From assembly GCA_031549085.1 (NCBI GenBank), contig JAVBQL010000019.1, forward strand, positions 696-64,695: a DNA stretch of 64,000 nt. Direction: 5' to 3'. The notes under the pieces are model-generated. The model worked only from the letters and a program-made list of their open reading frames with translations. It had not been told where the DNA came from and made no database searches. The DNA comes from Spirochaetota bacterium. Its GTDB lineage: Bacteria > Spirochaetota > GWE2-31-10 > MWDO01. The translations under genes were made by a program, and so were the position numbers. Positions 1 through 64,000 of this stretch are shown here, piece after piece; the stretch's first letter is position 1; every line of letters starts with the position of its first letter.

Positions 1-1777
1 AATCTTTTCTTAATGTAACTCCTGTATATTGCATTATGGAATCTATATCGTAGTCTGTTGACATTGCGACTTTTCTATCCGGCAACCAGACAGGAACCCA
101 ACCATAGACATCATAATAGTAGTAATTCCACTCTCCAACCCACTTTCCGCCTAGCCACCACTCTGGCCCCTCCCATCGAACATCATAGTACCAGATAGTC
201 CATGTATCTATTTTACCCCACTCCCATGATGCCACATAGTGTCCATAAATATCCTCTATAACATCATACTGATCACCACTTTTTCCATCAGGGATAGATA
301 TATAATCATTTCTATCTGGTCTCTGGTGCTCATGTTTCAGTCCAATTATATGTCCAAGTTCATGCCTTACTGTTCTTGTCAGAGAAGGGAAATAAAATTT
401 AGTGTATTCATCAATCCCATCTACCCAAACTTCTGCCTCTGTTATCCAAACTTGCTTCTCTATATAGTAACCATTGTGAGGCTCTTTATAGATTTTCCAA
501 TAGCCAGATATCTTTTTCCACTCCCAGTGACCAGGTGTCTTAACCCATTTCCAATATGTGTCTCTCTCATCATTGTCTTTTAAACTTCTCTCTAGTTTTA
601 GGGTATTATACCCTCCACTGTAGCCAACGGTTGCTTCTCCATATTTTTCAGGCTTCCCCTTATCATTTTTTGGAAAATCAGTATCAAAAATATTTACAGT
701 CCAATAGTGGAGTGTGTCTCTACAAACATCCTCCCAATAACTATCAAGAGAGGGAGAGAATTTTACTGCTCCTCCAGTCTTATTTGTCCAATCATTCATA
801 GCACTAAGAACTGCCTCTCTATGCTCTTCTGAAATATTTCCAAATTTATACTTTATTTCACCCCATGACCAACGGCAAACCTCCCTGTGATACATCCCCT
901 TCATTGGCTTTATTGATGCACTTATGCCAAATGCATCATCAGTTTCATCATATGTTGGAATATCATACTTTGGCATAAGACGCTCTATAGCTGCCAAGTC
1001 CTCCTCCATCTGCTCCTTTGTCATACCGCTTGCAACCGCATTATACATCTCAATATTAAGCGCTCCATTTATATCGTTTGGACTATATGGAACCCCTCCA
1101 ACGCTTATGCCGCCCTCAATCTCCTCTACATAACTCAGTGTCAAGGCCTTTGTATAGTCAACCTTAATTTTCTCAAGTTCACTACGGTATGAGTAAATTA
1201 TATCATTAATCTCATCTTCCAAAGTAATAATATTACCATTATCCAAAGTTTTTATTTTTTTCTCAAAATTTGCAGGTAAAAACTTCTCAATCTCATAGAT
1301 TGGTCTCCCAGATGTCAGCTTTATGGGCATAATCTTGATAACATCCCCCTCCTTTCCATGCTCTGTCGGAAGCTCAATTTTGGTACCTAATACAGCCTCC
1401 ATGAGATACTCCTCCATCTTGTTTGTCAATTTTCTAACAACACCATCCTGAAGACTCCTATAGTTTACAAAGGTCTTTCCAACATCCGTCTTAACCTCTC
1501 TTTTAACTATCTCCAATTTTTCCAGATACTCTTTTTCAGCCTCTGCCCTAAGAAGAGCCCTTCTCTCCATCTCATCTCGAACCCTATCAAGAGCAGTAAC
1601 CTCTTTATAGGGAGTGTCATCACTGTTGTCAACAGAACCCCCACCATCACTGCTGTCAACATTCTCTCCAACACCATCATAAGCCTTTGATAGCCCATCA
1701 ACATCTGAACTTGCACATGCAAAAAGCATTGCAGCAACAAAAATGATAGACATCACCATTAAAAAACTTTTTTTCAT
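1..1777 (-). CDS. Astacin-like (M12A) zinc metalloprotease lipoprotein, C-terminus cut by the window edge
   Basis: Absent from the ORF track because it runs off the left edge without a stop. My reverse translation from ATG 1777-1775 gives MKKSFLMVMSIIFVAAMLFAC (signal peptide plus lipobox Cys). The same frame at 364-302 reads HELGHIIGLKHEHQRPDRNDY, the astacin motif HExxHxxGxxHExxRxDR; 1777-364 is divisible by 3. Confidence 0.75.
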   Translation of the reverse strand, partial: MKKSFLMVMSIIFVAAMLFACASSDVDGLSKAYDGVGENVDSSDGGGSVDNSDDTPYKEVTALDRVRDEMERRALLRAEAEKEYLEKLEIVKREVKTDVGKTFVNYRSLQDGVVRKLTNKMEEYLMEAVLGTKIELPTEHGKEGDVIKIMPIKLTSGRPIYEIEKFLPANFEKKIKTLDNGNIITLEDEINDIIYSYRSELEKIKVDYTKALTLSYVEEIEGGISVGGVPYSPNDINGALNIEMYNAVASGMTKEQMEEDLAAIERLMPKYDIPTYDETDDAFGISASIKPMKGMYHREVCRWSWGEIKYKFGNISEEHREAVLSAMNDWTNKTGGAVKFSPSLDSYWEDVCRDTLHYWTVNIFDTDFPKNDKGKPEKYGEATVGYSGGYNTLKLERSLKDNDERDTYWKWVKTPGHWEWKKISGYWKIYKEPHNGYYIEKQVWITEAEVWVDGIDEYTKFYFPSLTRTVRHELGHIIGLKHEHQRPDRNDYISIPDGKSGDQYDVIEDIYGHYVASWEWGKIDTWTIWYYDVRWEGPEWWLGGKWVGEWNYYYYDVYGWVPVWLPDRKVAMSTDYDIDSIMQYTGVTLRKD

Positions 1778-2190
1778 AAAATTACCACCCTAAAAATATA
1801 GTTAAAACCTCCATAACTAGAGATATAAAAAAACAGCAGCAAAAAAAAAAGACCATGCGAGTGTGCATGATCTTTTCATATTAATTTATCTATCAAAAAA
1901 TCCATAACATTGTAAAGCAGCAAATTTACTCTGTAACGGAACTATGATAATCACAGCAAAAAACTATCTCTTAATAACACCTCAAATCTATCTATTATAT
2001 TTTTTTCAATTTTTACTATTAATAGCATATTATAAAAATCAAGGAAAAGCAATAAACTATTTTATTTTTATTTTTTTAAATTTTTTCCACATAATTTTAT
2101 CTTATATTCAGGCGAATGGAGTAAAAAAATAAAAGACTTGAGTTAATCTCAATTATGTATTATAATTAGGATATTTATAGGGAGGCGTAG

Positions 2191-3882
2191 TTGCCAGATC
2201 CACTGAATCCACTGATAATACAAAGCGATGGCTCAATATTGCTTGAGGTCTTTAACAATAAATTTGAGAAAGCGAGAAACGAACTCTCCAAATTTGCCGA
2301 GCTTGTAAAGTCTCCGGAGTATATATACACATACAAAATATCCCCCTTAAGCCTATGGAATGCAGCAAGCAGCGGATTGGCTCTAAATGAGATCCTATTA
2401 ACCCTAGAGAATTTTTCAAAATTTGATATACCAGAAAATGTGCTTACAGATATAAAACTAATCTATGAAAGATTTGGCATGGTTGAGATTCATAAAAACC
2501 CTGATGATATAAACAGCCTATTTCTTGTAGTCAAAAACGATGAGTGCGATCTAGAGATAAATGCAAATAAGAACCTAAAAAAGTTTTTAACAAACAGGCT
2601 CTCAAGAGGAAAATATTTAATAAACCTGCTTGATAGAGGCAGTTTAAAGATAGCATTTTTAAACTATAATATACCTGTCTATGACATAGCAGGCTATGCT
2701 GATGGAAAGAGCCTAGAGATAAACCTTAGAACAACAGCAAAATCTGGACTTCCCTTTGGTTTGAGGGACTATCAAGTAAACGCATCAGAGTCGTTTTATC
2801 AATCAGGAAGCAGATATGGCGGAAGCGGAGTTGTTGTTCTCCCATGCGGTGCTGGAAAGACAATAATTGGTATAGATACCATGAGCAAGATAAAGGCAAA
2901 CACCCTAATTCTTTGTACCAGTGTTGCTGCTGTTCACCAATGGATAAGGGAGATACTTGATAAGACCGACCTCACTGAAGATGATGTTGGTGAATACTCT
3001 GGTGACAAAAAAGTAATAAAACCTGTTACAATATGCACATATCAGATTTTAATATACCACAGAGAAAAAGATAATTTGTACCCACACTTCTCTCTATTTC
3101 AGAAAAATGAGTGGGGCTTGATCATATATGATGAGGTGCACCTACTGCCTGCCCCAATATTCAAAATTACATCAGAGATACAGGGGACAAGGCGTCTTGG
3201 ACTCACCGCCACCCTTATAAGAGAAGATGGATTAGAAAAAGATGTCTTCTGTCTAATTGGACCAAAAAAGTTTGATATGCCTTGGAAGGTTCTCGAAAAA
3301 CAGAAGTGGATTTCAAATGCGACATGCTATGAGGTTAAGATCCCGCTTCCAAAAGATCAGCTTATGGAGTATTTGATAGCTGACCAAAAATCGAAGTTTA
3401 ATATATCATCAAAAAATAGATATAAGCTTGATGTCCTAAAGACTCTTTTAAAAAAACATAAGGACTCTTCAATTTTGGTGATTGGCCACTTTATAGATCA
3501 GATTAAGGATATTGCAGAGAAGCTTAATCTTCCTCTTATAACAGGCAAGACAACCAATAGTGAGAGGGACAAAGTATATGAAGATTTTCGAAATAAAAAG
3601 TATAAGATAATTGTTGTAAGCAAAGTAGCAAACTTCTCTATTGACCTGCCAGATGCATCAGTCTTGGTGCAGCTAAGCGGTACATATGGCTCAAGGCAGG
3701 AGGAGGCACAGAGACTTGGAAGAATTCTAAGACCAAAAGAGAATAATGTATCATATTTCTATACACTTGTTACTAAAGAGTCGATAGAGGAGCAGTATGC
3801 TTACAAGAGACAGCGGTTCCTAACAGAACAGGGATACAATTACGAAATAAGTTTTTGGGATAAAGGAGAAGAAAATGAGTGA
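2191..3882 (+). CDS. XPB/Rad25 (ERCC3)-like SF2 DNA helicase
   Basis: TTG start preceded by GGGAGG. Walker A LPCGAGKT, DEVH box (IIYDEVH), motif III with the XPB-specific RED (TATLIREDG), motif VI QRLGRILR. Confidence 0.85.
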   Translation: MPDPLNPLIIQSDGSILLEVFNNKFEKARNELSKFAELVKSPEYIYTYKISPLSLWNAASSGLALNEILLTLENFSKFDIPENVLTDIKLIYERFGMVEIHKNPDDINSLFLVVKNDECDLEINANKNLKKFLTNRLSRGKYLINLLDRGSLKIAFLNYNIPVYDIAGYADGKSLEINLRTTAKSGLPFGLRDYQVNASESFYQSGSRYGGSGVVVLPCGAGKTIIGIDTMSKIKANTLILCTSVAAVHQWIREILDKTDLTEDDVGEYSGDKKVIKPVTICTYQILIYHREKDNLYPHFSLFQKNEWGLIIYDEVHLLPAPIFKITSEIQGTRRLGLTATLIREDGLEKDVFCLIGPKKFDMPWKVLEKQKWISNATCYEVKIPLPKDQLMEYLIADQKSKFNISSKNRYKLDVLKTLLKKHKDSSILVIGHFIDQIKDIAEKLNLPLITGKTTNSERDKVYEDFRNKKYKIIVVSKVANFSIDLPDASVLVQLSGTYGSRQEEAQRLGRILRPKENNVSYFYTLVTKESIEEQYAYKRQRFLTEQGYNYEISFWDKGEENE

Positions 3883-5362
3883 TAAAAAAAATATAACACT
3901 GAGTTATCTAAAAGAAAATGAAGTTATTGAACTCTATGAGCTTTTCTTTGGAAAGCTATTGGTGAGACGTCCAGACTTCTCATATATTGACAATCTAAAA
4001 ATATCTCTATCAAAAACAAACTTTGTTCAATCATACCTTGCAAGGCTTAATACCACAGAGTATGAGATTTTGAAAATATTATCAAAAGAGAAATTTGTAC
4101 CATATAGATATATCGCCGATAAGCTTAGCATTATATTAAAGCTTCAAAACAGCCAAATACTTAAGGCAATAAATATCTTAATACAAAAGAGCTATATATT
4201 CCTTAGAAATAACAATATGCTTGTTATTCCAAATATCTATTTTGATGATGAGGGAAGTGATGAGGTTGAATATGATATAACCAACAGCAACAGCGGAGCA
4301 TACAACTCACAGATTGTATCAGACATATCAAGCATGATAATGTATTTTATCTCAAACGATATAAAGTTTACATCTGACTTCTTTCTCTACAAAAAAGATG
4401 TTGTGTTGTTAGAAAATATCTTTCTAAACTATTCTCTTATATCAAAAGAGGAGCTTCTATATGTTGTCTACTTCTTTCAGAATGTACTGCAGACAAAAGA
4501 TGCAAGGGCTAATACACACAAAATAAAAGAATATTTTAAGCTTACAGATTTGCAGAAGATTCTCTTCGTTATAAAAGAGGTCTTCTCTTACTTCCACCCT
4601 CTTTTTGACTTTTTTCACTCTTTTGATAAGAATGTAATAATATCAAAAGATAAATTTAAGCAAATTTGGGAGAGGCTATTTATTTTACAGGATCTTGAGA
4701 TTCCGCCAATAAAGGCAGATTTCAATGAGTTCTTGAATTTCTGTGAAAAGTGCTCACTTGTATCAGTATCAGATGACTTTATCACTATAAATACATTTGC
4801 AAAAAATATAGAGTCTCTTGAAGAGAAGATGATTACAAACTCAAATTACTCTATATATATAAGTGCAAATTTTAATGATGAAGATGTCTATATCCTTCCA
4901 TTTTTCTCACGCTTTGTTAAGTATGATAAGATCACTGAATATGAGATAAATGAGGAGTCAATTAAGAGATTTGTTGAGGCTGGTTTTGAATATAAAGATA
5001 TTATCAGCTTCTTTAATAAAAACAAACTCTCTTTTTCATCAGGTGTTGAGCAGACAATAAAGCAGTGGGTTGATAAATATGGCTCATTCTACTTTGTAAA
5101 TGGAACACTATTCTTCTGTGAGAATGAGGAGAAATTCAAGCTTATTGAAACTCTAATTGATAATGGTGCAATCACCGCCTATGAGGTTAAGAAAAATGAG
5201 GTCTTCTTGATAGAGGAGCAGGATAAAAAGACATTTTTTGATTTTTTAGATAAATCAGGCATAAAATATTATGAAAAAAATGTTGAAAAAAGAGACGAAA
5301 AAAACGATACAAACGAAATAAGATTCGATCATCTCTTTTCACTAAAAAAAACAACATTTTAA
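3875..5362 (+). CDS. XPB-associated protein with a C-terminal Tfb2/p52-like (Helicase_C_3-type) region
   Basis: Overlaps the XPB stop by 8 nt (translational coupling). The C-terminal segment YEINEESIKRFVEAGFEYKDIISFFNKNKLSFSSGVEQTIKQWVDKYG matches, from memory, the pattern of the helicase-associated domain encoded next to bacterial XPB. No catalytic motif recognised. Confidence 0.5.
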   Translation: MSDKKNITLSYLKENEVIELYELFFGKLLVRRPDFSYIDNLKISLSKTNFVQSYLARLNTTEYEILKILSKEKFVPYRYIADKLSIILKLQNSQILKAINILIQKSYIFLRNNNMLVIPNIYFDDEGSDEVEYDITNSNSGAYNSQIVSDISSMIMYFISNDIKFTSDFFLYKKDVVLLENIFLNYSLISKEELLYVVYFFQNVLQTKDARANTHKIKEYFKLTDLQKILFVIKEVFSYFHPLFDFFHSFDKNVIISKDKFKQIWERLFILQDLEIPPIKADFNEFLNFCEKCSLVSVSDDFITINTFAKNIESLEEKMITNSNYSIYISANFNDEDVYILPFFSRFVKYDKITEYEINEESIKRFVEAGFEYKDIISFFNKNKLSFSSGVEQTIKQWVDKYGSFYFVNGTLFFCENEEKFKLIETLIDNGAITAYEVKKNEVFLIEEQDKKTFFDFLDKSGIKYYEKNVEKRDEKNDTNEIRFDHLFSLKKTTF

Positions 5363-5470
5363 CTATTTTAATACTATTTTTCTCTAAAATTCACTATAAC
5401 TTACGAGATAAGATAATTTACAATTTTTCTTATTTAATATAATATCAAATCAAGATTTAAGGAGGTACCA

Positions 5471-6184
5471 ATGAATCTGATTAAGCAAGGAAAAACAAAA
5501 GATGTCTACTCTCTTGACAATGGGAACATCTTGTTAAAATTTAAAGATACAGTAACAGGGGATCTCTCCACTGGAACACTGGATCCTGGAGGCAATCAAG
5601 TAGTTGGTGAAATTAAGGACACAGGACTTGATGGGCTTAGAGTGACAAAATACTATTTTGAACTCTTAAAGAAGAGACTTCCAAAAATAAAGACCCACTA
5701 TATAGAGGCAAATCTTACGGATCGAACAATGACTGTTGTGCCAGGTGTTCTATTTGGCAAGGGGATAGAGGTTGTTATAAGATTTATTGCAACAGGTTCA
5801 TTTATAAGAAGATATGGAGACTATATAAAAGATGGAGAGTCACTTGTTAGAACTATAGGTGGTAAAAAAGAGGCTCTAATTGAGTTTACATTAAAAGATG
5901 ATAAGAGAGATGATCCACCAATAACAGAGACATCACTTATCTATCTTAACTTGCTCTCAAAAGATGAGATAGAACAGATTAAAGCGATGGCTGAAGAGGT
6001 AGCCTTTGCTGTTTTAGATGATTTAAAAGAGAAAAAATTGGATCTATATGATATAAAATTTGAATTTGCTAGAGATAAAAATAGCAAAGAGGTAATGCTG
6101 GTTGATGAGATATCAAGCGGCGTTATGAGAGTCTACAAAGATGGCAAAAAATTGAACTATGCAGATATCGGAAAATATTTTTAA
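5471..6184 (+). CDS. purC: SAICAR synthetase
   Basis: 237 aa. N-terminal GKTKDVY and the overall PurC-like pattern; AGGAGG-like RBS (TAAGGAGGT) upstream. Confidence 0.85.
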   Translation: MNLIKQGKTKDVYSLDNGNILLKFKDTVTGDLSTGTLDPGGNQVVGEIKDTGLDGLRVTKYYFELLKKRLPKIKTHYIEANLTDRTMTVVPGVLFGKGIEVVIRFIATGSFIRRYGDYIKDGESLVRTIGGKKEALIEFTLKDDKRDDPPITETSLIYLNLLSKDEIEQIKAMAEEVAFAVLDDLKEKKLDLYDIKFEFARDKNSKEVMLVDEISSGVMRVYKDGKKLNYADIGKYF

Positions 6185-6202
6185 AAATCAAAATTAAAGC
6201 AA

Positions 6203-6233
6203 AAGTCCATGTATAAAACATGGACTTTTTTTA
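6203..6233. terminator. Bidirectional intrinsic terminator between purC and the BMP lipoprotein gene
   Basis: Hairpin AGTCCATG-TATAAAA-CATGGACT flanked by an A-rich tract on the left and T6 on the right. Confidence 0.6.
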
Positions 6234-6256
6234 TTGTGAAACTATTTTTAAGGAGC

Positions 6257-7279
6257 TTAATTTATAAAAAAATTGCCACTTACAATTCTATCTTCAAGAT
6301 CCTCTATATATGTTAAAACAGATTCTGGAATCTTATCTTTAGTATATTTCATATCTGTTAAACTAATCCCTCCATTATTTAGAGAGTATAGAAAAACTCC
6401 ACCCTTTCCAAAATTATCGTTTAGAAATTTTTCTGTTATATCAAAAACAGCTATATCCACCCTCTTAAGCATACTTGTAAGTACAAATCCCCTTGCCATA
6501 AAATCGAGGTCACTATCAACCGCTATAACAAATTCCTCCATCTCTCTGGCACACTTTATTGCCCCAGTGCTTGAGAAACCAGCTGCAGCATAGATTATAT
6601 CAACTCCCTCTTCATACATAGCTTTTGCAGCTTCATACCCCTTATCTGGAAGAGCATATCCACTATAATCTGGCTGTAAAGTTAGATACTCATAATGAAA
6701 ATCTATCGTATCATCAACATATTTAACTCCATTATGAAAACCATTTATAAATTCATTTATTACATCAGTGTCAACCCCGCCAATGCAGGCCAACTTTTTA
6801 GTCTTTGTCATCTTTGCAGCAAAGGCACCGGCCAAAAATGAGCCCTGATACTGATCAAAAAGAAGTGAGGCAACATTATCTCTCTTATCCGCAACTACAT
6901 CTGTTATAACAAATTTAATTTTTGGGTAGGCTTTCGCAAGTTCATTGATAGCATCTACACTTTGAAAGCTTCCTGCAGAGATAATCATATCACACTTCTC
7001 TTCTGATGCCAAGAGTCCAACAACTCTTGTAAACTCCTCTGGAGTACCATCTTCAGTTCGCATAATTATAATATCAATTTTTCCATAAATCTCCTGTGCT
7101 GCAAGAAGTCCAGTATAGTGCATACCAACAAATGAGCTGTCTCCTATACCAACTCTATCGGTAGCCAAGCCTATCTTTACATTACCTCTATCGGACATTC
7201 TTGAAGAGACATCATCTCCTCTTTTACAGCCAGTAAATAAAATAGATAAAACAAAAAACATAAAAAAAACTTTTTTCAT
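6257..7279 (-). CDS. BMP-family (PnrA/TmpC-like) nucleoside-binding ABC substrate-binding lipoprotein
   Basis: Signal peptide plus lipobox (LFTGC). GIGDSSF and C-terminal BMP-family patterns. Confidence 0.8.
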   Translation of the reverse strand: MKKVFFMFFVLSILFTGCKRGDDVSSRMSDRGNVKIGLATDRVGIGDSSFVGMHYTGLLAAQEIYGKIDIIIMRTEDGTPEEFTRVVGLLASEEKCDMIISAGSFQSVDAINELAKAYPKIKFVITDVVADKRDNVASLLFDQYQGSFLAGAFAAKMTKTKKLACIGGVDTDVINEFINGFHNGVKYVDDTIDFHYEYLTLQPDYSGYALPDKGYEAAKAMYEEGVDIIYAAAGFSSTGAIKCAREMEEFVIAVDSDLDFMARGFVLTSMLKRVDIAVFDITEKFLNDNFGKGGVFLYSLNNGGISLTDMKYTKDKIPESVLTYIEDLEDRIVSGNFFIN

Positions 7280-7326
7280 TAGTAGTAACCTCCTACCTAA
7301 AAATAATAATAAAATAAAAAATTCAA

Positions 7327-8160
7327 CTACTTATTTGTAACAATATTTTTTAAAAAATTCGGCAAGGCAAGGGATGCCTTATGAATCTCACTGTTATAGT
7401 ACTTGCAGGTTTTTTCTATCTCCCTGCTCTTTTCATAGTTAAAATTGTGGAGAGAGTGGACATCTGAAGCAAATGTAAATGTCCAAAAACCAGATGGATA
7501 GAGAAGAATGAATGCAGTATAGGTCTCTACCTTTGAAAAAACTTTGGCAATATCTCTGGTCATATCTTTTATAATCTCTCCTCTAAGCCAAGGAGTTTCA
7601 GACTGGGAGACCATAATTCCATCTTTTTTTAGAGCCTTTTTTATAAGTTTGAAATAGTTCTCTTTGAAGAGTTCAACTGCTGGACCAATTGGTTCAGAGG
7701 AGTCTGTTATTATTAGATCAAAATAGTTATCATAATTTGATAGAAATTTAAACCCATCTTCAAAAACAGTTTTAACTTTCTTATCATTAAAGCCAGTTGA
7801 GAGTGTTGGAAAAAATTCTTTAGAAACCGAAACAACTTCAGAATCTATCTCACATAGAATAATCTCCTCAACAGATGGATGTTTCAATACTTCACGGATT
7901 GTTCCACCATCACCGCCGCCAATGATTAGAACTCTCTTTGGATTTGGGTGGGTGTTTAAAGGCATATGTGCAATCATCTCATGATAGACAAACTCATCAT
8001 ATTCTGAAAGCATTATATCACCATCAAGAACCAACATTTTTCCAAATTTTTTTGTGTCATATACAGATATATTTTGTATGGCCGATTTTTTATCATAAAG
8101 TTTAGAGTTGCAATCAACACCTATTCTCATCATAGAAAAGAAATCTTCTTCAAAAACCAT
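7327..8160 (-). CDS. speE: Spermidine synthase
   Basis: IIGGGDGG SAM/dcSAM motif and DSSEPIGPA motif; typical length. Confidence 0.85.
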   Translation of the reverse strand: MVFEEDFFSMMRIGVDCNSKLYDKKSAIQNISVYDTKKFGKMLVLDGDIMLSEYDEFVYHEMIAHMPLNTHPNPKRVLIIGGGDGGTIREVLKHPSVEEIILCEIDSEVVSVSKEFFPTLSTGFNDKKVKTVFEDGFKFLSNYDNYFDLIITDSSEPIGPAVELFKENYFKLIKKALKKDGIMVSQSETPWLRGEIIKDMTRDIAKVFSKVETYTAFILLYPSGFWTFTFASDVHSLHNFNYEKSREIEKTCKYYNSEIHKASLALPNFLKNIVTNK

Positions 8161-8371
8161 AAAAACTCCATAATTTAATCATAATAATGGGCTAATATCA
8201 CCTATTATTAACCAAAAACATTTCCAACTATACATATTAAGAAGTATAACAAATGGAAATAGTATTGTCAAATTAACTTTAAAAAAAAAAAAATATGCCG
8301 ATTTTTATCTTATACTAAGATCACAAATTCTGTGATAATATATTATTAAATATTAAATTAAAGCATAAACA

Positions 8372-9433
8372 ATGAAAGAAGAGAAACAAAATTATAAAAA
8401 AGCAATAAGGTATTTCATACTATTTCTTACAATAGTTTCACTCTTCCTATTTTTTTTGGAAGATTATTCCATAATAATAGGATTATCGTTTACTAATATC
8501 AGTATAATTAAATTAATTTCTCTCTATTTTACACTCTTTTTTATGCTTGAATTTTTAATATCTCTCTCTATATCAATCGCAGAAAAGAGAATAAAAATAT
8601 ACTTTTTAAATGAGTATGGGTGGGCCTCTCTTCTAAGCTCTTTTGTTGTCTTTATTTTCGATGGAGCGCCATTCTTATTTGGTGATATGCTTAATCTTGT
8701 AAATATAGATTTTTTCAGCAGCTTTGCTGTTATTAGATATTTGAGATTTCTAAAAATTGTTGAGGTATCAGACATCTCAAAATCACCAATGATAAAGAGG
8801 CATATGAAGTATATACTGTCCCTTATTATACTCTCCCTTGTATCAGTCTTTTTTGTTATGAACCTTCTGCAAGATTTCAATCTTCTCTACTCAAGATATA
8901 ATGAGGTAAAGACTCTAGAAGTTGATGTTATTAATAGCTATACAAAGCTAAACTCCATTGTAGATGAGAATGAATTTTTAAAAATCGTGGTCTCCACAGC
9001 TGAATATAATGAGAATGTATATGCAATAAAGTATAATGGTGAGTATATATATGTATCTGCTAAAGATACAATACTTATAGGTAACAAGAGCAAAAGAGTT
9101 ACCTATTCAGAAAAGATACTTGAAAATTCGAATATGGAAATTTTCTTTATAAGACTTCCACTATTTAAAGAGATAAACTACTATAATATAGTATATTTTT
9201 TAATAATCGTTTTATCAATATCTCTTATATATATATTCTATAAAAAGATGTTCACACGTTTTGTCTACAAACCAATAATAGAGATGAAGATGGGCTTTAG
9301 TGATATAGATCATACTGATGATGTTGATATACCAAAAGGCCTTGAGAACGAAGAGATATTTGTTCTTGCAAAAAATTTTAATAAGCGCTTTATGATAGCG
9401 AAAAAGAGAAAACTAAGAGAGATTAAGGGATAA
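8372..9433 (+). CDS. Polytopic membrane protein of unknown function
   Basis: Several N-terminal TM helices, one with an S4-like RxxRxxK spacing (IRYLRFLKIV). A late TM helix is followed by a HAMP-like linker. No family assignment possible. Confidence 0.45.
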   Translation: MKEEKQNYKKAIRYFILFLTIVSLFLFFLEDYSIIIGLSFTNISIIKLISLYFTLFFMLEFLISLSISIAEKRIKIYFLNEYGWASLLSSFVVFIFDGAPFLFGDMLNLVNIDFFSSFAVIRYLRFLKIVEVSDISKSPMIKRHMKYILSLIILSLVSVFFVMNLLQDFNLLYSRYNEVKTLEVDVINSYTKLNSIVDENEFLKIVVSTAEYNENVYAIKYNGEYIYVSAKDTILIGNKSKRVTYSEKILENSNMEIFFIRLPLFKEINYYNIVYFLIIVLSISLIYIFYKKMFTRFVYKPIIEMKMGFSDIDHTDDVDIPKGLENEEIFVLAKNFNKRFMIAKKRKLREIKG

Positions 9434-9545
9434 ACCATTTAAAGGTGGATATAAAAATAAAAAAGAGTTGCTATATAAAAAAGTTTTTTTATATACTGAA
9501 CTCTCTTAAATATTAGAATATTTAAGTTTTTTTCTAGGGGAGAGA

Positions 9546-11351
9546 ATGAAAACAAAAAACTTTGTAATTTTAATTTTTACTACATTATTTGTCTTAATGT
9601 CTGGACTCTTCCTCTTCTTTCAAATTTCTGAGATAGATAGAAATAAAGAGAGCGATGTTAAAGATATCCTAAAATCAGTAGAAAAAGAGATACAGAATGG
9701 ATATATAAAAAATGAGACTATTGGCAGTTTTAAAAAAGATCTCTTTTATGTAATATGGATAAAAAATGTTAACAATGGTGAGTGGTATCCACTATTATAT
9801 GATAAATTAAGCTTCAAAGGTTTAAAGCTTGAAGATAACAGCGATCCAAATAGTATAGATAAAAAGATAGAATCCAAAGCAAAAATCCTAAAGCACTCAG
9901 TTAATGGGGTTGATTTCATTGTCTGGACAAAGCTCTATAGTCCAACAAACATATTAAAAAACATAGTGCTTCCTATATTAATTCTAATACTTATCTATCT
10001 AGTAATTCTTCTTATAATAAATATATTTTTTGGTATTGAAGATGATGAAAATGATTATATTGAACAGAGTGAAGAGAAAAAACTTATCAAAGAAGAACCA
10101 AAAAAAGAGATAAAAAGAGAGACCCCTTTGGTAATGCCAGAGATATCACTCTCAGAAGAGGATATAAAGAGTGATGAGGATTATGAAAACAAAAAAGAAC
10201 ACAATAAAAAAATCAAAGATAGAGAAAAGGTTGAAAACAAAAAAGAGGAAAAACAATCAAACAATAGAGTTTCTGACAATATAGAGAAAGATGATGATGA
10301 TGAAGAAGATAGTGATGATGAAGATGATACTGCAAAAATAGAATCAATAGAGAGAAAAGATATAGATGATATAGATTTTAATGAGAGACTCTCATATGAA
10401 CTTACAAATGATGAGTTTAAAAAACTTCTCTCCCCTATAGAGAGAGAACCTGAACATATAAATAGAAATAATGAAAAGATATTAAATGATTATAGAGAGC
10501 TCTGGCAAAAACATTTTAAGACATCGGAAAATTTCAAATCAAATTTTCCATTTCTAAAACTATACAATGTAATAAAGTTTGGTATCACCCCTGAAAATTA
10601 TATAGAAGAGGGGCTAAAAATCGCATCCTCCTATTTTGGCTGGGACGATCCTCAAATATATATAAAGCAAAAAAACTTTTTTGTTTCAACAAAGACAAAA
10701 GAGATAATTGACCATGAGTATATTGACCTTCCAATAAAGGGTGATAAGAAGGGTGATATATTTATACCTCTATACCCTTATAATGATACCATTTTTGGCT
10801 ACCTCTACTTCAACTGGCAAAAAGATAAAAATTTTAATATTGCAGATATTATATTTTTCTTAAAATTCTTCTTCTCCGATGATGCAAAGTTCATATTCCT
10901 AAACTATGATAATGTTGAAAAAACTATACAAAATATAGATACTCTCCTTGATGATAAGAATCAGGTCTTTGTTGCTCTTCTATCAATAGATGATAAAGAT
11001 AGATTGAAAGAGAGACTCTCAAACGATCTTAAAGACTCTCTTGAAAAGATGGTAAATGAGAAATTAAATCTTGAGCTCTTCTATTTTGAAATATTTGACA
11101 TAAGCAACTTTACATTTGGGATATATAGTACCTACAGTAATAGAGAAGATATTACAGAAAAACTTGAGCAATTTTTAAAGCTTGATAATAGCTATGAGCT
11201 CCCTAATTATGGCAATGTTAATTTCAAATTCTCATGCGGAGTAGCTTTTAGTGAGACAGAAAGTGAGACAGATGCAAACTCTCTTATTGAAAAAAGTAAT
11301 GAAAAACTAAAGAGAGCCATTATAGAAGGCGGAAATAAAATTGTTTTCTAA
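9546..11351 (+). CDS. Membrane protein with an acidic low-complexity linker and a degenerate GGDEF-like C-terminal domain
   Basis: The C-terminus FKFSCGVAFSETESETDANSLIEKSNEKLKRAIIEGGNKIVF resembles the end of GGDEF domains (SiGva...Ll..AD.ALY.AK..GrN), but no GGDEF/GGEEF signature is present. D/E/K-rich region around aa 170-270. Confidence 0.45.
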   Translation: MKTKNFVILIFTTLFVLMSGLFLFFQISEIDRNKESDVKDILKSVEKEIQNGYIKNETIGSFKKDLFYVIWIKNVNNGEWYPLLYDKLSFKGLKLEDNSDPNSIDKKIESKAKILKHSVNGVDFIVWTKLYSPTNILKNIVLPILILILIYLVILLIINIFFGIEDDENDYIEQSEEKKLIKEEPKKEIKRETPLVMPEISLSEEDIKSDEDYENKKEHNKKIKDREKVENKKEEKQSNNRVSDNIEKDDDDEEDSDDEDDTAKIESIERKDIDDIDFNERLSYELTNDEFKKLLSPIEREPEHINRNNEKILNDYRELWQKHFKTSENFKSNFPFLKLYNVIKFGITPENYIEEGLKIASSYFGWDDPQIYIKQKNFFVSTKTKEIIDHEYIDLPIKGDKKGDIFIPLYPYNDTIFGYLYFNWQKDKNFNIADIIFFLKFFFSDDAKFIFLNYDNVEKTIQNIDTLLDDKNQVFVALLSIDDKDRLKERLSNDLKDSLEKMVNEKLNLELFYFEIFDISNFTFGIYSTYSNREDITEKLEQFLKLDNSYELPNYGNVNFKFSCGVAFSETESETDANSLIEKSNEKLKRAIIEGGNKIVF

Positions 11352-12192
11352 AATAAAGATTCTATTTTTTTTTCTTCTAATATTTTCAATAGACTTAAAT
11401 GCTATCCCCAATCTGATTCAAGCATATGTAGAGGCTCCAATCGGAATGACTCTATATGGAATGGAAGTAAAAAACTATACCCTTGATGATGCAATATCCA
11501 TTGCAAAACTTGAGGCGGCAGGGACTCTATCAGCTATGATATATGGCTACAATTTCTTCTACACTGTACAAAACAAAAACTTCGATATAAAAGAGTCCCT
11601 TGAACTGACTCCTATAGCAAAAATAGATCCAAATAGCACAAGAATAAAACTCACTGAAAATAAAAGATTAAATACAACTATGAAATTTCAAGTAACCTAT
11701 ACACTTGATTCAAAAGAGCAAAACTATATAAAAAATTTTCTCTCAAATGCCAAATTCGCCGTTGGTAAAACAGATCTAAAAAGAGAGAATCCATACAACC
11801 TTTTAATAAGAAACTATGAAAAGACGATTCAGGAAGATAGACGAGAGGAGTATATAAACCGTGTCTATGACTACCTTCGAAGTAAAGTTAGAATAGATGA
11901 CAAAAATTTTAGAAATAATACTTTGGAAGATAACAGCAAAAGCAACAATGATAGTGAAACTGAAGAGATGATCTTAACAAGCTTTGACTACAGAAGGGTT
12001 GCCTATGAGAACAGCATAAAAAATGCTATTGTTGTTGGAGCAAAGCAGAAAACAAACTATCGCCCATTTATTCTTACAGGCAAGATCTCACTAAAAGAGA
12101 GTCCTGATCTCTATATGAACAATGGAAAGTGGGAATCCACAGTAAAAGTGAATATCATAATAGATAAGATAACATATATAACAACGCCATAA
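11341..12192 (+). CDS. Secreted protein of unknown function
   Basis: TTG start overlapping the upstream stop. Signal peptide MFSKIKILFFFLLIFSIDLNA. Confidence 0.4.
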   Translation: MFSKIKILFFFLLIFSIDLNAIPNLIQAYVEAPIGMTLYGMEVKNYTLDDAISIAKLEAAGTLSAMIYGYNFFYTVQNKNFDIKESLELTPIAKIDPNSTRIKLTENKRLNTTMKFQVTYTLDSKEQNYIKNFLSNAKFAVGKTDLKRENPYNLLIRNYEKTIQEDRREEYINRVYDYLRSKVRIDDKNFRNNTLEDNSKSNNDSETEEMILTSFDYRRVAYENSIKNAIVVGAKQKTNYRPFILTGKISLKESPDLYMNNGKWESTVKVNIIIDKITYITTP

Positions 12193-12233
12193 CTATAATA
12201 GTTGTGGCGTCTCTATTTTTTTTTAAAAAACAA

Positions 12234-13025
12234 TTATCTTTTTGTCCAGTCGGCATCTGAACCATAGAATATTACTGTCCCATAAGGGTCAGTTCTATCC
12301 ATATACATTTTTGAGCCACTAATAGTATAGCTAAAACCATAGTTGCCAGTAGATAATCCAACTGAATCTTTTTTTACTAACCTAAGTTCAGAACCATCAT
12401 AGTAAGTTGGTATAAGTGAAAGTTCATCATATATATAGTTTAAGTTACTTACAACTATCTCATTTTGAGTTATAGTCATAACATAGGTTGGGTTAACAAA
12501 GTTTGGATCATAGCTATTATCTTTGTGATAGCTATCAAAGTCCCATACACCTATAAGTTCATCTGGCAAAGTTATATTTCCTATTTCATCAAGAGTCTTG
12601 CTAATTCTCTTATAACTATCAAAAAGAAATAGTACACCATGGTTATTAATAGATAGAGTATCACCATCTAATTTATAACTGAAATTATATCTTGGAGCTT
12701 TTACTTCATCTCTATTTGGATATAACTCAACACTATCCCCGTGCATACTTAATAATTGCATTGATACAGAGGAATTATTTAACATAACAGGAGTAAAAAC
12801 CATCTGCCTAGTTACACTAATTTCTTTCTCTGTTATGATTAAAAAGTAATCTCTTGAATATATTGGGTAGAGAGACTCTTTTAATCCCTCTACATACTCA
12901 TATGTATTAACCCATACACCCCAAAGCTCCTCTGGAAAAGTATTATTGATCTCCTCATCATTTGGAGAGGTAGTACATGAGACAAAAAATATAAACAAAA
13001 GAAAAATAGATAGGATCTTTTTCAT
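12234..13025 (-). CDS. Lipoprotein of unknown function with an internal duplication
   Basis: Lipobox FFVSC. Repeated PEELWGVWV / PDELIGVWDF segments suggest two homologous halves. Confidence 0.5.
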   Translation of the reverse strand: MKKILSIFLLFIFFVSCTTSPNDEEINNTFPEELWGVWVNTYEYVEGLKESLYPIYSRDYFLIITEKEISVTRQMVFTPVMLNNSSVSMQLLSMHGDSVELYPNRDEVKAPRYNFSYKLDGDTLSINNHGVLFLFDSYKRISKTLDEIGNITLPDELIGVWDFDSYHKDNSYDPNFVNPTYVMTITQNEIVVSNLNYIYDELSLIPTYYDGSELRLVKKDSVGLSTGNYGFSYTISGSKMYMDRTDPYGTVIFYGSDADWTKR

Positions 13026-13187
13026 AAAATAACATCCTTGACATGATTTTATGAAATTATATTTTTTATGTTTATTATAGTCAAGATATTTTACAATTAC
13101 AACTACTTAAATTGATATATGCAAGAGTTTATAAAGCTCCACTCACTGTTAGGCCATCATAAGTATAATTTTTTTTTATAGATAAAA

Positions 13188-13880
13188 CTAATTGCTTGTA
13201 TATTTTGCAGCATAGGTTATTGTACACATTGAGTCATACTTTGGATGTGTTCCATAAGAGACTCCTGTTTTAGTAAAATCTCTATTCATAATATTAACTC
13301 TATGACCTCTTGATGGGACACCATCATCAATCAATAATTGTACCACAATATTTCTACCACTCTTTTCACCATAACTAATATTTTCTGCAACTTTGGATTG
13401 CCACTTGCCATATCTATTTACTCTAACAGATGGTGAGCTTCCATCACTTCCAGTGTGTCCAGTTGCTCCTCTCTTCCCTTGATCAACAGTATGATCTTTT
13501 GCTCCAAGTGATAGGCCCAATTCTGGTACTAATATAGGAGCACTATTTATTGATGATAAATCTTTAATACACTCTTCCAGAGCCGCTTTGCCTTCATTGG
13601 TTTGTAGTGTAATCTCCCCTGGAACTTTGTACAAATCTCCATCAAAAAATTTCAGCCTTGGGCTAATGTACAATTCAGCATATTTTTTTGGGTCCGTTCT
13701 AACCTTATTCATTTCCAGTATAACATCTTTCTCAATTGGGGAGAGATATTTTACATCTCTTGCAGTGTCTAGAATTGCAATATTCCAATTTTTCGCATCA
13801 GAGTCCTCTCCTACTGGCACTTCAGAGAAGAACAAAAGAGAACAAAAACAAAAAATAATTGATATAAATATTTTTTTCAT
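13188..13880 (-). CDS. CAP/SCP (YkwD-like) domain secreted protein
   Basis: Signal peptide. GHTGSDG and GHRVNIMN motifs typical of the CAP superfamily. Confidence 0.7.
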   Translation of the reverse strand: MKKIFISIIFCFCSLLFFSEVPVGEDSDAKNWNIAILDTARDVKYLSPIEKDVILEMNKVRTDPKKYAELYISPRLKFFDGDLYKVPGEITLQTNEGKAALEECIKDLSSINSAPILVPELGLSLGAKDHTVDQGKRGATGHTGSDGSSPSVRVNRYGKWQSKVAENISYGEKSGRNIVVQLLIDDGVPSRGHRVNIMNRDFTKTGVSYGTHPKYDSMCTITYAAKYTSN

Positions 13881-13940
13881 AATTACTACTCCATAAAACA
13901 GATTATTTTAATAGAGCTATTTTTAAAATATTAACCAGCG

Positions 13941-16112
13941 TTACCTCACATTACCATCTTTAATCTTCTCTGTCTTTATATAGAACTCCCCTGCAATAAG
14001 CGGCTGAGATGAGGCATATACACTATTATCTTTAACAATTATAGGACAAGTTTTGAATTCATCAATAGAAATCTCCTCTTTCCTATTAAAGACACCCTTT
14101 ATTGAGAGAGTCGTACCCAATGGAACATCTGCTGTCAAAAGCTCAATCTCGCTTCCATCCTCTGTTTCAGCAGCAAGCACCATCCCTTGACTAAGCTCTC
14201 CGCGTAATGTTGCACTTTTTAGGTTATATACAACAATAATTTTTTTATTCAAAAGCTCCTCTTCTTTGTAATATGGAACAAGCCCAGAGACAATCTGTCT
14301 TATCTCACCATTTCCCATATCAACCTTCTCTATATAGAGCTTATCTGCCTTTGGATGTCTATTTATCTCTATAATTTTACCAACTTTTAATACAATCTTT
14401 GAAAATGGATCTACCATCTTTATATCCTCATTGTTTCCTGCATATTTAATTTTTAGCTCATGCATCTGTTTATCTTCAAGCTTCTTAAACAATATATATG
14501 GCTTTTCTATCTTTCTATTAATTAACTCATTATAAGAGCCAATATTATCAAAATTGATAGCTATCTCTGGATCAAGGTTCAATATCTTCATAACATTAGA
14601 GGCTGTCTTTGGTATATATGGAGACAAAAATATTGTTAGATCTTTCACAACAGCAGTAAGACTTCCAATTATTTTACCAGCTCTCACTTTATCACTTTTG
14701 ATAACTTCCCAAGGGGCTTTATCTTGAAAATATTTATTAGCCTTTGTAGAAATTTGCAATATATAGAGCAATGTATTTTTTAACTCCATATTTTCAAATA
14801 GCTCCACAACCTTTTTCTTCTCATCTTTGATATCAATCACTTCGAATACTGTATCAGTTTTAGATTTTGGATCAAACTCAGGTATAATAAAGTCAAAAAA
14901 CTTCTCTACAAACTGCAGAACTCTATTCACAAGGTTTGCATAGTTTGCAATTATCTCACCATTAACCTTATCCATAAAATCATCCCAATAAAAATTGGTA
15001 TCATTCTTCTCTGGTCGATTTCTCATTAGGTAATAACGGAATAGGTCGCTATCAATCCCTGTCTCTTTAGCATGGTTGCCAAATACCCCAGTCCCACGGC
15101 TCTTTGAAAATTTCTGTCCCTCATAGTTTATATATTCAGTGGAGCTTATATATTTTAACATTGTATAGTTATCCCTAGCCCCAATTAGACTTGAAGGGAA
15201 TATAAGTGTATGAAAAGGTATATTATCTTTACCCATAAATTGATATAGGTCTACATTCTCAGGGTTGTGCCACCACTCCTTCCACTCAAACGGCAGATAG
15301 CAAGAGGTAATCGAGATATAACCTATCGGAGCATCAAACCAAACATAGAAGACCTTATCCTCATAGCCCTTCAATGGGACAGGCACACCCCACTTCAAAT
15401 CTCGCGTAATACACCTCTCTGGCACTTTACTCTCAAGTGAGGCCTTTGTTATTGTTATTGCATTATTTGCCCACCCATCCTCTTTTGAAGTCTTCAAAAA
15501 CCACTCTTTTAACTCTGGCTTTAGCTTCTCCAAATCCAAAAAGAGGTGCTTTGTCTCTTTAAACACTGGTGTATTTCCGCAGGTTGAACATTTTGGGTCT
15601 TTCAAATCTATCGGGTCAAGGAGCTTTCCGCAGTTGTCACATTGATCACCCTTTGCATCGACATAGCCGCAGTGAGGACATGTTCCATATACATATCTAT
15701 CAGCAAGAGCCCTATCACAGCTTTCACAAAATGGTTGGATTAGTACACCCTCTTTGATATATCCATTATTATATAGTTTGAAAAATATATCCTGAACAAT
15801 CTCCGTTTGACACGGCTCGCTTGTACGTCCAAAGTAGGAGAAATCTATCGAAAACCAGTCATAGATCTCTTTATGTATAGTGTGATACTTATCACAGATC
15901 TCTTTTGGTGTTAGATGCTCTTCAGCAGCCCTTGTCTCTGTGGTTGTTCCATACTCATCAGTACCGCAGATGTAGATTGTCTCAAAGTTATTTAGTTTGC
16001 AATATCTATAGAAAACATCAGCAGATAGTACCGCCCCAGCGATATTTCCAAGGTGCGGAATGTTGTTTACATATGGAAGTGCAGATGTTATTAATCTTTT
16101 GTTCTTTTTCAT
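13941..16112 (-). CDS. metG: Methionyl-tRNA synthetase with a C-terminal tRNA-binding domain
   Basis: HLGN (HIGH-type) motif, KFSKS (KMSKS), four CxxC zinc knuckles, EMAP/Trbp111-like C-terminus. Confidence 0.9.
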   Translation of the reverse strand: MKKNKRLITSALPYVNNIPHLGNIAGAVLSADVFYRYCKLNNFETIYICGTDEYGTTTETRAAEEHLTPKEICDKYHTIHKEIYDWFSIDFSYFGRTSEPCQTEIVQDIFFKLYNNGYIKEGVLIQPFCESCDRALADRYVYGTCPHCGYVDAKGDQCDNCGKLLDPIDLKDPKCSTCGNTPVFKETKHLFLDLEKLKPELKEWFLKTSKEDGWANNAITITKASLESKVPERCITRDLKWGVPVPLKGYEDKVFYVWFDAPIGYISITSCYLPFEWKEWWHNPENVDLYQFMGKDNIPFHTLIFPSSLIGARDNYTMLKYISSTEYINYEGQKFSKSRGTGVFGNHAKETGIDSDLFRYYLMRNRPEKNDTNFYWDDFMDKVNGEIIANYANLVNRVLQFVEKFFDFIIPEFDPKSKTDTVFEVIDIKDEKKKVVELFENMELKNTLLYILQISTKANKYFQDKAPWEVIKSDKVRAGKIIGSLTAVVKDLTIFLSPYIPKTASNVMKILNLDPEIAINFDNIGSYNELINRKIEKPYILFKKLEDKQMHELKIKYAGNNEDIKMVDPFSKIVLKVGKIIEINRHPKADKLYIEKVDMGNGEIRQIVSGLVPYYKEEELLNKKIIVVYNLKSATLRGELSQGMVLAAETEDGSEIELLTADVPLGTTLSIKGVFNRKEEISIDEFKTCPIIVKDNSVYASSQPLIAGEFYIKTEKIKDGNVR

Positions 16113-16465
16113 TTATTTTCCCCAATAAAATCTATTAGTTAAGATCATTATCATTCAGTTGATACTATAATTTAACACAAAAATAGTATATTTTCAATAT
16201 TTTTGAATATCCATAGTTTTATTGTGAGTTTTATTTGGTAAATAGTTTTTAATGCTTATTCATTCTATTCTAAGTGATATATATTCACTAATCAAGCTTA
16301 TCTAGATTTCAACTTTGTTACACTACCTATTTACTTAGCAATAATAATAAAAAATAATATCTCTGTTGATAATTTAGAAGAGTATTGTAATAAGTTGGGT
16401 ATTGGTGTTGAGATTATTATTAATAGTGAAAGGGTATGATTAGAATTAGTTATGTTGATATTTTA

Positions 16466-17401
16466 TTAGAAATGATGGTTTGTGTTTTTTAGATCGGCTA
16501 ATGTTAAACACTCTATTTTTGGTATATATTTTTTACCAATTGCTTGTTTGTATAAGTTAGCTTGGAAATTTTCGGTAATTACTATATCAACATAGGGAAC
16601 CACACTAGAAATAATCAAATCTGATACATCATTATTTCCCAATTCTTTCTTCGAATTATGAACTTTTTGATGAAAGCAAAATTCACTTAGTGCTATTGAT
16701 GGAAATTGTTTTATTTCAAATTGATCAATTGATTCTAAAAGTTCTTTGGGAATATTTTTAGAATTCTCTACATAATAATTTATAATATTCTCTTTTATTT
16801 TATCTTTTAAATAATATTCAAACATACCATCTGATACTTCTTTTTTCATTTTTTCATGTAATTTATCTTTATTATTGAAAATATCATCTGGTATTTTTAT
16901 ACCTAATAAACTTTCAAGACTATCATGATCATGCGTACTAATGATTGTCATAATTGAATTATTAAGTTCATCTCTTTTGTTTTCTCCATGTTTAACAATA
17001 CTAGGATACTTATTTTTTTCATTTGCAACAAGTTTTTTTATTTTTTCAATCTCAAAAATTTTTTCAAATTTTTCTTTACCTTGAATACTAAAAAGAATAG
17101 GATCAACATCTTTATTTGTAATAAATCTCTCAATTTCTTGTTCTAATATTCCTTTTTGGAATTTTGTAAGAAGAGATGGGAAATTATCTATAAAAATATT
17201 TTTGAATAATTCATATACCTTAGATGCTTTTTCTAATTCAAAAATAGTTTCTGGTGTAATACAAAAAGCAATATAATTATTATCATCTAAAAAGCATTTT
17301 TCTAAAAAACATTTTCTTGTATCTATATTATTACATATTTCACTAATAATATTGGTATCAAGCAACATTAGCTTATAGTCATTATTATTGACTTTTATCA
17401 T
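16466..17401 (-). CDS. PIN-like domain protein (DUF4935-like architecture), orphan
   Basis: The track ORF starts at 17452, but ATG 17401 is preceded by GGAG 7 nt upstream (attaGGAGctacgctATG). N-terminal LLDTNIIS (PIN acidic motif) and C-terminal DVSDLIISSVVPYVDIVITEN (PIN C-terminal D...T.D/N pattern) are separated by a long insert. Very AT-rich. Confidence 0.45.
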   Translation of the reverse strand: MIKVNNNDYKLMLLDTNIISEICNNIDTRKCFLEKCFLDDNNYIAFCITPETIFELEKASKVYELFKNIFIDNFPSLLTKFQKGILEQEIERFITNKDVDPILFSIQGKEKFEKIFEIEKIKKLVANEKNKYPSIVKHGENKRDELNNSIMTIISTHDHDSLESLLGIKIPDDIFNNKDKLHEKMKKEVSDGMFEYYLKDKIKENIINYYVENSKNIPKELLESIDQFEIKQFPSIALSEFCFHQKVHNSKKELGNNDVSDLIISSVVPYVDIVITENFQANLYKQAIGKKYIPKIECLTLADLKNTNHHF

Positions 17402-17571
17402 AGCGTAGCTCCTAATATTACGAACTATATAACTTAATACCAAATTATACACTATTTTTAAAGTTTTTGTTAAAAAATAGTAAAATACTCTATTTTCAAA
17501 ACTTGCAGATTTCTATATTAATAATTTTTTATTACTTCCGAAAATATAAGGGTAAAGCTTAAGGAGAATAT

Positions 17572-18426
17572 ATGCTAAGAGGTATACACACTAGTGCATC
17601 AGGCATGGCAGCAATGCAATCGAGACTTGATATCGTATCAAACAACATAGCAAATGTTGATCTTGTTGGATACAAAAGAGATGTCGCTATATTTAAAGAA
17701 TTTCCAAATATACAAATTAGACGCGGGCGAGATGATGGTTTGGTAAGCTTTCCGCTTGGAAGCTATGACAATATGCCATTTGTCGGCAAACTTGGTACAG
17801 GTGTTGAACTAAATGAATCATACACAATCTTTGAACAGGGCTCATTAAGAGAGACACAAAATGATTTTGACCTAGCATTGAACGGCAAAGGCTTCATCAC
17901 AGTTCAAACAGAGAAGGGTGAGAGATATACCAGAAACGCAGCTTTCTCTATCGACAAAGAGGGCTATCTTGTAACAAAAGATGGTTTTAAGGTAATAACT
18001 GACGAAGGAAACTCGATACAGATAAAAACCAACAACTTTACAATTGATAAAGAGGGATATGTCTATCAGAACAGAGAGTATGCAGAACCAAAGGATAGAC
18101 TTGTACAGAGAGAAGAGAACGAATGGAGTGACACTGAGGTTATTGGAAGATTAAAGATTGTTAGATTCCCTCGTGAGAGAGAATTGAGAAGAGAGGGAAA
18201 CTCATTCTATTATGAAGATGAGTTTACTGGCGCTCCATACTTGGCTGAAGGGGCTGAGAGACCAGAGGTTATGCAAGGATTCCTTGAGATGGCCAATGTA
18301 AACCCTGTTGTTGAAATGACTCAAATGATTGAGGTACAACGTGCTTATGAAGCAAATCAAAAATCAATACAATCTCATGAGCAGATGGCTGGAAGAGTGA
18401 TAAATGATGCTGGTGTTATAAGATAA
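17572..18426 (+). CDS. flgG: Flagellar basal-body distal rod protein
   Basis: N-terminal SGMAAMQSRLDIVSNNIANV and C-terminal LEMANVNPVVEMTQMIEVQRAYEANQK rod/hook-family signatures. Confidence 0.85.
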   Translation: MLRGIHTSASGMAAMQSRLDIVSNNIANVDLVGYKRDVAIFKEFPNIQIRRGRDDGLVSFPLGSYDNMPFVGKLGTGVELNESYTIFEQGSLRETQNDFDLALNGKGFITVQTEKGERYTRNAAFSIDKEGYLVTKDGFKVITDEGNSIQIKTNNFTIDKEGYVYQNREYAEPKDRLVQREENEWSDTEVIGRLKIVRFPRERELRREGNSFYYEDEFTGAPYLAEGAERPEVMQGFLEMANVNPVVEMTQMIEVQRAYEANQKSIQSHEQMAGRVINDAGVIR

Positions 18427-18446
18427 AAAAACTTTATAATATATAA

Positions 18447-18479
18447 AAGAGAAGAGTGTTTAGCTCTTCTCTTTTTTTA
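18447..18479 (+). terminator. Intrinsic terminator of flgG
   Basis: AAGAGAAGAG-TGTTTAG-CTCTTCTCTT followed by a T-run. Overlaps the 3' end of the convergent gene. Confidence 0.6.
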
Positions 18480-18866
18480 TCTTCTTTTTAGATTGATAAC
18501 CTGCCTAAAAGAGACATTTCCATCTTCCACACTCCAATCATTATAGTAGCTTGTTCTTCTCTGAGTAACATAGTAATCTTTAGAAAAATAGATATCAAGC
18601 TTGTATAGATCTTCTGTGGTTTTTGAGTGTTTACCCGAAACCTCAAAGTAGCCATACTTATCTGTATAGCTTGTACCACTATAAACAACCTTATCTGTTA
18701 CATCATATATTGCATATTCAACGAGAACACTATAAATATAGTAGCCATATGTAGCATCAATAAGGTTACCATTAAAAAAGTAGGTATTTTTATATGACTG
18801 GCTGCTTGTTGTGCACGAAAAAATTAAAAAAAATATAGGCAAAACTATAACTATTTTTCTCATCAT
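18477..18866 (-). CDS. Small lipoprotein of unknown function
   Basis: Signal peptide plus lipobox FLIFSC. Confidence 0.5.
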   Translation of the reverse strand: MMRKIVIVLPIFFLIFSCTTSSQSYKNTYFFNGNLIDATYGYYIYSVLVEYAIYDVTDKVVYSGTSYTDKYGYFEVSGKHSKTTEDLYKLDIYFSKDYYVTQRRTSYYNDWSVEDGNVSFRQVINLKRR

Positions 18867-19113
18867 ATTCTCTCTATTTAAAAGATAACATAATATAAAA
18901 AATATTGAAAGGGCTATTAGCTAGATAATATATTTTATTTTTATACTATTAATGGCTCTAAATGATAAAATATGGCCTCTATATATGGAAGAAAGCAAGT
19001 AAGCTATACCTCTATATATTAAATTAAAAAAACAAAATATAATTGGACAATATCAACTATTTTCTGTATATTACAGATTAAAATTATAATTCCTGCAATT
19101 TTAAGGAGATATC

Positions 19114-19839
19114 TTGTTAAAAAAGATCTTAAAAATAGTTTTAGTAATATTTATAATTGCAATTTTAGTTGTTATTGTAAAGTTTAAATTATATGAAAAA
19201 TTTAACTATGAAAATATATCAAGCATCAAACAGTTTTTTATAGACCTAAAATTTTTAGGCCCTGTTATAATAGTAGCCCTCTACATAGGCTTTAGTTTAG
19301 CCTGCCTTCCAACTATACAGTTTGCATTTGTTTCAGGCTATCTCTATGGAGCTGTTCAAGGTTCAATACTGGCTATGGTTGGAATGATTATAGGTATGAG
19401 TTCCGCTTTTTATGGAATTAGATACCTCTTTCGTGATGGGTTTCAGAAAAAATTTGGAGAGAACAAAATTGTAAAAGAGATAGATGGATATGCAAAAAAA
19501 TATGGAGGAAGAGCTGTTCTTGTTTTGCGTACCTTCTCTGTTTTCCCCTATAACCTTCAAAATGTGGCCTATGGACTCTCATCTTTAAGTGGTTTTTCAC
19601 ATCTTTGGGCCTCTGCAATTGGTGTCATACCTATAACACTGTTTTATGTATGGTTTGGAAGCCTATTTAGCAGCAATACAATAACTATAAAAGAGATGGA
19701 GAGTATGTTTTCAAAGCTTGGCATAGTTATTGCGATATTAACAGCAGCAATGGTTACAACTATTATTATAAGAACAAAACTAAGTAAGAAGAAAAGAGAG
19801 GAAGAAGCAATAGAGGTTAAAGAGGAGGAGAAACAATAA
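19114..19839 (+). CDS. TVP38/TMEM64 (DedA-related VTT domain) membrane protein
   Basis: TTG start after AAGGAG. Multi-TM protein with the VTT-domain-like pattern (F..R...FP.N..N...G). Confidence 0.65.
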   Translation: MLKKILKIVLVIFIIAILVVIVKFKLYEKFNYENISSIKQFFIDLKFLGPVIIVALYIGFSLACLPTIQFAFVSGYLYGAVQGSILAMVGMIIGMSSAFYGIRYLFRDGFQKKFGENKIVKEIDGYAKKYGGRAVLVLRTFSVFPYNLQNVAYGLSSLSGFSHLWASAIGVIPITLFYVWFGSLFSSNTITIKEMESMFSKLGIVIAILTAAMVTTIIIRTKLSKKKREEEAIEVKEEEKQ

Positions 19840-19895
19840 TCTACCTTAATAAAATTAATATAGCTTTTTATATATAATTATTAGGAGTACTAATC

Positions 19896-20420
19896 ATGAA
19901 AAAATCAGCAGTAATTTACAAGTCAAATTATGGAAGCAGTGAGAAATATGCAAAATGGATTGCAGAGGAGACTGGTTCAGATCTTTTTAAATTAAAAGAT
20001 ATAAAGATAGATAATTTAAAAGATTATGATACTATATGTTTTTGTGGTGGGGTTTATGCTTCTGCTATAGACGGCTTCTCAAAAATTAAGAAAGACTTCA
20101 AAAAAATATCTGATAAAAAAATAGTTGTCGCTGCTGTTGGGGCTGCTCCAAATAGCAATGCTACAAAAAAGAGCCTAAAGAAAGCAAACTTCACAGATGA
20201 AATTGCAGATAAGGTCCATTTTTTCGTCCTTAGGGGCGGATTTAACTATGAAAAAATGAATCCTATTCATAAATTGATTATGTTTATTTTGGTAAATTCT
20301 GTAAAATCAAAGAAAAACCTTAATGAAATGCAAAAGGGAATAGTTGCCTCATATGGTAAAGTTATAGATTTTTCAAATAGAGATGATATAAAACCAATAG
20401 TTGAGCTAATTAAGAGCTAG
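19896..20420 (+). CDS. Flavodoxin-like domain protein (HemG/Flavodoxin_5-like)
   Basis: N-terminal AVIYKSNYGSSEKYAKWIAEE pattern typical of this family. Confidence 0.55.
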   Translation: MKKSAVIYKSNYGSSEKYAKWIAEETGSDLFKLKDIKIDNLKDYDTICFCGGVYASAIDGFSKIKKDFKKISDKKIVVAAVGAAPNSNATKKSLKKANFTDEIADKVHFFVLRGGFNYEKMNPIHKLIMFILVNSVKSKKNLNEMQKGIVASYGKVIDFSNRDDIKPIVELIKS

Positions 20421-20497
20421 GTCAAAAAAATACTATAATTTTAGTTTATAGTAGCAACTTGATTATAAATTAAAATTACACAATCAATAGCCTAAGC

Positions 20498-21070
20498 TTA
20501 TATATATCTTATAAGCTTGCTATTATGTTTTATCTTATTATATCTTTCCATTCCAATAACAGAGATATTTGTACTTATCTCAAAAATCTCTTCACTTAAT
20601 TCACTCTTTTTGTATATATTATCCAAAAATCTAACAAAAAGATCAAAGTTGTCAATATCATCTGTATCCAAGAGACAAAATGTGTTATCGGCTATTTTTA
20701 TAGCCCCTATTTTAAGCAGGAACTCTTCAACCCTATTTTTTGTCTCGCCATCAAGAATATCATGAGTTATATAGTATTTTCTGGCGTTTCTATCTTTTTG
20801 GTTTTTTGATAGAGAGAATCTTGTTATAATTTGATTCCCATCTTCAGTAAATCTAGAATGAGAGAGCTCTCTGTTCTCATCAATACTAATTATTACTGGA
20901 GATGTTTTAGAAAACTTAGTGATCTCTTTTAATATCTCTAAGAGTTCCTCATATTCACAATCAACACAGCATATGGTTTTTGATACAATAGTTGTATCAA
21001 GATTATCAAAAATAGATTTTATCCTTTCGCTGCCATCATCAATATTATATGCTATATAATATCTGTTCAA
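20498..21070 (-). CDS. Hypothetical protein with two tandem ferredoxin-like repeats resembling the Cas2/VapD fold
   Basis: Internal duplication: NRYYIAYNIDDGSERIKSIF (aa 2-) and RKYYITHDILDGETKNRVEEFLLKIGAIKIADNTFCL (aa ~98-). The second repeat fits the Cas2 pattern Y-I-x-[YH]-D-I-x-D...R...L...G...x-x-S/T-x-F. Confidence 0.35.
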   Translation of the reverse strand: MNRYYIAYNIDDGSERIKSIFDNLDTTIVSKTICCVDCEYEELLEILKEITKFSKTSPVIISIDENRELSHSRFTEDGNQIITRFSLSKNQKDRNARKYYITHDILDGETKNRVEEFLLKIGAIKIADNTFCLLDTDDIDNFDLFVRFLDNIYKKSELSEEIFEISTNISVIGMERYNKIKHNSKLIRYI

Positions 21071-21109
21071 AATGGGCCTCCCTAAAAAAAATCTAAAACT
21101 TTTTTGATA

Positions 21110-23530
21110 TTACTTTTTTTTAAAAATAGAACTCACCTTATCTGAAACTAAAATAGCTGAAGGCAATATAAATAGTGCCGCAAAAACACAATTAAACATA
21201 GAGATCGATATCAAAAGTCCAAAAAATAGAATTGGCTTAAAGGATGACAAAACAAAAACCATAAAGCCACAAATTAACGAGACCGCAGTAAAGACCATAG
21301 GCCGGCTTGCAAACGCCAGTGTCTGATCGACCGCCTCCCTTACTGGTATTCCAGTTTTTAGAATTCTTCTATAGTTCAAAAGGAAGTGGAGAGAACCATC
21401 TATACCAGTACCCACAGCAATTGCTCCAATCATAACAGTTCCGGGATCTAGAGAGATTCCAAAAATTGACATTATGGAAAAGTTCATTAGAACACCATAG
21501 ATTAGAGGAATTATTGCAATAAGTGAGTAGAAGAGAGACCTAAATAGTATTAATACAACTAAAACAACAAGTATAACACTTGATATTATATTTATTATCT
21601 GATCTGAAACAAGATACCTTGATATACTTGCAAGCAGAAGCAGTTCGCCCCATACTTCGACTGTAAATCTACCATCTTCTGCAGCTATTTTTGAGAGATC
21701 ATTGTACATAATGCGTGTCAATTCGAGAAGCTCCTGCTCACTTATCATATAGTTCATCTTTTTGTTATCACTTACTGTACGAACCTGAAAATTTATCGCA
21801 GTAAAATCGTTGTTCATTATACCTTTTACACCATCATCTTTAGAAGCCAACAAAAATGTGAAAAAAGTATTTAATATTCTATCGCTCTCCGGTATATCAA
21901 GAGTTCCATACATTGTCTCATTCAAATCTTCTGCTAATGTAACAGGGGATAGATTCCAGCCAAGCATTGTATATCCATCGATCACAACATTTCTATCTAT
22001 ATAGTCTTGTACTTTTTTAGCAGCAAGCAGTCCCTCTCTAGTTTTAAAGAAGTTTCTCTTATTATCTTTAGAGCGAACAGCGATATTAAAACTTGTTGAC
22101 CCTTTAAAATTTCTCTGTAAAAAGATTATTCCCTGTTTTATCTTATCACCATCTTTAAAGAAGGCAGAGACATCTGTTTCAACTTTTATATTTGGAATAA
22201 CAAAGAAAGCAACCACCATAATTACAAAAAGAAGTGATATCCAAAAATATCTAAGCGGATAGACAAAAGAATTTAGCTTTGCTAACATTTTAGCAAAGAC
22301 ATCACTTTTTAGATGCTCAATTTTATTCTCTTTTGGAATGTAGGTAAAAAATAGTATTTTTGGCAGTAAGAAAAATGTCAAAAAGAGTGTGAAAAAGATA
22401 CTAACTATAACTATAATACCAAATTCTTTGATAACACCAATGCTAACCGTGAAAAAAGAGGCAAAACCGACAATCGTTGTAAGTGCTGCCATAAAAATTG
22501 TTGGAAAAATATGTTTGGCAGCAGAATTTATTAAATCCCGCTTATCTCTTATTGTTCCCGAGAGGTTATAGTATGAGTTCATATAGTGGAGCGTATAGGA
22601 GCTTCCAATCGTCAATATTATAGGAGGAATTAGAATACTTACAATATTCATCTTAATGCGAAGCCACCCCAGAAGCCCCATTGTCCAAACAAGACTCATA
22701 AGCATAGCAATCATAGGAAGAATAACACCACGTTTTGTACCAAAACTTAGGTATAGTATAATAATCATTAAAATAATGGCTGGTCCTATAAGTATTGTCA
22801 TATCACGCAGCATATAGTTTTTTGTTTTTGCTTCATATGCTGGCACACCTGCAAATAGGACAGGAAAATCGTTATCATACTTTTTTAGAACTTTCTCTAC
22901 TTCGTTAGAAAAATCTGTTCTGTTTATTGGGGCAATTCCAAATTTGCGATCAAATATTTTCTCTAAAAATTTCACAAAAAAGTTTGGATTCTCAATCTCT
23001 TTCCCAACCATCGCATCAAAATTAATTCTTACAACAATCCCTGCAGTATTATAATCATAAGAGATAACAGAACCAATTAGATATCTATTGGATTTTAATG
23101 TATTTTTAAACTTCTCAATCTCTTCTGCAGTTTTTGGATAGTCATTAGGATTATTTCTAACAATCTGAAAGGTTTCACCAATTTTTTTGAAAGAGGTTGC
23201 ATTAAATGGATGGAGTGTAGACTTTACTACATAGAGGTTGTCAAGTTCATGACAGAGCTGCCACAATTTTTCAATTTTTCCCTCTCTAAATGGGTTATCT
23301 GATACAGTAATAAAGAGCATTTGATCTGATGGAAATTCTTTATTTAGTCTTGCAATCTTCTCTCTCTCTGCGTTAGTTTCTGCATTCTCAGGTAAGAGAA
23401 CTGTAACATCATTAAGTATATCCAGATTAAAAAAACCAAGAGATAAGACAACAGTTACTATCCCAATTATAACAAAAAATATTATAGAATATACCTTGTT
23501 TTTTGGTAAAAAAATTCTATCGAAACTCAT
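21110..23530 (-). CDS. MMPL/RND-superfamily transporter
   Basis: 806 aa. Two blocks of ~6 TM helices, each preceded by a large extracytoplasmic loop; sterol-sensing-like TM pattern. Confidence 0.75.
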   Translation of the reverse strand: MSFDRIFLPKNKVYSIIFFVIIGIVTVVLSLGFFNLDILNDVTVLLPENAETNAEREKIARLNKEFPSDQMLFITVSDNPFREGKIEKLWQLCHELDNLYVVKSTLHPFNATSFKKIGETFQIVRNNPNDYPKTAEEIEKFKNTLKSNRYLIGSVISYDYNTAGIVVRINFDAMVGKEIENPNFFVKFLEKIFDRKFGIAPINRTDFSNEVEKVLKKYDNDFPVLFAGVPAYEAKTKNYMLRDMTILIGPAIILMIIILYLSFGTKRGVILPMIAMLMSLVWTMGLLGWLRIKMNIVSILIPPIILTIGSSYTLHYMNSYYNLSGTIRDKRDLINSAAKHIFPTIFMAALTTIVGFASFFTVSIGVIKEFGIIVIVSIFFTLFLTFFLLPKILFFTYIPKENKIEHLKSDVFAKMLAKLNSFVYPLRYFWISLLFVIMVVAFFVIPNIKVETDVSAFFKDGDKIKQGIIFLQRNFKGSTSFNIAVRSKDNKRNFFKTREGLLAAKKVQDYIDRNVVIDGYTMLGWNLSPVTLAEDLNETMYGTLDIPESDRILNTFFTFLLASKDDGVKGIMNNDFTAINFQVRTVSDNKKMNYMISEQELLELTRIMYNDLSKIAAEDGRFTVEVWGELLLLASISRYLVSDQIINIISSVILVVLVVLILFRSLFYSLIAIIPLIYGVLMNFSIMSIFGISLDPGTVMIGAIAVGTGIDGSLHFLLNYRRILKTGIPVREAVDQTLAFASRPMVFTAVSLICGFMVFVLSSFKPILFFGLLISISMFNCVFAALFILPSAILVSDKVSSIFKKK

Positions 23531-23588
23531 TATTACTCCTACTTTTTTAAGAACATTTTTCTTAAAAAATTATAACATAAAAATAATC

Positions 23589-24029
23589 CTATTCTATATA
23601 TGGAATAGCTGAGACAATATCAAGCTTGTCTCCAACTTTTATTCCAACCCTCTCAAAAAATCCGCGATTAACCTCTAGTACATACATAGCTGGCTTTATC
23701 GAATCAATGTTGGTCTCATCTAAAGGTTCTCCGTTTTCGATGTTGATTATCTCAAAACTTTTATTAATAAAGGCAATTGAGAGTGGTACATATGTATTCT
23801 TCATATAAAATGACATATACTCTTCATATTTATAGATAAAAAACATTCCGCTATCTTTGTTAAGCTTTTTTCTATACATAAGTCCCCTCATTCTCGCCTC
23901 GCGGGTTGCAGCAACTTCAAACTTATAAGTTTTCTCATTAATCATAATACTTATAGTTGGAGAGTTGCTCCCCGAACAAGATAGAGAAGAGAAGATAATT
24001 ACTAAAATCAAAAACAATTTTTTATTCAT
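23589..24029 (-). CDS. DUF192-family lipoprotein
   Basis: Lipobox LSC. RMRGLMYRK...GMFFIY...MKNTYVPLSIAFI matches the DUF192 (COG1430) pattern from memory. Confidence 0.6.
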   Translation of the reverse strand: MNKKLFLILVIIFSSLSCSGSNSPTISIMINEKTYKFEVAATREARMRGLMYRKKLNKDSGMFFIYKYEEYMSFYMKNTYVPLSIAFINKSFEIINIENGEPLDETNIDSIKPAMYVLEVNRGFFERVGIKVGDKLDIVSAIPYIE

Positions 24030-24055
24030 AAATTAACTTAAACAATATAAAAATA

Positions 24056-25441
24056 TTAAATAGTCTTTTTCCCAGAAGGAAGGCTATTCATTTTGCTGTC
24101 TATATCCAGTTTTGCCTGCTCACTTCCAACTTTGCCAAGTAGAGCAAACATATTTTTCTTATAAGCTTCAACTCCGGGTTGATCAAATGGATTAACTCCA
24201 AGAAGATAGCCAGATACTCCACACCCCTGCTCAAATATATAGATAAGCTGTCCCAAATAATATTCATTTAAAGTTGGAATATTAAATATAAGATTTGGAA
24301 CTTTACCCTCATAGTGAGCAATTAATGTTCCAAGCTCTGCCCTCTTATTTATCTCTGAATATGATCTATTTGCAAGATACTCCAATCCATCAAGATCATC
24401 TTTATCAGAGGCAACTTTTAAAGTGGAGAGAGGCTCATCTATATTCAAGATTGTCTCAAATATTATTCTCTGCCCATCTTGTATCCATTGTCCCATAGAG
24501 TGAAGATCTGTTGTAAAATCACATGATGCAACAAAGAGTCCCTTTCCATCTTTTCCCTCGCTCTCACCATAGAGCTGCTTCCACCACTCACTAAAGAAGT
24601 GCAGTTCTGGGTCATAGTTTACAAGCATCTCTATATTATAGCCAGATTTTAATAGCAGGTTACGAATAGTGGCATACATCAATGCAGGATTTTTTTCAAG
24701 GCTCTCTTCACTTCCCATAGCAATGGCACTTATCGCTCCATCTAAAAGCTTAGTGATATCAAGTCCAAGTGCAGCAATAGGCAAGAGTCCAACAGGTGTC
24801 AAAACAGAAAATCTTCCGCCAACATCATCGGGGATATCAAATGTTTGATACCCTTCATTCGTAGCCATAGTCTTTAGTGCACCCTTTTTTGAGTCTGTCG
24901 TTGCAATGATTCTCTCTTTTGCCCCAATTTTACCATACTTCTTTTCCATCTTCTGTTTTATATTACGGAATGCAATACCAGGTTCTGTAGTTGTTCCAGA
25001 CTTTGAAATGACATTTACATAGACAGATTCTGCTCTCCCAATCTCTTCTAATATAGCTTCAAGATAGCTTCCGCTTATATTATTTCCAGCGAAATATATT
25101 TTTGGTCCCTTTCTCTCACTATTAGGAAGACTATTATAAAAATGCGGCAAAAGTGCCTCAATAACAGCCTTCGCTCCAAGATAGCTTCCGCCAATACCAA
25201 CACAAACAAGCAAGTCTGCATTCTTATTTATATTCTTAGCAACTTCAATGATCTTATTAAATTCTTCACTCTCTTTTATTGTCTGCGGTAAATTTCTCCA
25301 GCCAATAAAATCATTCCCTGCTCCATTTCCATCTTTTAACATTTTGAAAGCTTTTAAAGCCTCACCTTTATAAGCAGCGATTTTATCATCATCAATAAAA
25401 GGATATACATAAGAGTAATCAAGTGTTATTTTTTTGTCCAT
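24056..25441 (-). CDS. pgi: Glucose-6-phosphate isomerase (short, Firmicute-type)
   Basis: GIGGSYLG, SKSGTTTE and GGRFSVLT motifs. Confidence 0.9.
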   Translation of the reverse strand: MDKKITLDYSYVYPFIDDDKIAAYKGEALKAFKMLKDGNGAGNDFIGWRNLPQTIKESEEFNKIIEVAKNINKNADLLVCVGIGGSYLGAKAVIEALLPHFYNSLPNSERKGPKIYFAGNNISGSYLEAILEEIGRAESVYVNVISKSGTTTEPGIAFRNIKQKMEKKYGKIGAKERIIATTDSKKGALKTMATNEGYQTFDIPDDVGGRFSVLTPVGLLPIAALGLDITKLLDGAISAIAMGSEESLEKNPALMYATIRNLLLKSGYNIEMLVNYDPELHFFSEWWKQLYGESEGKDGKGLFVASCDFTTDLHSMGQWIQDGQRIIFETILNIDEPLSTLKVASDKDDLDGLEYLANRSYSEINKRAELGTLIAHYEGKVPNLIFNIPTLNEYYLGQLIYIFEQGCGVSGYLLGVNPFDQPGVEAYKKNMFALLGKVGSEQAKLDIDSKMNSLPSGKKTI

Positions 25442-25464
25442 TTTAAAAAACTACCTCCAACAAA

Positions 25465-25513
25465 AACAAATAAAAACCGGTAGAAATAGTTTAATAAAAA
25501 AACTATCTCTACC
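25465..25513 (-). terminator. Intrinsic terminator after the SPFH gene
   Basis: GGTAGAGATAGTTT-loop-AAACTATTTCTACC (minus strand) followed by a T-rich tract. Confidence 0.5.
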
Positions 25514-25543
25514 TTAAAAAAAAGTCTATAATCTAAATTTAGT

Positions 25544-26578
25544 CTATTTTCCTGTGTTAGGCTTTGAGTCCTTAAAAAGTTCTTTTATACCGCCAAGAGA
25601 GCCAAGCACTCCTGTTGTTTCATAAGGCATAAAGACAACTTTTTCGCCTTGTTGACCAGCTATCTCCTGAAGAGATTGAATATATTTCATTGCTATTAGA
25701 TATTGAGCAGGATCTGTACTATTTTTTGATAGAACTTCTTGAATTAGTTTAAGAGCCTCTGCTTCAGCTTTTGCAAGTCTAATTTTTGCTTCCGCCTCAC
25801 CAGTTGCAATGTTGATTGTTGCCTCTGCATCACCTTGAGACTTCTTGATTTGTGATTGCTTATGTCCCTCTGCTTCAGCAATAAGTTTGTCCCTCTCTCC
25901 TTCAGCAGTCAATACCTTCGCTTGCTTATCACCTTCAGCGATTAGTATAGTCTGTCTCTTCTCTCTCTCGGCTCTCATCTGCTTCTCCATAGCCTCTCTA
26001 ATCTCTTTTGGAGGAGAGATATCTTTAAGCTCTACTCTGTTTACCTTCACACCCCATTTATCAGTTGCTTCATCAAGTATTTGTCTTAGTTCTGAATTTA
26101 TTTTATCTCTGCTTGATAGAGTTTGATCAAGCTCAAGTCCACCGATAATGTTTCTCAAAGTTGTTTGAGTAAGTTTTTCAATTGCCATTGCAAGATTCTC
26201 TACCTCATACACAGATCTAAATGAATCCATTATTTGAAAGTATAGCAGTGCATCTATCTCTAAAGTAACATTATCTCTAGTGATAACATTTTGCTTCGGA
26301 AAGTCAAACACACGCTCTCTTAAGTCAACATAGTCAACATATAGGTTTGATACATAAGTTTTTCCATCACTTCCATATCTTGTAACTCTAGTACTCACAG
26401 GACGTACCCTGTCAATAAAGGGTATTGTAAAGTTGATTCCAGATTCTAAAATCTTATTAAACTTTCCCAACCTCTCAATTATTTTTACAGTTGATTGATT
26501 AACGATTTTAATCCCTGAAAAAACAAAGGCTATAACCATTATAATCAGCACAAGAAAAACAACAAATAGTGGTCCCAT
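25544..26578 (-). CDS. SPFH/band-7 (stomatin-like) membrane protein
   Basis: N-terminal TM helix, PHB-domain pattern, C-terminal A/E/K coiled-coil repeats. Confidence 0.8.
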   Translation of the reverse strand: MGPLFVVFLVLIIMVIAFVFSGIKIVNQSTVKIIERLGKFNKILESGINFTIPFIDRVRPVSTRVTRYGSDGKTYVSNLYVDYVDLRERVFDFPKQNVITRDNVTLEIDALLYFQIMDSFRSVYEVENLAMAIEKLTQTTLRNIIGGLELDQTLSSRDKINSELRQILDEATDKWGVKVNRVELKDISPPKEIREAMEKQMRAEREKRQTILIAEGDKQAKVLTAEGERDKLIAEAEGHKQSQIKKSQGDAEATINIATGEAEAKIRLAKAEAEALKLIQEVLSKNSTDPAQYLIAMKYIQSLQEIAGQQGEKVVFMPYETTGVLGSLGGIKELFKDSKPNTGK

Positions 26579-26828
26579 AAAAGACTCCTAAAACATTATT
26601 TAAGCAAAAAGGTATTTAATCAAACAAATCATCTTTTTACCTTTCCCCTTTAAGATATTTATAAAGAGGTGCTATCCATTATAACAGAAGAGAAATTAAT
26701 TGTCAAAAAGATTATCTATTCTTATTCAAAAGAAAGAAGAATATAGAAAGAAATAATATATCGTTTTTTTAATAAAAATGGCTAAAGAGTGATCTTTTTG
26801 AATTTATATTTATCAAAAAGTAGATAAA

Positions 26829-27506
26829 TTAGGCTCTGCTTTTTAAAACTTTTCTTATATCAAGGAGATAGACGAAAAAGCTAAAAAGTGAGAAAAAGGT
26901 TATTATTATAAAAAATATAAGTGAATTAATAGAAAATACACTGTCATAAATTGATATATCTATCTCTTTATGGATAAGCACTCGCCTTGCTATTAAAAAT
27001 AGTATTATTGTTAGAGAGAACATGCATTGCAAAAAGGTCTTTATTTTTCCAATAATATTAGCTGGAAGGTAGAAACCCTTTCTTTTTACATATGGTCTAA
27101 GGAAGAGATGCATAATAAATTCTCTAATGAATATTATCAAAAATAGATAGATTGGCATTATACCAACCATTACAAAGGTAAAAAATACAAGAATAAAAAA
27201 TATTGAGTCGGCAAGCGGATCAAAATGTTTCCCAAAATCGGTAACAATCCCAAGTTTTCTGGCAGAAAAACCATCAAGGGCATCTGTTACAATCGCTATT
27301 ACAAAAATAAAAAAGAGCGCTATAAGCAGAACCATCTCATTTTTATAGTCAAGTTTTGACGATTTCAAAAAAATGAAAAGTGCAAAAAAGACAAACCCCA
27401 AAACAATTCTGCTTAAAGTTAGAATATTTGCAATATTAAAAAAGTTATCTTTAGAAACACTCTTTTGGGAAGCTACCCCCCCTCCCCCTGCTTGATTTAG
27501 ATCCAT
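26829..27506 (-). CDS. CDP-alcohol phosphatidyltransferase
   Basis: DALDGFSARKLGIVTDFGKHFDPLADS matches D-x2-DG-x2-AR-x8-G-x3-D-x3-D. Overlaps the ndk stop. Confidence 0.75.
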   Translation of the reverse strand: MDLNQAGGGGVASQKSVSKDNFFNIANILTLSRIVLGFVFFALFIFLKSSKLDYKNEMVLLIALFFIFVIAIVTDALDGFSARKLGIVTDFGKHFDPLADSIFFILVFFTFVMVGIMPIYLFLIIFIREFIMHLFLRPYVKRKGFYLPANIIGKIKTFLQCMFSLTIILFLIARRVLIHKEIDISIYDSVFSINSLIFFIIITFFSLFSFFVYLLDIRKVLKSRA

Positions 27507-27940
27507 TTATCAATCTCTCTCTTATAAGAAACAATCTCTTTTGCATCAAAAAAGTTATCAATCTCTCTCTTTGCACTCTCAGGGCTATCTGATGTGTGAA
27601 CAACATTTTGACCTGTATGTATTACAAAGTCACCCCTTATTGTACCGGGTTCTGCATCGATTGCTTTTGTTGCTCCGGAGAGCTTTCTTGCCATCTTTAT
27701 AGCATCATCTCCCTCAACTACCATCAAAACTACAGGAGAAGAGGTAATAAAGCCAACAAGCTCTCCAAAGAAAGGCTTCTCTTTATGTTCTGCATAGTGG
27801 TACTCTGCCTTCTCTTTTGCAACCAAAGAGAGTTTCATTGCAACGATCTTCAATCCCTTTTTTTCAAATCTTGATATTATCTCTCCCGCAATTCCTCTCT
27901 GCAAACAGTCTGGCTTTAATATAATAAAGGTTCTTTCCAT
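27497..27940 (-). CDS. ndk: Nucleoside diphosphate kinase
   Basis: ERTFIILKPD and NVVHTSDS (active-site His). Confidence 0.9.
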   Translation of the reverse strand: MERTFIILKPDCLQRGIAGEIISRFEKKGLKIVAMKLSLVAKEKAEYHYAEHKEKPFFGELVGFITSSPVVLMVVEGDDAIKMARKLSGATKAIDAEPGTIRGDFVIHTGQNVVHTSDSPESAKREIDNFFDAKEIVSYKREIDKWI

Positions 27941-28138
27941 GATTAAAATGCTCCTTTTAAGCTCAAAAACATATATTTTTTATGATAAATTTAAACACTA
28001 TCTAAATAAACAATAAGCTAGAATCCAAAAAAGATATGATAAAATTTCTAGACTCTAGCTTAATAAAACACAAATAGATCTAAAATGCTAAATAATAATT
28101 TTAATAATTATTAAATTAAAAAGATCATTATAGCGGAT

Positions 28139-28312
28139 CTAGTCTTTAATTCCATATTTCTTCTTAATCTCATTTGAAGCTTTGAAATAGTCTGAGATTT
28201 GGTCGCCAGGCTCATTATTTTTCTTTCTAGTCTCATAAATCTCGTAAGCCATCCTCTCTATCTCGTTTTGTACCTGTAGCAAATCTACTTGTTCTTCTTT
28301 TTTCTTTGCCAT
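28139..28312 (-). CDS. Small (57 aa) DUF2934-like protein
   Basis: Below the track cutoff. My translation: MAKKKEEQVDLLQVQNEIERMAYEIYETRKKNNEPGDQISDYFKASNEIKKKYGIKD. The I.R.AYEIYE.R....G....DY..A..E pattern resembles DUF2934. Confidence 0.4.
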   Translation of the reverse strand: MAKKKEEQVDLLQVQNEIERMAYEIYETRKKNNEPGDQISDYFKASNEIKKKYGIKD

Positions 28313-28427
28313 TTTTTACTCCTTAAATTGATTTTTTTTAAAAAAATATTTTTCATAAAAATAGCATACATCATCATTATAACAAACTTCGTAAATAAAA
28401 TCAATAAACAAATCTAAAAAATAATAT

Positions 28428-28455
28428 TTGACTTTTTTTTTTTTTCTGATACATT
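28428..28455 (+). promoter_or_regulatory. Candidate sigma70-like promoter with a T13 tract in the spacer
   Basis: TTGACT (28428-28433), 16-nt spacer, TACATT (28450-28455). T13 run at 28433-28445. Lies upstream of the PAP2-like gene. Confidence 0.3.
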
Positions 28456-28462
28456 AGGCTCT

Positions 28463-28984
28463 ATGATAAATAATATACATAACAATTTTAATATGCTTAT
28501 GGGACAATTTATATCCCTTTTTACCGACTCTTTTTTCAATAGAGCGCTGATACTCTGCTGTTCGGCACACATTCTCTCTATGGTGTTCAAACTTGTTCTA
28601 AATTCAATCAAAAACAAAAAGTTTGACCCAAAATCAGCCTTTAATTATGGGGGAATGCCATCAAGCCACACAGTCTTTATTATGTCATTTGTGTTTGGTA
28701 TTGCTTTTGATCCAAACTTTGGTTTCAGCTCTGCCATGCTTGTACTCTCTATAATAATGGCAGCAGTTATTCTGATGGATGCCGTTAGACTTCGTGGAGC
28801 AATCGACCAGCTTAATATAGCTGTTTCAGAAATTGCAAAAGAGAATCCTGAATTAAAAAGCAAAATAGCCATTCCAAGACTTGTAGCTCACAAAACTAAT
28901 GAGGTCATTGCAGGCATTGTATTTGCCTTTGTATACACTTTCCTATTTTATCTTTTTTTCTATCATATTTTTGTTTTGAAATAG
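28463..28984 (+). CDS. Divergent PAP2 (YuiD/DUF212-type acid phosphatase-related) membrane protein
   Basis: GGMPSSHTVF motif and a 4-5 TM topology. The true start may be an internal Met (28493 or 28499). Confidence 0.6.
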   Translation: MINNIHNNFNMLMGQFISLFTDSFFNRALILCCSAHILSMVFKLVLNSIKNKKFDPKSAFNYGGMPSSHTVFIMSFVFGIAFDPNFGFSSAMLVLSIIMAAVILMDAVRLRGAIDQLNIAVSEIAKENPELKSKIAIPRLVAHKTNEVIAGIVFAFVYTFLFYLFFYHIFVLK

Positions 28985-28987
28985 AGT

Positions 28988-29434
28988 ATGGGCATTTACA
29001 AAGCATTAAGCATGCATGAAGGTACTATATTAGATATACTCTTTGGTTTTAAAACAGAGGAGCATAAGGTTTGGGGAACAGACCATAGGGGTGATATTCT
29101 CATATGTTCCATAGCAAACAACAGATATAGAGGCTTTGTTTTCTGTGTAGTAAACCTCTATGAGTGTCTTAAGAGTGGCAGCAAAGGAAATACATTCTAT
29201 TTTAAAAATATCAGACCAGTAAAACCGATACCCATAAGAGGTAACAGAGGTCTCTATGATATAGAACTTGATGAAGAGATCAAATTCATAAATCTAAAGA
29301 GAGATAGAGCTACAATCAATTTTGTAAAATCAAGTATGCAAAAATCTTTAGGATATAAAAAAATACATCCAGTTGATATACTTATTGATATATCAAATGA
29401 ATATAGAGAGTCTTACGATTCTCTATTAAAATAG
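28988..29434 (+). CDS. ASCH (PUA-like) domain protein
   Basis: N-terminal KALSMHEGTILDILFGFKTEEHKVWGTDHRGDILI resembles the ASCH pattern kaLSi.qPwa..I..G.Kt.E.R.w....G.llI. Confidence 0.4.
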   Translation: MGIYKALSMHEGTILDILFGFKTEEHKVWGTDHRGDILICSIANNRYRGFVFCVVNLYECLKSGSKGNTFYFKNIRPVKPIPIRGNRGLYDIELDEEIKFINLKRDRATINFVKSSMQKSLGYKKIHPVDILIDISNEYRESYDSLLK

Positions 29435-29468
29435 GTAAAACAATCAAGTTTAAGGGAGAGTTTTTAAA

Positions 29469-29873
29469 ATGTATATATTTCCAATTCAGGTAGAATTTGA
29501 AGATGTTGACAGCTATGGCGTTATGCACCACCCAAAAGTTCTATGCTATTTTGAGAGAGCAAGAATGCACTATCTTCTTGAGAATAATATAAATATCTCA
29601 GAACGCGGGGTTGGAACTTTGATAAGAGATGTAGCTATTCAATATAGATCTCCACTTCTCTTGGCAGAGCAGGTAAAAATAGAGATTGTTGCAACATGTG
29701 TTGAGAGATATAGATTCGCCCTAGAGTATGCCGTAAAGAAAGCTGATGGAAAAATCGCTATAAGAGCAAAAACTGAGCTCTGTACAATAGATTTAGCAAC
29801 AAAAAAACTGACTCCAATCCCAGACTATCTAGACAAACTATTAAGAGATATATTAGTTAAAGAGACAGTTTAA
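29469..29873 (+). CDS. 4HBT/YbgC-type acyl-CoA thioesterase
   Basis: V.FEDVDSYGVMHHPKVLCYFERAR hotdog-fold signature. Confidence 0.7.
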   Translation: MYIFPIQVEFEDVDSYGVMHHPKVLCYFERARMHYLLENNINISERGVGTLIRDVAIQYRSPLLLAEQVKIEIVATCVERYRFALEYAVKKADGKIAIRAKTELCTIDLATKKLTPIPDYLDKLLRDILVKETV

Positions 29874-29876
29874 AAA

Positions 29877-30524
29877 ATGAATATTGAATTTTTAATCTCT
29901 GTTCTAAAAAAGAACTATGATAGAAATATTGCTCCCTCAGTTACACTGATATCAGAACTAACAAAAAGTCCATTCTGTGTTTTTGTATCAACCATAATAA
30001 GCCTTAGAACCAAAGATCAAGTAACCATAGAGTCCTCAAAAAGGCTCTTTAACGAGGTAAAATCTTTCTATGATATGCAAAACATAGCTGAAGAGAAGAT
30101 AGCCTCTCTAATATATCCCGCTGGCTTCTATAAAACAAAAGCAAAAAGATTGAAAGAGGTTGCAAATATAGTAATAGATAAGTATAGTGGTGAGCTTCCA
30201 AGTGATATGGAGAAACTTCTTGAGCTGCCGGGTGTTGGAAGAAAGACAGCCAACTTAGTTAGAATACTTGGATTCAATCTTGATGGAATATGTGTTGACA
30301 CCCATGTACATAGAATCAGCAACAGGCTTGGGCTTGTAGAAACAAAGACACCAGAGCAAACAGAGTTCTCTCTTATGGAGGCTGTTGAACAGAAGTATTG
30401 GAGGAGTCTTAATGAGTATATGGTTAGCTATGGACAGATAGTATGCACACCAATATCACCCCACTGCTCTCTATGTAAAGTAAATAGTGAGTGTCCAAAG
30501 GTTGGCGTTACAACTTCAAGGTAG
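29877..30524 (+). CDS. nth: Endonuclease III
   Basis: HhH-GPD LPGVGRKTANLV and a C-terminal 4Fe-4S cluster C-x6-C-x2-C-x5-C. Confidence 0.85.
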   Translation: MNIEFLISVLKKNYDRNIAPSVTLISELTKSPFCVFVSTIISLRTKDQVTIESSKRLFNEVKSFYDMQNIAEEKIASLIYPAGFYKTKAKRLKEVANIVIDKYSGELPSDMEKLLELPGVGRKTANLVRILGFNLDGICVDTHVHRISNRLGLVETKTPEQTEFSLMEAVEQKYWRSLNEYMVSYGQIVCTPISPHCSLCKVNSECPKVGVTTSR

Positions 30525-30534
30525 AGGCTTTTTT

Positions 30535-30574
30535 CTAATCCCCCCCCAACCCCCTTTTGTCAAAAAGGGGGCTT
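30535..30574 (+). repeat. GC-hairpin module copy a (CTAATC-C8-AA-CCCCCTTTT-GTCA-AAAAGGGGG-CTT)
   Basis: Starts 11 nt after the nth stop. 9-bp stem with five G:C pairs in an AT-rich genome. Same family as 32717, 34951, 36308, 40787, 44348 and 44731. Confidence 0.8.
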
Positions 30575-30647
30575 AAACTAAGAGGTTTAACTATATAACT
30601 TGCTTCCTCATAATAAACAGAGTTTTTTTGTTTATGTAAAAACGACC

Positions 30648-30737
30648 GGTTTGTCTTTTTTGTGATATGCAAGTCAATTTTTTGAAATCGTACACGATTA
30701 GAAAAAATTTTTGTTGCATACCACAGCAAGACAAACC
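30648..30737 (-). repeat. Structured core unit U1 (reverse orientation, diverged)
   Basis: Reverse complement reads GCAACAAAAATTTT...AAAAAATTGACTTGC. Outer arms GGTTTGTCTTTTTTGTGATATGC / GCATACCACAGCAAGACAAACC are largely complementary. Confidence 0.6.
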
Positions 30738-30993
30738 TACTTGCTAACATTTCTTTCCTCATAACCCATAATAAATAACATACTTTTTTTGTACTATATC
30801 ATTGTTTTTTATTTTTTAAATTTAGAAACTAAAACTTTTTTCCCATACAAGATACCCATCAAAAAGGACGTGGCTAGTAAAAAAAACGTGGGAACTAAAA
30901 AAGTAAAAAAACTTGTAATTTTTAAAAATAAATACGATAAATATAGTATGTTAACTTTTCCTAAAGAAATTCAAACAGCTTTACTCTGTCACC

Positions 30994-32370
30994 ATGGAAA
31001 CTAACCTAAAGAACACCGTTAAAGAGAGCTCCATTATACTATTTAGTATTATAAAATGGGGAATCTTGGCTCTGATTATTGGTGTTGTGACAGGTCTTGC
31101 CGCTGGACTCTTTACAAAGACTCTCAACTTTTGTAGTGGCATAACTGGTAAATTTGAATATTACTACTTTGCATTGCCTATAATATTTTTTATTAATGGA
31201 CTTGCTCTTCTCTATATTTTTCCAAACGCCAATGTATACACAACAAACAAGCTTATTGAACATGTAAATAACAGAAAACCAATACCAATAATGTCCATCC
31301 CAAAAGTATTTATCCTCTCTATAGTAACATTAAGTTCTGGCGGTTCACTTGGAAAAGAGGCTCCAGTTGCTGACATAGGCGGCAGTCTAGCCTCTGCCTT
31401 TGGAAAACTGCTTCGGCTAAAAGAGGAGGACTTAAGCAAGCTTATGGTTTGTGGCATTAGTGCTGGTTTTGCAGCGATATTGGGGACACCAATTGCAGGC
31501 AGCCTATTTGGTGCAGAGGTGCTCTTTGTTGGAGGCATCCTCTATGAAGTACTCCTCCCCTCATTCTTTGCGGGAATTGTAAGCTTTAAGGTTAGCCAAA
31601 TGGTGCTTGGGGCTAATTCACACCCATTTATAATAGCAAATATTCCAGAGTTCAATAAATTTTTCTTTCTTCAAGTTATTGCTGCAGGTATTTTTTTTGG
31701 AATATGCTCTATAATTTTGATAGAGTCTATAAAATTAAACAAGGTTCTATATAACAAAATTAAGGTGTGGAAACCATTTAAAAATATATGGGGCGGAGTT
31801 TTTTTAGTGGTTCTTGCACTGCTTATTGGCAAAGACTATTTGGGATTGGGTGAAAATGTGGTCGCTGCTGCTATAAGCGGAGAAAAAATTGTAATTTACG
31901 CTTTTCTATTAAAAATTCTATTCACCTCAATAACCTACTCATGGGGAGGTGTTGGAGGTATGATCTCACCTCTGCTTTTTATTGGGGCTACAGCTGGGGC
32001 AGCATTTGCCAACATTATGGGATATGACCCAACAATATTTGCCGCACTTGGCTTTGTAAGTGTTCTTGCTGGAGCAACCAACACTCCAATATCAGCATCA
32101 ATCCTTGCAATAGAGCTCTTTGGTCCTGCAATTGGTGTATATGCCGCTGTCTCATCACTCTTAAGCTTTCTTATCACAGGGAACAGAACCCTCTTTCCTG
32201 CACAAATTTTAAAGATAAAAAAATCTTCATCACTAAATCTTGAGACTGGAAAGACAATGGAGGATACAAATATCTCCTATGACAATTATAATAGGAAAAA
32301 GCTAAAAGAGGTTTATAATAGTGTCAAAACGAAGCTAAACATAAAAAGCAAGAAAAAAGATGGGGAGTAG
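30994..32370 (+). CDS. ClC-family chloride/anion channel or antiporter
   Basis: GGSLGKEAP (GxEGP-like), GTPIAGSLFGAEVL and GGMISPLLFIGATAG motifs; ~10-12 TM helices. Confidence 0.8.
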   Translation: METNLKNTVKESSIILFSIIKWGILALIIGVVTGLAAGLFTKTLNFCSGITGKFEYYYFALPIIFFINGLALLYIFPNANVYTTNKLIEHVNNRKPIPIMSIPKVFILSIVTLSSGGSLGKEAPVADIGGSLASAFGKLLRLKEEDLSKLMVCGISAGFAAILGTPIAGSLFGAEVLFVGGILYEVLLPSFFAGIVSFKVSQMVLGANSHPFIIANIPEFNKFFFLQVIAAGIFFGICSIILIESIKLNKVLYNKIKVWKPFKNIWGGVFLVVLALLIGKDYLGLGENVVAAAISGEKIVIYAFLLKILFTSITYSWGGVGGMISPLLFIGATAGAAFANIMGYDPTIFAALGFVSVLAGATNTPISASILAIELFGPAIGVYAAVSSLLSFLITGNRTLFPAQILKIKKSSSLNLETGKTMEDTNISYDNYNRKKLKEVYNSVKTKLNIKSKKKDGE

Positions 32371-32443
32371 AAATAAACTATTAATAATATTTTAATAGAG
32401 TTTTTAAAAAAACTTATCTAGCTAATTAACTATTGTTTTTAGC

Positions 32444-32590
32444 TTATGAGGATAATCACAAAGATTTTTGTATATTTCGTATAGAAGCAGAGATGCTTAA
32501 CGGTATTTTCTATCGATTTTAACATTTATAAAATTTTCATATTTACCTTTGGTTTATGAGGGATATCAACAAAGTTTTTTTTGTTTTTTC
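32444..32590 (+). repeat. Degenerate or partial core units
   Basis: Two direct copies of the 5' half TTATGAGG(G)ATA(A)TCA(A)CAAAG(A)TTTTT at 32444 and 32563, and a 3'-half-like TCTATCGATTTTA at ~32509. Confidence 0.45.
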
Positions 32591-32593
32591 ATA

Positions 32594-32671
32594 GGCTATT
32601 AAAGGGTATATAACAAAGATTTTATCTCGTTATTACGCCAATAAAATCGACTTATATATCCTTTAATAGCC
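32594..32671 (+). repeat. Structured core unit U2 (type II)
   Basis: GGCTATTAAAGGGTATAT-AACAAAGATTTTATCTCGTTATTACGCCAATAAAATCGACTT-ATATATCCTTTAATAGCC. Arms are complementary apart from one G:T. Confidence 0.85.
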
Positions 32672-32716
32672 TTTTCTAACATAACTTAAAACTCTAATTA
32701 TAGCTAAACCTTCTTT

Positions 32717-32751
32717 AACCCCCTTTATGTAAAGGGGGTTGGGGGGATTAG
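32717..32751 (-). repeat. GC-hairpin module copy b
   Basis: AACCCCCTTTATGTAAAGGGGGTTGGGGGGATTAG. Lies 30 nt beyond the dsbD stop, in sense orientation to dsbD. Confidence 0.8.
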
Positions 32752-32780
32752 AAAAAGAGCATCTCTTTTGCACAAAAAAA

Positions 32781-34631
32781 CTAATCAATTGCCTTAAGCA
32801 AATCTCCCTTTGAATAGATATCCCTTAAACAAACTGGTCGAGTAAAATCATCACTTTTAAACACAGCAAGAAATGGAATTGATTTCGTTCCAAGTTTATC
32901 CATCAAAGTATCCGCCTCATAGTTGTAGTTGGTGATATCAGCAGTAAGAAAAACAATATCGTTATCATTGATTGTTTTAATAACCTTCTCATTTTGAAAA
33001 ACCATCGACTCTACAAACTTGCAGTTTATGCACCAATCTGCACTAAAGTTTACAATTACAGTCTTTCCATTCTCTATATTCTCTATTAGTTCTTCATAGC
33101 TATAGGTCTCTTTAATTATTTTCTCTTTGTTGCTATATTTCTCTGCCATAACAACATATGATAAAAATAGACCAAGGAGAATAATAACAAAAAACATAAT
33201 AATGGAGACAAATCTACTATTGTTAGATCTATTGATAGAACCAAAGTATCCATATTGAAAAAAAGCTATTGCAATAAATATTATAGAGAGTATGGTTGGA
33301 AGAACGAACTTATCCTCCATAACTGTCAAGAGAAAAAATATTGTGAATATTAGAAAGAAGCCCATTATTCTCTCAAAAACAATTGTCCACTCACCACTCT
33401 TTGGAATTATATTAACTATTTTTGGATTTATTAGAAATATTATATATGGAAGAGAAAAACCAAGCCCTATGGAGAGGAAGACCGAAAAAACGGTAACTAT
33501 ATTTTGTGAAAGCGTCCATACCAGAACCCCGCCAAGAAGTGGCCCACTGCATGGGGTTGCAAGAAGTGTTGCAAAGAGCCCTTTCAGAAATGAGTCCAAA
33601 TATTGATTTCTATTTCTAACATATATATTTGGAGAATTTATATTCCAAACGCCAAACATAGAGAGGCTTAATGCAAAGATAATCAGAATCATAACAATGA
33701 GAAATACACTATTCTGAAATAGCCCACCCCACTTTATGCCAAAGATAGCTATAAGGATTGCCAGTGCAATAAAGCTTAAAAGAATCCCAGAAATAAAGAA
33801 TATTATATTAAGTCTGAAGTTCTTTTTGTCATCATTGTTTTTTATAAGGCCAAGAATCTTTAAGCCTATAACAGGCAAAACACAAGGCATAAAGTTAAGT
33901 ATAAAGCCTGCAAGAAATCCAAGCAATATTGCAAACAGTATATTCCCAATAGCAATATTTTTTATATATACTGGAGAGAAGCTCTCATTAATTTCTGGAA
34001 TCAAATCTGCTGATAGATCTTTAATAGCTGTCAACCCCAAGCTCTCTTTTGTCTCTCCAATTTCATCTACAACCTCTAACGATTTATAGTAGAGAGTTCT
34101 TATATCGTGGCTTCTAAGGATAGGCTGATTTGATGCTATAATTTCATAATCTATCTTTTTTGTGTATGAAGTGCATGAATCCTTGCTACAAATTAGAGCA
34201 TCGAACTTAATAGTAAGTTTATATTTAGGAGGATTTTTAATATCTACTGAAATAGCAGCATCGCCATTTTCTACAACAAATGGAAGAAATATATAGGTCT
34301 CTCTCTCATATATATTGACACTATTTCCCTCAAAATCTTTATGCTTTTTTGGAGGCATGTATCTTGCCGGTGCAACTGTCAATTCTTCATCTTTATAAGA
34401 GACAGATATTGATGTTGGTTTTCCAGTTACTCCGCCCAAAGGGTTTCCATAGATATAGTACCCTTTTGGTATCAATACCCTTAAGGCTATAAAGCTGCTT
34501 TCACCCCTTATAACATCTACTGAAGCTCCAACAGGAGAGACCAAAAGTTTTGCCTCACTATAGGCAAAGAGAGAGGTTAAACAAAATAAAAATATAAAAA
34601 ATAATCTATTCAAAAATAATCTACTTTTCAA
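32781..34631 (-). CDS. dsbD: Thiol:disulfide interchange protein DsbD-like
   Basis: N-terminal periplasmic domain, a TM core with the paired-Cys motifs MPCVLPV and ATPCSGP, and a C-terminal thioredoxin WCINCK. Confidence 0.75.
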   Translation of the reverse strand: MKSRLFLNRLFFIFLFCLTSLFAYSEAKLLVSPVGASVDVIRGESSFIALRVLIPKGYYIYGNPLGGVTGKPTSISVSYKDEELTVAPARYMPPKKHKDFEGNSVNIYERETYIFLPFVVENGDAAISVDIKNPPKYKLTIKFDALICSKDSCTSYTKKIDYEIIASNQPILRSHDIRTLYYKSLEVVDEIGETKESLGLTAIKDLSADLIPEINESFSPVYIKNIAIGNILFAILLGFLAGFILNFMPCVLPVIGLKILGLIKNNDDKKNFRLNIIFFISGILLSFIALAILIAIFGIKWGGLFQNSVFLIVMILIIFALSLSMFGVWNINSPNIYVRNRNQYLDSFLKGLFATLLATPCSGPLLGGVLVWTLSQNIVTVFSVFLSIGLGFSLPYIIFLINPKIVNIIPKSGEWTIVFERIMGFFLIFTIFFLLTVMEDKFVLPTILSIIFIAIAFFQYGYFGSINRSNNSRFVSIIMFFVIILLGLFLSYVVMAEKYSNKEKIIKETYSYEELIENIENGKTVIVNFSADWCINCKFVESMVFQNEKVIKTINDNDIVFLTADITNYNYEADTLMDKLGTKSIPFLAVFKSDDFTRPVCLRDIYSKGDLLKAID

Positions 34632-34769
34632 AAAAACCTCCTAAAAAGTTTTTTTATTAGCCACACTCTTTTTGATAAATATTTTATATAAAAAAAAATA
34701 TTACCTTTCTAATTTTATGATAGAACAAGCTCTAACTCTTTCCCTTATTAAATCAATAGGCTTATTGTA

Positions 34770-34799
34770 AGATATAAAAAACAAAGGTTTTTTATATCT
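34770..34799 (+). repeat. Mini-hairpin carrying the AACAAAG loop motif
   Basis: AGATATAAAAAAC-AAAG-GTTTTTTATATCT, a perfect 13-bp stem directly upstream of U3. Confidence 0.5.
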
Positions 34800-34800
34800 G

Positions 34801-34894
34801 TTTCTTGTAGAGTATTTGGAGTATGTAACAAAGATTTTGTATATTTTTGCTTTCGCTAAAATCGAACAAAATCGACTTACATATTGCAGATACT
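34801..34894 (+). repeat. Structured core unit U3 (type I)
   Basis: TTTCTTGTAGAGTAT...GTAACAAAGATTTTGTATATTTTTGCTTTCGCTAAAATCGAACAAAATCGACTTAC...ATACTCTACAAGAAA. The basal 15 bp are perfectly paired and the upper stem pairs with G:T wobbles. Confidence 0.85.
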
Positions 34895-34950
34895 CTACAA
34901 GAAACAAAAAATCATCACCAATATCTATTTAGACAACAAGCTATATTCTT

Positions 34951-34986
34951 AACTCCCCCTTTATGTAAAGGGGGCAGGGAGATTAG
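34951..34986 (-). repeat. GC-hairpin module copy c
   Basis: AACTCCCCCTTTATGTAAAGGGGGCAGGGAGATTAG. Lies 30 nt beyond the stop of the SPFH gene at 35016, in sense orientation. Confidence 0.8.
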
Positions 34987-35015
34987 ATTTACAAAACCCT
35001 CTACATAAAATACTA

Positions 35016-35924
35016 CTATTTTTGTCCTTGGACAACCCCATAGTTATAGGGAACTGGCATATAGTTGTTGTTTGGAACATATTGACCATTCCACTTCTCA
35101 ACTCTTTTCTCTTCAATTGCAAGCTTTCGCAACTCAAGTTCAAGCTGCATATTTCTGCTAATTGATTCGTTATATATCCTTATCGCCTCACCCTCAACCT
35201 TTTTTGCATCAGCTCTAAGAAGTGCAGATTGCTTCTCTCCCTCTGCGATTGCAATTGTTGCAAGCTTGTCAGCCTCCGCCTGCTTAACCTTCTTTTGTGC
35301 ATCAAGCTCAGTTATCAAAAGCTCCTGCTCCTTCTGCTTTACCTCTTGAGCCTTACGCATTGTCTCCTGAATCTGTTTGTCAAACTCATCTGACCAGTCG
35401 TAGTTTACCACTTTCAAATCTGTTAGCTCAACAGGATAGTCAGCAAGTCTGCCCTTTATAACATCAAAGGAGTCCTTCACAATTTTCTCTTGAGATATTG
35501 GAAGTTCAAATATAGTATATCTACCTATAACAATCTTAAAGCCCTCAGTAATAGCGTTTGAAACAAGGCTCTTCATCTTCTCCTCACCAAAGTCCTGCCA
35601 CATATCTACAAGATCGTGAGCCTTATATTTGTAGAAAGCAATTATATCTGCTCCAATTGTTTGATTGTCTTTTGTGATAGCTCCACCCTTGCCAACTTCT
35701 ATATAGTAGTTTAATTGCAGAGGACGTATTGTTACCACCTCAATAGTTTGCACAAGTGGGATTTTGAAGTGCATGCCCGGCTCAAGAATTGTATCTGATA
35801 TAGAGCCCAATGTGAATTTTAATCCCTTTGAGCTTGATGGAATAACAGTAATTGATAGAGCAACCAGAGCTACAATTATTACAACTACTACTATTGTATA
35901 GATCATATTTTTGCTTACTTTCAT
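35016..35924 (-). CDS. SPFH/prohibitin-family membrane protein
   Basis: N-terminal TM helix, PHB domain, C-terminal coiled coil (QKEQELLITELDAQKKVKQAEADK). Confidence 0.75.
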   Translation of the reverse strand: MKVSKNMIYTIVVVVIIVALVALSITVIPSSSKGLKFTLGSISDTILEPGMHFKIPLVQTIEVVTIRPLQLNYYIEVGKGGAITKDNQTIGADIIAFYKYKAHDLVDMWQDFGEEKMKSLVSNAITEGFKIVIGRYTIFELPISQEKIVKDSFDVIKGRLADYPVELTDLKVVNYDWSDEFDKQIQETMRKAQEVKQKEQELLITELDAQKKVKQAEADKLATIAIAEGEKQSALLRADAKKVEGEAIRIYNESISRNMQLELELRKLAIEEKRVEKWNGQYVPNNNYMPVPYNYGVVQGQK

Positions 35925-36001
35925 TTCATTTTTTTCCTAATATTTATTTTTTTTTTAAATATAAATTCATAAATAGCTAATAACAAAAACTTTGTCCTAT
36001 T

Positions 36002-36114
36002 TTTTGCTTACTAGAGTATCTGGGATGTGTAACAAAGATTTTGTATATTTTGCTTTCAGCAAAATCGAACAAAATCGACTTACATATTGCAGATACTCTA
36101 GTAAGCAGCAAAAA
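36002..36114 (+). repeat. Structured core unit U4 (type I)
   Basis: TTTTGCTTACTAGAGTATCTG...GTAACAAAGATTTTGTATATTTTGCTTTCAGCAAAATCGAACAAAATCGACTTAC...CAGATACTCTAGTAAGCAGCAAAA. Confidence 0.85.
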
Positions 36115-36145
36115 GTCATCATCAATACATATTTGGCTAACAAGT

Positions 36146-36251
36146 CCAGCTCATCGTTAAAAGCCGTTAAGATATATAACAAAGATTTTATCTCGTTATT
36201 ACGCCAATAAAATCGACTTATATGTCTTAATGGCTTTTAACGATGAGCTGG
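36146..36251 (+). repeat. Structured core unit U5 (type II, 32-bp outer stem)
   Basis: CCAGCTCATCGTTAAAAGCCGTTAAGATATAT-AACAAAGATTTTATCTCGTTATTACGCCAATAAAATCGACTT-ATATGTCTTAATGGCTTTTAACGATGAGCTGG. 30 Watson-Crick pairs plus 2 G:T. The 41-nt centre is identical to U2. Confidence 0.9.
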
Positions 36252-36307
36252 TTTCGGCTCTCTTTATTAACCTATTATTACTTTAATCAATATTTCCAAT
36301 AATCCTT

Positions 36308-36331
36308 AACCACCCCCTTTTTGAAAAGGGC
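36308..36331 (-). repeat. GC-hairpin module copy d (degenerate)
   Basis: AACCACCCCCTTTTTGAAAAGGGC. Lacks the GGGGGGATTAG tail. Lies ~100 nt beyond the dapA stop. Confidence 0.4.
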
Positions 36332-36437
36332 TTTTTCTTTCCACGTCCTTTTTAACAAATATTTTGTATAAAAAGAATATTATCTTTCTAACCTTGAGGG
36401 GATTAGTAAAAAAAACTCCTCCACACCCACATTTTTT

Positions 36438-37319
36438 TTATATTTTATATTTCTCTTTTAATTCCTTTAAAATAGAGACACTTGCACTTGACGCCTCACA
36501 AATAGGCAGTCTAAAGACACTCTTAATTTTGCCCATCATATATAGAAGAGTCTTTGCTGGGATTGGATTTGTCTCTATAAAAAGCTTGATAAACATCTCA
36601 TCAAGCTGATAGTGCTCATCTCTCATCTTATCAAACTGACCATTAAGTCCAAGATTTACAAAATCGACTACTCTCTTTGGAATAACATTTGAAGCAACAG
36701 ATATTACTCCATCTCCACCAATCGCCATAAGCGGAAGTGTCAGCCTGTCATCGCCTGAAAGAACAGCAAAATCTCTCTTTATTTTTTTAGTTGTCTTAAT
36801 AACGTCCATCATTTGAGTGATAGAGCCTGATGCCTCTTTAACACCAACTATATTATCAATCTCTGCAAGTTTTGCTAGAGTTGAGGTCTCAAGGTTTATC
36901 CCAGTACGCCCCTGTATATTGTAGACAACAATAGGGATATCACACTTTTCAGCTATTGTTTTAAAGTGACGGTATAGGCCCTCTTGAGTAGGTTTATTGT
37001 AGTATGGCACAACTTGAAGAGATGAGTTTGCACCAACCTTTTTGGCAAAGTTGGTCATCTCAATTGCTTCGTCTGTGGAGTTTGAGCCGGTACCTGCCAT
37101 AACATGAAGCCTGCCCTTTGCTTGTTCGACAGCTATCTCGATTAGACGATCATGCTCTCTATATGAGAGAGTTGGAGATTCACCAGTAGTACCGCAAGGA
37201 ACAATACCAGTTACCCCTCCCTTTACCTGCTCCTCTATTAAGTTTCGAAATGAGCTCTCATCGATAGAACCATCACTGTTAAATGGTGTTACCAATGCTG
37301 TAAAAGTACCTCTTAACAT
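36438..37319 (-). CDS. dapA: 4-hydroxy-tetrahydrodipicolinate synthase
   Basis: GTTGESPTLS motif and GVKEASG (active-site Lys). Confidence 0.9.
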   Translation of the reverse strand: MLRGTFTALVTPFNSDGSIDESSFRNLIEEQVKGGVTGIVPCGTTGESPTLSYREHDRLIEIAVEQAKGRLHVMAGTGSNSTDEAIEMTNFAKKVGANSSLQVVPYYNKPTQEGLYRHFKTIAEKCDIPIVVYNIQGRTGINLETSTLAKLAEIDNIVGVKEASGSITQMMDVIKTTKKIKRDFAVLSGDDRLTLPLMAIGGDGVISVASNVIPKRVVDFVNLGLNGQFDKMRDEHYQLDEMFIKLFIETNPIPAKTLLYMMGKIKSVFRLPICEASSASVSILKELKEKYKI

Positions 37320-37525
37320 AGCTTTACCCTTATAAAATAATTTTTTATTGCTTATATCTAACTATTAAATAAAAATAGTTAATTTGTCAAAATTTTTATT
37401 ATGGTTATTATGATTTATTTTATTCTCTTTAATTTTGTTATCTTTGAAAGGGAGTATGAGTAGTGTTAGGGATAGTTTTTTTTAAAAAAAATGTTCCACT
37501 ACTTAACATAGTGGGAGTACTCAAT

Positions 37526-38440
37526 CTACAAAGGACGAACTTTCATTAGGTTGTAATAAAACTCATGTTTGAAAACCCCATACCTCATTGATATCAACCA
37601 CAAATAGTCCTCATCAATAGCAAGATCCACAACCTCACCAATTTTCAAATATTCGACAGTAATATTTTTTAGTTCTGGACGAATAATTTTAATTTCCCCA
37701 TTGGAATACTCATATGTATGTTTATGTAAATGAGTAGTACTATATTCATCATAGTTTAATGGGATTTCCCATACAGTATCACCATAAAATTTATTAATAT
37801 GAACAGTTGAAAAAGAGGTAGATATATTATCAATGGTATATATATAGCTATCAGTTGTAGAGTCATATGTGTACTCTACAATTTTACTACCCATGTATAT
37901 CATAATTCTATCTGTTACCCTGTTATAGTCAATAATGGTACTCTTAATATTATCAAATGTTATTAATCTCTTATTACCTCCATCTAAGTCCATCTGCAAG
38001 TATCTTCTGGTAGTTTCTGGAATATCTACTCTTTTTTCAATAGTAAAAAAAAAGATTGATACAACTATTTTTTCATCATGCACTAATATTTTATAGTTTC
38101 TATCAAAATTACGATATCTATAGAGACTCATATCAACAGAGAGATCAACTACTGGATCTATTGCAATTCTGTTTTGTAATTTTAACTTCTCATCAAAAAC
38201 ACGCACTGTTTTTTGATCATATATATAAAAAAGATCATTATACTTTGATATTGATGGATAGAATGAGTCGCTAGATGTATCCAATGCAACTCCACCACTA
38301 AACAGAACCTCCACCCCAGCTTTTAGTGGGTCATATTCATACTCAGAGGGTGGTGGACACGTAGCCCAGATATCCCCACAGCTTATTAATAGAGATAGAA
38401 CAGCAATACTTAAAGTAAAACAGGTAATTATTCTTTTCAT
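37526..38440 (-). CDS. Lipoprotein of unknown function
   Basis: Signal peptide plus lipobox LLISC. Confidence 0.45.
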   Translation of the reverse strand: MKRIITCFTLSIAVLSLLISCGDIWATCPPPSEYEYDPLKAGVEVLFSGGVALDTSSDSFYPSISKYNDLFYIYDQKTVRVFDEKLKLQNRIAIDPVVDLSVDMSLYRYRNFDRNYKILVHDEKIVVSIFFFTIEKRVDIPETTRRYLQMDLDGGNKRLITFDNIKSTIIDYNRVTDRIMIYMGSKIVEYTYDSTTDSYIYTIDNISTSFSTVHINKFYGDTVWEIPLNYDEYSTTHLHKHTYEYSNGEIKIIRPELKNITVEYLKIGEVVDLAIDEDYLWLISMRYGVFKHEFYYNLMKVRPL

Positions 38441-38499
38441 AACAGTCTTCCTTACTAAACACTAGAGAGTACAACCAGTCCTGCAATTACAAAACAGCC

Positions 38500-40281
38500 T
38501 TAATCCAAAATCGCCTTTATTCTTCTCACTCCTGCAGAGGAGGATTGCTCTTTCACTATCTTAAAGTGGTGAAGCTCACTTGTGTTATTCACATGTGGAC
38601 CGCCGCAAACTTCAATACTAAAGTCACCAATGGTATACATCTTAACCTTCTCATCATATTTTCCAGTGAATAGAGCTATTGCCCCTCGCTTCTTCGCCTC
38701 ATCAAGGGTCACAATCTCCATAGTAATAGGAATAGCCCTTTTTATCTGCTCGTTTACCAACTCTTCAACTTTTTTAAGGTCTGCATCATCAATTTTATCA
38801 GGGTGAGTAAAGTCGAACCTAAGCCTTGTTGCATCAATGTTTGAACCCTTTTGAGCAACATGGTCTCCTAATATTTTTTTCAATGCTGTATGCAAAAGAT
38901 GTGTCGCCGTATGAAGTCTTGTTGTCGCCTCACTATGATCAGCCAAACCGCCCTTAAAGCTATCAGTTTGTGCCTGCTGAGAGAGAGCCTTATGCTTTTC
39001 AAAAGCCTCATTAAAGCCAGCCTCATCAACAGAGAGCCCATTTTCAGCCGCCACCTCTTTTGTAAACTCCAGTGGGAAGCCATAAGTATCATATAGTCTA
39101 AATGCCACACGCCCAGAGATCATTGTTTGATTATTCTCTTTAAGCTTTGGCATAATTTTCTCAAGCTCTTTCAAGCCGCTCTCGATTGTCTCCTCAAACT
39201 TTTTCTCCTCTCTAGTTAGCTCTTCATATATTTTAGATTCGTTTGTTTTTAACTCTGGATAGAACTCAGCCATCAAATCGACAACAATCTTTGCAATCTT
39301 AGCAAGGAATAGCTCATTTATTGAGAGCTGCTTTCCATAGCGGATAGCACGGCGAATCAATCTTCGAAGAACATAGCCAGCTCCAACATTTGAGGGGGCA
39401 ATCCCCCTCTCATCACCAATTATAAAAACTGATGTCCTAATATGGTCAGCAACTATCCTCATAGCTTTTGTGATAGCTGCACTCTCGCCATACTTTTTTC
39501 CAGATATCTCCTCAATCTTTGCGATTATTGGGGTAAAGCTCTCCGTCTCATAGACAGTCTCTTTGCCTGTCAGCATAGCAACTGTACGCTCAATTCCCAT
39601 GCCTGTATCAACATTTTTTTGGGAGAGCGGTGTATAGCTCCCATCTTTATTTTTATTATACTGCATAAAGACATCGTTCCATATCTCGATATACTTACCG
39701 CAATGGCAGCCCGGTGAACAGTCAGCCCCACAAGCCGTTAACCCTGTATCAATAAACATCTCTGTGTCTGGCCCACAAGGTCCAGTGAGTCCAGCAGGTC
39801 CCCACCAGTTGTCCTTCTTTGGCTTGTAGTATATATGAGAATCCTCAACACCAAGAGACTTCCAAATAGCAGCCGACTCATCATCACGAGGAGCATCACT
39901 GTCCCCCTCAAAGACGGTTATATATATCTGATCTTTTTTAAAGCCAAGCTCTTTTATTAGAAACTCAAAGGAGTACTCAATTGCCTCTTTTTTAAAGTAG
40001 TCTCCGATTGACCAGTTTCCAAGCATCTCAAAAAAGGTCAAGTGAGATGAGTCTCCAACCTCATCAATATCTCCAGTACGTATACACTTTTGATAGTCAA
40101 CAAGCCTCTTCCCTTGTGGGTGCGGTTCTCCCAAAAGGTATGGAACAAGCGGGTGCATTCCTGCTGTTGTAAAGAGAACAGTCGGGTCGTTTTCAGGTAT
40201 TAATGAGGCATATTTAATTTCGCTATGCCCCTTTGATTTGAAAAAATCTATATATTTCTTTCGTAAAATTCTAAAATCCAT
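38500..40281 (-). CDS. alaS: Alanyl-tRNA synthetase, short form lacking the C-Ala domain
   Basis: FTTAGM class II motif, editing-domain HTATHLLH and CGGPHV. The ORF ends right after the editing domain at 593 aa. Confidence 0.85.
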   Translation of the reverse strand: MDFRILRKKYIDFFKSKGHSEIKYASLIPENDPTVLFTTAGMHPLVPYLLGEPHPQGKRLVDYQKCIRTGDIDEVGDSSHLTFFEMLGNWSIGDYFKKEAIEYSFEFLIKELGFKKDQIYITVFEGDSDAPRDDESAAIWKSLGVEDSHIYYKPKKDNWWGPAGLTGPCGPDTEMFIDTGLTACGADCSPGCHCGKYIEIWNDVFMQYNKNKDGSYTPLSQKNVDTGMGIERTVAMLTGKETVYETESFTPIIAKIEEISGKKYGESAAITKAMRIVADHIRTSVFIIGDERGIAPSNVGAGYVLRRLIRRAIRYGKQLSINELFLAKIAKIVVDLMAEFYPELKTNESKIYEELTREEKKFEETIESGLKELEKIMPKLKENNQTMISGRVAFRLYDTYGFPLEFTKEVAAENGLSVDEAGFNEAFEKHKALSQQAQTDSFKGGLADHSEATTRLHTATHLLHTALKKILGDHVAQKGSNIDATRLRFDFTHPDKIDDADLKKVEELVNEQIKRAIPITMEIVTLDEAKKRGAIALFTGKYDEKVKMYTIGDFSIEVCGGPHVNNTSELHHFKIVKEQSSSAGVRRIKAILD

Positions 40282-40385
40282 AATATCTCCAAAATATCAT
40301 TTAAACAGCTTTTTATCATAAAATATTATAATAGTATATAACAAATTATAAGCAAAAATTGAAACAAAATCTCTATTTTTTTTTT

Positions 40386-40484
40386 GATGTAGAATAGTAA
40401 GATATACATAACAAAGATTTTTGTATTCATTTTGAAAAAATGACCAACAAAAATCGACTTATGTGTACCATACTATTCTACATC
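40386..40484 (+). repeat. Structured core unit U6 (type I variant)
   Basis: GATGTAGAATAGTAAGATATACAT-AACAAAGATTTTTGTAT-TCATTTT-GAA-AAAATGA-CCAACAAAAATCGACTT-ATGTGTACCATACTATTCTACATC. Confidence 0.85.
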
Positions 40485-40530
40485 TGTTCGACAAAATTGA
40501 GTGATACTGCATATATAAAGATTGAAAATA

Positions 40531-40607
40531 AGATACAGTACAACAAAGATTTTGTATATTTTGCGAAAGCAAAATCGAACAAAATTGGCTTATCTACTCT
40601 GTTATCT
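40531..40607 (+). repeat. Structured core unit U7 (type I, weaker outer stem)
   Basis: AGATACAGTAC-AACAAAGATTTTGTATATTTTGCGAAAGCAAAATCGAACAAAATTGGCTTA-TCTACTCTGTTATCT. Confidence 0.7.
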
Positions 40608-40610
40608 GTA

Positions 40611-40680
40611 AGGTATAATAAAATCGATTAAAATATCTCATCCATAACCACAAAACCAATAAAAGCGACTTATATTGTGA
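40611..40680 (+). repeat. Fragments carrying only the 3' core motif
   Basis: ATAAAATCGATTA (~40617) and AATAAAAGCGACTTATATT (~40658), without a matching 5' half. Confidence 0.4.
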
Positions 40681-40686
40681 AGTTAA

Positions 40687-40770
40687 AAGATGGGTGATAC
40701 AATAGCATAACAAAGATTTTATATTGCTTGCACGAATAAAATCGACTTATGCTATTGTATCACCCATCTT
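40687..40770 (+). repeat. Structured core unit U8 (type II, perfect 22-bp outer stem)
   Basis: AAGATGGGTGATACAATAGCAT-AACAAAGATTTTATATTGCTTGCACGAATAAAATCGACTT-ATGCTATTGTATCACCCATCTT. Confidence 0.9.
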
Positions 40771-40786
40771 GTTTTTTTATCTCTTA

Positions 40787-40830
40787 AACTCCCTGCCCTT
40801 ATGTTAAGGGCGGGGATGGGGGTGGGTTAG
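40787..40830 (-). repeat. GC-hairpin module copy e (G-rich variant)
   Basis: AACTCCCTGCCCTTATGTTAAGGGCGGGGATGGGGGTGGGTTAG. This is the only copy not next to a gene 3' end. Confidence 0.7.
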
Positions 40831-41003
40831 AATAAAAAACTTTCCTTCTCCCCTCTAAAGACAACAAAATCTCTACTTTTTTTTAAAAAAGATTGTTTAT
40901 AATGAAAAAGTTTGCTATTATAAAAATGTAAATTTAAGTTGTTTTAATCAATTTTTAAACTTCTTTTGTGACAAAAAACTTAAAACTATAAGGATAACCA
41001 TTA

Positions 41004-42446
41004 ATGAAAAGCAGAGAAAGATTTTTATGGATTACACTTACATGTACTTTTGCGTTCGTTATTTTATTCACTCTCTTTGTAAATGCAAGTACAAGCTCTT
41101 CCGTTTCTAACAAATCAATTCAAAAATTTCTAACTGTACTAGAAAAAGTTAAGAGAGACTATGTTGATGATAAGGCATTGGATGACAAAAAACTCATTAA
41201 TGGCGCAATAAAGGGTATGCTTGATGCAATTGGCGATCCGCATACTGTATATCTATCTCCTGAAGAGTTAAGCGATCTACGAAGTACATCAGAGGGAGCT
41301 TTTGGCGGTGTTGGTATGATTATCTCAGAGAGAGATGACTACACAGTGGTTGTATCTCCAATTGAGGACACCCCAGCATACAAAAAGGGTATGAAGCCTG
41401 GAGATTTGATCATAACTGTTGATGGAAAATCTACAAAGGGACTTCGTGTTGATGAGGTTGCAAAGATGCTTAAAGGGACACCTGGCACATCAGTTAAAAT
41501 TGAGTTTTTGCGTGATGAGGTTAAATTTGAAGTTGAGCTTATACGTGCAAATATAGATTTCCCAAGTGTGAAGAGTGGATATATCGGTGATAACAACAAA
41601 TATGGATACCTAAGAATAACACAATTTGCAGGAACAACAAGCAAGCATGTTCATGATGAGCTTATCAAACTTATGAATAATAAGATTGAGGGACTTATTG
41701 TAGATCTCAGAATGAATCCGGGTGGACTTCTAAGGCAGGTTGTTGAGATTGTAGACTACTTCCAAGATGATGGTGTTATAGTATCAACTAAGGGAAGAAG
41801 TATTTTTAGTGACAGCATTGAGAAGGCAAACAAGTTTAATACAATTGTACCAAAGAATATACCTATGATAGTTCTGATAGATGATGGTTCAGCTTCAGCA
41901 TCTGAAATTTTTGCAGGAGCTGTGAAAGATACAAACAGAGCAATACTCGTTGGAGATAAATCTTATGGAAAGGGCTCTGTTCAGACATTCCATGAGCTTG
42001 ATGGTGGAGTTGATGGATTTAAGCTTACAATTGCTAAATATTACACTCCTTCAGGTATATGTATAGATGGCATTGGAATTGAGCCTGATATCAAAGTTAA
42101 AGAGCCAGAATTCAGCGAGCAAGAGAAGGAGACTCTAAAGAAGTTGTATACAGATAAAATCATTGACCAATATGTGAAGAAGAACCCAAAGGCAAATCAA
42201 GATGAAGTCAACAAGTGGGTTGCCGAATTGAAAACAAAGGGCTACAACCTACCAGATAAATATCTCAAAAAATTATTCAAAAATGCTCTTGATATAAGTG
42301 TAGAGAACAAACCACCTTATGACCTTGAATATGATATTCAACTGCAAAAGGCTTTGGAGATATTAAACAAGAAAGAGTATCAATACAATGATGGACAGTA
42401 CAACATAGTGAAACAGGATAACACAAAGACAGGGACAGCAAATTAA
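41004..42446 (+). CDS. ctpA: C-terminal processing (S41, tail-specific) peptidase
   Basis: PDZ domain, GSASASEIF (catalytic Ser) and GKGSVQ (catalytic Lys). Confidence 0.85.
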   Translation: MKSRERFLWITLTCTFAFVILFTLFVNASTSSSVSNKSIQKFLTVLEKVKRDYVDDKALDDKKLINGAIKGMLDAIGDPHTVYLSPEELSDLRSTSEGAFGGVGMIISERDDYTVVVSPIEDTPAYKKGMKPGDLIITVDGKSTKGLRVDEVAKMLKGTPGTSVKIEFLRDEVKFEVELIRANIDFPSVKSGYIGDNNKYGYLRITQFAGTTSKHVHDELIKLMNNKIEGLIVDLRMNPGGLLRQVVEIVDYFQDDGVIVSTKGRSIFSDSIEKANKFNTIVPKNIPMIVLIDDGSASASEIFAGAVKDTNRAILVGDKSYGKGSVQTFHELDGGVDGFKLTIAKYYTPSGICIDGIGIEPDIKVKEPEFSEQEKETLKKLYTDKIIDQYVKKNPKANQDEVNKWVAELKTKGYNLPDKYLKKLFKNALDISVENKPPYDLEYDIQLQKALEILNKKEYQYNDGQYNIVKQDNTKTGTAN

Positions 42447-42464
42447 AAATAGATAGTATATAAA

Positions 42465-42500
42465 AAGTAGAGAGCTTAAACCGGCTCTCTACTTTTTCTT
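42465..42500 (+). terminator. Intrinsic terminator of ctpA
   Basis: AGTAGAGAGC-TTAAACCG-GCTCTCTACT followed by TTTTCTT. Confidence 0.6.
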
Positions 42501-42557
42501 AAATTTGGGAGATCTATTTATATAGAAGATAACCTATATTCACTTAGGAGACTATTT

Positions 42558-43049
42558 ATGGAAGTATTTAAATCTTCATTTTTTGTTTTGATGCTACTTT
42601 GTATTATAGGTTTTATAAAACCTTATAATACAAATGCCAACACTAAGATCAATGGCCGTGCAAAAATATTACATGATGCTAGAAAAAAGATTAATAGTAA
42701 TAATGAGGTTTTTGGTGAATATGATTGTTTAAGCACTAAGAAAGCTAATTTCAGTATGATGAATGATTTCAGTATGATATGGAATGAAGAGTATCTATAC
42801 TTTTACTATACAAATAGTTATGATTATATCTATACAATATACAGAATAAAAATTAAAAATTTTACCGATGAATCATTTGCTGAAGATAGGAGTGAGAAAT
42901 ATAGTTATAAGAGTTCGTTGGAATATATAGATGAAAAAGGATTTTTTGGAGAATATGGTACTACAATCTACTATAGCCTATCACCTGATAGTAACTATCT
43001 ACATCTATCTTATGATAAAAAGTATCTTCGTTTTAAAAGATTAAAATAG
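42558..43049 (+). CDS. Small secreted protein of unknown function
   Basis: N-terminal hydrophobic signal-like segment and AGGAG upstream. No recognisable family. Confidence 0.35.
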   Translation: MEVFKSSFFVLMLLCIIGFIKPYNTNANTKINGRAKILHDARKKINSNNEVFGEYDCLSTKKANFSMMNDFSMIWNEEYLYFYYTNSYDYIYTIYRIKIKNFTDESFAEDRSEKYSYKSSLEYIDEKGFFGEYGTTIYYSLSPDSNYLHLSYDKKYLRFKRLK

Positions 43050-43104
43050 TATTTTTCTAAATCTTCTAAATTTATAAAAAAGAAATTTATAATAGGATAA
43101 AAAA

Positions 43105-44337
43105 ATGGATAACATAAAAGTTGCAGAGAAACCGCTTCTAAACAATGTAAATGGCTTTTTAGATTTTGGAATTGCATGTGGACTAAAAAAGAGTAGTGCC
43201 TTAGATTTGGGAGTGGTATACTCAATTGTTCCATCAACAGTCTTTGCAAAGTTTACTACAAATAAGTATAAGGCAGCCCCGCTATTGGTAGATATAGAGA
43301 ACCTAAAAAAGAGTAAAAATAGGGCAAGACTACTGATTGTAAACAGTGGAAACGCCAACGCCTGCACAGGTGAAAAGGGATTCAATGACTCTTTAAAGAC
43401 ATGTGAGGTTGGAGCAGAACTATTTGATGTAAACACAAATGAAGTTCTTGTCTCTTCAACCGGCGTAATTGGTGTAAACCTTGATGTCAATAAAGTTGTT
43501 GGTGGCTTAAAAACTATACACTCATCTTTTATAAAGAGTGGAAAAGAGCATTCAAATAATTTTTCAAAGGCTATAATGACAACTGATACAAAAGAGAAGG
43601 TCTTTGAAGTCAAGGTAAATGATGATGGAAGCCAATACTCTATATATGGCTGCTGTAAGGGTTCAGGTATGATCCACCCAAATATGGCGACAATGCTCTG
43701 CTATTTATTTACAGACTGCAATATTGAAGATTCACTTTTAGAGAGTGCGTTTACGGAGATTGTTGATTTAAGCTTCAATTCGATAAGTGTTGATGGTGAC
43801 ACAAGCACCAATGATACTGTTATGATTTTTAAAAATGGTCTTGCAAACAACAAGATTATTGATAATAAAAAGAGCGAGAGCTATCACACATTTTACAATG
43901 CACTTCTTCTAACAGCAACAGAGCTTGCAAAAAAAGTTGTTGAGGATGGTGAGGGAGCAACAAAGCTAATAGAGATAGATATAAAAAATGCAGCAACACT
44001 CTCTATGGCAAAAAATATTGCAAAATCCATTGCTCGCTCAAGTTTAGTAAAGACAGCTATGTTTGGTGAAGATGCAAACTGGGGAAGAGTTATCTGTGCA
44101 GTAGGTTACAGCGGAGAGAACTTTGATACAAACAAGCTTAAACTCTCAATAGGTGATCTTCTCCTATTTGAAAATGGGCTTAATCACCCTTTTGATGAGG
44201 AAGCAGCGAAAGAGATCCTAGCCAAAAAAAATATCACAATAACTGTTGATATCGGGATGGGAGATATCTCCTACAAATATTGGACATGTGATTTGAGCTA
44301 TGAATATGTAAAGATCAATGCTGACTATCGCTCGTAA
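43105..44337 (+). CDS. argJ: Bifunctional ornithine acetyltransferase / N-acetylglutamate synthase
   Basis: Autoprocessing site HPNMATMLCYL and the KGSGMIHP motif. Confidence 0.9.
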   Translation: MDNIKVAEKPLLNNVNGFLDFGIACGLKKSSALDLGVVYSIVPSTVFAKFTTNKYKAAPLLVDIENLKKSKNRARLLIVNSGNANACTGEKGFNDSLKTCEVGAELFDVNTNEVLVSSTGVIGVNLDVNKVVGGLKTIHSSFIKSGKEHSNNFSKAIMTTDTKEKVFEVKVNDDGSQYSIYGCCKGSGMIHPNMATMLCYLFTDCNIEDSLLESAFTEIVDLSFNSISVDGDTSTNDTVMIFKNGLANNKIIDNKKSESYHTFYNALLLTATELAKKVVEDGEGATKLIEIDIKNAATLSMAKNIAKSIARSSLVKTAMFGEDANWGRVICAVGYSGENFDTNKLKLSIGDLLLFENGLNHPFDEEAAKEILAKKNITITVDIGMGDISYKYWTCDLSYEYVKINADYRS

Positions 44338-44347
44338 AGCCCTATCT

Positions 44348-44392
44348 CTAATCCCCCCAACCCCCTTTTATCAAAAAGGGGGCTTTAAAAAG
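44348..44392 (+). repeat. GC-hairpin module copy f, the left inverted terminus of the 420-bp mosaic
   Basis: CTAATCCCCCCAACCCCCTTTTATCAAAAAGGGGGCTTTAAAAAG. Starts 11 nt after the argJ stop. Confidence 0.85.
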
Positions 44393-44418
44393 AGGATTCT
44401 TGCTTAGATATGAGCGGG

Positions 44419-44511
44419 AGTTTTTGCTAAGACACAAAAGAGTCGATTTTTGTTAGAACTTTCTTACGAAAGTAATACAAAAATCTTTATCTTTTGCATC
44501 TTATAAAACTC
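44419..44511 (-). repeat. Structured core unit U9 (reverse orientation)
   Basis: Reverse complement reads ...TAAAGATTTTTGTATT-ACTTTC-GTAA-GAAAGT-TCTAACAAAAATCGACT... Outer arms GAGTTTTTGCTAAGACACAAAAGA / TCTTTTGCATCTTATAAAACTC are mostly complementary. Confidence 0.75.
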
Positions 44512-44582
44512 CCTAAATTATAAAAAACTATTCGCAATATATAAGTTTTTTTTAATAAACAAGCTTATCGCTGACAAATCAA

Positions 44583-44683
44583 ACAAAAAGATAAATGAGA
44601 TGCCAAAAACAAAGCTTTTTTTATATTTTGCACAGCAAAATCGAACAAAAAGCGACTTTTAGGTATCTTGTTTATCTTTTTGT
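44583..44683 (+). repeat. Structured core unit U10 (type I)
   Basis: ACAAAAAGATAAATGAGATGCCAAAA-ACAAAGCTTTTTTTATATTTTGCACAGCAAAATCGAACAAAAAGCGACTT-TTAGGTATCTTGTTTATCTTTTTGT. Confidence 0.75.
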
Positions 44684-44724
44684 CTTTATTACAATAAAAA
44701 AGCTATTTTTTTTGAACTAGCCTT

Positions 44725-44769
44725 CTTTTTAAAGCCCCCTTTTTGATAAAAGGGGGTTTGGGGGATTAG
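44725..44769 (-). repeat. GC-hairpin module copy g, the right inverted terminus of the mosaic
   Basis: The reverse complement CTAATCCCCCAAACCCCCTTTTATCAAAAAGGGGGCTTTAAAAAG matches copy f at 44 of 45 positions. Ends 7 nt from the stop of the PhoU-fusion gene. Confidence 0.85.
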
Positions 44770-44775
44770 AAAAAG

Positions 44776-45870
44776 TTACTTCCCTCTACTCTCCACAAGC
44801 TTTATAAAATCTTCCACCATAGCTTTTATATCATCTCTAATCTCTCTAGCTCTTGAGAGTTTTTCAGATTCACTTCCTTGAAGTTCTGCTCCACCCTTGA
44901 TATTCCAATTGAGAAGCTCACTCTTCCATGGAAGTTCGAGAGGCTTCTCTTGAGAATTTTCATCGCACAAGTTAATAACATAATCAAAATTTTTCTCAAA
45001 TTTTGATATATCCTCAATAGACTTCGTTCTGTTTTTTGATATATATATATTAACCTCGCTCATCACCTCAACAGCATATGGATTCAAAGTTCCCTTAGAG
45101 ATGCCAGCACTCACTACATGAAACTCATCTTTTCCAAATTTTTTTAGGAGAGCTTCAGCTATCTGACTTGTCAATGAGTTCTCTTCACAAATAAACAGCA
45201 CTTTTGTTTGGCTCTCTCTCCTATACCAGTGGTGCTTTATAATCTTCCCCTCAACCATATAGACAACATTTTCTGATATATTTGTTGTTAAGTCTGCAAT
45301 TCTCTCCAAACTATCGGAGATATCTATTAAGGAGAGAGCTCTCTCTATATTTTTTGGGTGAAGAGTCATAAATTTAACAGCCTCTTTAAAAAACTTATTC
45401 GCCAAAAAATCAACTTCACTGTCCCTTATACAAACCTCACGTGCAAGAAATGAGTCTCTATCTATAAAAGATTTCATACTATCTTTAAGCATTGCAAGAG
45501 CAACATCTTTAATCTTTATAATATCTTTTAAAAAATGTGAGATTGGCTCATCAACAATTTTGATTGAATGTTTAGCAATAGTAACCGCATTGTCCGCCAT
45601 TCTCTCAATGTCATAGTTCATCTTGCTGATAATAAATACAGTACGAAGAAATATCGCCTCCGGCTGATAGAGAGCAATCGTCCTAATGCAGAGTCTATCA
45701 ATCTTTATCTCATTTTTATTAACCTTAGGCTCCTGCTTATCTATAACCTTCTCAAGAAGATCTTTATCATTCTCAATCAAACCCTTAATGGCATTTGTAA
45801 TCATCTTATCAGCTCTATTTGCCTGCTTTAGTATATGTTCCTTAAGTGAAGTTATCTCTTTCTCTATCAT
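44776..45870 (-). CDS. PhoU domain fused to a degenerate ArsC/LMW-PTP-like domain
   Basis: aa 1-~215: two PhoU repeats (DIERMADNAVTIAK and SLERIADLTTNISE). aa ~223-364 align by eye to Bacillus-type ArsC/LMW-PTP (KVLFICEENSLTSQIAE...VVSAGI...LNPYAVEVMSEVNIYIS...VINLC), but the P-loop reads CEENSLTS rather than CxGNxCRS. Confidence 0.75.
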   Translation of the reverse strand: MIEKEITSLKEHILKQANRADKMITNAIKGLIENDKDLLEKVIDKQEPKVNKNEIKIDRLCIRTIALYQPEAIFLRTVFIISKMNYDIERMADNAVTIAKHSIKIVDEPISHFLKDIIKIKDVALAMLKDSMKSFIDRDSFLAREVCIRDSEVDFLANKFFKEAVKFMTLHPKNIERALSLIDISDSLERIADLTTNISENVVYMVEGKIIKHHWYRRESQTKVLFICEENSLTSQIAEALLKKFGKDEFHVVSAGISKGTLNPYAVEVMSEVNIYISKNRTKSIEDISKFEKNFDYVINLCDENSQEKPLELPWKSELLNWNIKGGAELQGSESEKLSRAREIRDDIKAMVEDFIKLVESRGK

Positions 45871-45896
45871 AGTAGCACTCCTATCAAAATATTTTT

Positions 45897-46781
45897 TTAA
45901 CCAAACTTACCAATAAGGAAGTTTTCTGTCCTCTTGTCCTGCGGATTTGTAAAGAGTTTTTTTGTCTTTCCATACTCCACAAGCTCACCTAAATACATAA
46001 ATGCAGTCCAATCTGATATACGCCCCGCTTGAGAGAGGTTGTGCGTTACTAAAATTATAGTAACATTTTTCTTTAGCTGAACCAACAGCTCCTCTATGTG
46101 AGAAGTTGAAATTGGATCAAGAGCAGAGGTTGGTTCATCAAGCAATATTATCTCTGGATTCATAGCCAATGCGCGGGCAATACAGAGTCTCTGCTGCTGT
46201 CCGCCCGATAAAAATGTCCCCCTCTTATGAAGGTCATTGTTAACCTCCTTCCAAAGGCTTGTCATTGTTAGAGATCTCTCAACAATCGCATCAAACTCGC
46301 TCTTCTTCTTCTTTATTCCATTAAGTTTATATCCTGCAATAACATTATCATATATGCTCATCGTTGGAAATGGGTTTGGACGCTGAAAAACCATTCCGAT
46401 CTTTCGTCTAACCATAATTGGATCTTCTTCCAATATATTCTCATTTTGAAGAGCGATTTTTCCCTCAACTCTCACATTTGGTGATGTCTCATGTATACGG
46501 TTTAGACAGCGAAGAAGCGTTGTCTTTCCACAGCCTGATGGCCCCATAATGGCAGTTATTTTTTTACTCATAAATGAGAGGCTCACATTATTGACAGCGA
46601 TTTTATCCCCATAGTAGACGTGGACATTCTCAAGTTTAAGAATCTCCTCGTTCCTCTCTTCAAGTTTTTTTTCACCCCTATTTTTCTTTAATTTTTCAAA
46701 ATTTCTCTTTTTTTCCTCATATCTATCTTCACCATCTTGCTTATCTTCTGAATATGAGCTATCTAAAATTTTATCTTCCAT
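45897..46781 (-). CDS. pstB: Phosphate ABC transporter ATPase
   Basis: Walker A GPSGCGKTT, signature LSGGQQQRL, Walker B ILLDEP. The track start is 46853. I prefer ATG 46781 (MEDKIL), preceded by GGTGG, which still leaves a ~45-aa charged N-terminal extension. Confidence 0.85.
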   Translation of the reverse strand: MEDKILDSSYSEDKQDGEDRYEEKKRNFEKLKKNRGEKKLEERNEEILKLENVHVYYGDKIAVNNVSLSFMSKKITAIMGPSGCGKTTLLRCLNRIHETSPNVRVEGKIALQNENILEEDPIMVRRKIGMVFQRPNPFPTMSIYDNVIAGYKLNGIKKKKSEFDAIVERSLTMTSLWKEVNNDLHKRGTFLSGGQQQRLCIARALAMNPEIILLDEPTSALDPISTSHIEELLVQLKKNVTIILVTHNLSQAGRISDWTAFMYLGELVEYGKTKKLFTNPQDKRTENFLIGKFG

Positions 46782-47623
46782 TTTCTTACCACCACTTTTG
46801 ATATTATATTTATAATTAGAATTATCGAAACAAGAACAAATGAGGCTCCCCATGCTGTAAGGTGCGAATTTGGTGAGGAGTCCATAGAGTAATTGTATAT
46901 TATTTGAGGAAGACTATTCATTGGTCTAAATAGATCTGTGCTAAAAAAGTTATTTCCATATGCAGTAAAAAGAAGCGGAGCTGTCTCACCTGCTATACGA
47001 GATATACCAAGCAGAACACCAGTTGTAATACCGCTTAATGCCGCAGGAAGTATAACTTTAAGAATCGTTCTATAGTATGGAACGCCAAGAGCAATACTCG
47101 CCTCTTTATAGGTCTCTGGAATCAGCTTTATTGTCTCCTCTGTATTTTTAATAATAACAGGAAGCATCATAAAGCTTAGGGCGACAGAGCCAACAAAACC
47201 TGAATATCCAATAATCCTCGACTGCACAAGCCATATGTTTACAATAAGCCCAATTACAATTGATGGCACACCCTGCAAAATATCGATACTCCACTGTATT
47301 ATAAAAGATAGTTTGCTCTTTTGATTCTCCGAAAGGTAGACACCAACCATAATTCCAAGCGGCGTTGTCAATATTGTTGTCGTAATAATTAGAATAAATG
47401 TTCCAACAATATCTTTTCCAATTCCTCCAGTCGTTGCTCCAAGCAGCCTCTTCGGTTTAAAGATAAAGTCAAAATCGATAACAGATATTCCATTTTTTAT
47501 TATCATAAATATTATTAAAAATAGAGGGGCAATGATTGCAATAGAAAATAGAAATATAATAAAGGTAAAAAGTCTATTTTTTATCTTCTCTGCCCCAATT
47601 TTTTTTGATAAATCACTCTTCAT
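46763..47623 (-). CDS. pstA: Phosphate ABC transporter permease
   Basis: Six-TM permease with an EAA-loop-like motif (EASIALGVPYYRTILKVILP); position in the pst operon. Confidence 0.85.
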   Translation of the reverse strand: MKSDLSKKIGAEKIKNRLFTFIIFLFSIAIIAPLFLIIFMIIKNGISVIDFDFIFKPKRLLGATTGGIGKDIVGTFILIITTTILTTPLGIMVGVYLSENQKSKLSFIIQWSIDILQGVPSIVIGLIVNIWLVQSRIIGYSGFVGSVALSFMMLPVIIKNTEETIKLIPETYKEASIALGVPYYRTILKVILPAALSGITTGVLLGISRIAGETAPLLFTAYGNNFFSTDLFRPMNSLPQIIYNYSMDSSPNSHLTAWGASFVLVSIILIINIISKVVVRKWKIKF

Positions 47624-47632
47624 ATATTGAAT

Positions 47633-48568
47633 TTACACCTTAAATTTATTTATAATATATTTTCCTGAGAAATTAACAAGAACAGTAATTACCATAAGTA
47701 TGAACCCAAGCTCAATGAGGGTTGCACTTTGGATTCCTGTCGCCTCTCCAAACTGATTCGCAATAACACTCGCAATGGTGTTGCCAGTATCAAAGAGGTT
47801 TTTTGGTATCTGATTCTTGTTTCCAATAAGCATAGTAACTGCCATTGTCTCTCCCAAAGCTCGTCCAAGAGATAGAATAACCCCAGCAAATATACCAGAT
47901 AGGGCATATGGAAACATTATCTTCATTACCACCTTATATTTAGTAGAGCCCAAACTTAAGCCCGCCTCTATCAAATCATTTGGAACAAGCTCAAGCACCT
48001 CACGGCTGATTGAGGCAGTATATGGAATAATCATTATTGCCAATATTATTGATGATGTTAGAATTCCATAGCCAGTTGCATCTATTATACCAAACGACTT
48101 TGCAATATTTTTTACAATCGGTCCCAAAAAATAGAACCCCCAGAAGCCATATATTATTGATGGAATCCCAGCCAAAAGCTCCGTTGTTGTCTTTATGAAG
48201 CTTGCAAGAAACCCCTTTTTTAAATAGGAGGATAGCAATATTGCAATTGATAGTGAAAATGGAAGTGACATAAGGATTGCAAGAAGTGAGGTCAGCACAG
48301 TACCAGCTATAAATGGGAGTGCCCCATAGTTATCTGTTCTATAGTCCCAGCTGTTTGAGAAGAAGAAGCCAATACCAAATTTTTTTATTGCTGGAAATGA
48401 TGCAATAAAAAGAATAATAAGCATAAATATAATTATCAAGACAACAAGAATCCCTGAAAAGAGAAGCAGTTTATTAAATGCTATATTAAGAATCCTCTCT
48501 TTTCTTAAAAAGAGAGGCTCTTGTACACTCTTATTATCTTTTTTAGTTGTACTATTTTTTGATAACAT
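47633..48568 (-). CDS. pstC: Phosphate ABC transporter permease
   Basis: EAGLSLGSTKYKVVMKIMFP EAA loop; operon position. Confidence 0.85.
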   Translation of the reverse strand: MLSKNSTTKKDNKSVQEPLFLRKERILNIAFNKLLLFSGILVVLIIIFMLIILFIASFPAIKKFGIGFFFSNSWDYRTDNYGALPFIAGTVLTSLLAILMSLPFSLSIAILLSSYLKKGFLASFIKTTTELLAGIPSIIYGFWGFYFLGPIVKNIAKSFGIIDATGYGILTSSIILAIMIIPYTASISREVLELVPNDLIEAGLSLGSTKYKVVMKIMFPYALSGIFAGVILSLGRALGETMAVTMLIGNKNQIPKNLFDTGNTIASVIANQFGEATGIQSATLIELGFILMVITVLVNFSGKYIINKFKV

Positions 48569-49656
48569 TACGGTAGTTTTCCTTCACTAATTGTCTTTCC
48601 CCCGAAAGTTATACTGTCTATTATAATATTGGTTCTCTCAACAGCATTCAAAGGAAGTGGAGAGTAGTCCAATGGCTTGCAATACTCTTGCCCATCTTTA
48701 ACAATCCATTTCAAAAGGCTATATAGTGCTTCTGCCTGCTTTTTGCTTCTGTTATTATAGTTTTGTTCCTTATAGAATATAAGCCATGTAAAGCTCACAA
48801 TTGGATAGCCCATCTCTGCTGCACTATCTGTGATTGTTACTCTTGTGTCGCTTGGGATCTCAACCTCACCAGCCAGACTTATTGTATCAAGTGTAGGTTT
48901 AACAAAGTATCCACTCTTGTTTTTTATATGTGCCATCTTAAGGCTGTTTTGTATAGCAAATGATATCTCAACATAACCAATAGAGCCACTCAATTGTCCA
49001 ACCAAACTTGCAACACCGGGATTTCCTTTACCGCTTACAATATTTTTTGCAAGCCAGTTTACAGATTTGCCTCTGCCAACTTTGCTCTCCCACTCAGGAC
49101 TCGCCTTCGTTAGGTAGTCAGTAAATATAAAAGTTGTACCGCTGCTATCAGCTCTATTAACCACAGTTATATTAAGATCAGGAAGTTCAACACCAATGTT
49201 ATCTGCCTTAATCATATAGTCATTCCACTTGGTTATCTCACCCATAAATATTTTTGACAATGTAAGCCCAGATAATTTTATATCTGCAGATACATTTGGT
49301 ATATTATAAACAAGAACAACACCACCTATACATGTAGGTATATGCAATACCTCCTCTGCTGATGCTTTAAGCTCTTCATCTGTAAGGTAGGCGTCAGTTG
49401 CCCCAAAATCTATTGTCTTCTCCATAAGTTGCTTTATTCCGCCACCAGACCCAATCGCCTGATAGTTTACCATGATACTTGTTTTGTTATGGTATTCGTC
49501 AAACATTTTAACATATAGAGGGTTTGGAAATGTTGCTCCCGCACCCAAAATCTCTTTTACGTTCTCCTCTTTTTTACATGATGAAAAAAGAACAACCATA
49601 ATCATACTAACGAAAATCACTACTCTCTTCATAAATAATTTTCTCCTTAATCTCAC
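48568..49656 (-). CDS. pstS: Phosphate-binding lipoprotein
   Basis: Lipobox LFSSC. GAGATFP and SGTT phosphate-binding motifs. The start may be the internal Met at 49632. Confidence 0.85.
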   Translation of the reverse strand: MRLRRKLFMKRVVIFVSMIMVVLFSSCKKEENVKEILGAGATFPNPLYVKMFDEYHNKTSIMVNYQAIGSGGGIKQLMEKTIDFGATDAYLTDEELKASAEEVLHIPTCIGGVVLVYNIPNVSADIKLSGLTLSKIFMGEITKWNDYMIKADNIGVELPDLNITVVNRADSSGTTFIFTDYLTKASPEWESKVGRGKSVNWLAKNIVSGKGNPGVASLVGQLSGSIGYVEISFAIQNSLKMAHIKNKSGYFVKPTLDTISLAGEVEIPSDTRVTITDSAAEMGYPIVSFTWLIFYKEQNYNNRSKKQAEALYSLLKWIVKDGQEYCKPLDYSPLPLNAVERTNIIIDSITFGGKTISEGKLP

Positions 49657-49857
49657 AACAAAATATTATAAACTTTTTTATTGTTACTAATTTATTGTTA
49701 CTAATCAAGTGAATATTACGATATAAGTGTTAAGAGTTTATTAAGATTTTTATTTTTTTTAATTATAAATATGTTTTTGACAAATCGGCATATTTTTAGT
49801 AATATTATAGTGGTTATTGACCTATTACTACTATAAAATAGAAAAGCGGAGAGAGAG

Positions 49858-50847
49858 ATGCACTATTTTGCTGGAATTGATCTGGGTGGTACAAAAATAT
49901 ATACCATAATAATAGATGAGAGTGGAAAGATACTATCAAGAATAAAGGTAAAAATTGCTGGCAACATAAATCTAAATTTTATAGTTGATTCCATCGTAAA
50001 GACATATAAAGATGCAATTGCAGAGGCTAAAATCGATGAAAAAGATATTAAAGCAATCGGAATGGCAGTTCCATCAGCAGTAAATATAGAGACACAAACA
50101 TTAGTACACGCTCCAAATCTTGGCTGGAAAAATGTTCCATTATCAAAAATAGTTTATGAAAAATTGAATAAACCAGTTTTTATGGATAATGATGCAAACA
50201 TGGGTACCTATGGAGAGTATGCCCTAGGGGTTGCAAAGGGCTTGAAACATATATATGGAATATTTGTCGGCACAGGCATTGGCGGCGGTTATATAATAAA
50301 CGATGAGATAATAAGGGGAGACAATTTTACAACAGGGGAAATTGGACATACAATTGTAAAGATGGATGGCCCAAAGTGCAACTGCGGTAGAAAGGGGTGT
50401 CTTGAAGCAATTGCAAGCAAAGTTGGAATTGTTAAATATATAAGAAAAAGAGTAGAAAAAAAGAACGAAAAAACAATACTGGATCAGATTTCTCCAAACT
50501 GGTCAAAAAGTGTCGGCTCATCCTCTCTCTATAAAGCCCTCGCAAAGGGAGATAGAGTTGTTACAAAGGCACTGAACAGAAGTGGTAAAGCAATTGGTAT
50601 AGCCTCTGCAAACATAGTTAACCTAATTGGTGTTGAGGGAATTATACTTGGCGGCGGTGTTATTGAGGAGCTTGGGGACTTTTTAGTTCCTATAATAAGA
50701 AAAAACCTTATGGAGTATTCTATGGCAAATGGAGCTGATAAGATAAAACTCTTGATATCAACATTAGGAGATGATGCTGTAGCCCTTGGCGTTGCATGGT
50801 TTGTATCATTAGAAAAAAACAAGAGCTATCTCTACAATGGTCAATAA
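49858..50847 (+). CDS. glk: ROK-family glucokinase
   Basis: GIDLGGTK ATP-binding motif and the ROK zinc motif CNCGRKGCLE. Confidence 0.8.
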   Translation: MHYFAGIDLGGTKIYTIIIDESGKILSRIKVKIAGNINLNFIVDSIVKTYKDAIAEAKIDEKDIKAIGMAVPSAVNIETQTLVHAPNLGWKNVPLSKIVYEKLNKPVFMDNDANMGTYGEYALGVAKGLKHIYGIFVGTGIGGGYIINDEIIRGDNFTTGEIGHTIVKMDGPKCNCGRKGCLEAIASKVGIVKYIRKRVEKKNEKTILDQISPNWSKSVGSSSLYKALAKGDRVVTKALNRSGKAIGIASANIVNLIGVEGIILGGGVIEELGDFLVPIIRKNLMEYSMANGADKIKLLISTLGDDAVALGVAWFVSLEKNKSYLYNGQ

Positions 50848-50900
50848 AATTTAAGAAAAGGTTTAAAATTAAGATATAAAATTAATTTTAGGAAAAAGTT

Positions 50901-51257
50901 ATGGGTAAAATATTAGTAGCGGATGATAATGAAGTTAACAGAAAGATGCTTGAGATAGTTCTAAAAAAAAACGGTTATGAGTGCAATACAGCATCAAACG
51001 GAAAAGAGGTTCTTGAAATAGCAGAGAGAGAGGAGATATCACTAATATTTATGGATTGCCAAATGCCTGAAATGAATGGTTATCAGGCCACATTCGAACT
51101 TAGAAGACGTGGAGAGACTATGCCAATCATTGCTGTTACGGGTAACTCTGACGATGAAGACAGAGAGGCTGCAATCAAAGCAGGTATGAATGACTACCTA
51201 ATCAAACCCTATAAAAAAGAGGACATAGAACAAATACTAAAGAGATGGTTAAAATAA
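50901..51257 (+). CDS. Stand-alone response-regulator receiver (REC) protein
   Basis: ILVADDN, phospho-acceptor FMDCQMPEMNG and conserved LIKP. No output domain. Confidence 0.8.
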   Translation: MGKILVADDNEVNRKMLEIVLKKNGYECNTASNGKEVLEIAEREEISLIFMDCQMPEMNGYQATFELRRRGETMPIIAVTGNSDDEDREAAIKAGMNDYLIKPYKKEDIEQILKRWLK

Positions 51258-51280
51258 ATTAAATTAGAAGAGGATACTAT

Positions 51281-51622
51281 ATGGCTGATGACATATTTAA
51301 CTATGAGCTAATGTTAGAAAATTATATGGGAGAGAAAGAACTTGTAATAGATGTGCTTGGAGTCTATAAAAATAAGGTTGAAAAACAGCTTGAAAAAATT
51401 GAGCAGGCCATAACTGATAAAAATGTAGATGTGCTGAAATTTGAGTCACACTCAATAAAGGGTGGATCTTACAATGTAACTGCAAAAAAAATGGGCGATA
51501 TTGCTTTAAAAATGGAGAGTGACTGCAAGACAAATAACCTTACAAATATGGAATCATATTTTAAAGACCTGAAAGAAGAATTTGAAAAATTTACAGAAGC
51601 AATAGACTACCTACTAAAATAA
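51281..51622 (+). CDS. Histidine phosphotransfer (Hpt) domain protein
   Basis: FESHSIKGGSYNV matches the Hpt H-x-x-K-G signature; ~110 aa, helical. Confidence 0.65.
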   Translation: MADDIFNYELMLENYMGEKELVIDVLGVYKNKVEKQLEKIEQAITDKNVDVLKFESHSIKGGSYNVTAKKMGDIALKMESDCKTNNLTNMESYFKDLKEEFEKFTEAIDYLLK

Positions 51623-53299
51623 GTGCAAGAAAATAGTAACATAATATTCCTACCATTATCAAACAAAAAATTATCCACTGTTGATGTACTTCTGGTAACA
51701 GGCGATCTCTATATAGATCACCCCTCCTTTGGCATAGCTATAATAGCACGCCTTCTTGAATCTTTGGGTTTGACAGTTTGTATAGTCTCAACCCCACCCT
51801 ACTATGATAAAGAGTTTCTAAAAACAGTCCCAGATGTAAAACTATTTGTTGGTATAACGGCTGGAAACCTCGACAGTATGGTTGCAAACTACTCAAGCCA
51901 GAGGGTAGAGCGAAAAGTAAACGAATATAATATTGATAATGAGGTTCATTTTCCAAATGGTTTAAAAAAGAGGCCAGACCTTGCAACAATAGTCTACACA
52001 AGCTATTTTAAATCAAGGTATAAAGTGCCTATAATTTTGGGTGGGATAGAGGCTTCCCTTCGAAGATTTGTCCACTATGATTTTGTTACACAAAATTTGC
52101 GCCGCTCTATTTTGACAGACTCAAAAGCAGATTTGATTATCTATTCAATGGGTGAGAAGGCCCTAACTGAAACTGTAGATAGATTGAAAAGTGGCGAGAG
52201 TTTAATTGGTATAGATGGAACTGCTATAAAGATGAATGGAAAGAGCCTAGAAAATATTGAGTCTATAAAGCTTCCATCATTCAAAGAGATTCAAAACGAC
52301 AGAGAGCTGCTAATAAAAACGACCTCTATATTAGAAGAGAACTTCACATTTAAGAGTGATAAAATTTTGGCACAGGAGCAGAATGATAACAATTTTGTTG
52401 TTGTCTATCCCCCACAGAAACCCCTAACAACGGAGGAGCTTGATAGAGTCTATGCCCTACCGTTTAAAAAAGATTTTCCAGCCTATGTAGATAGAATCAA
52501 AGCCTTTGAGATGATAAAGAATTCAGTAACATCACATAGGGGCTGCTATGGTGGTTGCAGTTTTTGTGCAATTGGGCTCCATCAAGGGAAAATTATAACC
52601 TCAAGAAGCAAGAACTCAATAGTTGATGAAGTAAAAAAACTAACCAAGCAAAACTATTTTAGAGGGACAGTCAGTGATATAGGTGGTCCAACAGCAAATA
52701 TGTATGGCTCAAAATGTAAAACCCATGGCTGCAAAAAGGTAAGCTGTCTCTATCCATCTATATGTGAAAACCTTATTCTTGATGAAAAGAGTTATATGGA
52801 GCTTCTAACAGAGGCTAAAAATATAGCAGGAGTAAAAAATCTATTTGTCTCATCAGGTATCAGGCACGACATAGCCCTTATTAAGAAGCTTGAGACAGAA
52901 AAAATTATCATAGAGCACACAAGCGGCAGATTAAAAATCGCCCCTGAACATATTGATGAGAGGATTCTCTCTCTTATGAGAAAACCATCAAATAAGACTC
53001 TGATAGATTTTATCAATTTTTTTAACGATATCAAAAATAGAAATGGTCTCAATTTCTATATAGCTTCATATATAATCCTCTCATTCCCCGGAAGCAGTGA
53101 CAACTCTGTAAAGAGGCTTGAGCAATTTCTTACGAAGTACAATATCAAAACCAAACACTATCAAGACTTTACCCCTACCCCCATGACCATGGCAACAGCA
53201 ATGTTCTATGCAAAAAAAGATTTGAACAGTAATGATATAAAAGTTGTTGCTCCATCTGTAAGAAATAGAGAACGCAGAATACTAGAGAGAGAAGATTAA
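51623..53299 (+). CDS. YgiQ-family (UPF0313) radical SAM protein
   Basis: GTG start immediately after the Hpt stop. N-terminal VLLVTGDLYIDHPSFG and radical SAM CYGGCSFC (CxxxCxxC). Confidence 0.8.
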   Translation: MQENSNIIFLPLSNKKLSTVDVLLVTGDLYIDHPSFGIAIIARLLESLGLTVCIVSTPPYYDKEFLKTVPDVKLFVGITAGNLDSMVANYSSQRVERKVNEYNIDNEVHFPNGLKKRPDLATIVYTSYFKSRYKVPIILGGIEASLRRFVHYDFVTQNLRRSILTDSKADLIIYSMGEKALTETVDRLKSGESLIGIDGTAIKMNGKSLENIESIKLPSFKEIQNDRELLIKTTSILEENFTFKSDKILAQEQNDNNFVVVYPPQKPLTTEELDRVYALPFKKDFPAYVDRIKAFEMIKNSVTSHRGCYGGCSFCAIGLHQGKIITSRSKNSIVDEVKKLTKQNYFRGTVSDIGGPTANMYGSKCKTHGCKKVSCLYPSICENLILDEKSYMELLTEAKNIAGVKNLFVSSGIRHDIALIKKLETEKIIIEHTSGRLKIAPEHIDERILSLMRKPSNKTLIDFINFFNDIKNRNGLNFYIASYIILSFPGSSDNSVKRLEQFLTKYNIKTKHYQDFTPTPMTMATAMFYAKKDLNSNDIKVVAPSVRNRERRILERED

Positions 53300-53737
53300 T
53301 TTAAATAGCCCATAAGCCTTCATTAAAAGGCTCTCATTAAAATAGTTTAATGGTTCATTATATGGAAAATAGATAAACATTCTAATGATATATACAATAA
53401 TTGTTACCACAAGCAGAGAAACCCATAAAATATTGTTTGAATATAGTTTTTGAAAGGTAGAAGAAAAATTTTTTAGAAATAATATTAAGACTATAACAAG
53501 AGGCAAAAGAAAGAGAGGATGATAAAAAAGTGCCTCTTTTAGTGAGTGGTGTATAATAATGGCATACCAAGCTCTTGTCATCCCACACCCTGGGCATGGA
53601 AGCCCAAAAATAACTTTTGATAAACATAGAGTTATATTTAAATAACGAGAAATAAGAAGTAAAAATACCACTATTAAAAATAATAGTGGTATCAAAATTA
53701 ATAATAGTGGTTTTTTAAAAGATAATTTATTAAGCAT
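53282..53737 (-). CDS. DUF2752-family membrane protein
   Basis: CPGCGMTRA motif and multiple TM helices. Confidence 0.65.
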   Translation of the reverse strand: MLNKLSFKKPLLLILIPLLFLIVVFLLLISRYLNITLCLSKVIFGLPCPGCGMTRAWYAIIIHHSLKEALFYHPLFLLPLVIVLILFLKNFSSTFQKLYSNNILWVSLLVVTIIVYIIRMFIYFPYNEPLNYFNESLLMKAYGLFKLIFSL

Positions 53738-53753
53738 ATGGTTATCTTTAAAA

Positions 53754-54155
53754 TTAAATTTCTTTTTCCCAGACGTTGTTTAATTTAGACTGTAAAAGTA
53801 CATTTGCAATTATGCCAGTTATCCCCATACTAACTGCAGAACATAAAATAAGTATTAGAAATAGAACACCATACTCCTCGCTGGATACAATGCCAGCCTT
53901 CTCCTCTACTTTTTTAAGAAGAACGCCATATTTGTAGTTCCAATATATCCAATATATACCACAAGTAAACATACAAAGTAGAAGCTCCGCAAAGGGTGAA
54001 ATTTTTGGATCGTCCAAATATTGCTTAACATCTTTAGATGTTACATATATCCAGTATAAAAAATATATACCACAAGTGATAATAGTAAATATTATAACTA
54101 ATGCTGGACTTCTTATAGTTCCTTTCATACTCTCATTCCTTAATAAAAGATACAA
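53754..54155 (-). CDS. DUF4234-like small membrane protein, paralog 1
   Basis: TCGIYFLYWIY and a second CGIYWIYWNYKY repeat. The likely start is the internal MKGTIRSP (54128). Confidence 0.6.
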   Translation of the reverse strand: MYLLLRNESMKGTIRSPALVIIFTIITCGIYFLYWIYVTSKDVKQYLDDPKISPFAELLLCMFTCGIYWIYWNYKYGVLLKKVEEKAGIVSSEEYGVLFLILILCSAVSMGITGIIANVLLQSKLNNVWEKEI

Positions 54156-54191
54156 AATAGATAATCTTGTTTTTTAAAAAAAAACTAACTT

Positions 54192-54575
54192 TTAACTAAT
54201 TAAACTATTTTTTTCCCAAATTTCATTTAATTTAGACTGAAAAAAGTAGACAGCAACATAGGTTACTAGCCAATATGTAAACCATCCAACAACAGTAAGC
54301 AGCAAGTTCGCAATAGAAAAATCTTTTTCAAACTCTACCCCAATTTTCTCGCCCTCTTTTTGAATAATACCACTATAGTTATAATACCAATAAATCGTAT
54401 ATAAGCCACAAGTAATGATAATAAATACAATCTCCCTCATTGGAGAGATTGTAGGTTCATCCAAATAAGCTTTAATTTCTTTTGTAGTAGTATAAATCCA
54501 GTATAAATGATATATTCCAAATGTAACTAGACTAAGAACAACAATTCTTATCGGATCTTTCACTTCACCTTTCAT
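54192..54575 (-). CDS. DUF4234-like small membrane protein, paralog 2
   Basis: FGIYHLYWIY / CGLYTIYWYYNY. C-terminal FQSKLNEIWEK is shared with the other paralogs. Confidence 0.6.
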   Translation of the reverse strand: MKGEVKDPIRIVVLSLVTFGIYHLYWIYTTTKEIKAYLDEPTISPMREIVFIIITCGLYTIYWYYNYSGIIQKEGEKIGVEFEKDFSIANLLLTVVGWFTYWLVTYVAVYFFQSKLNEIWEKNSLIS

Positions 54576-54615
54576 TTATACAATATTCCTTATTAACAAT
54601 AACAAAATATATGAA

Positions 54616-54999
54616 CTAAACTTTTTCCCAAATAGCATTCAATTTAGATTGGAAAATAAAAAGAGCTGCATATAAAGCTATTCCACATGTGAAATATGCA
54701 GCAACAACAAGGATCAAAATAGTAATAGAAAAATCCTTCTCAAAGCCTACACCAACCTTTTCTCCCTCTTTTTGTATAACACTGCTATACTTGTAATACC
54801 AGTAGATGATATAGAGTCCAAAGGTAACAATAGAGAATACAAGTTCTCTTGTCGGCGAAATTTCCGAATCGTTCAAATAGTTCTTAATTTCTTTTGTGGT
54901 AACATAAATCCAGTAGAAATAATATATTCCACATGTAATAATACTGAAAAGGATAACCGTTATCGGATTTCTCGTAGTTCCTTTCATTTTATATAACAC
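54616..54999 (-). CDS. DUF4234-like small membrane protein, paralog 3
   Basis: CGIYYFYWIY / FGLYIIYWYYKY. The likely start is MKGTTRNP (54987). Confidence 0.6.
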   Translation of the reverse strand: MLYKMKGTTRNPITVILFSIITCGIYYFYWIYVTTKEIKNYLNDSEISPTRELVFSIVTFGLYIIYWYYKYSSVIQKEGEKVGVGFEKDFSITILILVVAAYFTCGIALYAALFIFQSKLNAIWEKV

Positions 55000-55195
55000 T
55001 CCTTAATAAAAAAATATTTTATATTATAAAAAAAATCAATATAAACATCAACAATAATTTATTTACCAAAAATAAATTTGCAAAATTAATCATATTTTGG
55101 TATCCTATCTCTAAAATTTATATACTAAAATAGTCATTTCACATAGAAGTATTTGAAAATAGAATTTTTTTAATTAAAAAATTTAAGGAGTCCTT

Positions 55196-55957
55196 ATGGG
55201 TAAAATTATAGCAATAGCCAATCAAAAGGGGGGAGTTGGAAAGACCACAACTGCAATAAATCTCTCTGCAGCTATTGCAACAGCTAACAAACGTGTGCTG
55301 GTTGTCGACTTTGATCAGCAGGGAAATGCAACATCAGGCTTTGGGCTCTCTCTGGACTCTGATAAGACTATCTATGAAGTTATTATGGGACACATAGATA
55401 TAGGCGAAGCAATAGTAAAGAGTGTGGCAGCAAACTGTGACATTGTGCCTGCAAATATAAACCTAGCTGGTGCCGCAGTTGAACTTGTGAATATGAAAGA
55501 TAGAGAGTTCTTTCTAAAAAATGCACTCCACTCAATAAAGAGTGATTATGACTATATATTTATAGATTGCCCTCCATCACTTGGAATGCTAACCATCAAT
55601 GGACTTGCTGCGTGTGATACCGTTCTTATTCCTCTGCAAACAGAATTTTTTGCACTGCTTGGAATATCCCAGCTTGTTGACACAATAAATTTAATAAAGC
55701 AGAGTATAAACCCAAATATCTCAATCGAGGGTGTAATACTCACAATGCTTGACAAGAGAACCCATCTAACTGATGATGTAATAAAAAACACAATCCGCCA
55801 CTTTGGCAACAAAGTATACAAAACTATGATACCAAGAAATATCAAGGTTGCAGAGTCTCCCTCTTTTGGTGTGCCTGTCCTTCTTCATGACAAAAATTGT
55901 ATTGGTTCAAAGGCATATATCGAGCTTGCCAAGGAGCTTATAGATGGCGAAAAGTAG
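55196..55957 (+). CDS. parA: Chromosome-partitioning ATPase ParA/Soj
   Basis: Deviant Walker A NQKGGVGKTT. Confidence 0.9.
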   Translation: MGKIIAIANQKGGVGKTTTAINLSAAIATANKRVLVVDFDQQGNATSGFGLSLDSDKTIYEVIMGHIDIGEAIVKSVAANCDIVPANINLAGAAVELVNMKDREFFLKNALHSIKSDYDYIFIDCPPSLGMLTINGLAACDTVLIPLQTEFFALLGISQLVDTINLIKQSINPNISIEGVILTMLDKRTHLTDDVIKNTIRHFGNKVYKTMIPRNIKVAESPSFGVPVLLHDKNCIGSKAYIELAKELIDGEK

Positions 55958-56846
55958 AGGTGGTTTGGGTGGAATGGGGCTTGATGCCCTTCTTAAAGTA
56001 AATGTCCAAAATGATAATACAATAAAATCGGAGGACTCCTCTCCCGAAAATGTTCTGGCTGGATTTGTTGAGCTTCCTATTGATAAGATTGTCCCAAACA
56101 ATAATCAGCCAAGAAAATATTTTGATGATGAGGCAATAGAGAACCTCTCTATATCAATAAAAAACTTTGGCGTGATACAGCCAATAACTGTTGTAAAGAA
56201 AGATAGCAAGTATGAAATTATTGCTGGAGAGAGAAGATATAGAGCCTCAATAAAGGCTGGACTTGAGAAGATCCCAGTAATAATAAAAGATCTCTCACAA
56301 AAAGAGCAGCTTGAGATCTCACTTGTGGAGAACATTCAGAGAGAGGATCTAAATCCTATTGAAGAGGCTTTGGCCTATATGAGTCTGATTGATGCCTACA
56401 ACCTGACTCATGAAGAGATCTCAAAGAGAGTTGGAAAGAGCAGAACTGCAATAACCAACACAATAAGATTGTTAAACCTTGAACCGCAAATTCAAAAATG
56501 GATAACAGATGGGCTTCTGCCTCCGGGCCATGCAAGAGTTATACTCTCAGTAGAGGATAAGGGAGAGCATCTAAAATTTGCTGACTATATAATAAAAAAC
56601 AATCTCTCTGTTAGAGAGGCTGAAGCACTCTCAAAAAAGTGGTCTACAGATAGAGATATAGGCAATAGCAAGAAGCCAACAAAACAGGCTATGAGAGAGA
56701 TTGAAATTCAAGACGCAGAGGATAGAATTGCTAAAAAGCTTCAAACAAAAGTCAAGATAAGCGGAACATCAATTAAGGGGAAGATAACAATCGACTACTT
56801 TACTCAAGAGGATTTGGAGCGAATTTTAGAACTTTGGGAAATATAA
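55944..56846 (+). CDS. parB: Chromosome-partitioning protein ParB/Spo0J
   Basis: GERRYRA box and an HTH segment (THEEISKRVGKSRTAITNTIRLL). Overlaps the parA stop. Confidence 0.9.
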   Translation: MAKSRGGLGGMGLDALLKVNVQNDNTIKSEDSSPENVLAGFVELPIDKIVPNNNQPRKYFDDEAIENLSISIKNFGVIQPITVVKKDSKYEIIAGERRYRASIKAGLEKIPVIIKDLSQKEQLEISLVENIQREDLNPIEEALAYMSLIDAYNLTHEEISKRVGKSRTAITNTIRLLNLEPQIQKWITDGLLPPGHARVILSVEDKGEHLKFADYIIKNNLSVREAEALSKKWSTDRDIGNSKKPTKQAMREIEIQDAEDRIAKKLQTKVKISGTSIKGKITIDYFTQEDLERILELWEI

Positions 56847-56864
56847 AACTCTTTTTTAAAAAAA

Positions 56865-57407
56865 CTAAAGCGGTTCAAAGTTTTTTATATAGTGATATGA
56901 TGCACCTGCATCTGCAACATTTTCTGGAACATACTCATCAAAAACAATTTTTGTTGGAAAACCATAAGTAGAATCATAGTCAATAATGAATGCTGTATAG
57001 TAGCAATCATTATTGGAGACTTTTTTACCATTATTTTTGTTATATCTATCAATTATCTTCTCAAATATCTTATTAATCGTTTCAAAATTGGATATATCTG
57101 CTACATAGCCAGAACCAATAACATTTCCATTAAAATCTATCCACTCTGCAGAATCTACTAATCCGTTTCTTACATATATTCTATAATGAGAAGAGAAGTC
57201 ATCTGAACCAATTATATGATAATCAAACTTATAATCTTTTATATCATGATCTTGCCATTTTTTCAAATTGGTATTATAAGCATCTTTGTCAAAATCAATA
57301 TATCTCTCTTTATTAGTATATTTCTCTAAAAAATCACAGCTTAAGAAAATCATAAAAAACAGAATAAAAAATATAGTAATTTTTGCTATTTTAACTCTTT
57401 GAAACAT
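56865..57407 (-). CDS. Tandem paralogous lipoprotein, type A (1 of 7)
   Basis: Lipobox FLSC. Family motifs: W(K/Q)D..I.DYKF.Y, TI(N/D)..F..I...YN...G, CYY.A...(E/D)YD..YGFP, and C-terminal NFEPL. Confidence 0.65.
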   Translation of the reverse strand: MFQRVKIAKITIFFILFFMIFLSCDFLEKYTNKERYIDFDKDAYNTNLKKWQDHDIKDYKFDYHIIGSDDFSSHYRIYVRNGLVDSAEWIDFNGNVIGSGYVADISNFETINKIFEKIIDRYNKNNGKKVSNNDCYYTAFIIDYDSTYGFPTKIVFDEYVPENVADAGASYHYIKNFEPL

Positions 57408-57419
57408 TTGTTTGCTCTC

Positions 57420-57944
57420 CTAAAGTGGTTCAAAATTGCCCAAACTGTAATCAAAAGTGCCATCAACAGCTAAATTCTCTGGTACATACAAATCATATCC
57501 AATTGATGTTGGAAAACCATAAATTGGATCATACTCAACATTAATAGCTCTATAGTAGCAATCATCATTTGCTACCTTTATGCCATTATTTCTATTATAA
57601 GTATCAATTATCTCCTCAAATATATCATCTATTGTCTTTAAATCATAGTTGTCTTTGTTCATATCCCCACTAACATCACCACTATCACTGTTATCGATTT
57701 TATAGGCATAAGAATTAACATACCCATCTTTAACAACTATTTTGTAATCAAAGCCGATAAACCCAAATCCACTATACTCAAATTTATAATTTTCTTGTTT
57801 TTGATCTTGCCACTTTTTTAAATTGGTGTCATAGACCTCTTTATCAAAATCAATATATCTCTCTTTATTAGTATATTTCTCTAAATAATCACAGCCAAAA
57901 AAGAGTATTAAAAATAACAATATTGAGATATTTTTTTTATTCAT
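57420..57944 (-). CDS. Tandem paralogous lipoprotein, type A (2 of 7)
   Basis: Lipobox FFGC. Shares DYLEKYTNKERYIDFDK with paralog 1. Confidence 0.65.
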   Translation of the reverse strand: MNKKNISILLFLILFFGCDYLEKYTNKERYIDFDKEVYDTNLKKWQDQKQENYKFEYSGFGFIGFDYKIVVKDGYVNSYAYKIDNSDSGDVSGDMNKDNYDLKTIDDIFEEIIDTYNRNNGIKVANDDCYYRAINVEYDPIYGFPTSIGYDLYVPENLAVDGTFDYSLGNFEPL

Positions 57945-57955
57945 CTTTCACTCTC

Positions 57956-58501
57956 CTAGAGGGATTTAAAGTTTTTTATATAGTGATATGATGAACCCAC
58001 ATCTGTTATATCCTCTGGAACATACATATCAAAAACAATTTTTGTTGGAAAACCATATGTGGAATCATACTCTATAGTAAAGGCTCTATAATAGTATGTA
58101 TCACTAATATTAACTATTTTTCCCTTATTGCTGTTATACATCTCCATAATATAATCAAATAGCTCATTAATAGTTCTCAAACTGGAGATATCAATGTGGT
58201 CAGCACTAAGATCATTTCCATCAGAATCTATTTTATCTGCAGAGTCTACAACCCCATTTTTAACATATACTCTATAATTTGAAGAGTATCCAACAGCTGA
58301 TACGTGGTGGTCAAATTTATAATCGCCTATGTTATGACCCTTCCATATTTCTAGATTACTGTTATAGGCATCTTTATCAAAATTAATAACTCTCTCTTTA
58401 TTTGAATAACTACAGCCAAAGAAAAATATTAAAAACAAGAATATTAATATGGTTATAATTTTAGTCACTCTTTTTATCAAACTCCTTCTAAAAAACCTCA
58501 A
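57956..58501 (-). CDS. Tandem paralogous lipoprotein, type A (3 of 7)
   Basis: Lipobox FFGC. C-terminal STYGFPTKIVFDMYVPE...SYHYIKNFKSL is close to paralog 1. Confidence 0.65.
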   Translation of the reverse strand: MRFFRRSLIKRVTKIITILIFLFLIFFFGCSYSNKERVINFDKDAYNSNLEIWKGHNIGDYKFDHHVSAVGYSSNYRVYVKNGVVDSADKIDSDGNDLSADHIDISSLRTINELFDYIMEMYNSNKGKIVNISDTYYYRAFTIEYDSTYGFPTKIVFDMYVPEDITDVGSSYHYIKNFKSL

Positions 58502-59042
58502 AGTTTTTTATATAAAATCGTGCCCCACCAGATCCACACCCATCTGTGCCATTAAATCGATTTTCTGGAGGATAGTGATACTCACAGGAGAGCAACTCTG
58601 GAAAGCCATAGGTACTATTGTATGTTACATCTATTGCTGTGCAATATGAGTCTTCATTTGGAATATAGGTTTCCCCATCTAAAGAGTTATAATCATTAAT
58701 TATCTTATCAAATATCTCATCAATTGTCTTCAAATTGTAGCGATTACTATTAGAATTCACTGTTACTGTTGTTTCTGTGCCAGAATTTGAGTAGCTGTAT
58801 GACTCAATTACTCTATTTTTGACATTAATGTTATAGGCACTCTTATCCCAATCAGGATATAAATTTTCATACCTAAATTTGTAGTCATCGATATTATGAT
58901 CTTTCCACTTTTTTAAATTGTTATAATAGGCATCTTTATCAAAATCTATATTTATCACCTCTGGCATATAGCCATCACAGCCAGCAAAGAGAAACAAGAT
59001 TGAGATAGAAAATAGTATAAAAGCCCTGTTTTGATAGAACAT
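58488..59042 (-). CDS. Tandem paralogous lipoprotein, type B (4 of 7)
   Basis: MFYQNRAFILFSISILFLFAGCDGYMP signal/lipobox. Overlaps the next gene by 14 nt. Confidence 0.65.
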   Translation of the reverse strand: MFYQNRAFILFSISILFLFAGCDGYMPEVINIDFDKDAYYNNLKKWKDHNIDDYKFRYENLYPDWDKSAYNINVKNRVIESYSYSNSGTETTVTVNSNSNRYNLKTIDEIFDKIINDYNSLDGETYIPNEDSYCTAIDVTYNSTYGFPELLSCEYHYPPENRFNGTDGCGSGGARFYIKNFEVF

Positions 59043-59054
59043 CTTTTTACCTCA

Positions 59055-59609
59055 TTAAAAAGTTTGAAAATTTGATATTCTATAAATATCTCTACTTCTA
59101 TCACTTGATACCAAATCTGAAGTATGGTAGTTATATTTAACAAATTTTGGAAAACCATAGTAGTCATCATACTCAACATCAATGCTTGTACAGTATGAGT
59201 TATAACTTCTATATTCATAACCATTCTCTTTATCATAAAAATATACTATATTATAAAATAGAGTATCAATATTGGCTGCATCTCTTGATGAGTAGTAGTC
59301 GTCAGAGACAATTTTTACAACAACATCATTGCCATACTCATCTTTGTAGGAGTAGCTCTTAAGTTTATTATTCTCAACAAGCACATCTGTAGTGGTGTCG
59401 TGGCCATATTGGCTGTTATGACTATAGGTAAACTGATAATCTTTTATATCAAGAGCCTTCCACTTTACAAGGTTTGAAAGACACTCATCTTTATCAAAAG
59501 TGATATACCTTTTTTCGGCTTCCTCATCTTGGAATGGACAAGAAAAAATAGAGAGGATTGATACTATTAATAACAATATTATTATAGGTAAAAGAATTTT
59601 TATCTTCAT
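59055..59609 (-). CDS. Tandem paralogous lipoprotein, type C (5 of 7)
   Basis: Lipobox IFSC. C-terminal YRISNFQTF. Confidence 0.65.
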   Translation of the reverse strand: MKIKILLPIIILLLIVSILSIFSCPFQDEEAEKRYITFDKDECLSNLVKWKALDIKDYQFTYSHNSQYGHDTTTDVLVENNKLKSYSYKDEYGNDVVVKIVSDDYYSSRDAANIDTLFYNIVYFYDKENGYEYRSYNSYCTSIDVEYDDYYGFPKFVKYNYHTSDLVSSDRSRDIYRISNFQTF

Positions 59610-59750
59610 AATTATAACCTCTATATATTTAGTAGTATAAGCAAAAACAATAGAATTATCAATCTCTTTATTATGCTATAAATATAAAAGAATATTGATA
59701 ATTTTATAAACATAGATGAGAGTTTAGATAAACCCTTCTGCAAGCACACT

Positions 59751-60305
59751 CTAAAGGGGCTCAAAGTTTTTTATCTTCATATAGAAGATTTCGATGGGTG
59801 CATCACTGGCTGCATAGGGTGAAAAACTCCAGCTTTCAGGCGGATACTTATATTCATAGGAGAGATACTCTGGAAAACCATACTCACTATTATATTTTAC
59901 ATCTATTGCATAACAGTAGCTCTCCTCATTTGGAATAACACTTTTTCCATCCCAATAGTTATACTCCCTAATTATACAATCAAATAGCTCATCTATTGTT
60001 AACAACGAGTGTTCATTGCCTGTTGAGTTAAGTGTAACCTCTACTTCACTTTTATAATCACTATAGGAGTATGACTCAATCAAGCTATTTCTAACATTAA
60101 CTTTGTAATCATTTCCATCCCACTCCTTAATATAGAGGAATTTATAGTTAACGATATTAGTATCTTTCCACTTTTTTAAATTGGCATCATAAGAGCCCCT
60201 ATTAAAGTCAACGCTTACTGTCACTGGCATATAGCCATCACAGCCCGCAAAGAGAAACAAGATTGAAATAGCAAATAGTGTAAAAGCCCTATTTAGATAG
60301 AACAT
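59751..60305 (-). CDS. Tandem paralogous lipoprotein, type B (6 of 7)
   Basis: MFYLNRAFTLFAISILFLFAGCDGYMP is nearly identical to the signal peptide of paralog 4; the mature part has diverged. Confidence 0.65.
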   Translation of the reverse strand: MFYLNRAFTLFAISILFLFAGCDGYMPVTVSVDFNRGSYDANLKKWKDTNIVNYKFLYIKEWDGNDYKVNVRNSLIESYSYSDYKSEVEVTLNSTGNEHSLLTIDELFDCIIREYNYWDGKSVIPNEESYCYAIDVKYNSEYGFPEYLSYEYKYPPESWSFSPYAASDAPIEIFYMKIKNFEPL

Positions 60306-60317
60306 TTTTTTGCCTCA

Positions 60318-60869
60318 CTAAAAAGTTTGAAAATTTGATATCCTATAGATAGACCAATCCCTCTCACCATCACTATGAGAATCTGGGAGGTGATATCTAG
60401 AGATAATACTCTTTGGATAGTGGTAAAATTCATCATATTCAACATCAATACTTGTAAAATATAGCTGATAATCTCTATACCTATGATCGTTTCCAGAATC
60501 ATAGATACCTGCTATCACATAAAATAGCCTCTCAATAGTAGATAACTCCCCATGTGAAGCGGTTTTTTCGAGAGGTTTTACAACAACATCATTACCATAG
60601 CTATCTTTGTAGGAGTAGCTCTTAATTAAGCCAGCCTCAACAACTAGATCTGCAGTTGAATCAACACCATACTGATGGTTACTGCTATAGGTAAATTTAT
60701 AGTTTTCTATACCAAGAGCGTCCCACTTGTTAAGATTCGAAAAGCACAGAGCTCTATCAAAAGTTATAAATATCAGCTCACCCCTATCATAGGGTTGGCA
60801 GCCAAAGAGAGCAGGTAGAGATAGAAGCAATATCATACTTTTTATAAATAAAATAACTTTCATTTGCAT
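60318..60869 (-). CDS. Tandem paralogous lipoprotein, type C (7 of 7)
   Basis: Lipobox LFGC. C-terminal YRISNFQTF as in paralog 5. Confidence 0.65.
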   Translation of the reverse strand: MQMKVILFIKSMILLLSLPALFGCQPYDRGELIFITFDRALCFSNLNKWDALGIENYKFTYSSNHQYGVDSTADLVVEAGLIKSYSYKDSYGNDVVVKPLEKTASHGELSTIERLFYVIAGIYDSGNDHRYRDYQLYFTSIDVEYDEFYHYPKSIISRYHLPDSHSDGERDWSIYRISNFQTF

Positions 60870-60991
60870 AATTATAACCTTTATAAAACAATAATATACA
60901 TAAAAGCAATAAAATTATCAATATCTTTATTATAATCTATAAAATTAAGAGAAATATTGATAATTTCATAAAACGTAAATGAGTATTGATA

Positions 60992-61027
60992 CTAAAAAAG
61001 CCCTCTTAAAATTAAGAGGGCTTTTTA
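60992..61027 (-). terminator. Intrinsic terminator of the methyltransferase gene (bidirectional in shape)
   Basis: AGCCCTCTTAA-AA-TTAAGAGGGCT flanked by A6 on the left and T5 on the right. Confidence 0.6.
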
Positions 61028-61054
61028 AAATAGTTTTTTTTATCTCTTCATATT

Positions 61055-62977
61055 TTATTTTATCTTTGCAAACTCTTTTATCAACAAAATAAGATTGTCA
61101 TTTTTATTATTTTCTTTAATATTGTTGTACTCTCTCATAAAGTCTCTGTAGGCCTTGCAGCACTCCTCTCTCTCTTCATAAAAAGTATCACCATTTTTTG
61201 ATAGCTTATTTGATATTATCTTTTCAAATTTGATAAAAGTACCACTCTCAATAATATTAATCATAGTCCAAAAATTAAGATCTTTTGACATTGTTTCAAA
61301 GATCAATTTTATTATATTTAAAGATGGAAGATAGGCCTTTTTGTTATTAAATTTTGATAAAAGATAGACAACATCTTTAAACAGCTCGAGATTGCAGCCG
61401 TTTGAACTACCATATCCACTATTAATCTCTTCCAATAGTATCTCAATCTCTCTATCTTTACCTATATTAGTTATCAAATCCAAATCAAGAAGCAAAGAGT
61501 TTAAATTATCTATTGAAAAATCCTCAATAATATTAAGAAAGCGCTCACTATCTACCATTCTGCTATTTTTTATTTGAAATGAGACCTCTGCTCCATCATA
61601 GATTTTACAAATGATGTCACAATCATCCACTCTGCCGCCATTGAAAAAACCATATTTGTATGCAATAGGTTTACTGATACGTTTTTTTACATTTAGGGAT
61701 ATACGATTGTATAGAAGCTCTCTTTTTATATCTACTATGTCCTCTTCACTCCCCTTTTTGTTTGTATCAACAATCAATATAAACTCAATATTGCTTACCT
61801 CATTTGTCAGAGACTGCTTTCCGCCCCTAAATTTAACATACTCACTTGAGACCATAGAGAGTTTCCCTCTTCTAGAAAGTATATCAAGCATATCATCAAA
61901 CTCAATTATTCCATCAATCGAATAGCTAACCAGTATATGTGAAGCATTGACACTCTCAACAATCTTTTCAAAATCATTTTTTGCGCTGCTCTTATAACAG
62001 AACGAGGATCTTGTGTTGATCCAATCTTTTCTTATTGCAGATTTGTCAATTTTTTTACCATCAACATATATATTCTTATTTATTTCAGGCTTATCGTTTT
62101 TTGCAATAGTGTTCAAAAGATGGTAGTTTGAACCATACTGATGCTGATTATATGGAGGGTCAAGATATGCTATATCAAAATGGGTTGCTTTTAATTTTTT
62201 AGCAAGCATGTTTGCGTCTTCCTGATAGACATAACATTTTTTTCCATTTACAAGCTCTGGCTTAATAAGTTCAACCTCTCTCAATATACGGCTTAATGCA
62301 TCTCCATTAGTACCGCCAAAACCATTATGAAACCCCTTAAAAACTCCAGATGTATTAGACCTCGTTGATGCTTCATAGAGCAGCAGGGCCAAAAGAAGCT
62401 CCATCTCATCTTTGGTTATAAGGGTCTCTCTTAACCAAAGCTCTATCATTCCCCTTATTGCATCAATCTTTTTGCCATTATAATTAGTATAAAACATTCT
62501 TTCATTCAATTTATCAGGATTTATATCATCACTTGGACAATAGTAGAGGGATATATAGCTATCATCTTTTGAGGGCTCTCTAAGAGAGTTTAGAATATTT
62601 AGAGCATTATCAAAACCGCCAAGTTTTTCAAATCCACTCTCAATAATTCTCTTATCAAAGGTTATAAAAACCCTATTAATTATGTAGGAGTAGTACTCCC
62701 AATCATTGCAGTGAACTTCAAAACCAAGCCTCTTTGCAAGGCGGGATACCACACCGCTTCCAGCAAATAGATCCAGAAAGGTTCTATCAGAGCCATTTGG
62801 ATCTATCTTTGTTGATTCAATTGCTCTGTTTATTAATGGAAGTAATCTTCTTTTGTTGCCAATATATGCTATCAAATTCTCTTTTAGGTATCTATCATTT
62901 TGAAGAGACTCTTTTTCTCTTATTAATGATTTTTTGCTGCTAAGCTTGCCTCTCTTATACACAGTTTTCGGCATCAC
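61055..62977 (-). CDS. N6-adenine DNA methyltransferase (alpha-group order, D12/COG3392-like) with a ~240-aa C-terminal extension
   Basis: YIGNKRRLL, motif I FLDLFAGSG (aa 67-75), motif IV DPPY (aa 273-276, nt 62161-62150). About 200 aa separate motifs I and IV. The C-terminal third has no recognisable motif. Confidence 0.8.
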   Translation of the reverse strand: MMPKTVYKRGKLSSKKSLIREKESLQNDRYLKENLIAYIGNKRRLLPLINRAIESTKIDPNGSDRTFLDLFAGSGVVSRLAKRLGFEVHCNDWEYYSYIINRVFITFDKRIIESGFEKLGGFDNALNILNSLREPSKDDSYISLYYCPSDDINPDKLNERMFYTNYNGKKIDAIRGMIELWLRETLITKDEMELLLALLLYEASTRSNTSGVFKGFHNGFGGTNGDALSRILREVELIKPELVNGKKCYVYQEDANMLAKKLKATHFDIAYLDPPYNQHQYGSNYHLLNTIAKNDKPEINKNIYVDGKKIDKSAIRKDWINTRSSFCYKSSAKNDFEKIVESVNASHILVSYSIDGIIEFDDMLDILSRRGKLSMVSSEYVKFRGGKQSLTNEVSNIEFILIVDTNKKGSEEDIVDIKRELLYNRISLNVKKRISKPIAYKYGFFNGGRVDDCDIICKIYDGAEVSFQIKNSRMVDSERFLNIIEDFSIDNLNSLLLDLDLITNIGKDREIEILLEEINSGYGSSNGCNLELFKDVVYLLSKFNNKKAYLPSLNIIKLIFETMSKDLNFWTMINIIESGTFIKFEKIISNKLSKNGDTFYEEREECCKAYRDFMREYNNIKENNKNDNLILLIKEFAKIK

Positions 62978-63192
62978 ATCCCCCTTGAACCTACTAGCTA
63001 GATCTTCGGTATTAAAGAATTTTGCTTTAAATGTTTTTGTAGGGGATTTTCCTAAATCTTTATCTATAATTTATAAATGTTAAAATATAAAAATTGCATT
63101 TCTATAAAAAATTTGTTATTATTTGTGAATACAATCCATTTTTATATAACTAATGCTGTAAAATATATCATTATATTACTTAAGGAATTAAA

Positions 63193-63750
63193 ATGGTGGA
63201 AACCATAAAAAATATATCTCTATATTGTTTACAAACAATATACACAATGCTTCCAGCAATTGGAGCAAACGTTGCCCCTATATTGATGAAAAAAGTTCCA
63301 TTTTTGAACTATCCTATGGATTTCAACAAATCTATAGGCGGTAAAAGGATATTGGGTGACCACAAGACCTTCAGAGGGCTCTTTTTTGGAGTAGTTTTTG
63401 CATTTGTAATTGTAAATATCCAATATATGGCTGCGAACCTATCAAATACATGGTGGGTTCTATATGAGCCAAACTATATAACTGCTATATTGATAGGGAT
63501 ATCAATGGGGGTTGGTACAATATTGGGCGATGCTGTAAAATCATTCTTCAAAAGAAGGCTTGATATAAAACCTGGGCAACCGTTCATTCCATGGGATCAG
63601 ATAGATTGTGCCTTAGGCGGGCTTATTCTTGGAAGAATATTTTGGGCATACCCATTGAAATTTGCTATTGCAACGCTTGTAATGACATTTTGTCTTCATA
63701 TAATAATAAGACATATTGCCGCTGCTTTTGGCCTATGTGAAAAGTGGTAA
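63193..63750 (+). CDS. CDP-archaeol synthase (CarS/DUF46)-family membrane protein
   Basis: LPAIGANVAPIL...P.DF......GKRILGDHKTFRGLFFGV closely follows, from memory, the CarS-family pattern PAY.AN..P...P.D.G....G.RI.GDGKT.RG. 5 TM helices. Confidence 0.6.
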   Translation: MVETIKNISLYCLQTIYTMLPAIGANVAPILMKKVPFLNYPMDFNKSIGGKRILGDHKTFRGLFFGVVFAFVIVNIQYMAANLSNTWWVLYEPNYITAILIGISMGVGTILGDAVKSFFKRRLDIKPGQPFIPWDQIDCALGGLILGRIFWAYPLKFAIATLVMTFCLHIIIRHIAAAFGLCEKW

Positions 63751-63936
63751 AAACCTAAATAATAATAGATTAATTCATCATATCATAACAAGACTAAAAG
63801 TATAATAATTAATTATTAAGAGTGGTGGGAGTATATCATAAAAGGATAAATATTTTATTTATATAATAAATGAACCTCTTAAAAAAAATAGAGAAAATCA
63901 AGTCATAAATACATATTTTATTTAGAATTTAGAAAG

Positions 63937-64000
63937 GATAATATATATAACAAAGATTTTATCTTACTTGTATAATAAAAATCGACTTATGTATATTATC
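63937..64000 (+). repeat. Structured core unit U11 (type II), at the window edge
   Basis: GATAATATATAT-AACAAAGATTTTATCTTACTTGTATAATAAAAATCGACTT-ATGTATATTATC. Arms are complementary apart from one G:T. Confidence 0.75.

Follow-up and report, generated by a model that had tools for sequence, protein, structure and literature searches.

Results

Hairpin composites at gene junctions

The window analyzed here, the whole 64-kb stretch of a Spirochaetota contig, carries eleven hairpins (LHs, c1 to c11) of ~65–115 nt (Table 1), each coinciding, exactly or to within a few bases, with one of the positions at which the earlier note had placed at least 11 structured units. As it had also claimed, every copy (11/11) is intergenic on the ORF map. 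What it had taken for the whole element, a unit of ~80–110 nt, proves however to be part of a composite, in which 1–3 LHs are followed 20–76 nt downstream by a GC module of ~60 nt that had been overlooked. This module is conserved and is built from a GC hairpin, a G-run and ATTAGAAAAA; on the forward strand, CU-rich CCUUCUU precedes the GC hairpin and UUGGGGGG follows it, with no U-tract. Each of the 7 GC modules found in the 64 kb adjoins an LH in constant relative orientation, and 6 of the 7 end 0–30 nt from an opposite-strand stop codon. The composites lie just past stop codons and are in every case antisense to the upstream gene; m8 has no adjacent gene end. Apart from c11, all LHs and GC modules fall within 30.5–44.8 kb of the window.

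Several copies are visibly related or damaged. The 45-nt cores of c2 and c5 are identical, c10 and c9 point away from each other with 69 nt between their feet, and the m5 module is split by a ~65-nt insert containing the LH-core-like fragment AACAAATATTTTGTATA. Truncated halves lie beside c2 and between c7 and c8, and a small perfect hairpin next to c3 lacks the core but retains the arm consensus and AACAAAG; its appearance is that of a derivative formed by snap-back or deletion.

Table 1. Positions in the window of the LHs, their partial copies and the GC modules, with covariance-model bits and fold z-scores.
Feature	Position	Strand	Bits	z	Details
c1	30648..30737	-	63.5	-8.5	core variant AACAAAAATTTT ... 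AAAATTGAC
c2	32593..32672	+	72.8	-10.1	short-apex type
c3	34800..34905	+	81.2	-10.7	long-apex type
c4	36000..36113	+	77	-11.8	long-apex type; first in c4-c5 array
c5	36146..36251	+	69.4	-15.0	short-apex type; 34-bp arms with two G:T
c6	40386..40484	+	73.3	-10.6	apical GAAA loop; first in c6-c7-c8 array
c7	40531..40607	+	58.7	-3.4	core intact, arms decayed via indels
c8	40687..40770	+	66.7	-12.8	24/24 perfect arms
c9	44416..44513	-	71.9	-9.2	loop variant TAAA/GAC; apical loop GUAA
c10	44583..44683	+	70.4	-9.7	
c11	63937..64000	+	59.1	-3.5	short-apex type; 3' arm may be cut by window end
Two truncated LH 5' halves	32445..32590	+			GAGGATAATCACAAAGATTTTTG and GAGGGATATCAACAAAGTTTTTT, 111 bp apart; local tandem duplication
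Truncated LH 3' half	40620..40680	+			CCAATAAAAGCGACTTATAT, between c7 and c8
Small perfect hairpin	34768..34801	+	21.3		AGATATAAAAAAC-AAAG-GTTTTTTATATCT; no core
m1	30525..30585	-			CCTCTT..AAG, hairpin CCCCCTTTTT/AAAAGGGGG, TT, G-run, ATTAGAAAAAA; 76 nt downstream of c1; end 5 nt from HhH-GPD gene stop codon
m2	32705..32765	+	52.8		downstream of c2; abuts 3' end of opposite-strand DsbD gene
m3	34943..35003	+			downstream of c3; abuts Band_7 gene 3' end
m5	36297..36410	+			downstream of c5; abuts dapA stop codon; hairpin 36313-36332, GAGGGGATTAG at 36396-36406
m8	40780..40845	+			diverged; downstream of c8; no adjoining gene end
m9	44338..44398	-			downstream of c9; abuts argJ stop codon
m10	44723..44783	+			downstream of c10; begins right at PhoU/LMW-phosphatase gene stop codon

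A conserved core between covarying arms

All LHs share the layout arm, TAA-CAAA-GATTTT, apex, AAAATC-GAC-TTA, arm, and each copy folds into a single long hairpin with a 4x3 internal loop (CAAA/GAC) and an 8-bp helix, GATTTTNN:NNAAAATC. With at most one mismatch the box AACAAAGATTTT occurs 16 times against 2.65 expected, a count that none of 100 shuffles reaches, and the box AATCGACTTA is exact in 7 LH copies. Measured against dinucleotide shuffles, the fold z-scores of 9 of the 11 LHs lie between -8.5 and -15, the exceptions being the degenerate c7 (-3.4) and c11 (-3.5). Mean pairwise identity is 83% in the core, 40% in the arms and 41% in the apex, and the single-stranded positions are strongly conserved.

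In an alignment of 12 sequences (the 11 window LHs and one from another organism), 93.2% of cells are paired, against 72% when shuffled and 36–50% when the 3' partner is slid; both sides have changed in 17 of 22 pairs, and 0 of 500 shuffles attain any of five covariation measures, although these statistics over-count independent events because there are only 12 copies, some of them kin by descent. A covariance model run over the 64 kb matched the 11 known copies at 59–81 bits on the forward strand and 12–26 bits on the reverse; recovery of these copies is by construction, and the informative results are that no extra matches appeared and that the strands are asymmetric. The pattern described in the earlier note, a conserved centre with variable, compensating stems, is real. 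Its outer stems, described as unrelated yet complementary, are indeed complementary, but they are not unrelated: inner-arm sequence is common to c3/c4, to c2/c5, and to c1 (GGTATGCAA/TTGCATATC) and the copy from the other organism, the family as a whole has a weak arm consensus, TTAAGATATATAA/TTATATATCTTAA, and copy-specific sequence is confined to the arm layers beyond about 14 bp from the core.

Wobble pairs and compensated changes in the arms

Non-Watson-Crick positions in the arms, read on the unit-forward strand, comprise 17 G:T and 2 A:C (p=7e-4), which agrees with the G:T predominance reported earlier, and in the two reversed copies the excess tracks unit orientation (3 G:T, 1 A:C). Such positions number 25 of 154 in the inner 14 bp against 2 of 125 beyond (p=2e-5). 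Between c3 and c4, all four inner-arm differences are Watson-Crick-to-G:T transitions, and the outer arms show T-A>G-C and G-C>C-G exchanges plus a single paired indel; these compensated multi-base changes sit within an otherwise homologous block of ~200 bp, flanks included. In c2 and c5, homology extends from the identical core towards the GC module. The apical loop is TTTC in c3, TTTCA in c4 and GAAA, the inverse of the c3 loop, in c7. Pairs with 5'G-3'C outnumber those with 5'C-3'G by 50 to 26 (p=0.008), as intrastrand template switching would predict (PMC8794818). Elsewhere in the window (49 kb) there are no long palindromes and no LH-like arms, only one perfect 14-bp terminator stem (60995-61026) and a few repeats of at least 16 nt, 72–88% complementary.

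Distribution in related genomes

Rfam gave no match at gathering thresholds, only sub-threshold matches to generic long-hairpin miRNA precursor families such as mir-548, and searches of plasmids, phages and GTDB genomes gave no LH match, consistent with the earlier opinion that the motif belongs to no known RNA or repeat family. The LH family is limited to one small clade. Its one homologue, in a related metagenomic bacterium (L013), lies upstream of a 4HBT gene and not after the HhH-GPD gene, so its position differs from that in the window. In a relative with 88% amino-acid identity in Band_7 (L034), dapA and Band_7 are separated by 15 bp, against 513 bp with m5, c5 and c4 in the window, and in another (L009) the dapA-TM2-DsbD junctions measure 21–36 bp; neither locus has an LH. 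The composite has therefore been added to junctions of only 15–36 bp in related genomes. The LH feet have neither target-site duplications nor a shared motif, and the GTAG/CGTC tag typical of REPs is absent, so that discrete transposition of the hairpin is not demonstrated. No gene in the 64-kb window is a candidate for a transposase or nuclease. A Y1 transposase with REP hairpins on either side is found in a more distant relative (L031/L032), and Y1/REP systems therefore occur in the clade.

Discussion

A proposed mosaic repeat with putatively template-switched arms

We tentatively suggest, putting the chance at slightly less than even, that the LHs are one part of a mosaic repeat that is lineage-specific, non-coding and non-autonomous and behaves in the manner of selfish DNA of the REP/BIME or MITE type, with arms maintained by template switching and selection acting on one folded strand. 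Because c3 and c4 are homologous over ~200 bp with their flanks and c2 and c5 have an identical core, the repeat appears to have multiplied locally as DNA blocks in which flanks were co-duplicated, and the differing positions among relatives, together with the truncated and decayed copies, point to turnover. The arms may be maintained by template switching during replication, with one arm serving as template for the other, which would thereby be repaired, re-perfected and lengthened; the expected results are outer layers that are perfect yet differ from copy to copy, multi-base changes that are compensated, and inverted loops. The perfection of the outer arms, the compensated changes between c3 and c4, the inverted loop, the snap-back hairpin and the 5'G-3'C excess all argue for such a process.

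Purifying selection on the unit-forward single-strand fold would tolerate G:T and not A:C, and the asymmetric CAAA/GAC internal loop would be under purifying selection too, together with the GATTTT:AAAATC helix; the G:T bias, the forward-biased model bits and the core identity point to selection on one strand. The core may be the recognition site of a structure-specific trans-acting protein encoded elsewhere, for example an HUH/Y1 nuclease acting on folded ssDNA. GC skew and the nearby parAB weakly suggest that, for 9 of the 11 LHs, the lagging-strand template is probably not the forward strand, the opposite of the preference of IS200/IS605-type elements. Against the mosaic-repeat reading we count this opposite preference and a window with no transposase or nuclease candidate, no target-site duplications and no foot motif; further, template switching alone does not predict G:T over A:C, and three GNRA-type apical loops with tolerance of G:U suit an RNA role equally well.

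Both mechanisms offered in the earlier note survive in part. For a selected folded molecule, a one-strand fold is favored by the G:T bias and the c3/c4 transitions, but the RNA version is weakened for the reasons given below. For an insertion mechanism that creates inverted duplications of the flank, support comes in modified form: the near absence of non-Watson-Crick positions in the outer arms, the lack of other long palindromes in the window and the c3/c4 changes speak for inverted copying, but fit in-place template switching from arm to arm better than flank duplication upon insertion.

Alternative explanations

A possible though unlikely alternative is that the LHs are small structured RNAs (sRNA or antisense/cis) transcribed in the unit-forward direction, with an internal loop that binds protein or RNA and a GC module that separates them from the convergent upstream gene. 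The wobble bias (G:U in RNA), the four Watson-Crick-to-G:U differences between c3 and c4, the very strong covariation and the conservation of unpaired positions are what such a family would show, and GNRA loops close 3 of 8 apical hairpins (GAAA, GAAA and GUAA). The CU-rich stretch ahead of the GC hairpin also suits it, as does the orientation of the LH arrays, which face AT-rich regions that also bear the neighbours' divergent promoters. The RNA reading is weakened because 4 of the 11 copies (c1, c3, c4 and c5) lie antisense to the genes on either side, because the copies have neither upstream sequence nor promoter in common, and because positions are not conserved in related genomes, where junctions are tight and without units. 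Moreover, the GC hairpin is not followed by a U-tract, the outer arms are perfect and copy-specific without the wobbles expected at equilibrium, many copies are truncated and decaying, and the family is restricted to one small clade.

It is improbable that the LHs are an ordinary decaying palindromic MITE whose arms are neutrally diverged, once-identical terminal inverted repeats, with the G:T excess due to strand-biased mutation. The weak arm consensus, the arms common within subfamilies, the clustering with decayed copies and the sub-threshold mir-548 matches would accord with this, but neutral divergence to 40% arm identity would abolish pairing, which stands at 93%. The compensated transversions and paired indel between c3 and c4, a G:T excess that follows orientation even in the reversed copies, and the absence of target-site duplications and conserved termini are likewise contrary to it.

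Less probable again are attC-like structure-specific single-strand recombination sites, with a gene and its downstream composite forming a cassette. The composites do lie directly past stop codons in fixed orientation relative to the gene, with a strand-specific fold in which structure is kept and sequence varies; two directly oriented LH blocks of 92% identity flank the Band_7 gene, and near relatives differ in gene content downstream of dapA. However, that variation occurs without any LH, the neighbours are housekeeping genes on both strands, there is no integrase in the window, and the R''/R' core sites RYYYAAC/GTTRRRY are absent on direct reading of c2–c11. In one contig (L001) c4 is fused, precisely at the boundary of its arm, to a different gene, but this contig may be an assembly chimera over the shared repeat, its glyoxalase gene being on no other contig. 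Finally, a short mobile core inserted mid-palindrome (e.g. into terminator hairpins), with arms of target DNA, would account for copy-specific arms and for the T-runs after some hairpins (c8, for instance), but is hardly credible given that the other 49 kb has no such arms and a sole perfect terminator stem, that complementarity reaches the conserved core with no loop remnant, that the LH arms (24–34 bp) far exceed the terminator stems of the same genome (14–15 bp), and that the c3/c4 arm differences lie within homologous flanks.

Comparison with known systems

Like integron attC sites, the LHs are imperfect palindromes directly past stop codons, fixed in orientation, conserved in structure more than in sequence, with an internal unpaired spacer and a fold that matters on one specific strand. 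In attC sites the R''/R' boxes at the stem base are conserved and cassettes form one-directional arrays beside an integrase; the LHs lack these boxes, their conserved part is not basal, and they lie among housekeeping genes on both strands. In MITEs it is the terminal inverted repeats that are conserved while the middle varies, and the target is duplicated as short direct repeats (TA, for instance), whereas in the LHs the middle is conserved, the termini are not, and the feet have no flanking duplication. The likeness to MITEs such as ERIC/IRU, Correia/NEMIS, RUP and YPAL lies in multicopy, ~100-nt imperfect palindromes between genes (PMC3184786), able to fold as DNA or RNA, with truncated and decaying members.

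The ends of IS200/IS605 elements, their MITE derivatives (PATEs) and other ssDNA hairpins on which HUH enzymes act share with the LHs strand-specific recognition of imperfect hairpins and a fixed insertion orientation, and in neither case do the elements have target duplications or end in terminal inverted repeats (PMC6006769). In IS200/IS605 elements the two subterminal hairpins differ from each other, their sequences are conserved, and a conserved target of 4-5 nt lies beside the left end (PMC6006769); no such motif occurs at the LH feet, and no TnpA was found in the window. Template-switch hairpins (quasipalindrome correction) match the LHs in perfect reverse-complement stems, one-step multi-base compensation, stem extension, loop inversion and the excess of 5'G-3'C over 5'C-3'G (PMC8794818, PMC5453318). 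Template switching is however a mutational mechanism and not an element family, and accounts neither for the core, which is conserved and asymmetric, nor for the association with the GC module, nor for the excess of G:T over A:C.

REP/BIME/REPIN elements, mobilised by Y1 enzymes (RAYT), are likewise non-coding palindromes that mostly follow directly after coding regions, where the genes are unidirectional or convergent, and BIMEs form mosaic arrays of differing hairpin units (PMC3116915, PMC3733652, PMC3479197). The single-strand fold, the absence of target duplications, the lineage specificity and the lack of an adjacent transposase are further points in common. REPs are 20–40 bp long, with conserved stem sequence and an unpaired GTAG or CGTC tag (PMC3116915, PMC3733652, PMC3479197), whereas the LHs measure 65–115 nt, have no tag, and conserve the internal loop and adjoining helix while the arms are free to vary; no RAYT could be linked to the host genome, the Y1 transposase having been seen in the more distant relative. 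The LH/GC composite looks like a previously undescribed element, an unusual relative of REP/BIME/MITE-type selfish repeats and not a recognised RNA gene, which has enlarged once-tight gene junctions in an AT-rich, uncultured bacterium.

The long-hairpin family

All 11 copies of the long-hairpin unit (LH; c1 to c11) were confirmed in the window, and each folds as one long hairpin of 65–115 nt. On the unit-forward strand, an outer stem of ~12–34 bp with a closing TAA/TTA leads into a 4x3 internal loop in which CAAA faces GAC, then into an inner helix of 8 bp (GATTTTNN:NNAAAATC), beyond which the apex is variable, being either short (ATCTCGTTATTACGCC and similar) or long (GTAT, a small hairpin and CNAAC). 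Fold energies lie 8.5–15 SD below dinucleotide shuffles in the nine intact, complete copies, whereas the decayed c7 has a z-score of −3.4 and the truncated c11 one of −3.5. To the 11 window copies we added a homologue on metagenomic contig L013, which is from another organism, and aligned 14 nt per arm plus the core. Pairing cells amount to 93.2% of this alignment, against 72% in shuffles and 36–50% when the 3′ partner is slid; both sides have changed in 17 of 22 pairs, and none of 500 shuffles reaches any of these measures, although only 12 copies were available and several share ancestry, so that the p-values count too many events as independent. When the alignment was turned into a covariance model, this recovered the 11 copies and no others in the 64 kb, scoring 59–81 bits forward and 12–26 bits in reverse, which shows an asymmetric core and gives the family a fixed orientation. 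On the forward strand the arms contain 264 Watson–Crick pairs, 17 G:T, 2 A:C and 9 other mismatches. The earlier note's description of interspersed, structured units with compensating stems thus stands with respect to the copies present, their folding, the covariation, the model and the arm pair counts.

The same note held the outer stems to be unrelated between copies, which is true of the outer layers and not of all the arms, as subfamilies share their inner portions. Pairs of copies are on average 83% identical in the core, against 40% in the arms and 41% in the apex, and conservation rises toward the centre. Copies c3 and c4 have their inner 17 bp in common, within surrounding blocks that are homologous over ~200 bp including the flanks; c2 and c5 have identical 45-nt cores and related arms, and the outer 3′ arm of c5 can be aligned with the sequence that flanks c2 on its 3′ side; c1 and the L013 copy, from different organisms, share GGTATGCAA/TTGCATAY...CAAAAAG. 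A weak arm consensus, TTAAGATATATAA/TTATATATCTTAA, runs across the family, and, c3/c4 excepted, no stem arm is matched elsewhere in the window. The family has a layered structure, in which all members share the core, subfamilies share inner arms, and each copy has outer layers of its own.

Several candidate identities for the unit were rejected. By inspection, reading CAAA/GAC as a kink-turn requires a register for tandem G.A pairs that breaks the GATTTT:AAAATC helix and leaves a closing C.C pair. An ORF spans c4 and c5, but its frame is not the same between copies. A match to an IHF site in the core is unconvincing, and a spacer-like origin of the 32-nt arm of c5 was set aside with a best E of only ~0.9 against phages.

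The hairpins form half of a composite

The LH had been taken for the whole unit; it proves to be one half of a composite, the other half being a conserved module of ~60 nt (the GC module) that was found by scanning for GC-rich hairpins and then aligning them. The module runs CCTTCTTTTTAAAG, a hairpin CCCCCTTTTT-GAT-AAAAGGGGG, TT, GGGGGG and ATTAGAAAAAG; the hairpin is conserved, measures 20–24 nt and is flanked by AAAG and TTGGGGGG. Each of the seven modules in the window lies 20–76 nt downstream of the last LH in an array of one to three, in constant relative orientation, and, c11 excepted, all LH and GC units cluster within 14 of the 64 kb. An HMM of the module found no further copy in the window or in relatives' loci, and one extra on L001, a contig of the same organism.

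The ATTAGAAAAA end of the module lies 0–30 nt from an opposite-strand stop codon in six of the seven cases (the genes being HhH-GPD, DsbD, Band_7, DapA, ArgJ and PhoU/LMW-phosphatase); module m8 has no adjoining gene end. The composites sit between unidirectional or convergent genes, with the c6–c8/m8 array as the sole exception. The position and orientation of the module thus give a usual order of gene stop, T-run, CTAATCCCCCC, GC hairpin, spacer, one or more LH antisense to the gene, and the promoter region of the next gene. The architecture on L013 is the same with a diverged hairpin, comprising a C-run, CCTTTCC...GGAAAGG, CTTTTTT and then a reversed LH.

An intrinsic (Rho-independent) terminator consists of a GC-rich hairpin with a U-tract immediately after it. 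In the gene-sense direction the GC hairpin is followed by CUUUAAAAA, CUUAAAC or UUAAAG, that is, by only 2–3 U, and of the module hairpins a terminator scan called only the degenerate m5 one; the L013 homologue carries CUUUUUU. Because canonical terminators are present in this window (table), the GC module is probably not the standard terminator of this genome.

Origin of the compensating arms

Four observations point to copying of one arm from the other at the DNA level. Firstly, non-Watson–Crick positions number 25 of 154 within 14 bp of the core and 2 of 125 beyond it (Fisher p=2e-5), so that pairing is almost perfect in the copy-specific outer layers, which would follow if these arose recently or were copied again and again. 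Secondly, the outer arms of c3 and c4 differ, inside otherwise homologous blocks, by T-A>G-C, by G-C>C-G and by one paired indel, and for the transversion no wobble intermediate is possible. Thirdly, the apical loop reads TTTC in c3, TTTCA in c4 and GAAA in c7, which is a loop inversion, and a perfect hairpin at 34768–34801 has the arm consensus and AACAAAG and lacks the core. Fourthly, pairs with G on the 5′ side and C on the 3′ side outnumber the reverse by 50 to 26 (p=0.008). Through template switching during replication, perfect stems can arise and can be repaired or lengthened, loops can be inverted, and pairs can be biased to G-C and U-A; all four arm signatures have been described for this process (PMC8794818; PMC5453318). 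The LH arms would, on this mechanism, have been copied one from the other by replication template switching.

The core might instead have inserted into palindromes that already existed. Over the other 49 kb of the window, which served as a control, we found a single perfect 14-bp stem, that of the terminator at 60995–61026, and otherwise only weak inverted repeats (at least 16 nt, 72–88% complementary). The core thus did not simply land in palindromes already present.

Gain and turnover among relatives

In L034, a contig whose Band_7 protein is 88% identical to that of the window, 15 bp separate the dapA stop from the Band_7 start, whereas the same junction in the window spans 513 bp made up of m5, c5 and c4; this is a between-species comparison in which the insertion point is not mappable to the base. 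L009 has the order dapA, 36 bp, TM2, 21 bp, DsbD, and neither the L034 nor the L009 junction locus contains an LH. The LH on L013, the only one found in that group, is located 5′ of a 4HBT gene; the neighbouring copy in the window, c1, follows the HhH-GPD gene. Truncated 5′ halves, a truncated 3′ half and one copy with indel-ridden arms lie beside intact copies. In junction gain, shifted positions, truncation and clustering, the units behave like proliferating, decaying DNA and not like conserved regulatory RNAs.

The gene 3′ of dapA differs among close relatives whose dapA is 92% identical in DNA, in that L007 and L009 have a TM2-domain gene there, and L034 has Band_7 and then an HsdS-like gene. 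This locus is variable even without the repeats. Contig L001, from a second sample, is identical to the window over a stretch that runs from the c3 side across the Band_7 gene and takes in most of c4. At 424–604 of that contig the two part company where the outer 3′ arm of c4 has its boundary, and c4 is joined there to another GC module and to a glyoxalase-family gene that was found on no other contig. The junction may reflect recombination between hairpins, giving a hybrid hairpin, or an assembly jump across the shared repeat, giving a chimera.

Selection on one strand

Two features of the arms have no explanation in template switching, namely the excess of G:T over A:C (17 vs 2) and the four inner-arm differences between c3 and c4, all of which interconvert Watson–Crick and G:T pairs. 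They imply that the forward strand must fold, as RNA or as single-stranded DNA. The two reversed copies hold 3 G:T and 1 A:C in their own orientation, which suggests, on small numbers, that the bias tracks the unit and not the chromosome strand.

We tentatively prefer, at a little short of an even chance, to explain the LH composites as a mosaic repeat. That they are an RNA family, the forward strand folding as RNA, we consider rather unlikely. The remaining weight falls on a neutral MITE, on attC-like sites and on insertion into pre-existing palindromes. Tolerance of G:U, GNRA-type apical loops in three copies and conservation of the single-stranded nucleotides are what speak for an RNA; yet four copies are antisense to both neighbours and have no upstream sequence in common, the GC hairpin has no U-tract after it on the forward strand, and positions differ between relatives. 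Promoter-like sites occur at shuffle frequency (54 vs 57 in shuffles), and an internal or upstream sigma-70 promoter was rejected on the same count. If the strand folds instead as single-stranded DNA, this would suit the REP/BIME-like behaviour of the repeat and the Y1 transposase that REPs flank in a more distant relative. Against it, the window offers no enzyme, the hairpin feet have neither a motif nor a target duplication, and, judged by skew, the forward strand probably does not serve as lagging-strand template.

A bolder proposal, which we regard as improbable, is that the LH may represent mobile or recombinogenic DNA sites of a new class. Such a site would be read as a folded single strand, identified not by its ends but by the conserved asymmetric internal loop CAAA/GAC next to GATTTT:AAAATC, with arms rewritten or extended by snap-back synthesis; an attC-like logic would thus operate outside integrons, placing terminator-plus-hairpin modules at gene 3′ ends and occasionally rearranging neighbouring genes.

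If the mosaic-repeat explanation is true, a bacterial interspersed repeat would be recognised by the internal loop of a folded strand and not by its termini, the reverse of the usual MITE/REP architecture, and its compensating stems would have been made largely by DNA replication through template switching, not by stepwise selection on RNA. This would bear on the use of covariation as evidence of functional RNA, given a family that passes the covariation test easily and behaves like selfish DNA. Such repeats could also convert tight operon junctions into spacers with a terminator, a hairpin and promoter-like sequence in a little-known lineage. Were the LH an RNA family instead, it would constitute a multi-copy sRNA class in an uncultured clade, unusual in being antisense to gene ends.

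Genomic setting and searches elsewhere

The window has 33% GC and is a bacterial chromosome segment with ordinary housekeeping genes (dapA, alaS, metG, argJ, pst/phoU, flgG, parA/parB). GC skew on the plus strand is negative over most of it, and the running sum falls overall, with several 4-kb bins positive; together with parAB this suggests an origin-proximal segment on one replichore. The organism is uncultured. A single exact match to its DapA exists in the collection, followed by metagenomic proteins at 77–78% identity; the named matches, from MAGs labelled Spirochaetes, do not exceed 64%. Looking up proteins of the window gave only short Logan contigs that break off at the repeats (L001, L002, L006, L030). 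Other genes of the segment are listed in the table; the alaS may be split or truncated.

Coordinates of features in the window
Feature	Position	Strand	Details
Short ORFs only	801–2191		1.4 kb upstream of the helicase gene
XPB/Rad25-type helicase and overlapping ORF	2191–5362		563 aa; then 495 aa with a weak Helicase_C_3 match
GC modules, all seven	30.5–44.8 kb		
Locus compared for the gene 3′ of dapA	34631–36440		
Perfect hairpin without core	34768–34801		
Degenerate m5 hairpin	36315		called by the terminator scan
Alanyl-tRNA synthetase ORF	37526–40281		only 593 aa (catalytic domain and SAD); 3′ of it a 60-bp gap, then a 304-aa ORF without Pfam match
Canonical bidirectional intrinsic terminator	42462–42497		A-tract, GC stem, T-tract; full U-tracts
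Four small ORFs in a run	53282–54999	minus	127–151 aa; first matches DUF2752, second DUF4234; last three paralogous (63–75% DNA identity, ~412–447-bp periodicity)
parA and parB (Soj/Spo0J)	55196–56846		
Eight tandem paralogous genes	56865–60869	minus	~180 aa each; match DUF6174; 60–85% DNA identity
Canonical bidirectional intrinsic terminator	60995–61026		A-tract, GC stem, T-tract; full U-tracts
640-aa ORF	61055–62977		D12-class N6-adenine DNA methyltransferase domain per contig annotation; adjoins the DUF6174 array

The exact two-box pattern of the LH gave three matches in GTDB species genomes, all due to chance (two coding, one in a Bacteroidales promoter-like region), and 18 in JGI metagenomes, where L013 is the only true member, four matches come from a single orthologous Bacteroidales locus and the others arose by chance. 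At that locus, on rumen contigs of 53–56% GC (L003 at 5773–5830, L012, L018 and L024), an orthologous intergenic segment, ACAAAGATTTTTGNC...GCAAAAAAAATCGACTTACATTTGCAAAT, has both boxes exact, lies upstream of a TAnnTTTG-type promoter motif and scores only 33–35 bits with the LH model; the search pattern probably picked it out by coincidence. IMG/VR viral contigs gave one chance match, and a BLAST of the stretch from c4 through m5 gave no match in plasmids and phages.

Comparison with known families

Rfam 15 gave no match at gathering thresholds over the whole window. At permissive E-values the LH copies matched mir-548 best, with 41.7 bits where the gathering score is 90, and their other matches were generic long-hairpin miRNA precursor models well under threshold.

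Among DNA elements, attC sites carry their boxes at the stem base, whereas the conserved boxes of the LH are internal. The core sites R″ (RYYYAAC) and R′ (GTTRRRY) are absent from the LH stem base: its 7-mers ending in AAC (ATATAAC, ATGTAAC, GCATAAC and similar) have a purine where a pyrimidine is required, and no GTTRRRY occurs on the 3′ side. Furthermore, attC sites form a one-directional cassette array beside intI and attI, whereas the LH are flanked by housekeeping genes on both strands in a window without an integrase gene. The composites resemble attC in being placed after stop codons and in conserving structure over sequence. A MITE ends in conserved terminal inverted repeats, in contrast to the copy-specific outermost layers of the LH, and the longest direct repeat at the LH feet is 0–4 nt, with no pattern common to the copies that would indicate a target-site duplication; the likeness to a MITE lies in presence or absence at an orthologous site, as at dapA–Band_7. 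Elements derived from IS200/IS605 (PATE) have a conserved 4–5-nt target or cleavage motif at the hairpin foot that the LH feet lack, and distinct left-end and right-end hairpins; the composite, too, has two hairpin types, LH and GC, but no TnpA was found.

The remaining comparison is with REPs, which measure 20–40 bp and conserve the sequence of the palindrome, whereas the LH measure 65–115 nt with arms 40% identical; the GC module, with its short, conserved hairpin, is REP-like in size. REPs have an unpaired GTAG or CGTC tetranucleotide at one hairpin end (PMC3733652). This tag was found on neither unit, the flanks of the LH feet having no common motif and the GC hairpin lying between the flanks described for it. 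No Y1_Tnp (RAYT) gene lies within the 64-kb window. In L031 (8650–9745; also in L032), from a relative with a 70% identical DapA, a 165-aa Y1_Tnp (RAYT-like) gene adjoins dapA and is flanked by REP hairpins, GTCTGTCCC-AAA-GGGACAGAC, unrelated in sequence to the LH and GC units. REPs are found chiefly 3′ of coding regions, where the neighbouring ORFs are unidirectional or convergent, and so are the composites, six of seven of which abut a stop codon; the composites share with BIMEs and REPs both this location and a mosaic character. We file the LH composite as an interspersed palindromic repeat of a new form, one that is not a member of REP/BIME, MITE or attC.

What the first reader, a model, noticed from the sequence alone, without database searches (positions are those of the whole stretch)
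44348..44769. 420-bp noncoding mosaic bounded by 44/45-identical inverted termini and holding two core units in opposite orientation
Between the convergent argJ and PhoU-fusion genes, the left end (44348-44392, CTAATCCCCCCAACCCCCTTTTATCAAAAAGGGGGCTTTAAAAAG) and the reverse complement of the right end (44725-44769) differ at one position. Each terminus is itself a 9-bp G/C-capped hairpin. Inside are unit U9 (reverse) and U10 (forward), so the block has a MITE-like or REPIN-like architecture. The interior halves are much more diverged than the termini. No transposase is present in the window.
Basis: seen in the sequence. Interest (0 to 1): 0.6.

Follow-up and report, generated by a model that had tools for sequence, protein, structure and literature searches.

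The report
Two gene-end repeat units, back to back
The 420-bp block is not one jumping element: it is the standard repeat set that this spirochaete places after many genes (a triplex-type GC hairpin, then a long palindrome), present twice because two genes end facing each other.

Summary
The two 45-nt ends are 44/45 identical inverted copies. Each holds a 9-bp G/C-capped hairpin, and two long palindromes (U9, U10) lie inside in opposite orientation.

The MITE/REPIN reading is only partly supported.
- The ends belong to a family of about 59 "modules" in this genome. Of these, 37 lie within 60 nt after a stop codon in sense orientation and none in antisense.
- 29 of 59 modules are followed by a long palindrome, always co-oriented.
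- The block is therefore this gene-end unit twice, once behind argJ and once behind the convergent PhoU-fusion gene.
- It has no second copy and no target duplication. Outside the shared core, its two interior halves are no more alike than shuffled sequence.

The module has the design of the known BoxC/PIT/TM intrastrand-triplex repeats. CTAATCCCCC mirrors the purine arm of the hairpin, giving 9 of 9 valid triplets.

The same motif brackets small DUF559 (Vsr-like) nuclease genes in Bacteroidota contigs. No such gene, RAYT or tested transposase is in this 88%-complete MAG.

RNA contigs stop at or just before modules at four of five informative gene ends, which hints at a role in forming mRNA 3' ends.

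The two ends are the most similar of 1,176 module pairs. That points to local homogenisation or to an origin as a doublet.

The parts
43105..44337 (+). argJ; its stop codon lies 10 nt before the left module
   Evidence: Pfam ArgJ, E 3.9e-145; ORF list
44342..44393 (+). Left gene-end module, in sense orientation to argJ: T-rich lead-in, box CTAATCCCCCC (44348-44358), linker AA, hairpin 44361-44382, tail CTTTAAAAAGA
   Evidence: Inverted repeat I1; nhmmer family hit at E 1.4e-11; 9 of 9 purine-motif triplets on the G-rich strand for the right-hand copy, whose stem and ATTAG end are identical (the left copy's own row was not printed)
44416..44513 (+). Long palindrome U9, co-oriented with argJ and the left module. 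Conserved core 44440-44491 (GAGTCGATTTTTGT...ACAAAAATCTTTATC); inner hairpin of the 'AACTTTCTTACGAAAGT' subfamily
   Evidence: Fold -37.9 kcal/mol, z -6.7; core census; 98% identical over 49-50 nt to copies on C17 and C2
44514..44582 (.). Unique AT-rich central spacer holding only a weak A/T hairpin (44517-44556)
   Evidence: Repeat I8; no terminator-like site found; no RNA contig over 44511-44604
44583..44683 (-). Long palindrome U10, co-oriented with the PhoU-fusion gene and the right module. Core 44608-44658; inner hairpin of the 'GATTTTGC...GCAAAAT' subfamily
   Evidence: Fold z -5.8 / -8.5; core census; best relatives are composite units at C10:83093-83264, C15:173836-173995 and C30:114419-114567
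44724..44775 (-). Right gene-end module, in sense orientation to the PhoU-fusion gene: hairpin 44735-44756, box 44759-44769 (CTAATCCCCCA on the - strand)
   Evidence: nhmmer E 5.3e-13; 9 of 9 triplets
44776..45870 (-). PhoU + LMW-phosphatase-like fusion gene; its stop codon lies 6 nt before the right module
   Evidence: Pfam PhoU 9.1e-33 and LMWPc 1e-11

Best explanation
The argJ/phoU convergent spacer (438 bp) is filled by two copies, back to back, of this genome's stereotyped gene-end arrangement: stop codon, then a ~50-nt GC-hairpin module in sense orientation, then a co-oriented ~100-nt long palindrome. The 'inverted termini' exist because the two genes converge. They are not the ends of one transposable unit.

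The module is an intrastrand-triplex-type repeat of the BoxC/PIT/TM kind. On the G-rich strand it reads pyrimidine arm CCCCCTTTT, loop, purine arm AAAAGGGGG, a 2-3-nt linker, then GGGGGATTA. That last block mirrors the purine arm.

Shown:
- family membership, orientation and position rules;
- absence from relatives;
- the same motif bracketing DUF559 nuclease genes in other phyla.

Inferred:
- Modules spread as small selfish or nuclease-dependent repeats and are kept only just behind genes in sense orientation. There they mark or form mRNA 3' ends, either as an exonuclease block or as a U-tract-less terminator.
- The two copies here became near-identical through gene conversion or template switching between close inverted repeats.
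- U9 and U10 arrived separately.
For: Module family and placement:
- 59 modules genome-wide. 37 have a gene end within 60 nt on the CTAAT side and 0 on the hairpin side, P = 1.5e-11.
- 33 of 49 modules lie after an ORF of at least 80 codons; most of those stop codons begin 9-15 nt before CTAAT (range 44 nt before to 1 nt inside it).
- 29 of 59 modules are followed within 29-174 nt by a palindrome core. All are co-oriented; none is opposite and none lies upstream.

The block is not a unit:
- It has no second copy. Each half aligns colinearly with solo composite units elsewhere, for example 75.8% over 178 nt to C10:83093-83264.
- The interiors are alike only at shuffled level, and there is no TSD.
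- U9 and U10 have different inner hairpins.
- From 271 convergent spacers with 15 occupied, about 0.2 doubly occupied spacers are expected, so one is unremarkable.

Triplex design: 9 of 9 triplets shown for the right terminus, whose stem and ATTAG end the left one shares; 40 of 59 modules have at least 7.

RNA: contigs end at or just before the module at nth, phoU, C17:101640 and C5:21597, with zero depth beyond. Where a DNA contig for the gene side was read (nth, phoU, C5:21597), it runs further than the RNA contig.

Distribution:
- Both families are absent from 30 relatives.
- The module HMM hits DUF559 loci at E 1e-5 to 1e-10, with 0 hits in 720 kb of control loci.
Against: - The two termini are the most similar of all 1,176 module pairs (44/45; median 34, next best 41). 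Independent placement does not predict this, so an extra step (homogenisation) is needed.
- Inverted doublets of this motif are real units in other organisms.
- The RNA evidence is at contig level only. One module (behind the SPFH gene) is read through by 37 nt.
- The hairpin has no U-tract.
- PIT/BoxC elements showed no terminator activity in E. coli (PMC4666352).
- No mobilising enzyme was found in the MAG.
Confidence: 0.6

Rival explanations
1. The termini began as one inverted doublet of the triplex-type module (REPIN-like, as in L106 or E. coli TMECO pairs). It inserted as a unit between argJ and phoU. U9 and U10 inserted later between its arms and stretched it from about 100 to 420 bp.
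For: - The termini are the closest of 1,176 module pairs.
- Facing doublets with 35-95-nt interiors exist in L106, L109/L105 and L129.
- 5 pairs among the 23 E. coli TMECO copies are inverted doublets (PMC4666352).
- Palindromes sit downstream of modules, co-oriented, in 29 of 59 cases, so both arms would be expected to carry one.
Against: - It is the only facing pair among 59 modules.
- Both arms sit 6-10 nt from a stop codon in sense orientation, which a unit insertion explains only if the original spacer was about 20 nt.
- No TSD.
- A third copy on another contig (C31) is 41/45 identical, so much of the likeness is subfamily-level.
Confidence: 0.25
2. The block is a selected, non-mobile bidirectional terminator or insulator region. 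The hairpins and palindromes are functional RNA or DNA signals that were never mobile, and they look alike because of a shared function.
For: - Strict sense orientation at gene ends.
- RNA contigs stop at modules.
- Convergent spacers are enriched for modules: 5.5% against 1.9%.
Against: - Both families are absent from 30 relatives, including the same family.
- Some palindrome cores are identical over 42 nt at 7 loci.
- The same module motif occurs in unrelated phyla next to DUF559 genes and in viral contigs.
- No U-tract.
Confidence: 0.1
3. A classical MITE or an IS200/IS605-derived PATE/REPIN, mobilised by a DDE or Y1 (RAYT/TnpA) transposase encoded elsewhere in the genome.
For: Long terminal inverted repeats with internal hairpins. 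The MAG is only 88% complete, so a transposase could have been missed.
Against: - No Y1_Tnp, TnpB or DDE_Tnp_1 match in the MAG, while the controls ring.
- No TSD and no second copy.
- No GTAG-type REP signature.
- The termini occur overwhelmingly as singletons.
Confidence: 0.05

Closest known systems
BoxC / PIT / TM (TMECO) intrastrand-triplex repeats (Hoyne et al. 2000 as cited in, and Holder et al. 2015 = PMC4666352)
   Same: - Three consecutive blocks on one strand: pyrimidine arm, purine arm, G-rich mirror block. This is the class II purine motif, with short loops.
- G/C-rich, intergenic, multi-copy, and sometimes found as inverted pairs.
- Lineage-patchy distribution.
- No associated transposase described in the paper.
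   Different: - E. coli TMECO shows no orientation bias, lies more often upstream of ORFs, and PIT elements had no terminator activity. Here orientation is 37 to 0 sense, just behind stop codons, and RNA contigs stop there.
- The stem is C5T4/A4G5 rather than CCCTCTCCC-type.
- Half the copies are followed by a second repeat family.
- Triplex formation was not tested here.
REP / REPIN-RAYT systems (PMC3116915)
   Same: Short hairpin repeats dispersed in intergenic DNA, occurring as singlets and inverted doublets and absent from relatives. In other phyla a single small nuclease gene is bracketed by inverted copies, and each paralogue has its own repeat type.
   Different: - No Y1/HUH transposase. 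The bracketed gene elsewhere is a DUF559 (Vsr-like PD-(D/E)XK) nuclease, which is also absent here.
- No GTAG box.
- The 'doublet' here is 330 nt apart, and its arms fold on themselves.
MITEs (for example Correia/NEMIS, RUP, BOX)
   Same: Terminal inverted repeats bounding a few hundred non-coding bases; located next to gene ends; co-transcription is possible.
   Different: No target-site duplication and no second copy of the unit. The interior is built from two independent repeats. The termini are mostly solo.
Hairpin-flanked DUF559 nuclease mini-elements
   Same: The flanking repeat is the same motif, (A/T)AATCCCCC-YR-CCCCCTTT..AAAGGGGG. It lies 5-31 nt after the stop codon in four of the seven loci, and inverted about 15-60 nt before the start in all seven.
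   Different: No nuclease gene lies between the arms here or anywhere in the MAG. The arms face inward (hairpins inside), whereas around DUF559 genes the CTAAT ends face the gene.

Membership tests
BoxC/PIT/TM intrastrand-triplex repeat | Three consecutive blocks on one strand (pyrimidine arm, purine arm, reverse-Hoogsteen mirror block) giving at least 6-7 valid triplets | tested here: met
   The printed row for the right terminus reads CCCCCTTTT / AAAAGGGGG / GGGGGATTA = 9 of 9, and the left terminus shares that stem and ATTAG end. 40 of 59 modules have at least 7. Criteria taken from PMC4666352.
BoxC/PIT/TM intrastrand-triplex repeat | Short loops (1-6 nt) between the blocks | tested here: met
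   Hairpin loop of 4 nt (ATCA). The linker is 2-3 nt by the register (AA or AAA in the termini; TG/TA/AA in most family members).
BoxC/PIT/TM intrastrand-triplex repeat | Intergenic, multi-copy, G/C-rich relative to the genome | tested here: met
   46 of 48 regex hits are intergenic; 59 HMM hits; genome GC is 32%.
BoxC/PIT/TM intrastrand-triplex repeat | The isolated strand forms a stable triplex in vitro (CD/NMR) | not testable with these tools
   Needs spectroscopy on the G-rich oligonucleotide.
MITE | Terminal inverted repeats | tested here: met
   44/45; 52 nt at 94%.
MITE | Target-site duplication flanking the element | tested here: not met
   The flanks are ...CCCTATCT| and |AAAAAGTT, with no direct repeat.
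MITE | Several copies of the same TIR-plus-interior unit | tested here: not met
   Only partial hits to separate parts are found; there is no second full copy.
REPIN/REP-RAYT | A RAYT (Y1 HUH transposase) gene in the genome, flanked by the repeats | tested here: not met
   PF01797 gives 0 matches while the controls ring. The MAG is 88% complete, so absence is not proven.
REPIN/REP-RAYT | Two inverted REPs separated by a short spacer, together forming one long hairpin, as the replicating unit | tested here: not met
   The arms are 330 nt apart, each folds on itself, and 57 of the 59 modules are not in a facing pair.
Intrinsic (Rho-independent) terminator | G/C-rich hairpin followed directly by a U-tract | tested here: not met
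   No terminator-like site at either module. The tails read CUUUAAAAAG.
Hairpin-flanked DUF559 nuclease mini-element | A DUF559 ORF between inverted copies of the module | tested here: not met
   No ORF of 40 aa or more lies between the arms apart from a 41-aa chance ORF. PF04480 is absent from the MAG.
Hairpin-flanked DUF559 nuclease mini-element | The same flanking repeat motif | tested here: met
   The spirochaete module HMM hits the flanks of DUF559 genes in 6 of the 7 loci of this subfamily (L105, L109, L111, L115, L123, L125; none in L124) at E 1e-5 to 1e-10, with 0 hits in 720 kb of controls.

The most novel reading that the evidence does not exclude
The gene-end modules may be the gene-less partners of a nuclease-repeat partnership that crosses phyla. 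In it, small DUF559 (Vsr-like) nuclease genes are bracketed by inverted triplex-type repeats, analogous to REP/RAYT but with an unrelated enzyme. On this reading, about 60 orphan copies in this spirochaete have been retained or co-opted as signals that form mRNA 3' ends. The argJ/phoU pair would then be a surviving inverted doublet.
Probability: 0.2. Interest if true: 0.75.

Novelty: new member of a known kind. Interest (0 to 1): 0.4.

Why it matters
On its own the block is ordinary: two dispersed repeats meeting between convergent genes. The interest lies in the family behind it.

BoxC/PIT/TM triplex repeats have been known since the 1990s without a function or a partner protein. Here a member of that kind shows two things not reported for E. 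coli:
- an absolute sense orientation just behind stop codons;
- RNA contigs that stop at it.

The same motif also brackets DUF559 nuclease genes in other phyla. If either link holds, it would give these unexplained repeats a testable role (forming mRNA 3' ends) and a candidate enzyme.

Tried and rejected
- **Rfam:** no family matched the window, the block at E up to 10, or loci L105/L106.
- **tRNA-end or att-site idea:** CTAATCCCCC resembles a tRNA end, but no tRNA of this genome ends that way. The one literature hit for the 10-mer is a tRNA-Lys end in Methylophilaceae and is unrelated.
- **Canonical terminator:** rejected; there is no U-tract.
- **Small ORF behind the AAGAGG motif:** no conserved ORF; the motif pairs with the C-run instead.
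- **Strand test by folding energy:** the strand antisense to the upstream gene folds better (27 against 11 modules, 46 against 23 palindromes). This is confounded by G+U richness, so I did not use it.
- **Empty-site comparison:** impossible. The closest relatives have about 55% ArgJ identity and no argJ-phoU synteny. Only one DNA run holds the locus, and it shows no joints across the block.
- **Plasmid and phage searches:** only weak partial matches, for example in small Bacillus cereus plasmids at E 0.2.
- **Viral-contig hits to the palindrome core pattern:** they look like chance matches, not palindromes.
- **Transposases and nucleases in the MAG:** Y1, TnpB, DDE_Tnp_1 and DUF559 were all negative.

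Full report
**1. The observation**

The sequence is as described. 44348-44392 and the reverse complement of 44725-44769 differ at one base, and no match is expected by chance. The inverted arms extend to 52 nt at 94%.

Each arm contains the hairpin CCCCCTTTT-ATCA-AAAAGGGGG. The flanking genes are argJ (43105-44337, +) and a PhoU + LMW-phosphatase fusion (44776-45870, -). They converge.

Two long palindromes lie inside, in opposite orientation:
- U9, 44416-44513, fold z -6.7;
- U10, 44583-44683, fold z -5.8 to -8.5.

Outside their ~50-nt conserved core, the two interior halves are no more alike than shuffled sequence. They share 98 of 166 positions, against 96.4 +/- 3.9 for shuffles.

**2. The termini in the whole genome**

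The window is C24:696-64695 of a 2.68-Mb, 32% GC, 88%-complete MAG. Earlier notes call it an uncultured spirochaete, and the runs that hold it are labelled invertebrate gut metagenome.

A profile built from the termini finds 59 strong "modules". Their consensus is a T-rich lead-in, CTAATCCCCC, a 2-nt linker, then CCCCCTTT(T)-loop-(A)AAAGGGGG.

Placement and orientation are strict:
- 37 modules have a gene end within 60 nt on the CTAAT side, and none has one only on the hairpin side (P = 1.5e-11).
- In 33 of 49 cases an ORF of at least 80 codons stops shortly before CTAAT, mostly 9-15 nt before it.

Both termini of the block obey this rule: argJ's stop is followed by 10 nt, and phoU's by 6 nt.

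**3. The interior units**

A second family of at least 69 well-formed long palindromes is entirely intergenic. Each has the asymmetric core AAGTCG-N-TTTTTGT ... ACAAAAA-N'-CTTTGTT, in which N and N' covary.

- 29 of 59 modules are followed within 29-174 nt by such a core. All are in the same orientation; none is opposite and none lies upstream.
- The recurring unit is therefore: stop codon, module, palindrome. The block is this unit twice, mirrored because the genes converge.
- U9 and U10 carry different inner hairpins. U9's core is 98% identical to copies on C17 and C2. The right half (U10 plus terminus) aligns colinearly with solo composite units on C10, C15, C30 and C5.

**4. Is the block one mobile element?**

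- No second copy exists, and there is no target duplication.
- Among 271 convergent spacers, 15 hold a module. This one is the only spacer with a facing pair; another holds two in tandem. About 0.2 doubly occupied spacers are expected by chance.
- No Y1/RAYT, TnpB, DDE_Tnp_1 or DUF559 gene is in the MAG.
- Both repeat families are absent from 30 relatives.
- Relatives share only about 50-55% ArgJ identity and lack argJ-phoU synteny, so no empty-site test is possible.

One fact argues for a link between the two arms. They are the most similar of all 1,176 module pairs: 44/45, against a median of 34 and a next-best of 41. I attribute this to homogenisation between close inverted copies. The alternative, origin as an inverted doublet later invaded by U9 and U10, is the main rival.

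**5. What the module is**

A scan of metagenome contigs with the exact motif found two unrelated contigs:
- In L106, the stop codon of an M23 peptidase gene is the TAA inside CTAAT. A second, inverted module follows 35 nt later, ahead of infC.
- In L105 (GC 39%), six tandem copies precede a 125-aa DUF559 gene, and another copy follows it.

I looked up six homologues of that DUF559 protein. With L105 itself, that makes seven distinct genomic contexts.
- In all seven, the gene is preceded (about 15-60 nt before the start) by hairpin-(linker or insert)-GGGGGAT.
- In four of the seven it is followed (5-31 nt after the stop) by (C)TAATCCCCC-YR-hairpin.
- The spirochaete-derived profile hits these flanks in six of the seven contexts at E 1e-5 to 1e-10. 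It hits nothing in 720 kb of control loci.
- In Fulvivirga lutea, three of the four DUF559 paralogues show their own variant of the same design next to the gene; the fourth has only a degenerate copy with an insert, about 100 nt downstream.

Earlier notes of this scan had linked such flanks to the BoxC/PIT/TM intrastrand-triplex repeats. I tested that design here. On the G-rich strand the termini read CCCCCTTTT, loop, AAAAGGGGG, linker, GGGGGATTA, which gives 9 of 9 valid purine-motif triplets. 40 of 59 modules have at least 7. In the Fulvivirga paralogues the third block covaries with the stem.

So "CTAAT" is the mirror of the A/T part of the stem. The criteria and the E. coli properties come from Holder et al. 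2015 (PMC4666352). In E. coli there are 23 copies, including five inverted pairs, with no orientation bias, and PIT elements showed no terminator activity.

**6. How it may work**

Only Logan contigs, not reads, were available.
- RNA contigs of a metatranscriptome from the same study end at or just before the module at four loci: nth (10 nt into the module), phoU (at its edge), C17:101640 (9 nt in) and C5:21597 (45 nt before). Depth falls to zero beyond.
- At nth, phoU and C5:21597, DNA contigs run further than the RNA contigs. At C17:101640 no DNA contig for the gene side was read.
- Behind the SPFH gene the RNA contig reads 37 nt past the hairpin.
- The argJ contig end is repeat-limited and therefore uninformative.

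This fits a role in forming or protecting mRNA 3' ends, which would explain why only sense-oriented, stop-proximal copies persist. It is inference, not proof. There is no U-tract.

How the modules spread is unknown. The DUF559 link is a lead, and no such gene is present here.

**7. Verdict**

The MITE/REPIN reading is partly supported:
- The termini are indeed dispersed REP-like repeats, which occur as doublets elsewhere.
- The block itself is best read as two gene-end composite units (confidence 0.6), with a doublet origin as the main rival (0.25).

It is a new member of a known kind of repeat, with an unusual and testable gene-end behaviour.

Noticed in passing
window 32612-32653 and 36178-36219; genome C2:97721, C15:142575, C23:178495, C29:2303, C5:22372: Six copies of one palindrome subfamily share an identical 42-nt core (AAGTCGATTTTATTGGCGTAATAACGAGATAAAATCTTTGTT), and a seventh differs at one base. 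Most are flanked by a copy-specific, nearly perfect 20-30-nt inverted repeat. With near-identical cores, those stems cannot come from slow compensatory change. They must be made at or soon after insertion (inverted flank duplication, or palindrome extension by template switching), or the core targets the centre of existing palindromes.
   Followed up: partly
genome C4:18905, C20:307320, C9:120744, C5:64743, C10:83020; split modules at C5:97660/97753 and C19:972/1066; window 34652-34701 and 36332-36381: A third repeat, about 70 nt (TTTTTTCTAGCCACGTCCTTTTTGACAAATATTTTGTA...), has a -35-like TTGACA. It abuts truncated modules or splits them, in either orientation, as if it inserts into the module hairpin.
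   Followed up: no
L105:3680-4640: A Bacteroidota-like metagenome contig carries six tandem ~155-nt units, each ending in a module, directly upstream of a DUF559 gene. The ~95-nt interior of the unit is conserved in a separate contig, L109.
   Followed up: partly
L126-L129 (Fulvivirga lutea CP070608, four DUF559 genes): Three of the four DUF559 paralogues carry their own module variant of one design next to the gene (C-run box + linker + C-capped hairpin): AATCCCCC / CCCCCTTT..AAAGGGGG, ATCCACCCC / CCCGCCAGCGGGGG and TACCCACCCC / CCCCTCC..GGAGGGG. The fourth has only a degenerate copy with an insert downstream. The box covaries with the purine arm, in a REP/RAYT-like pairing.
   Followed up: partly
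genome-wide module loci: Genes followed by a module end in TAG more often than the genome average: 19 of 33 against 796 of 2,223. In two genes here, and in L106, the TAA inside CTAAT is itself the stop codon.
   Followed up: no
window 56750-57331 and the repeat arrays 56865-60768: The ParB gene of L105 matches window 56750-57331 at 42-44% (tblastx). That stretch overlaps the start of a run of diverged tandem repeats (D1-D7, periods about 550 and 1,270 nt). This may be an array of ParB-like paralogues.
   Followed up: no
L134-L140 (IMG/VR contigs, GC 33-61%): Single copies of AATCCCCC-NN-CCCCCTTT..AAAGGGGG occur in seven viral contigs of very different base composition, with no DUF559 gene within the fetched flanks.
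   Followed up: no
L103, L104 and contig ends at window 44376: Public short-read contigs of both the DNA and the RNA run break 29 nt into the left module, as expected for a 31-mer graph entering a repeat. Contig ends at this particular module therefore say nothing about RNA 3' ends.
   Followed up: yes
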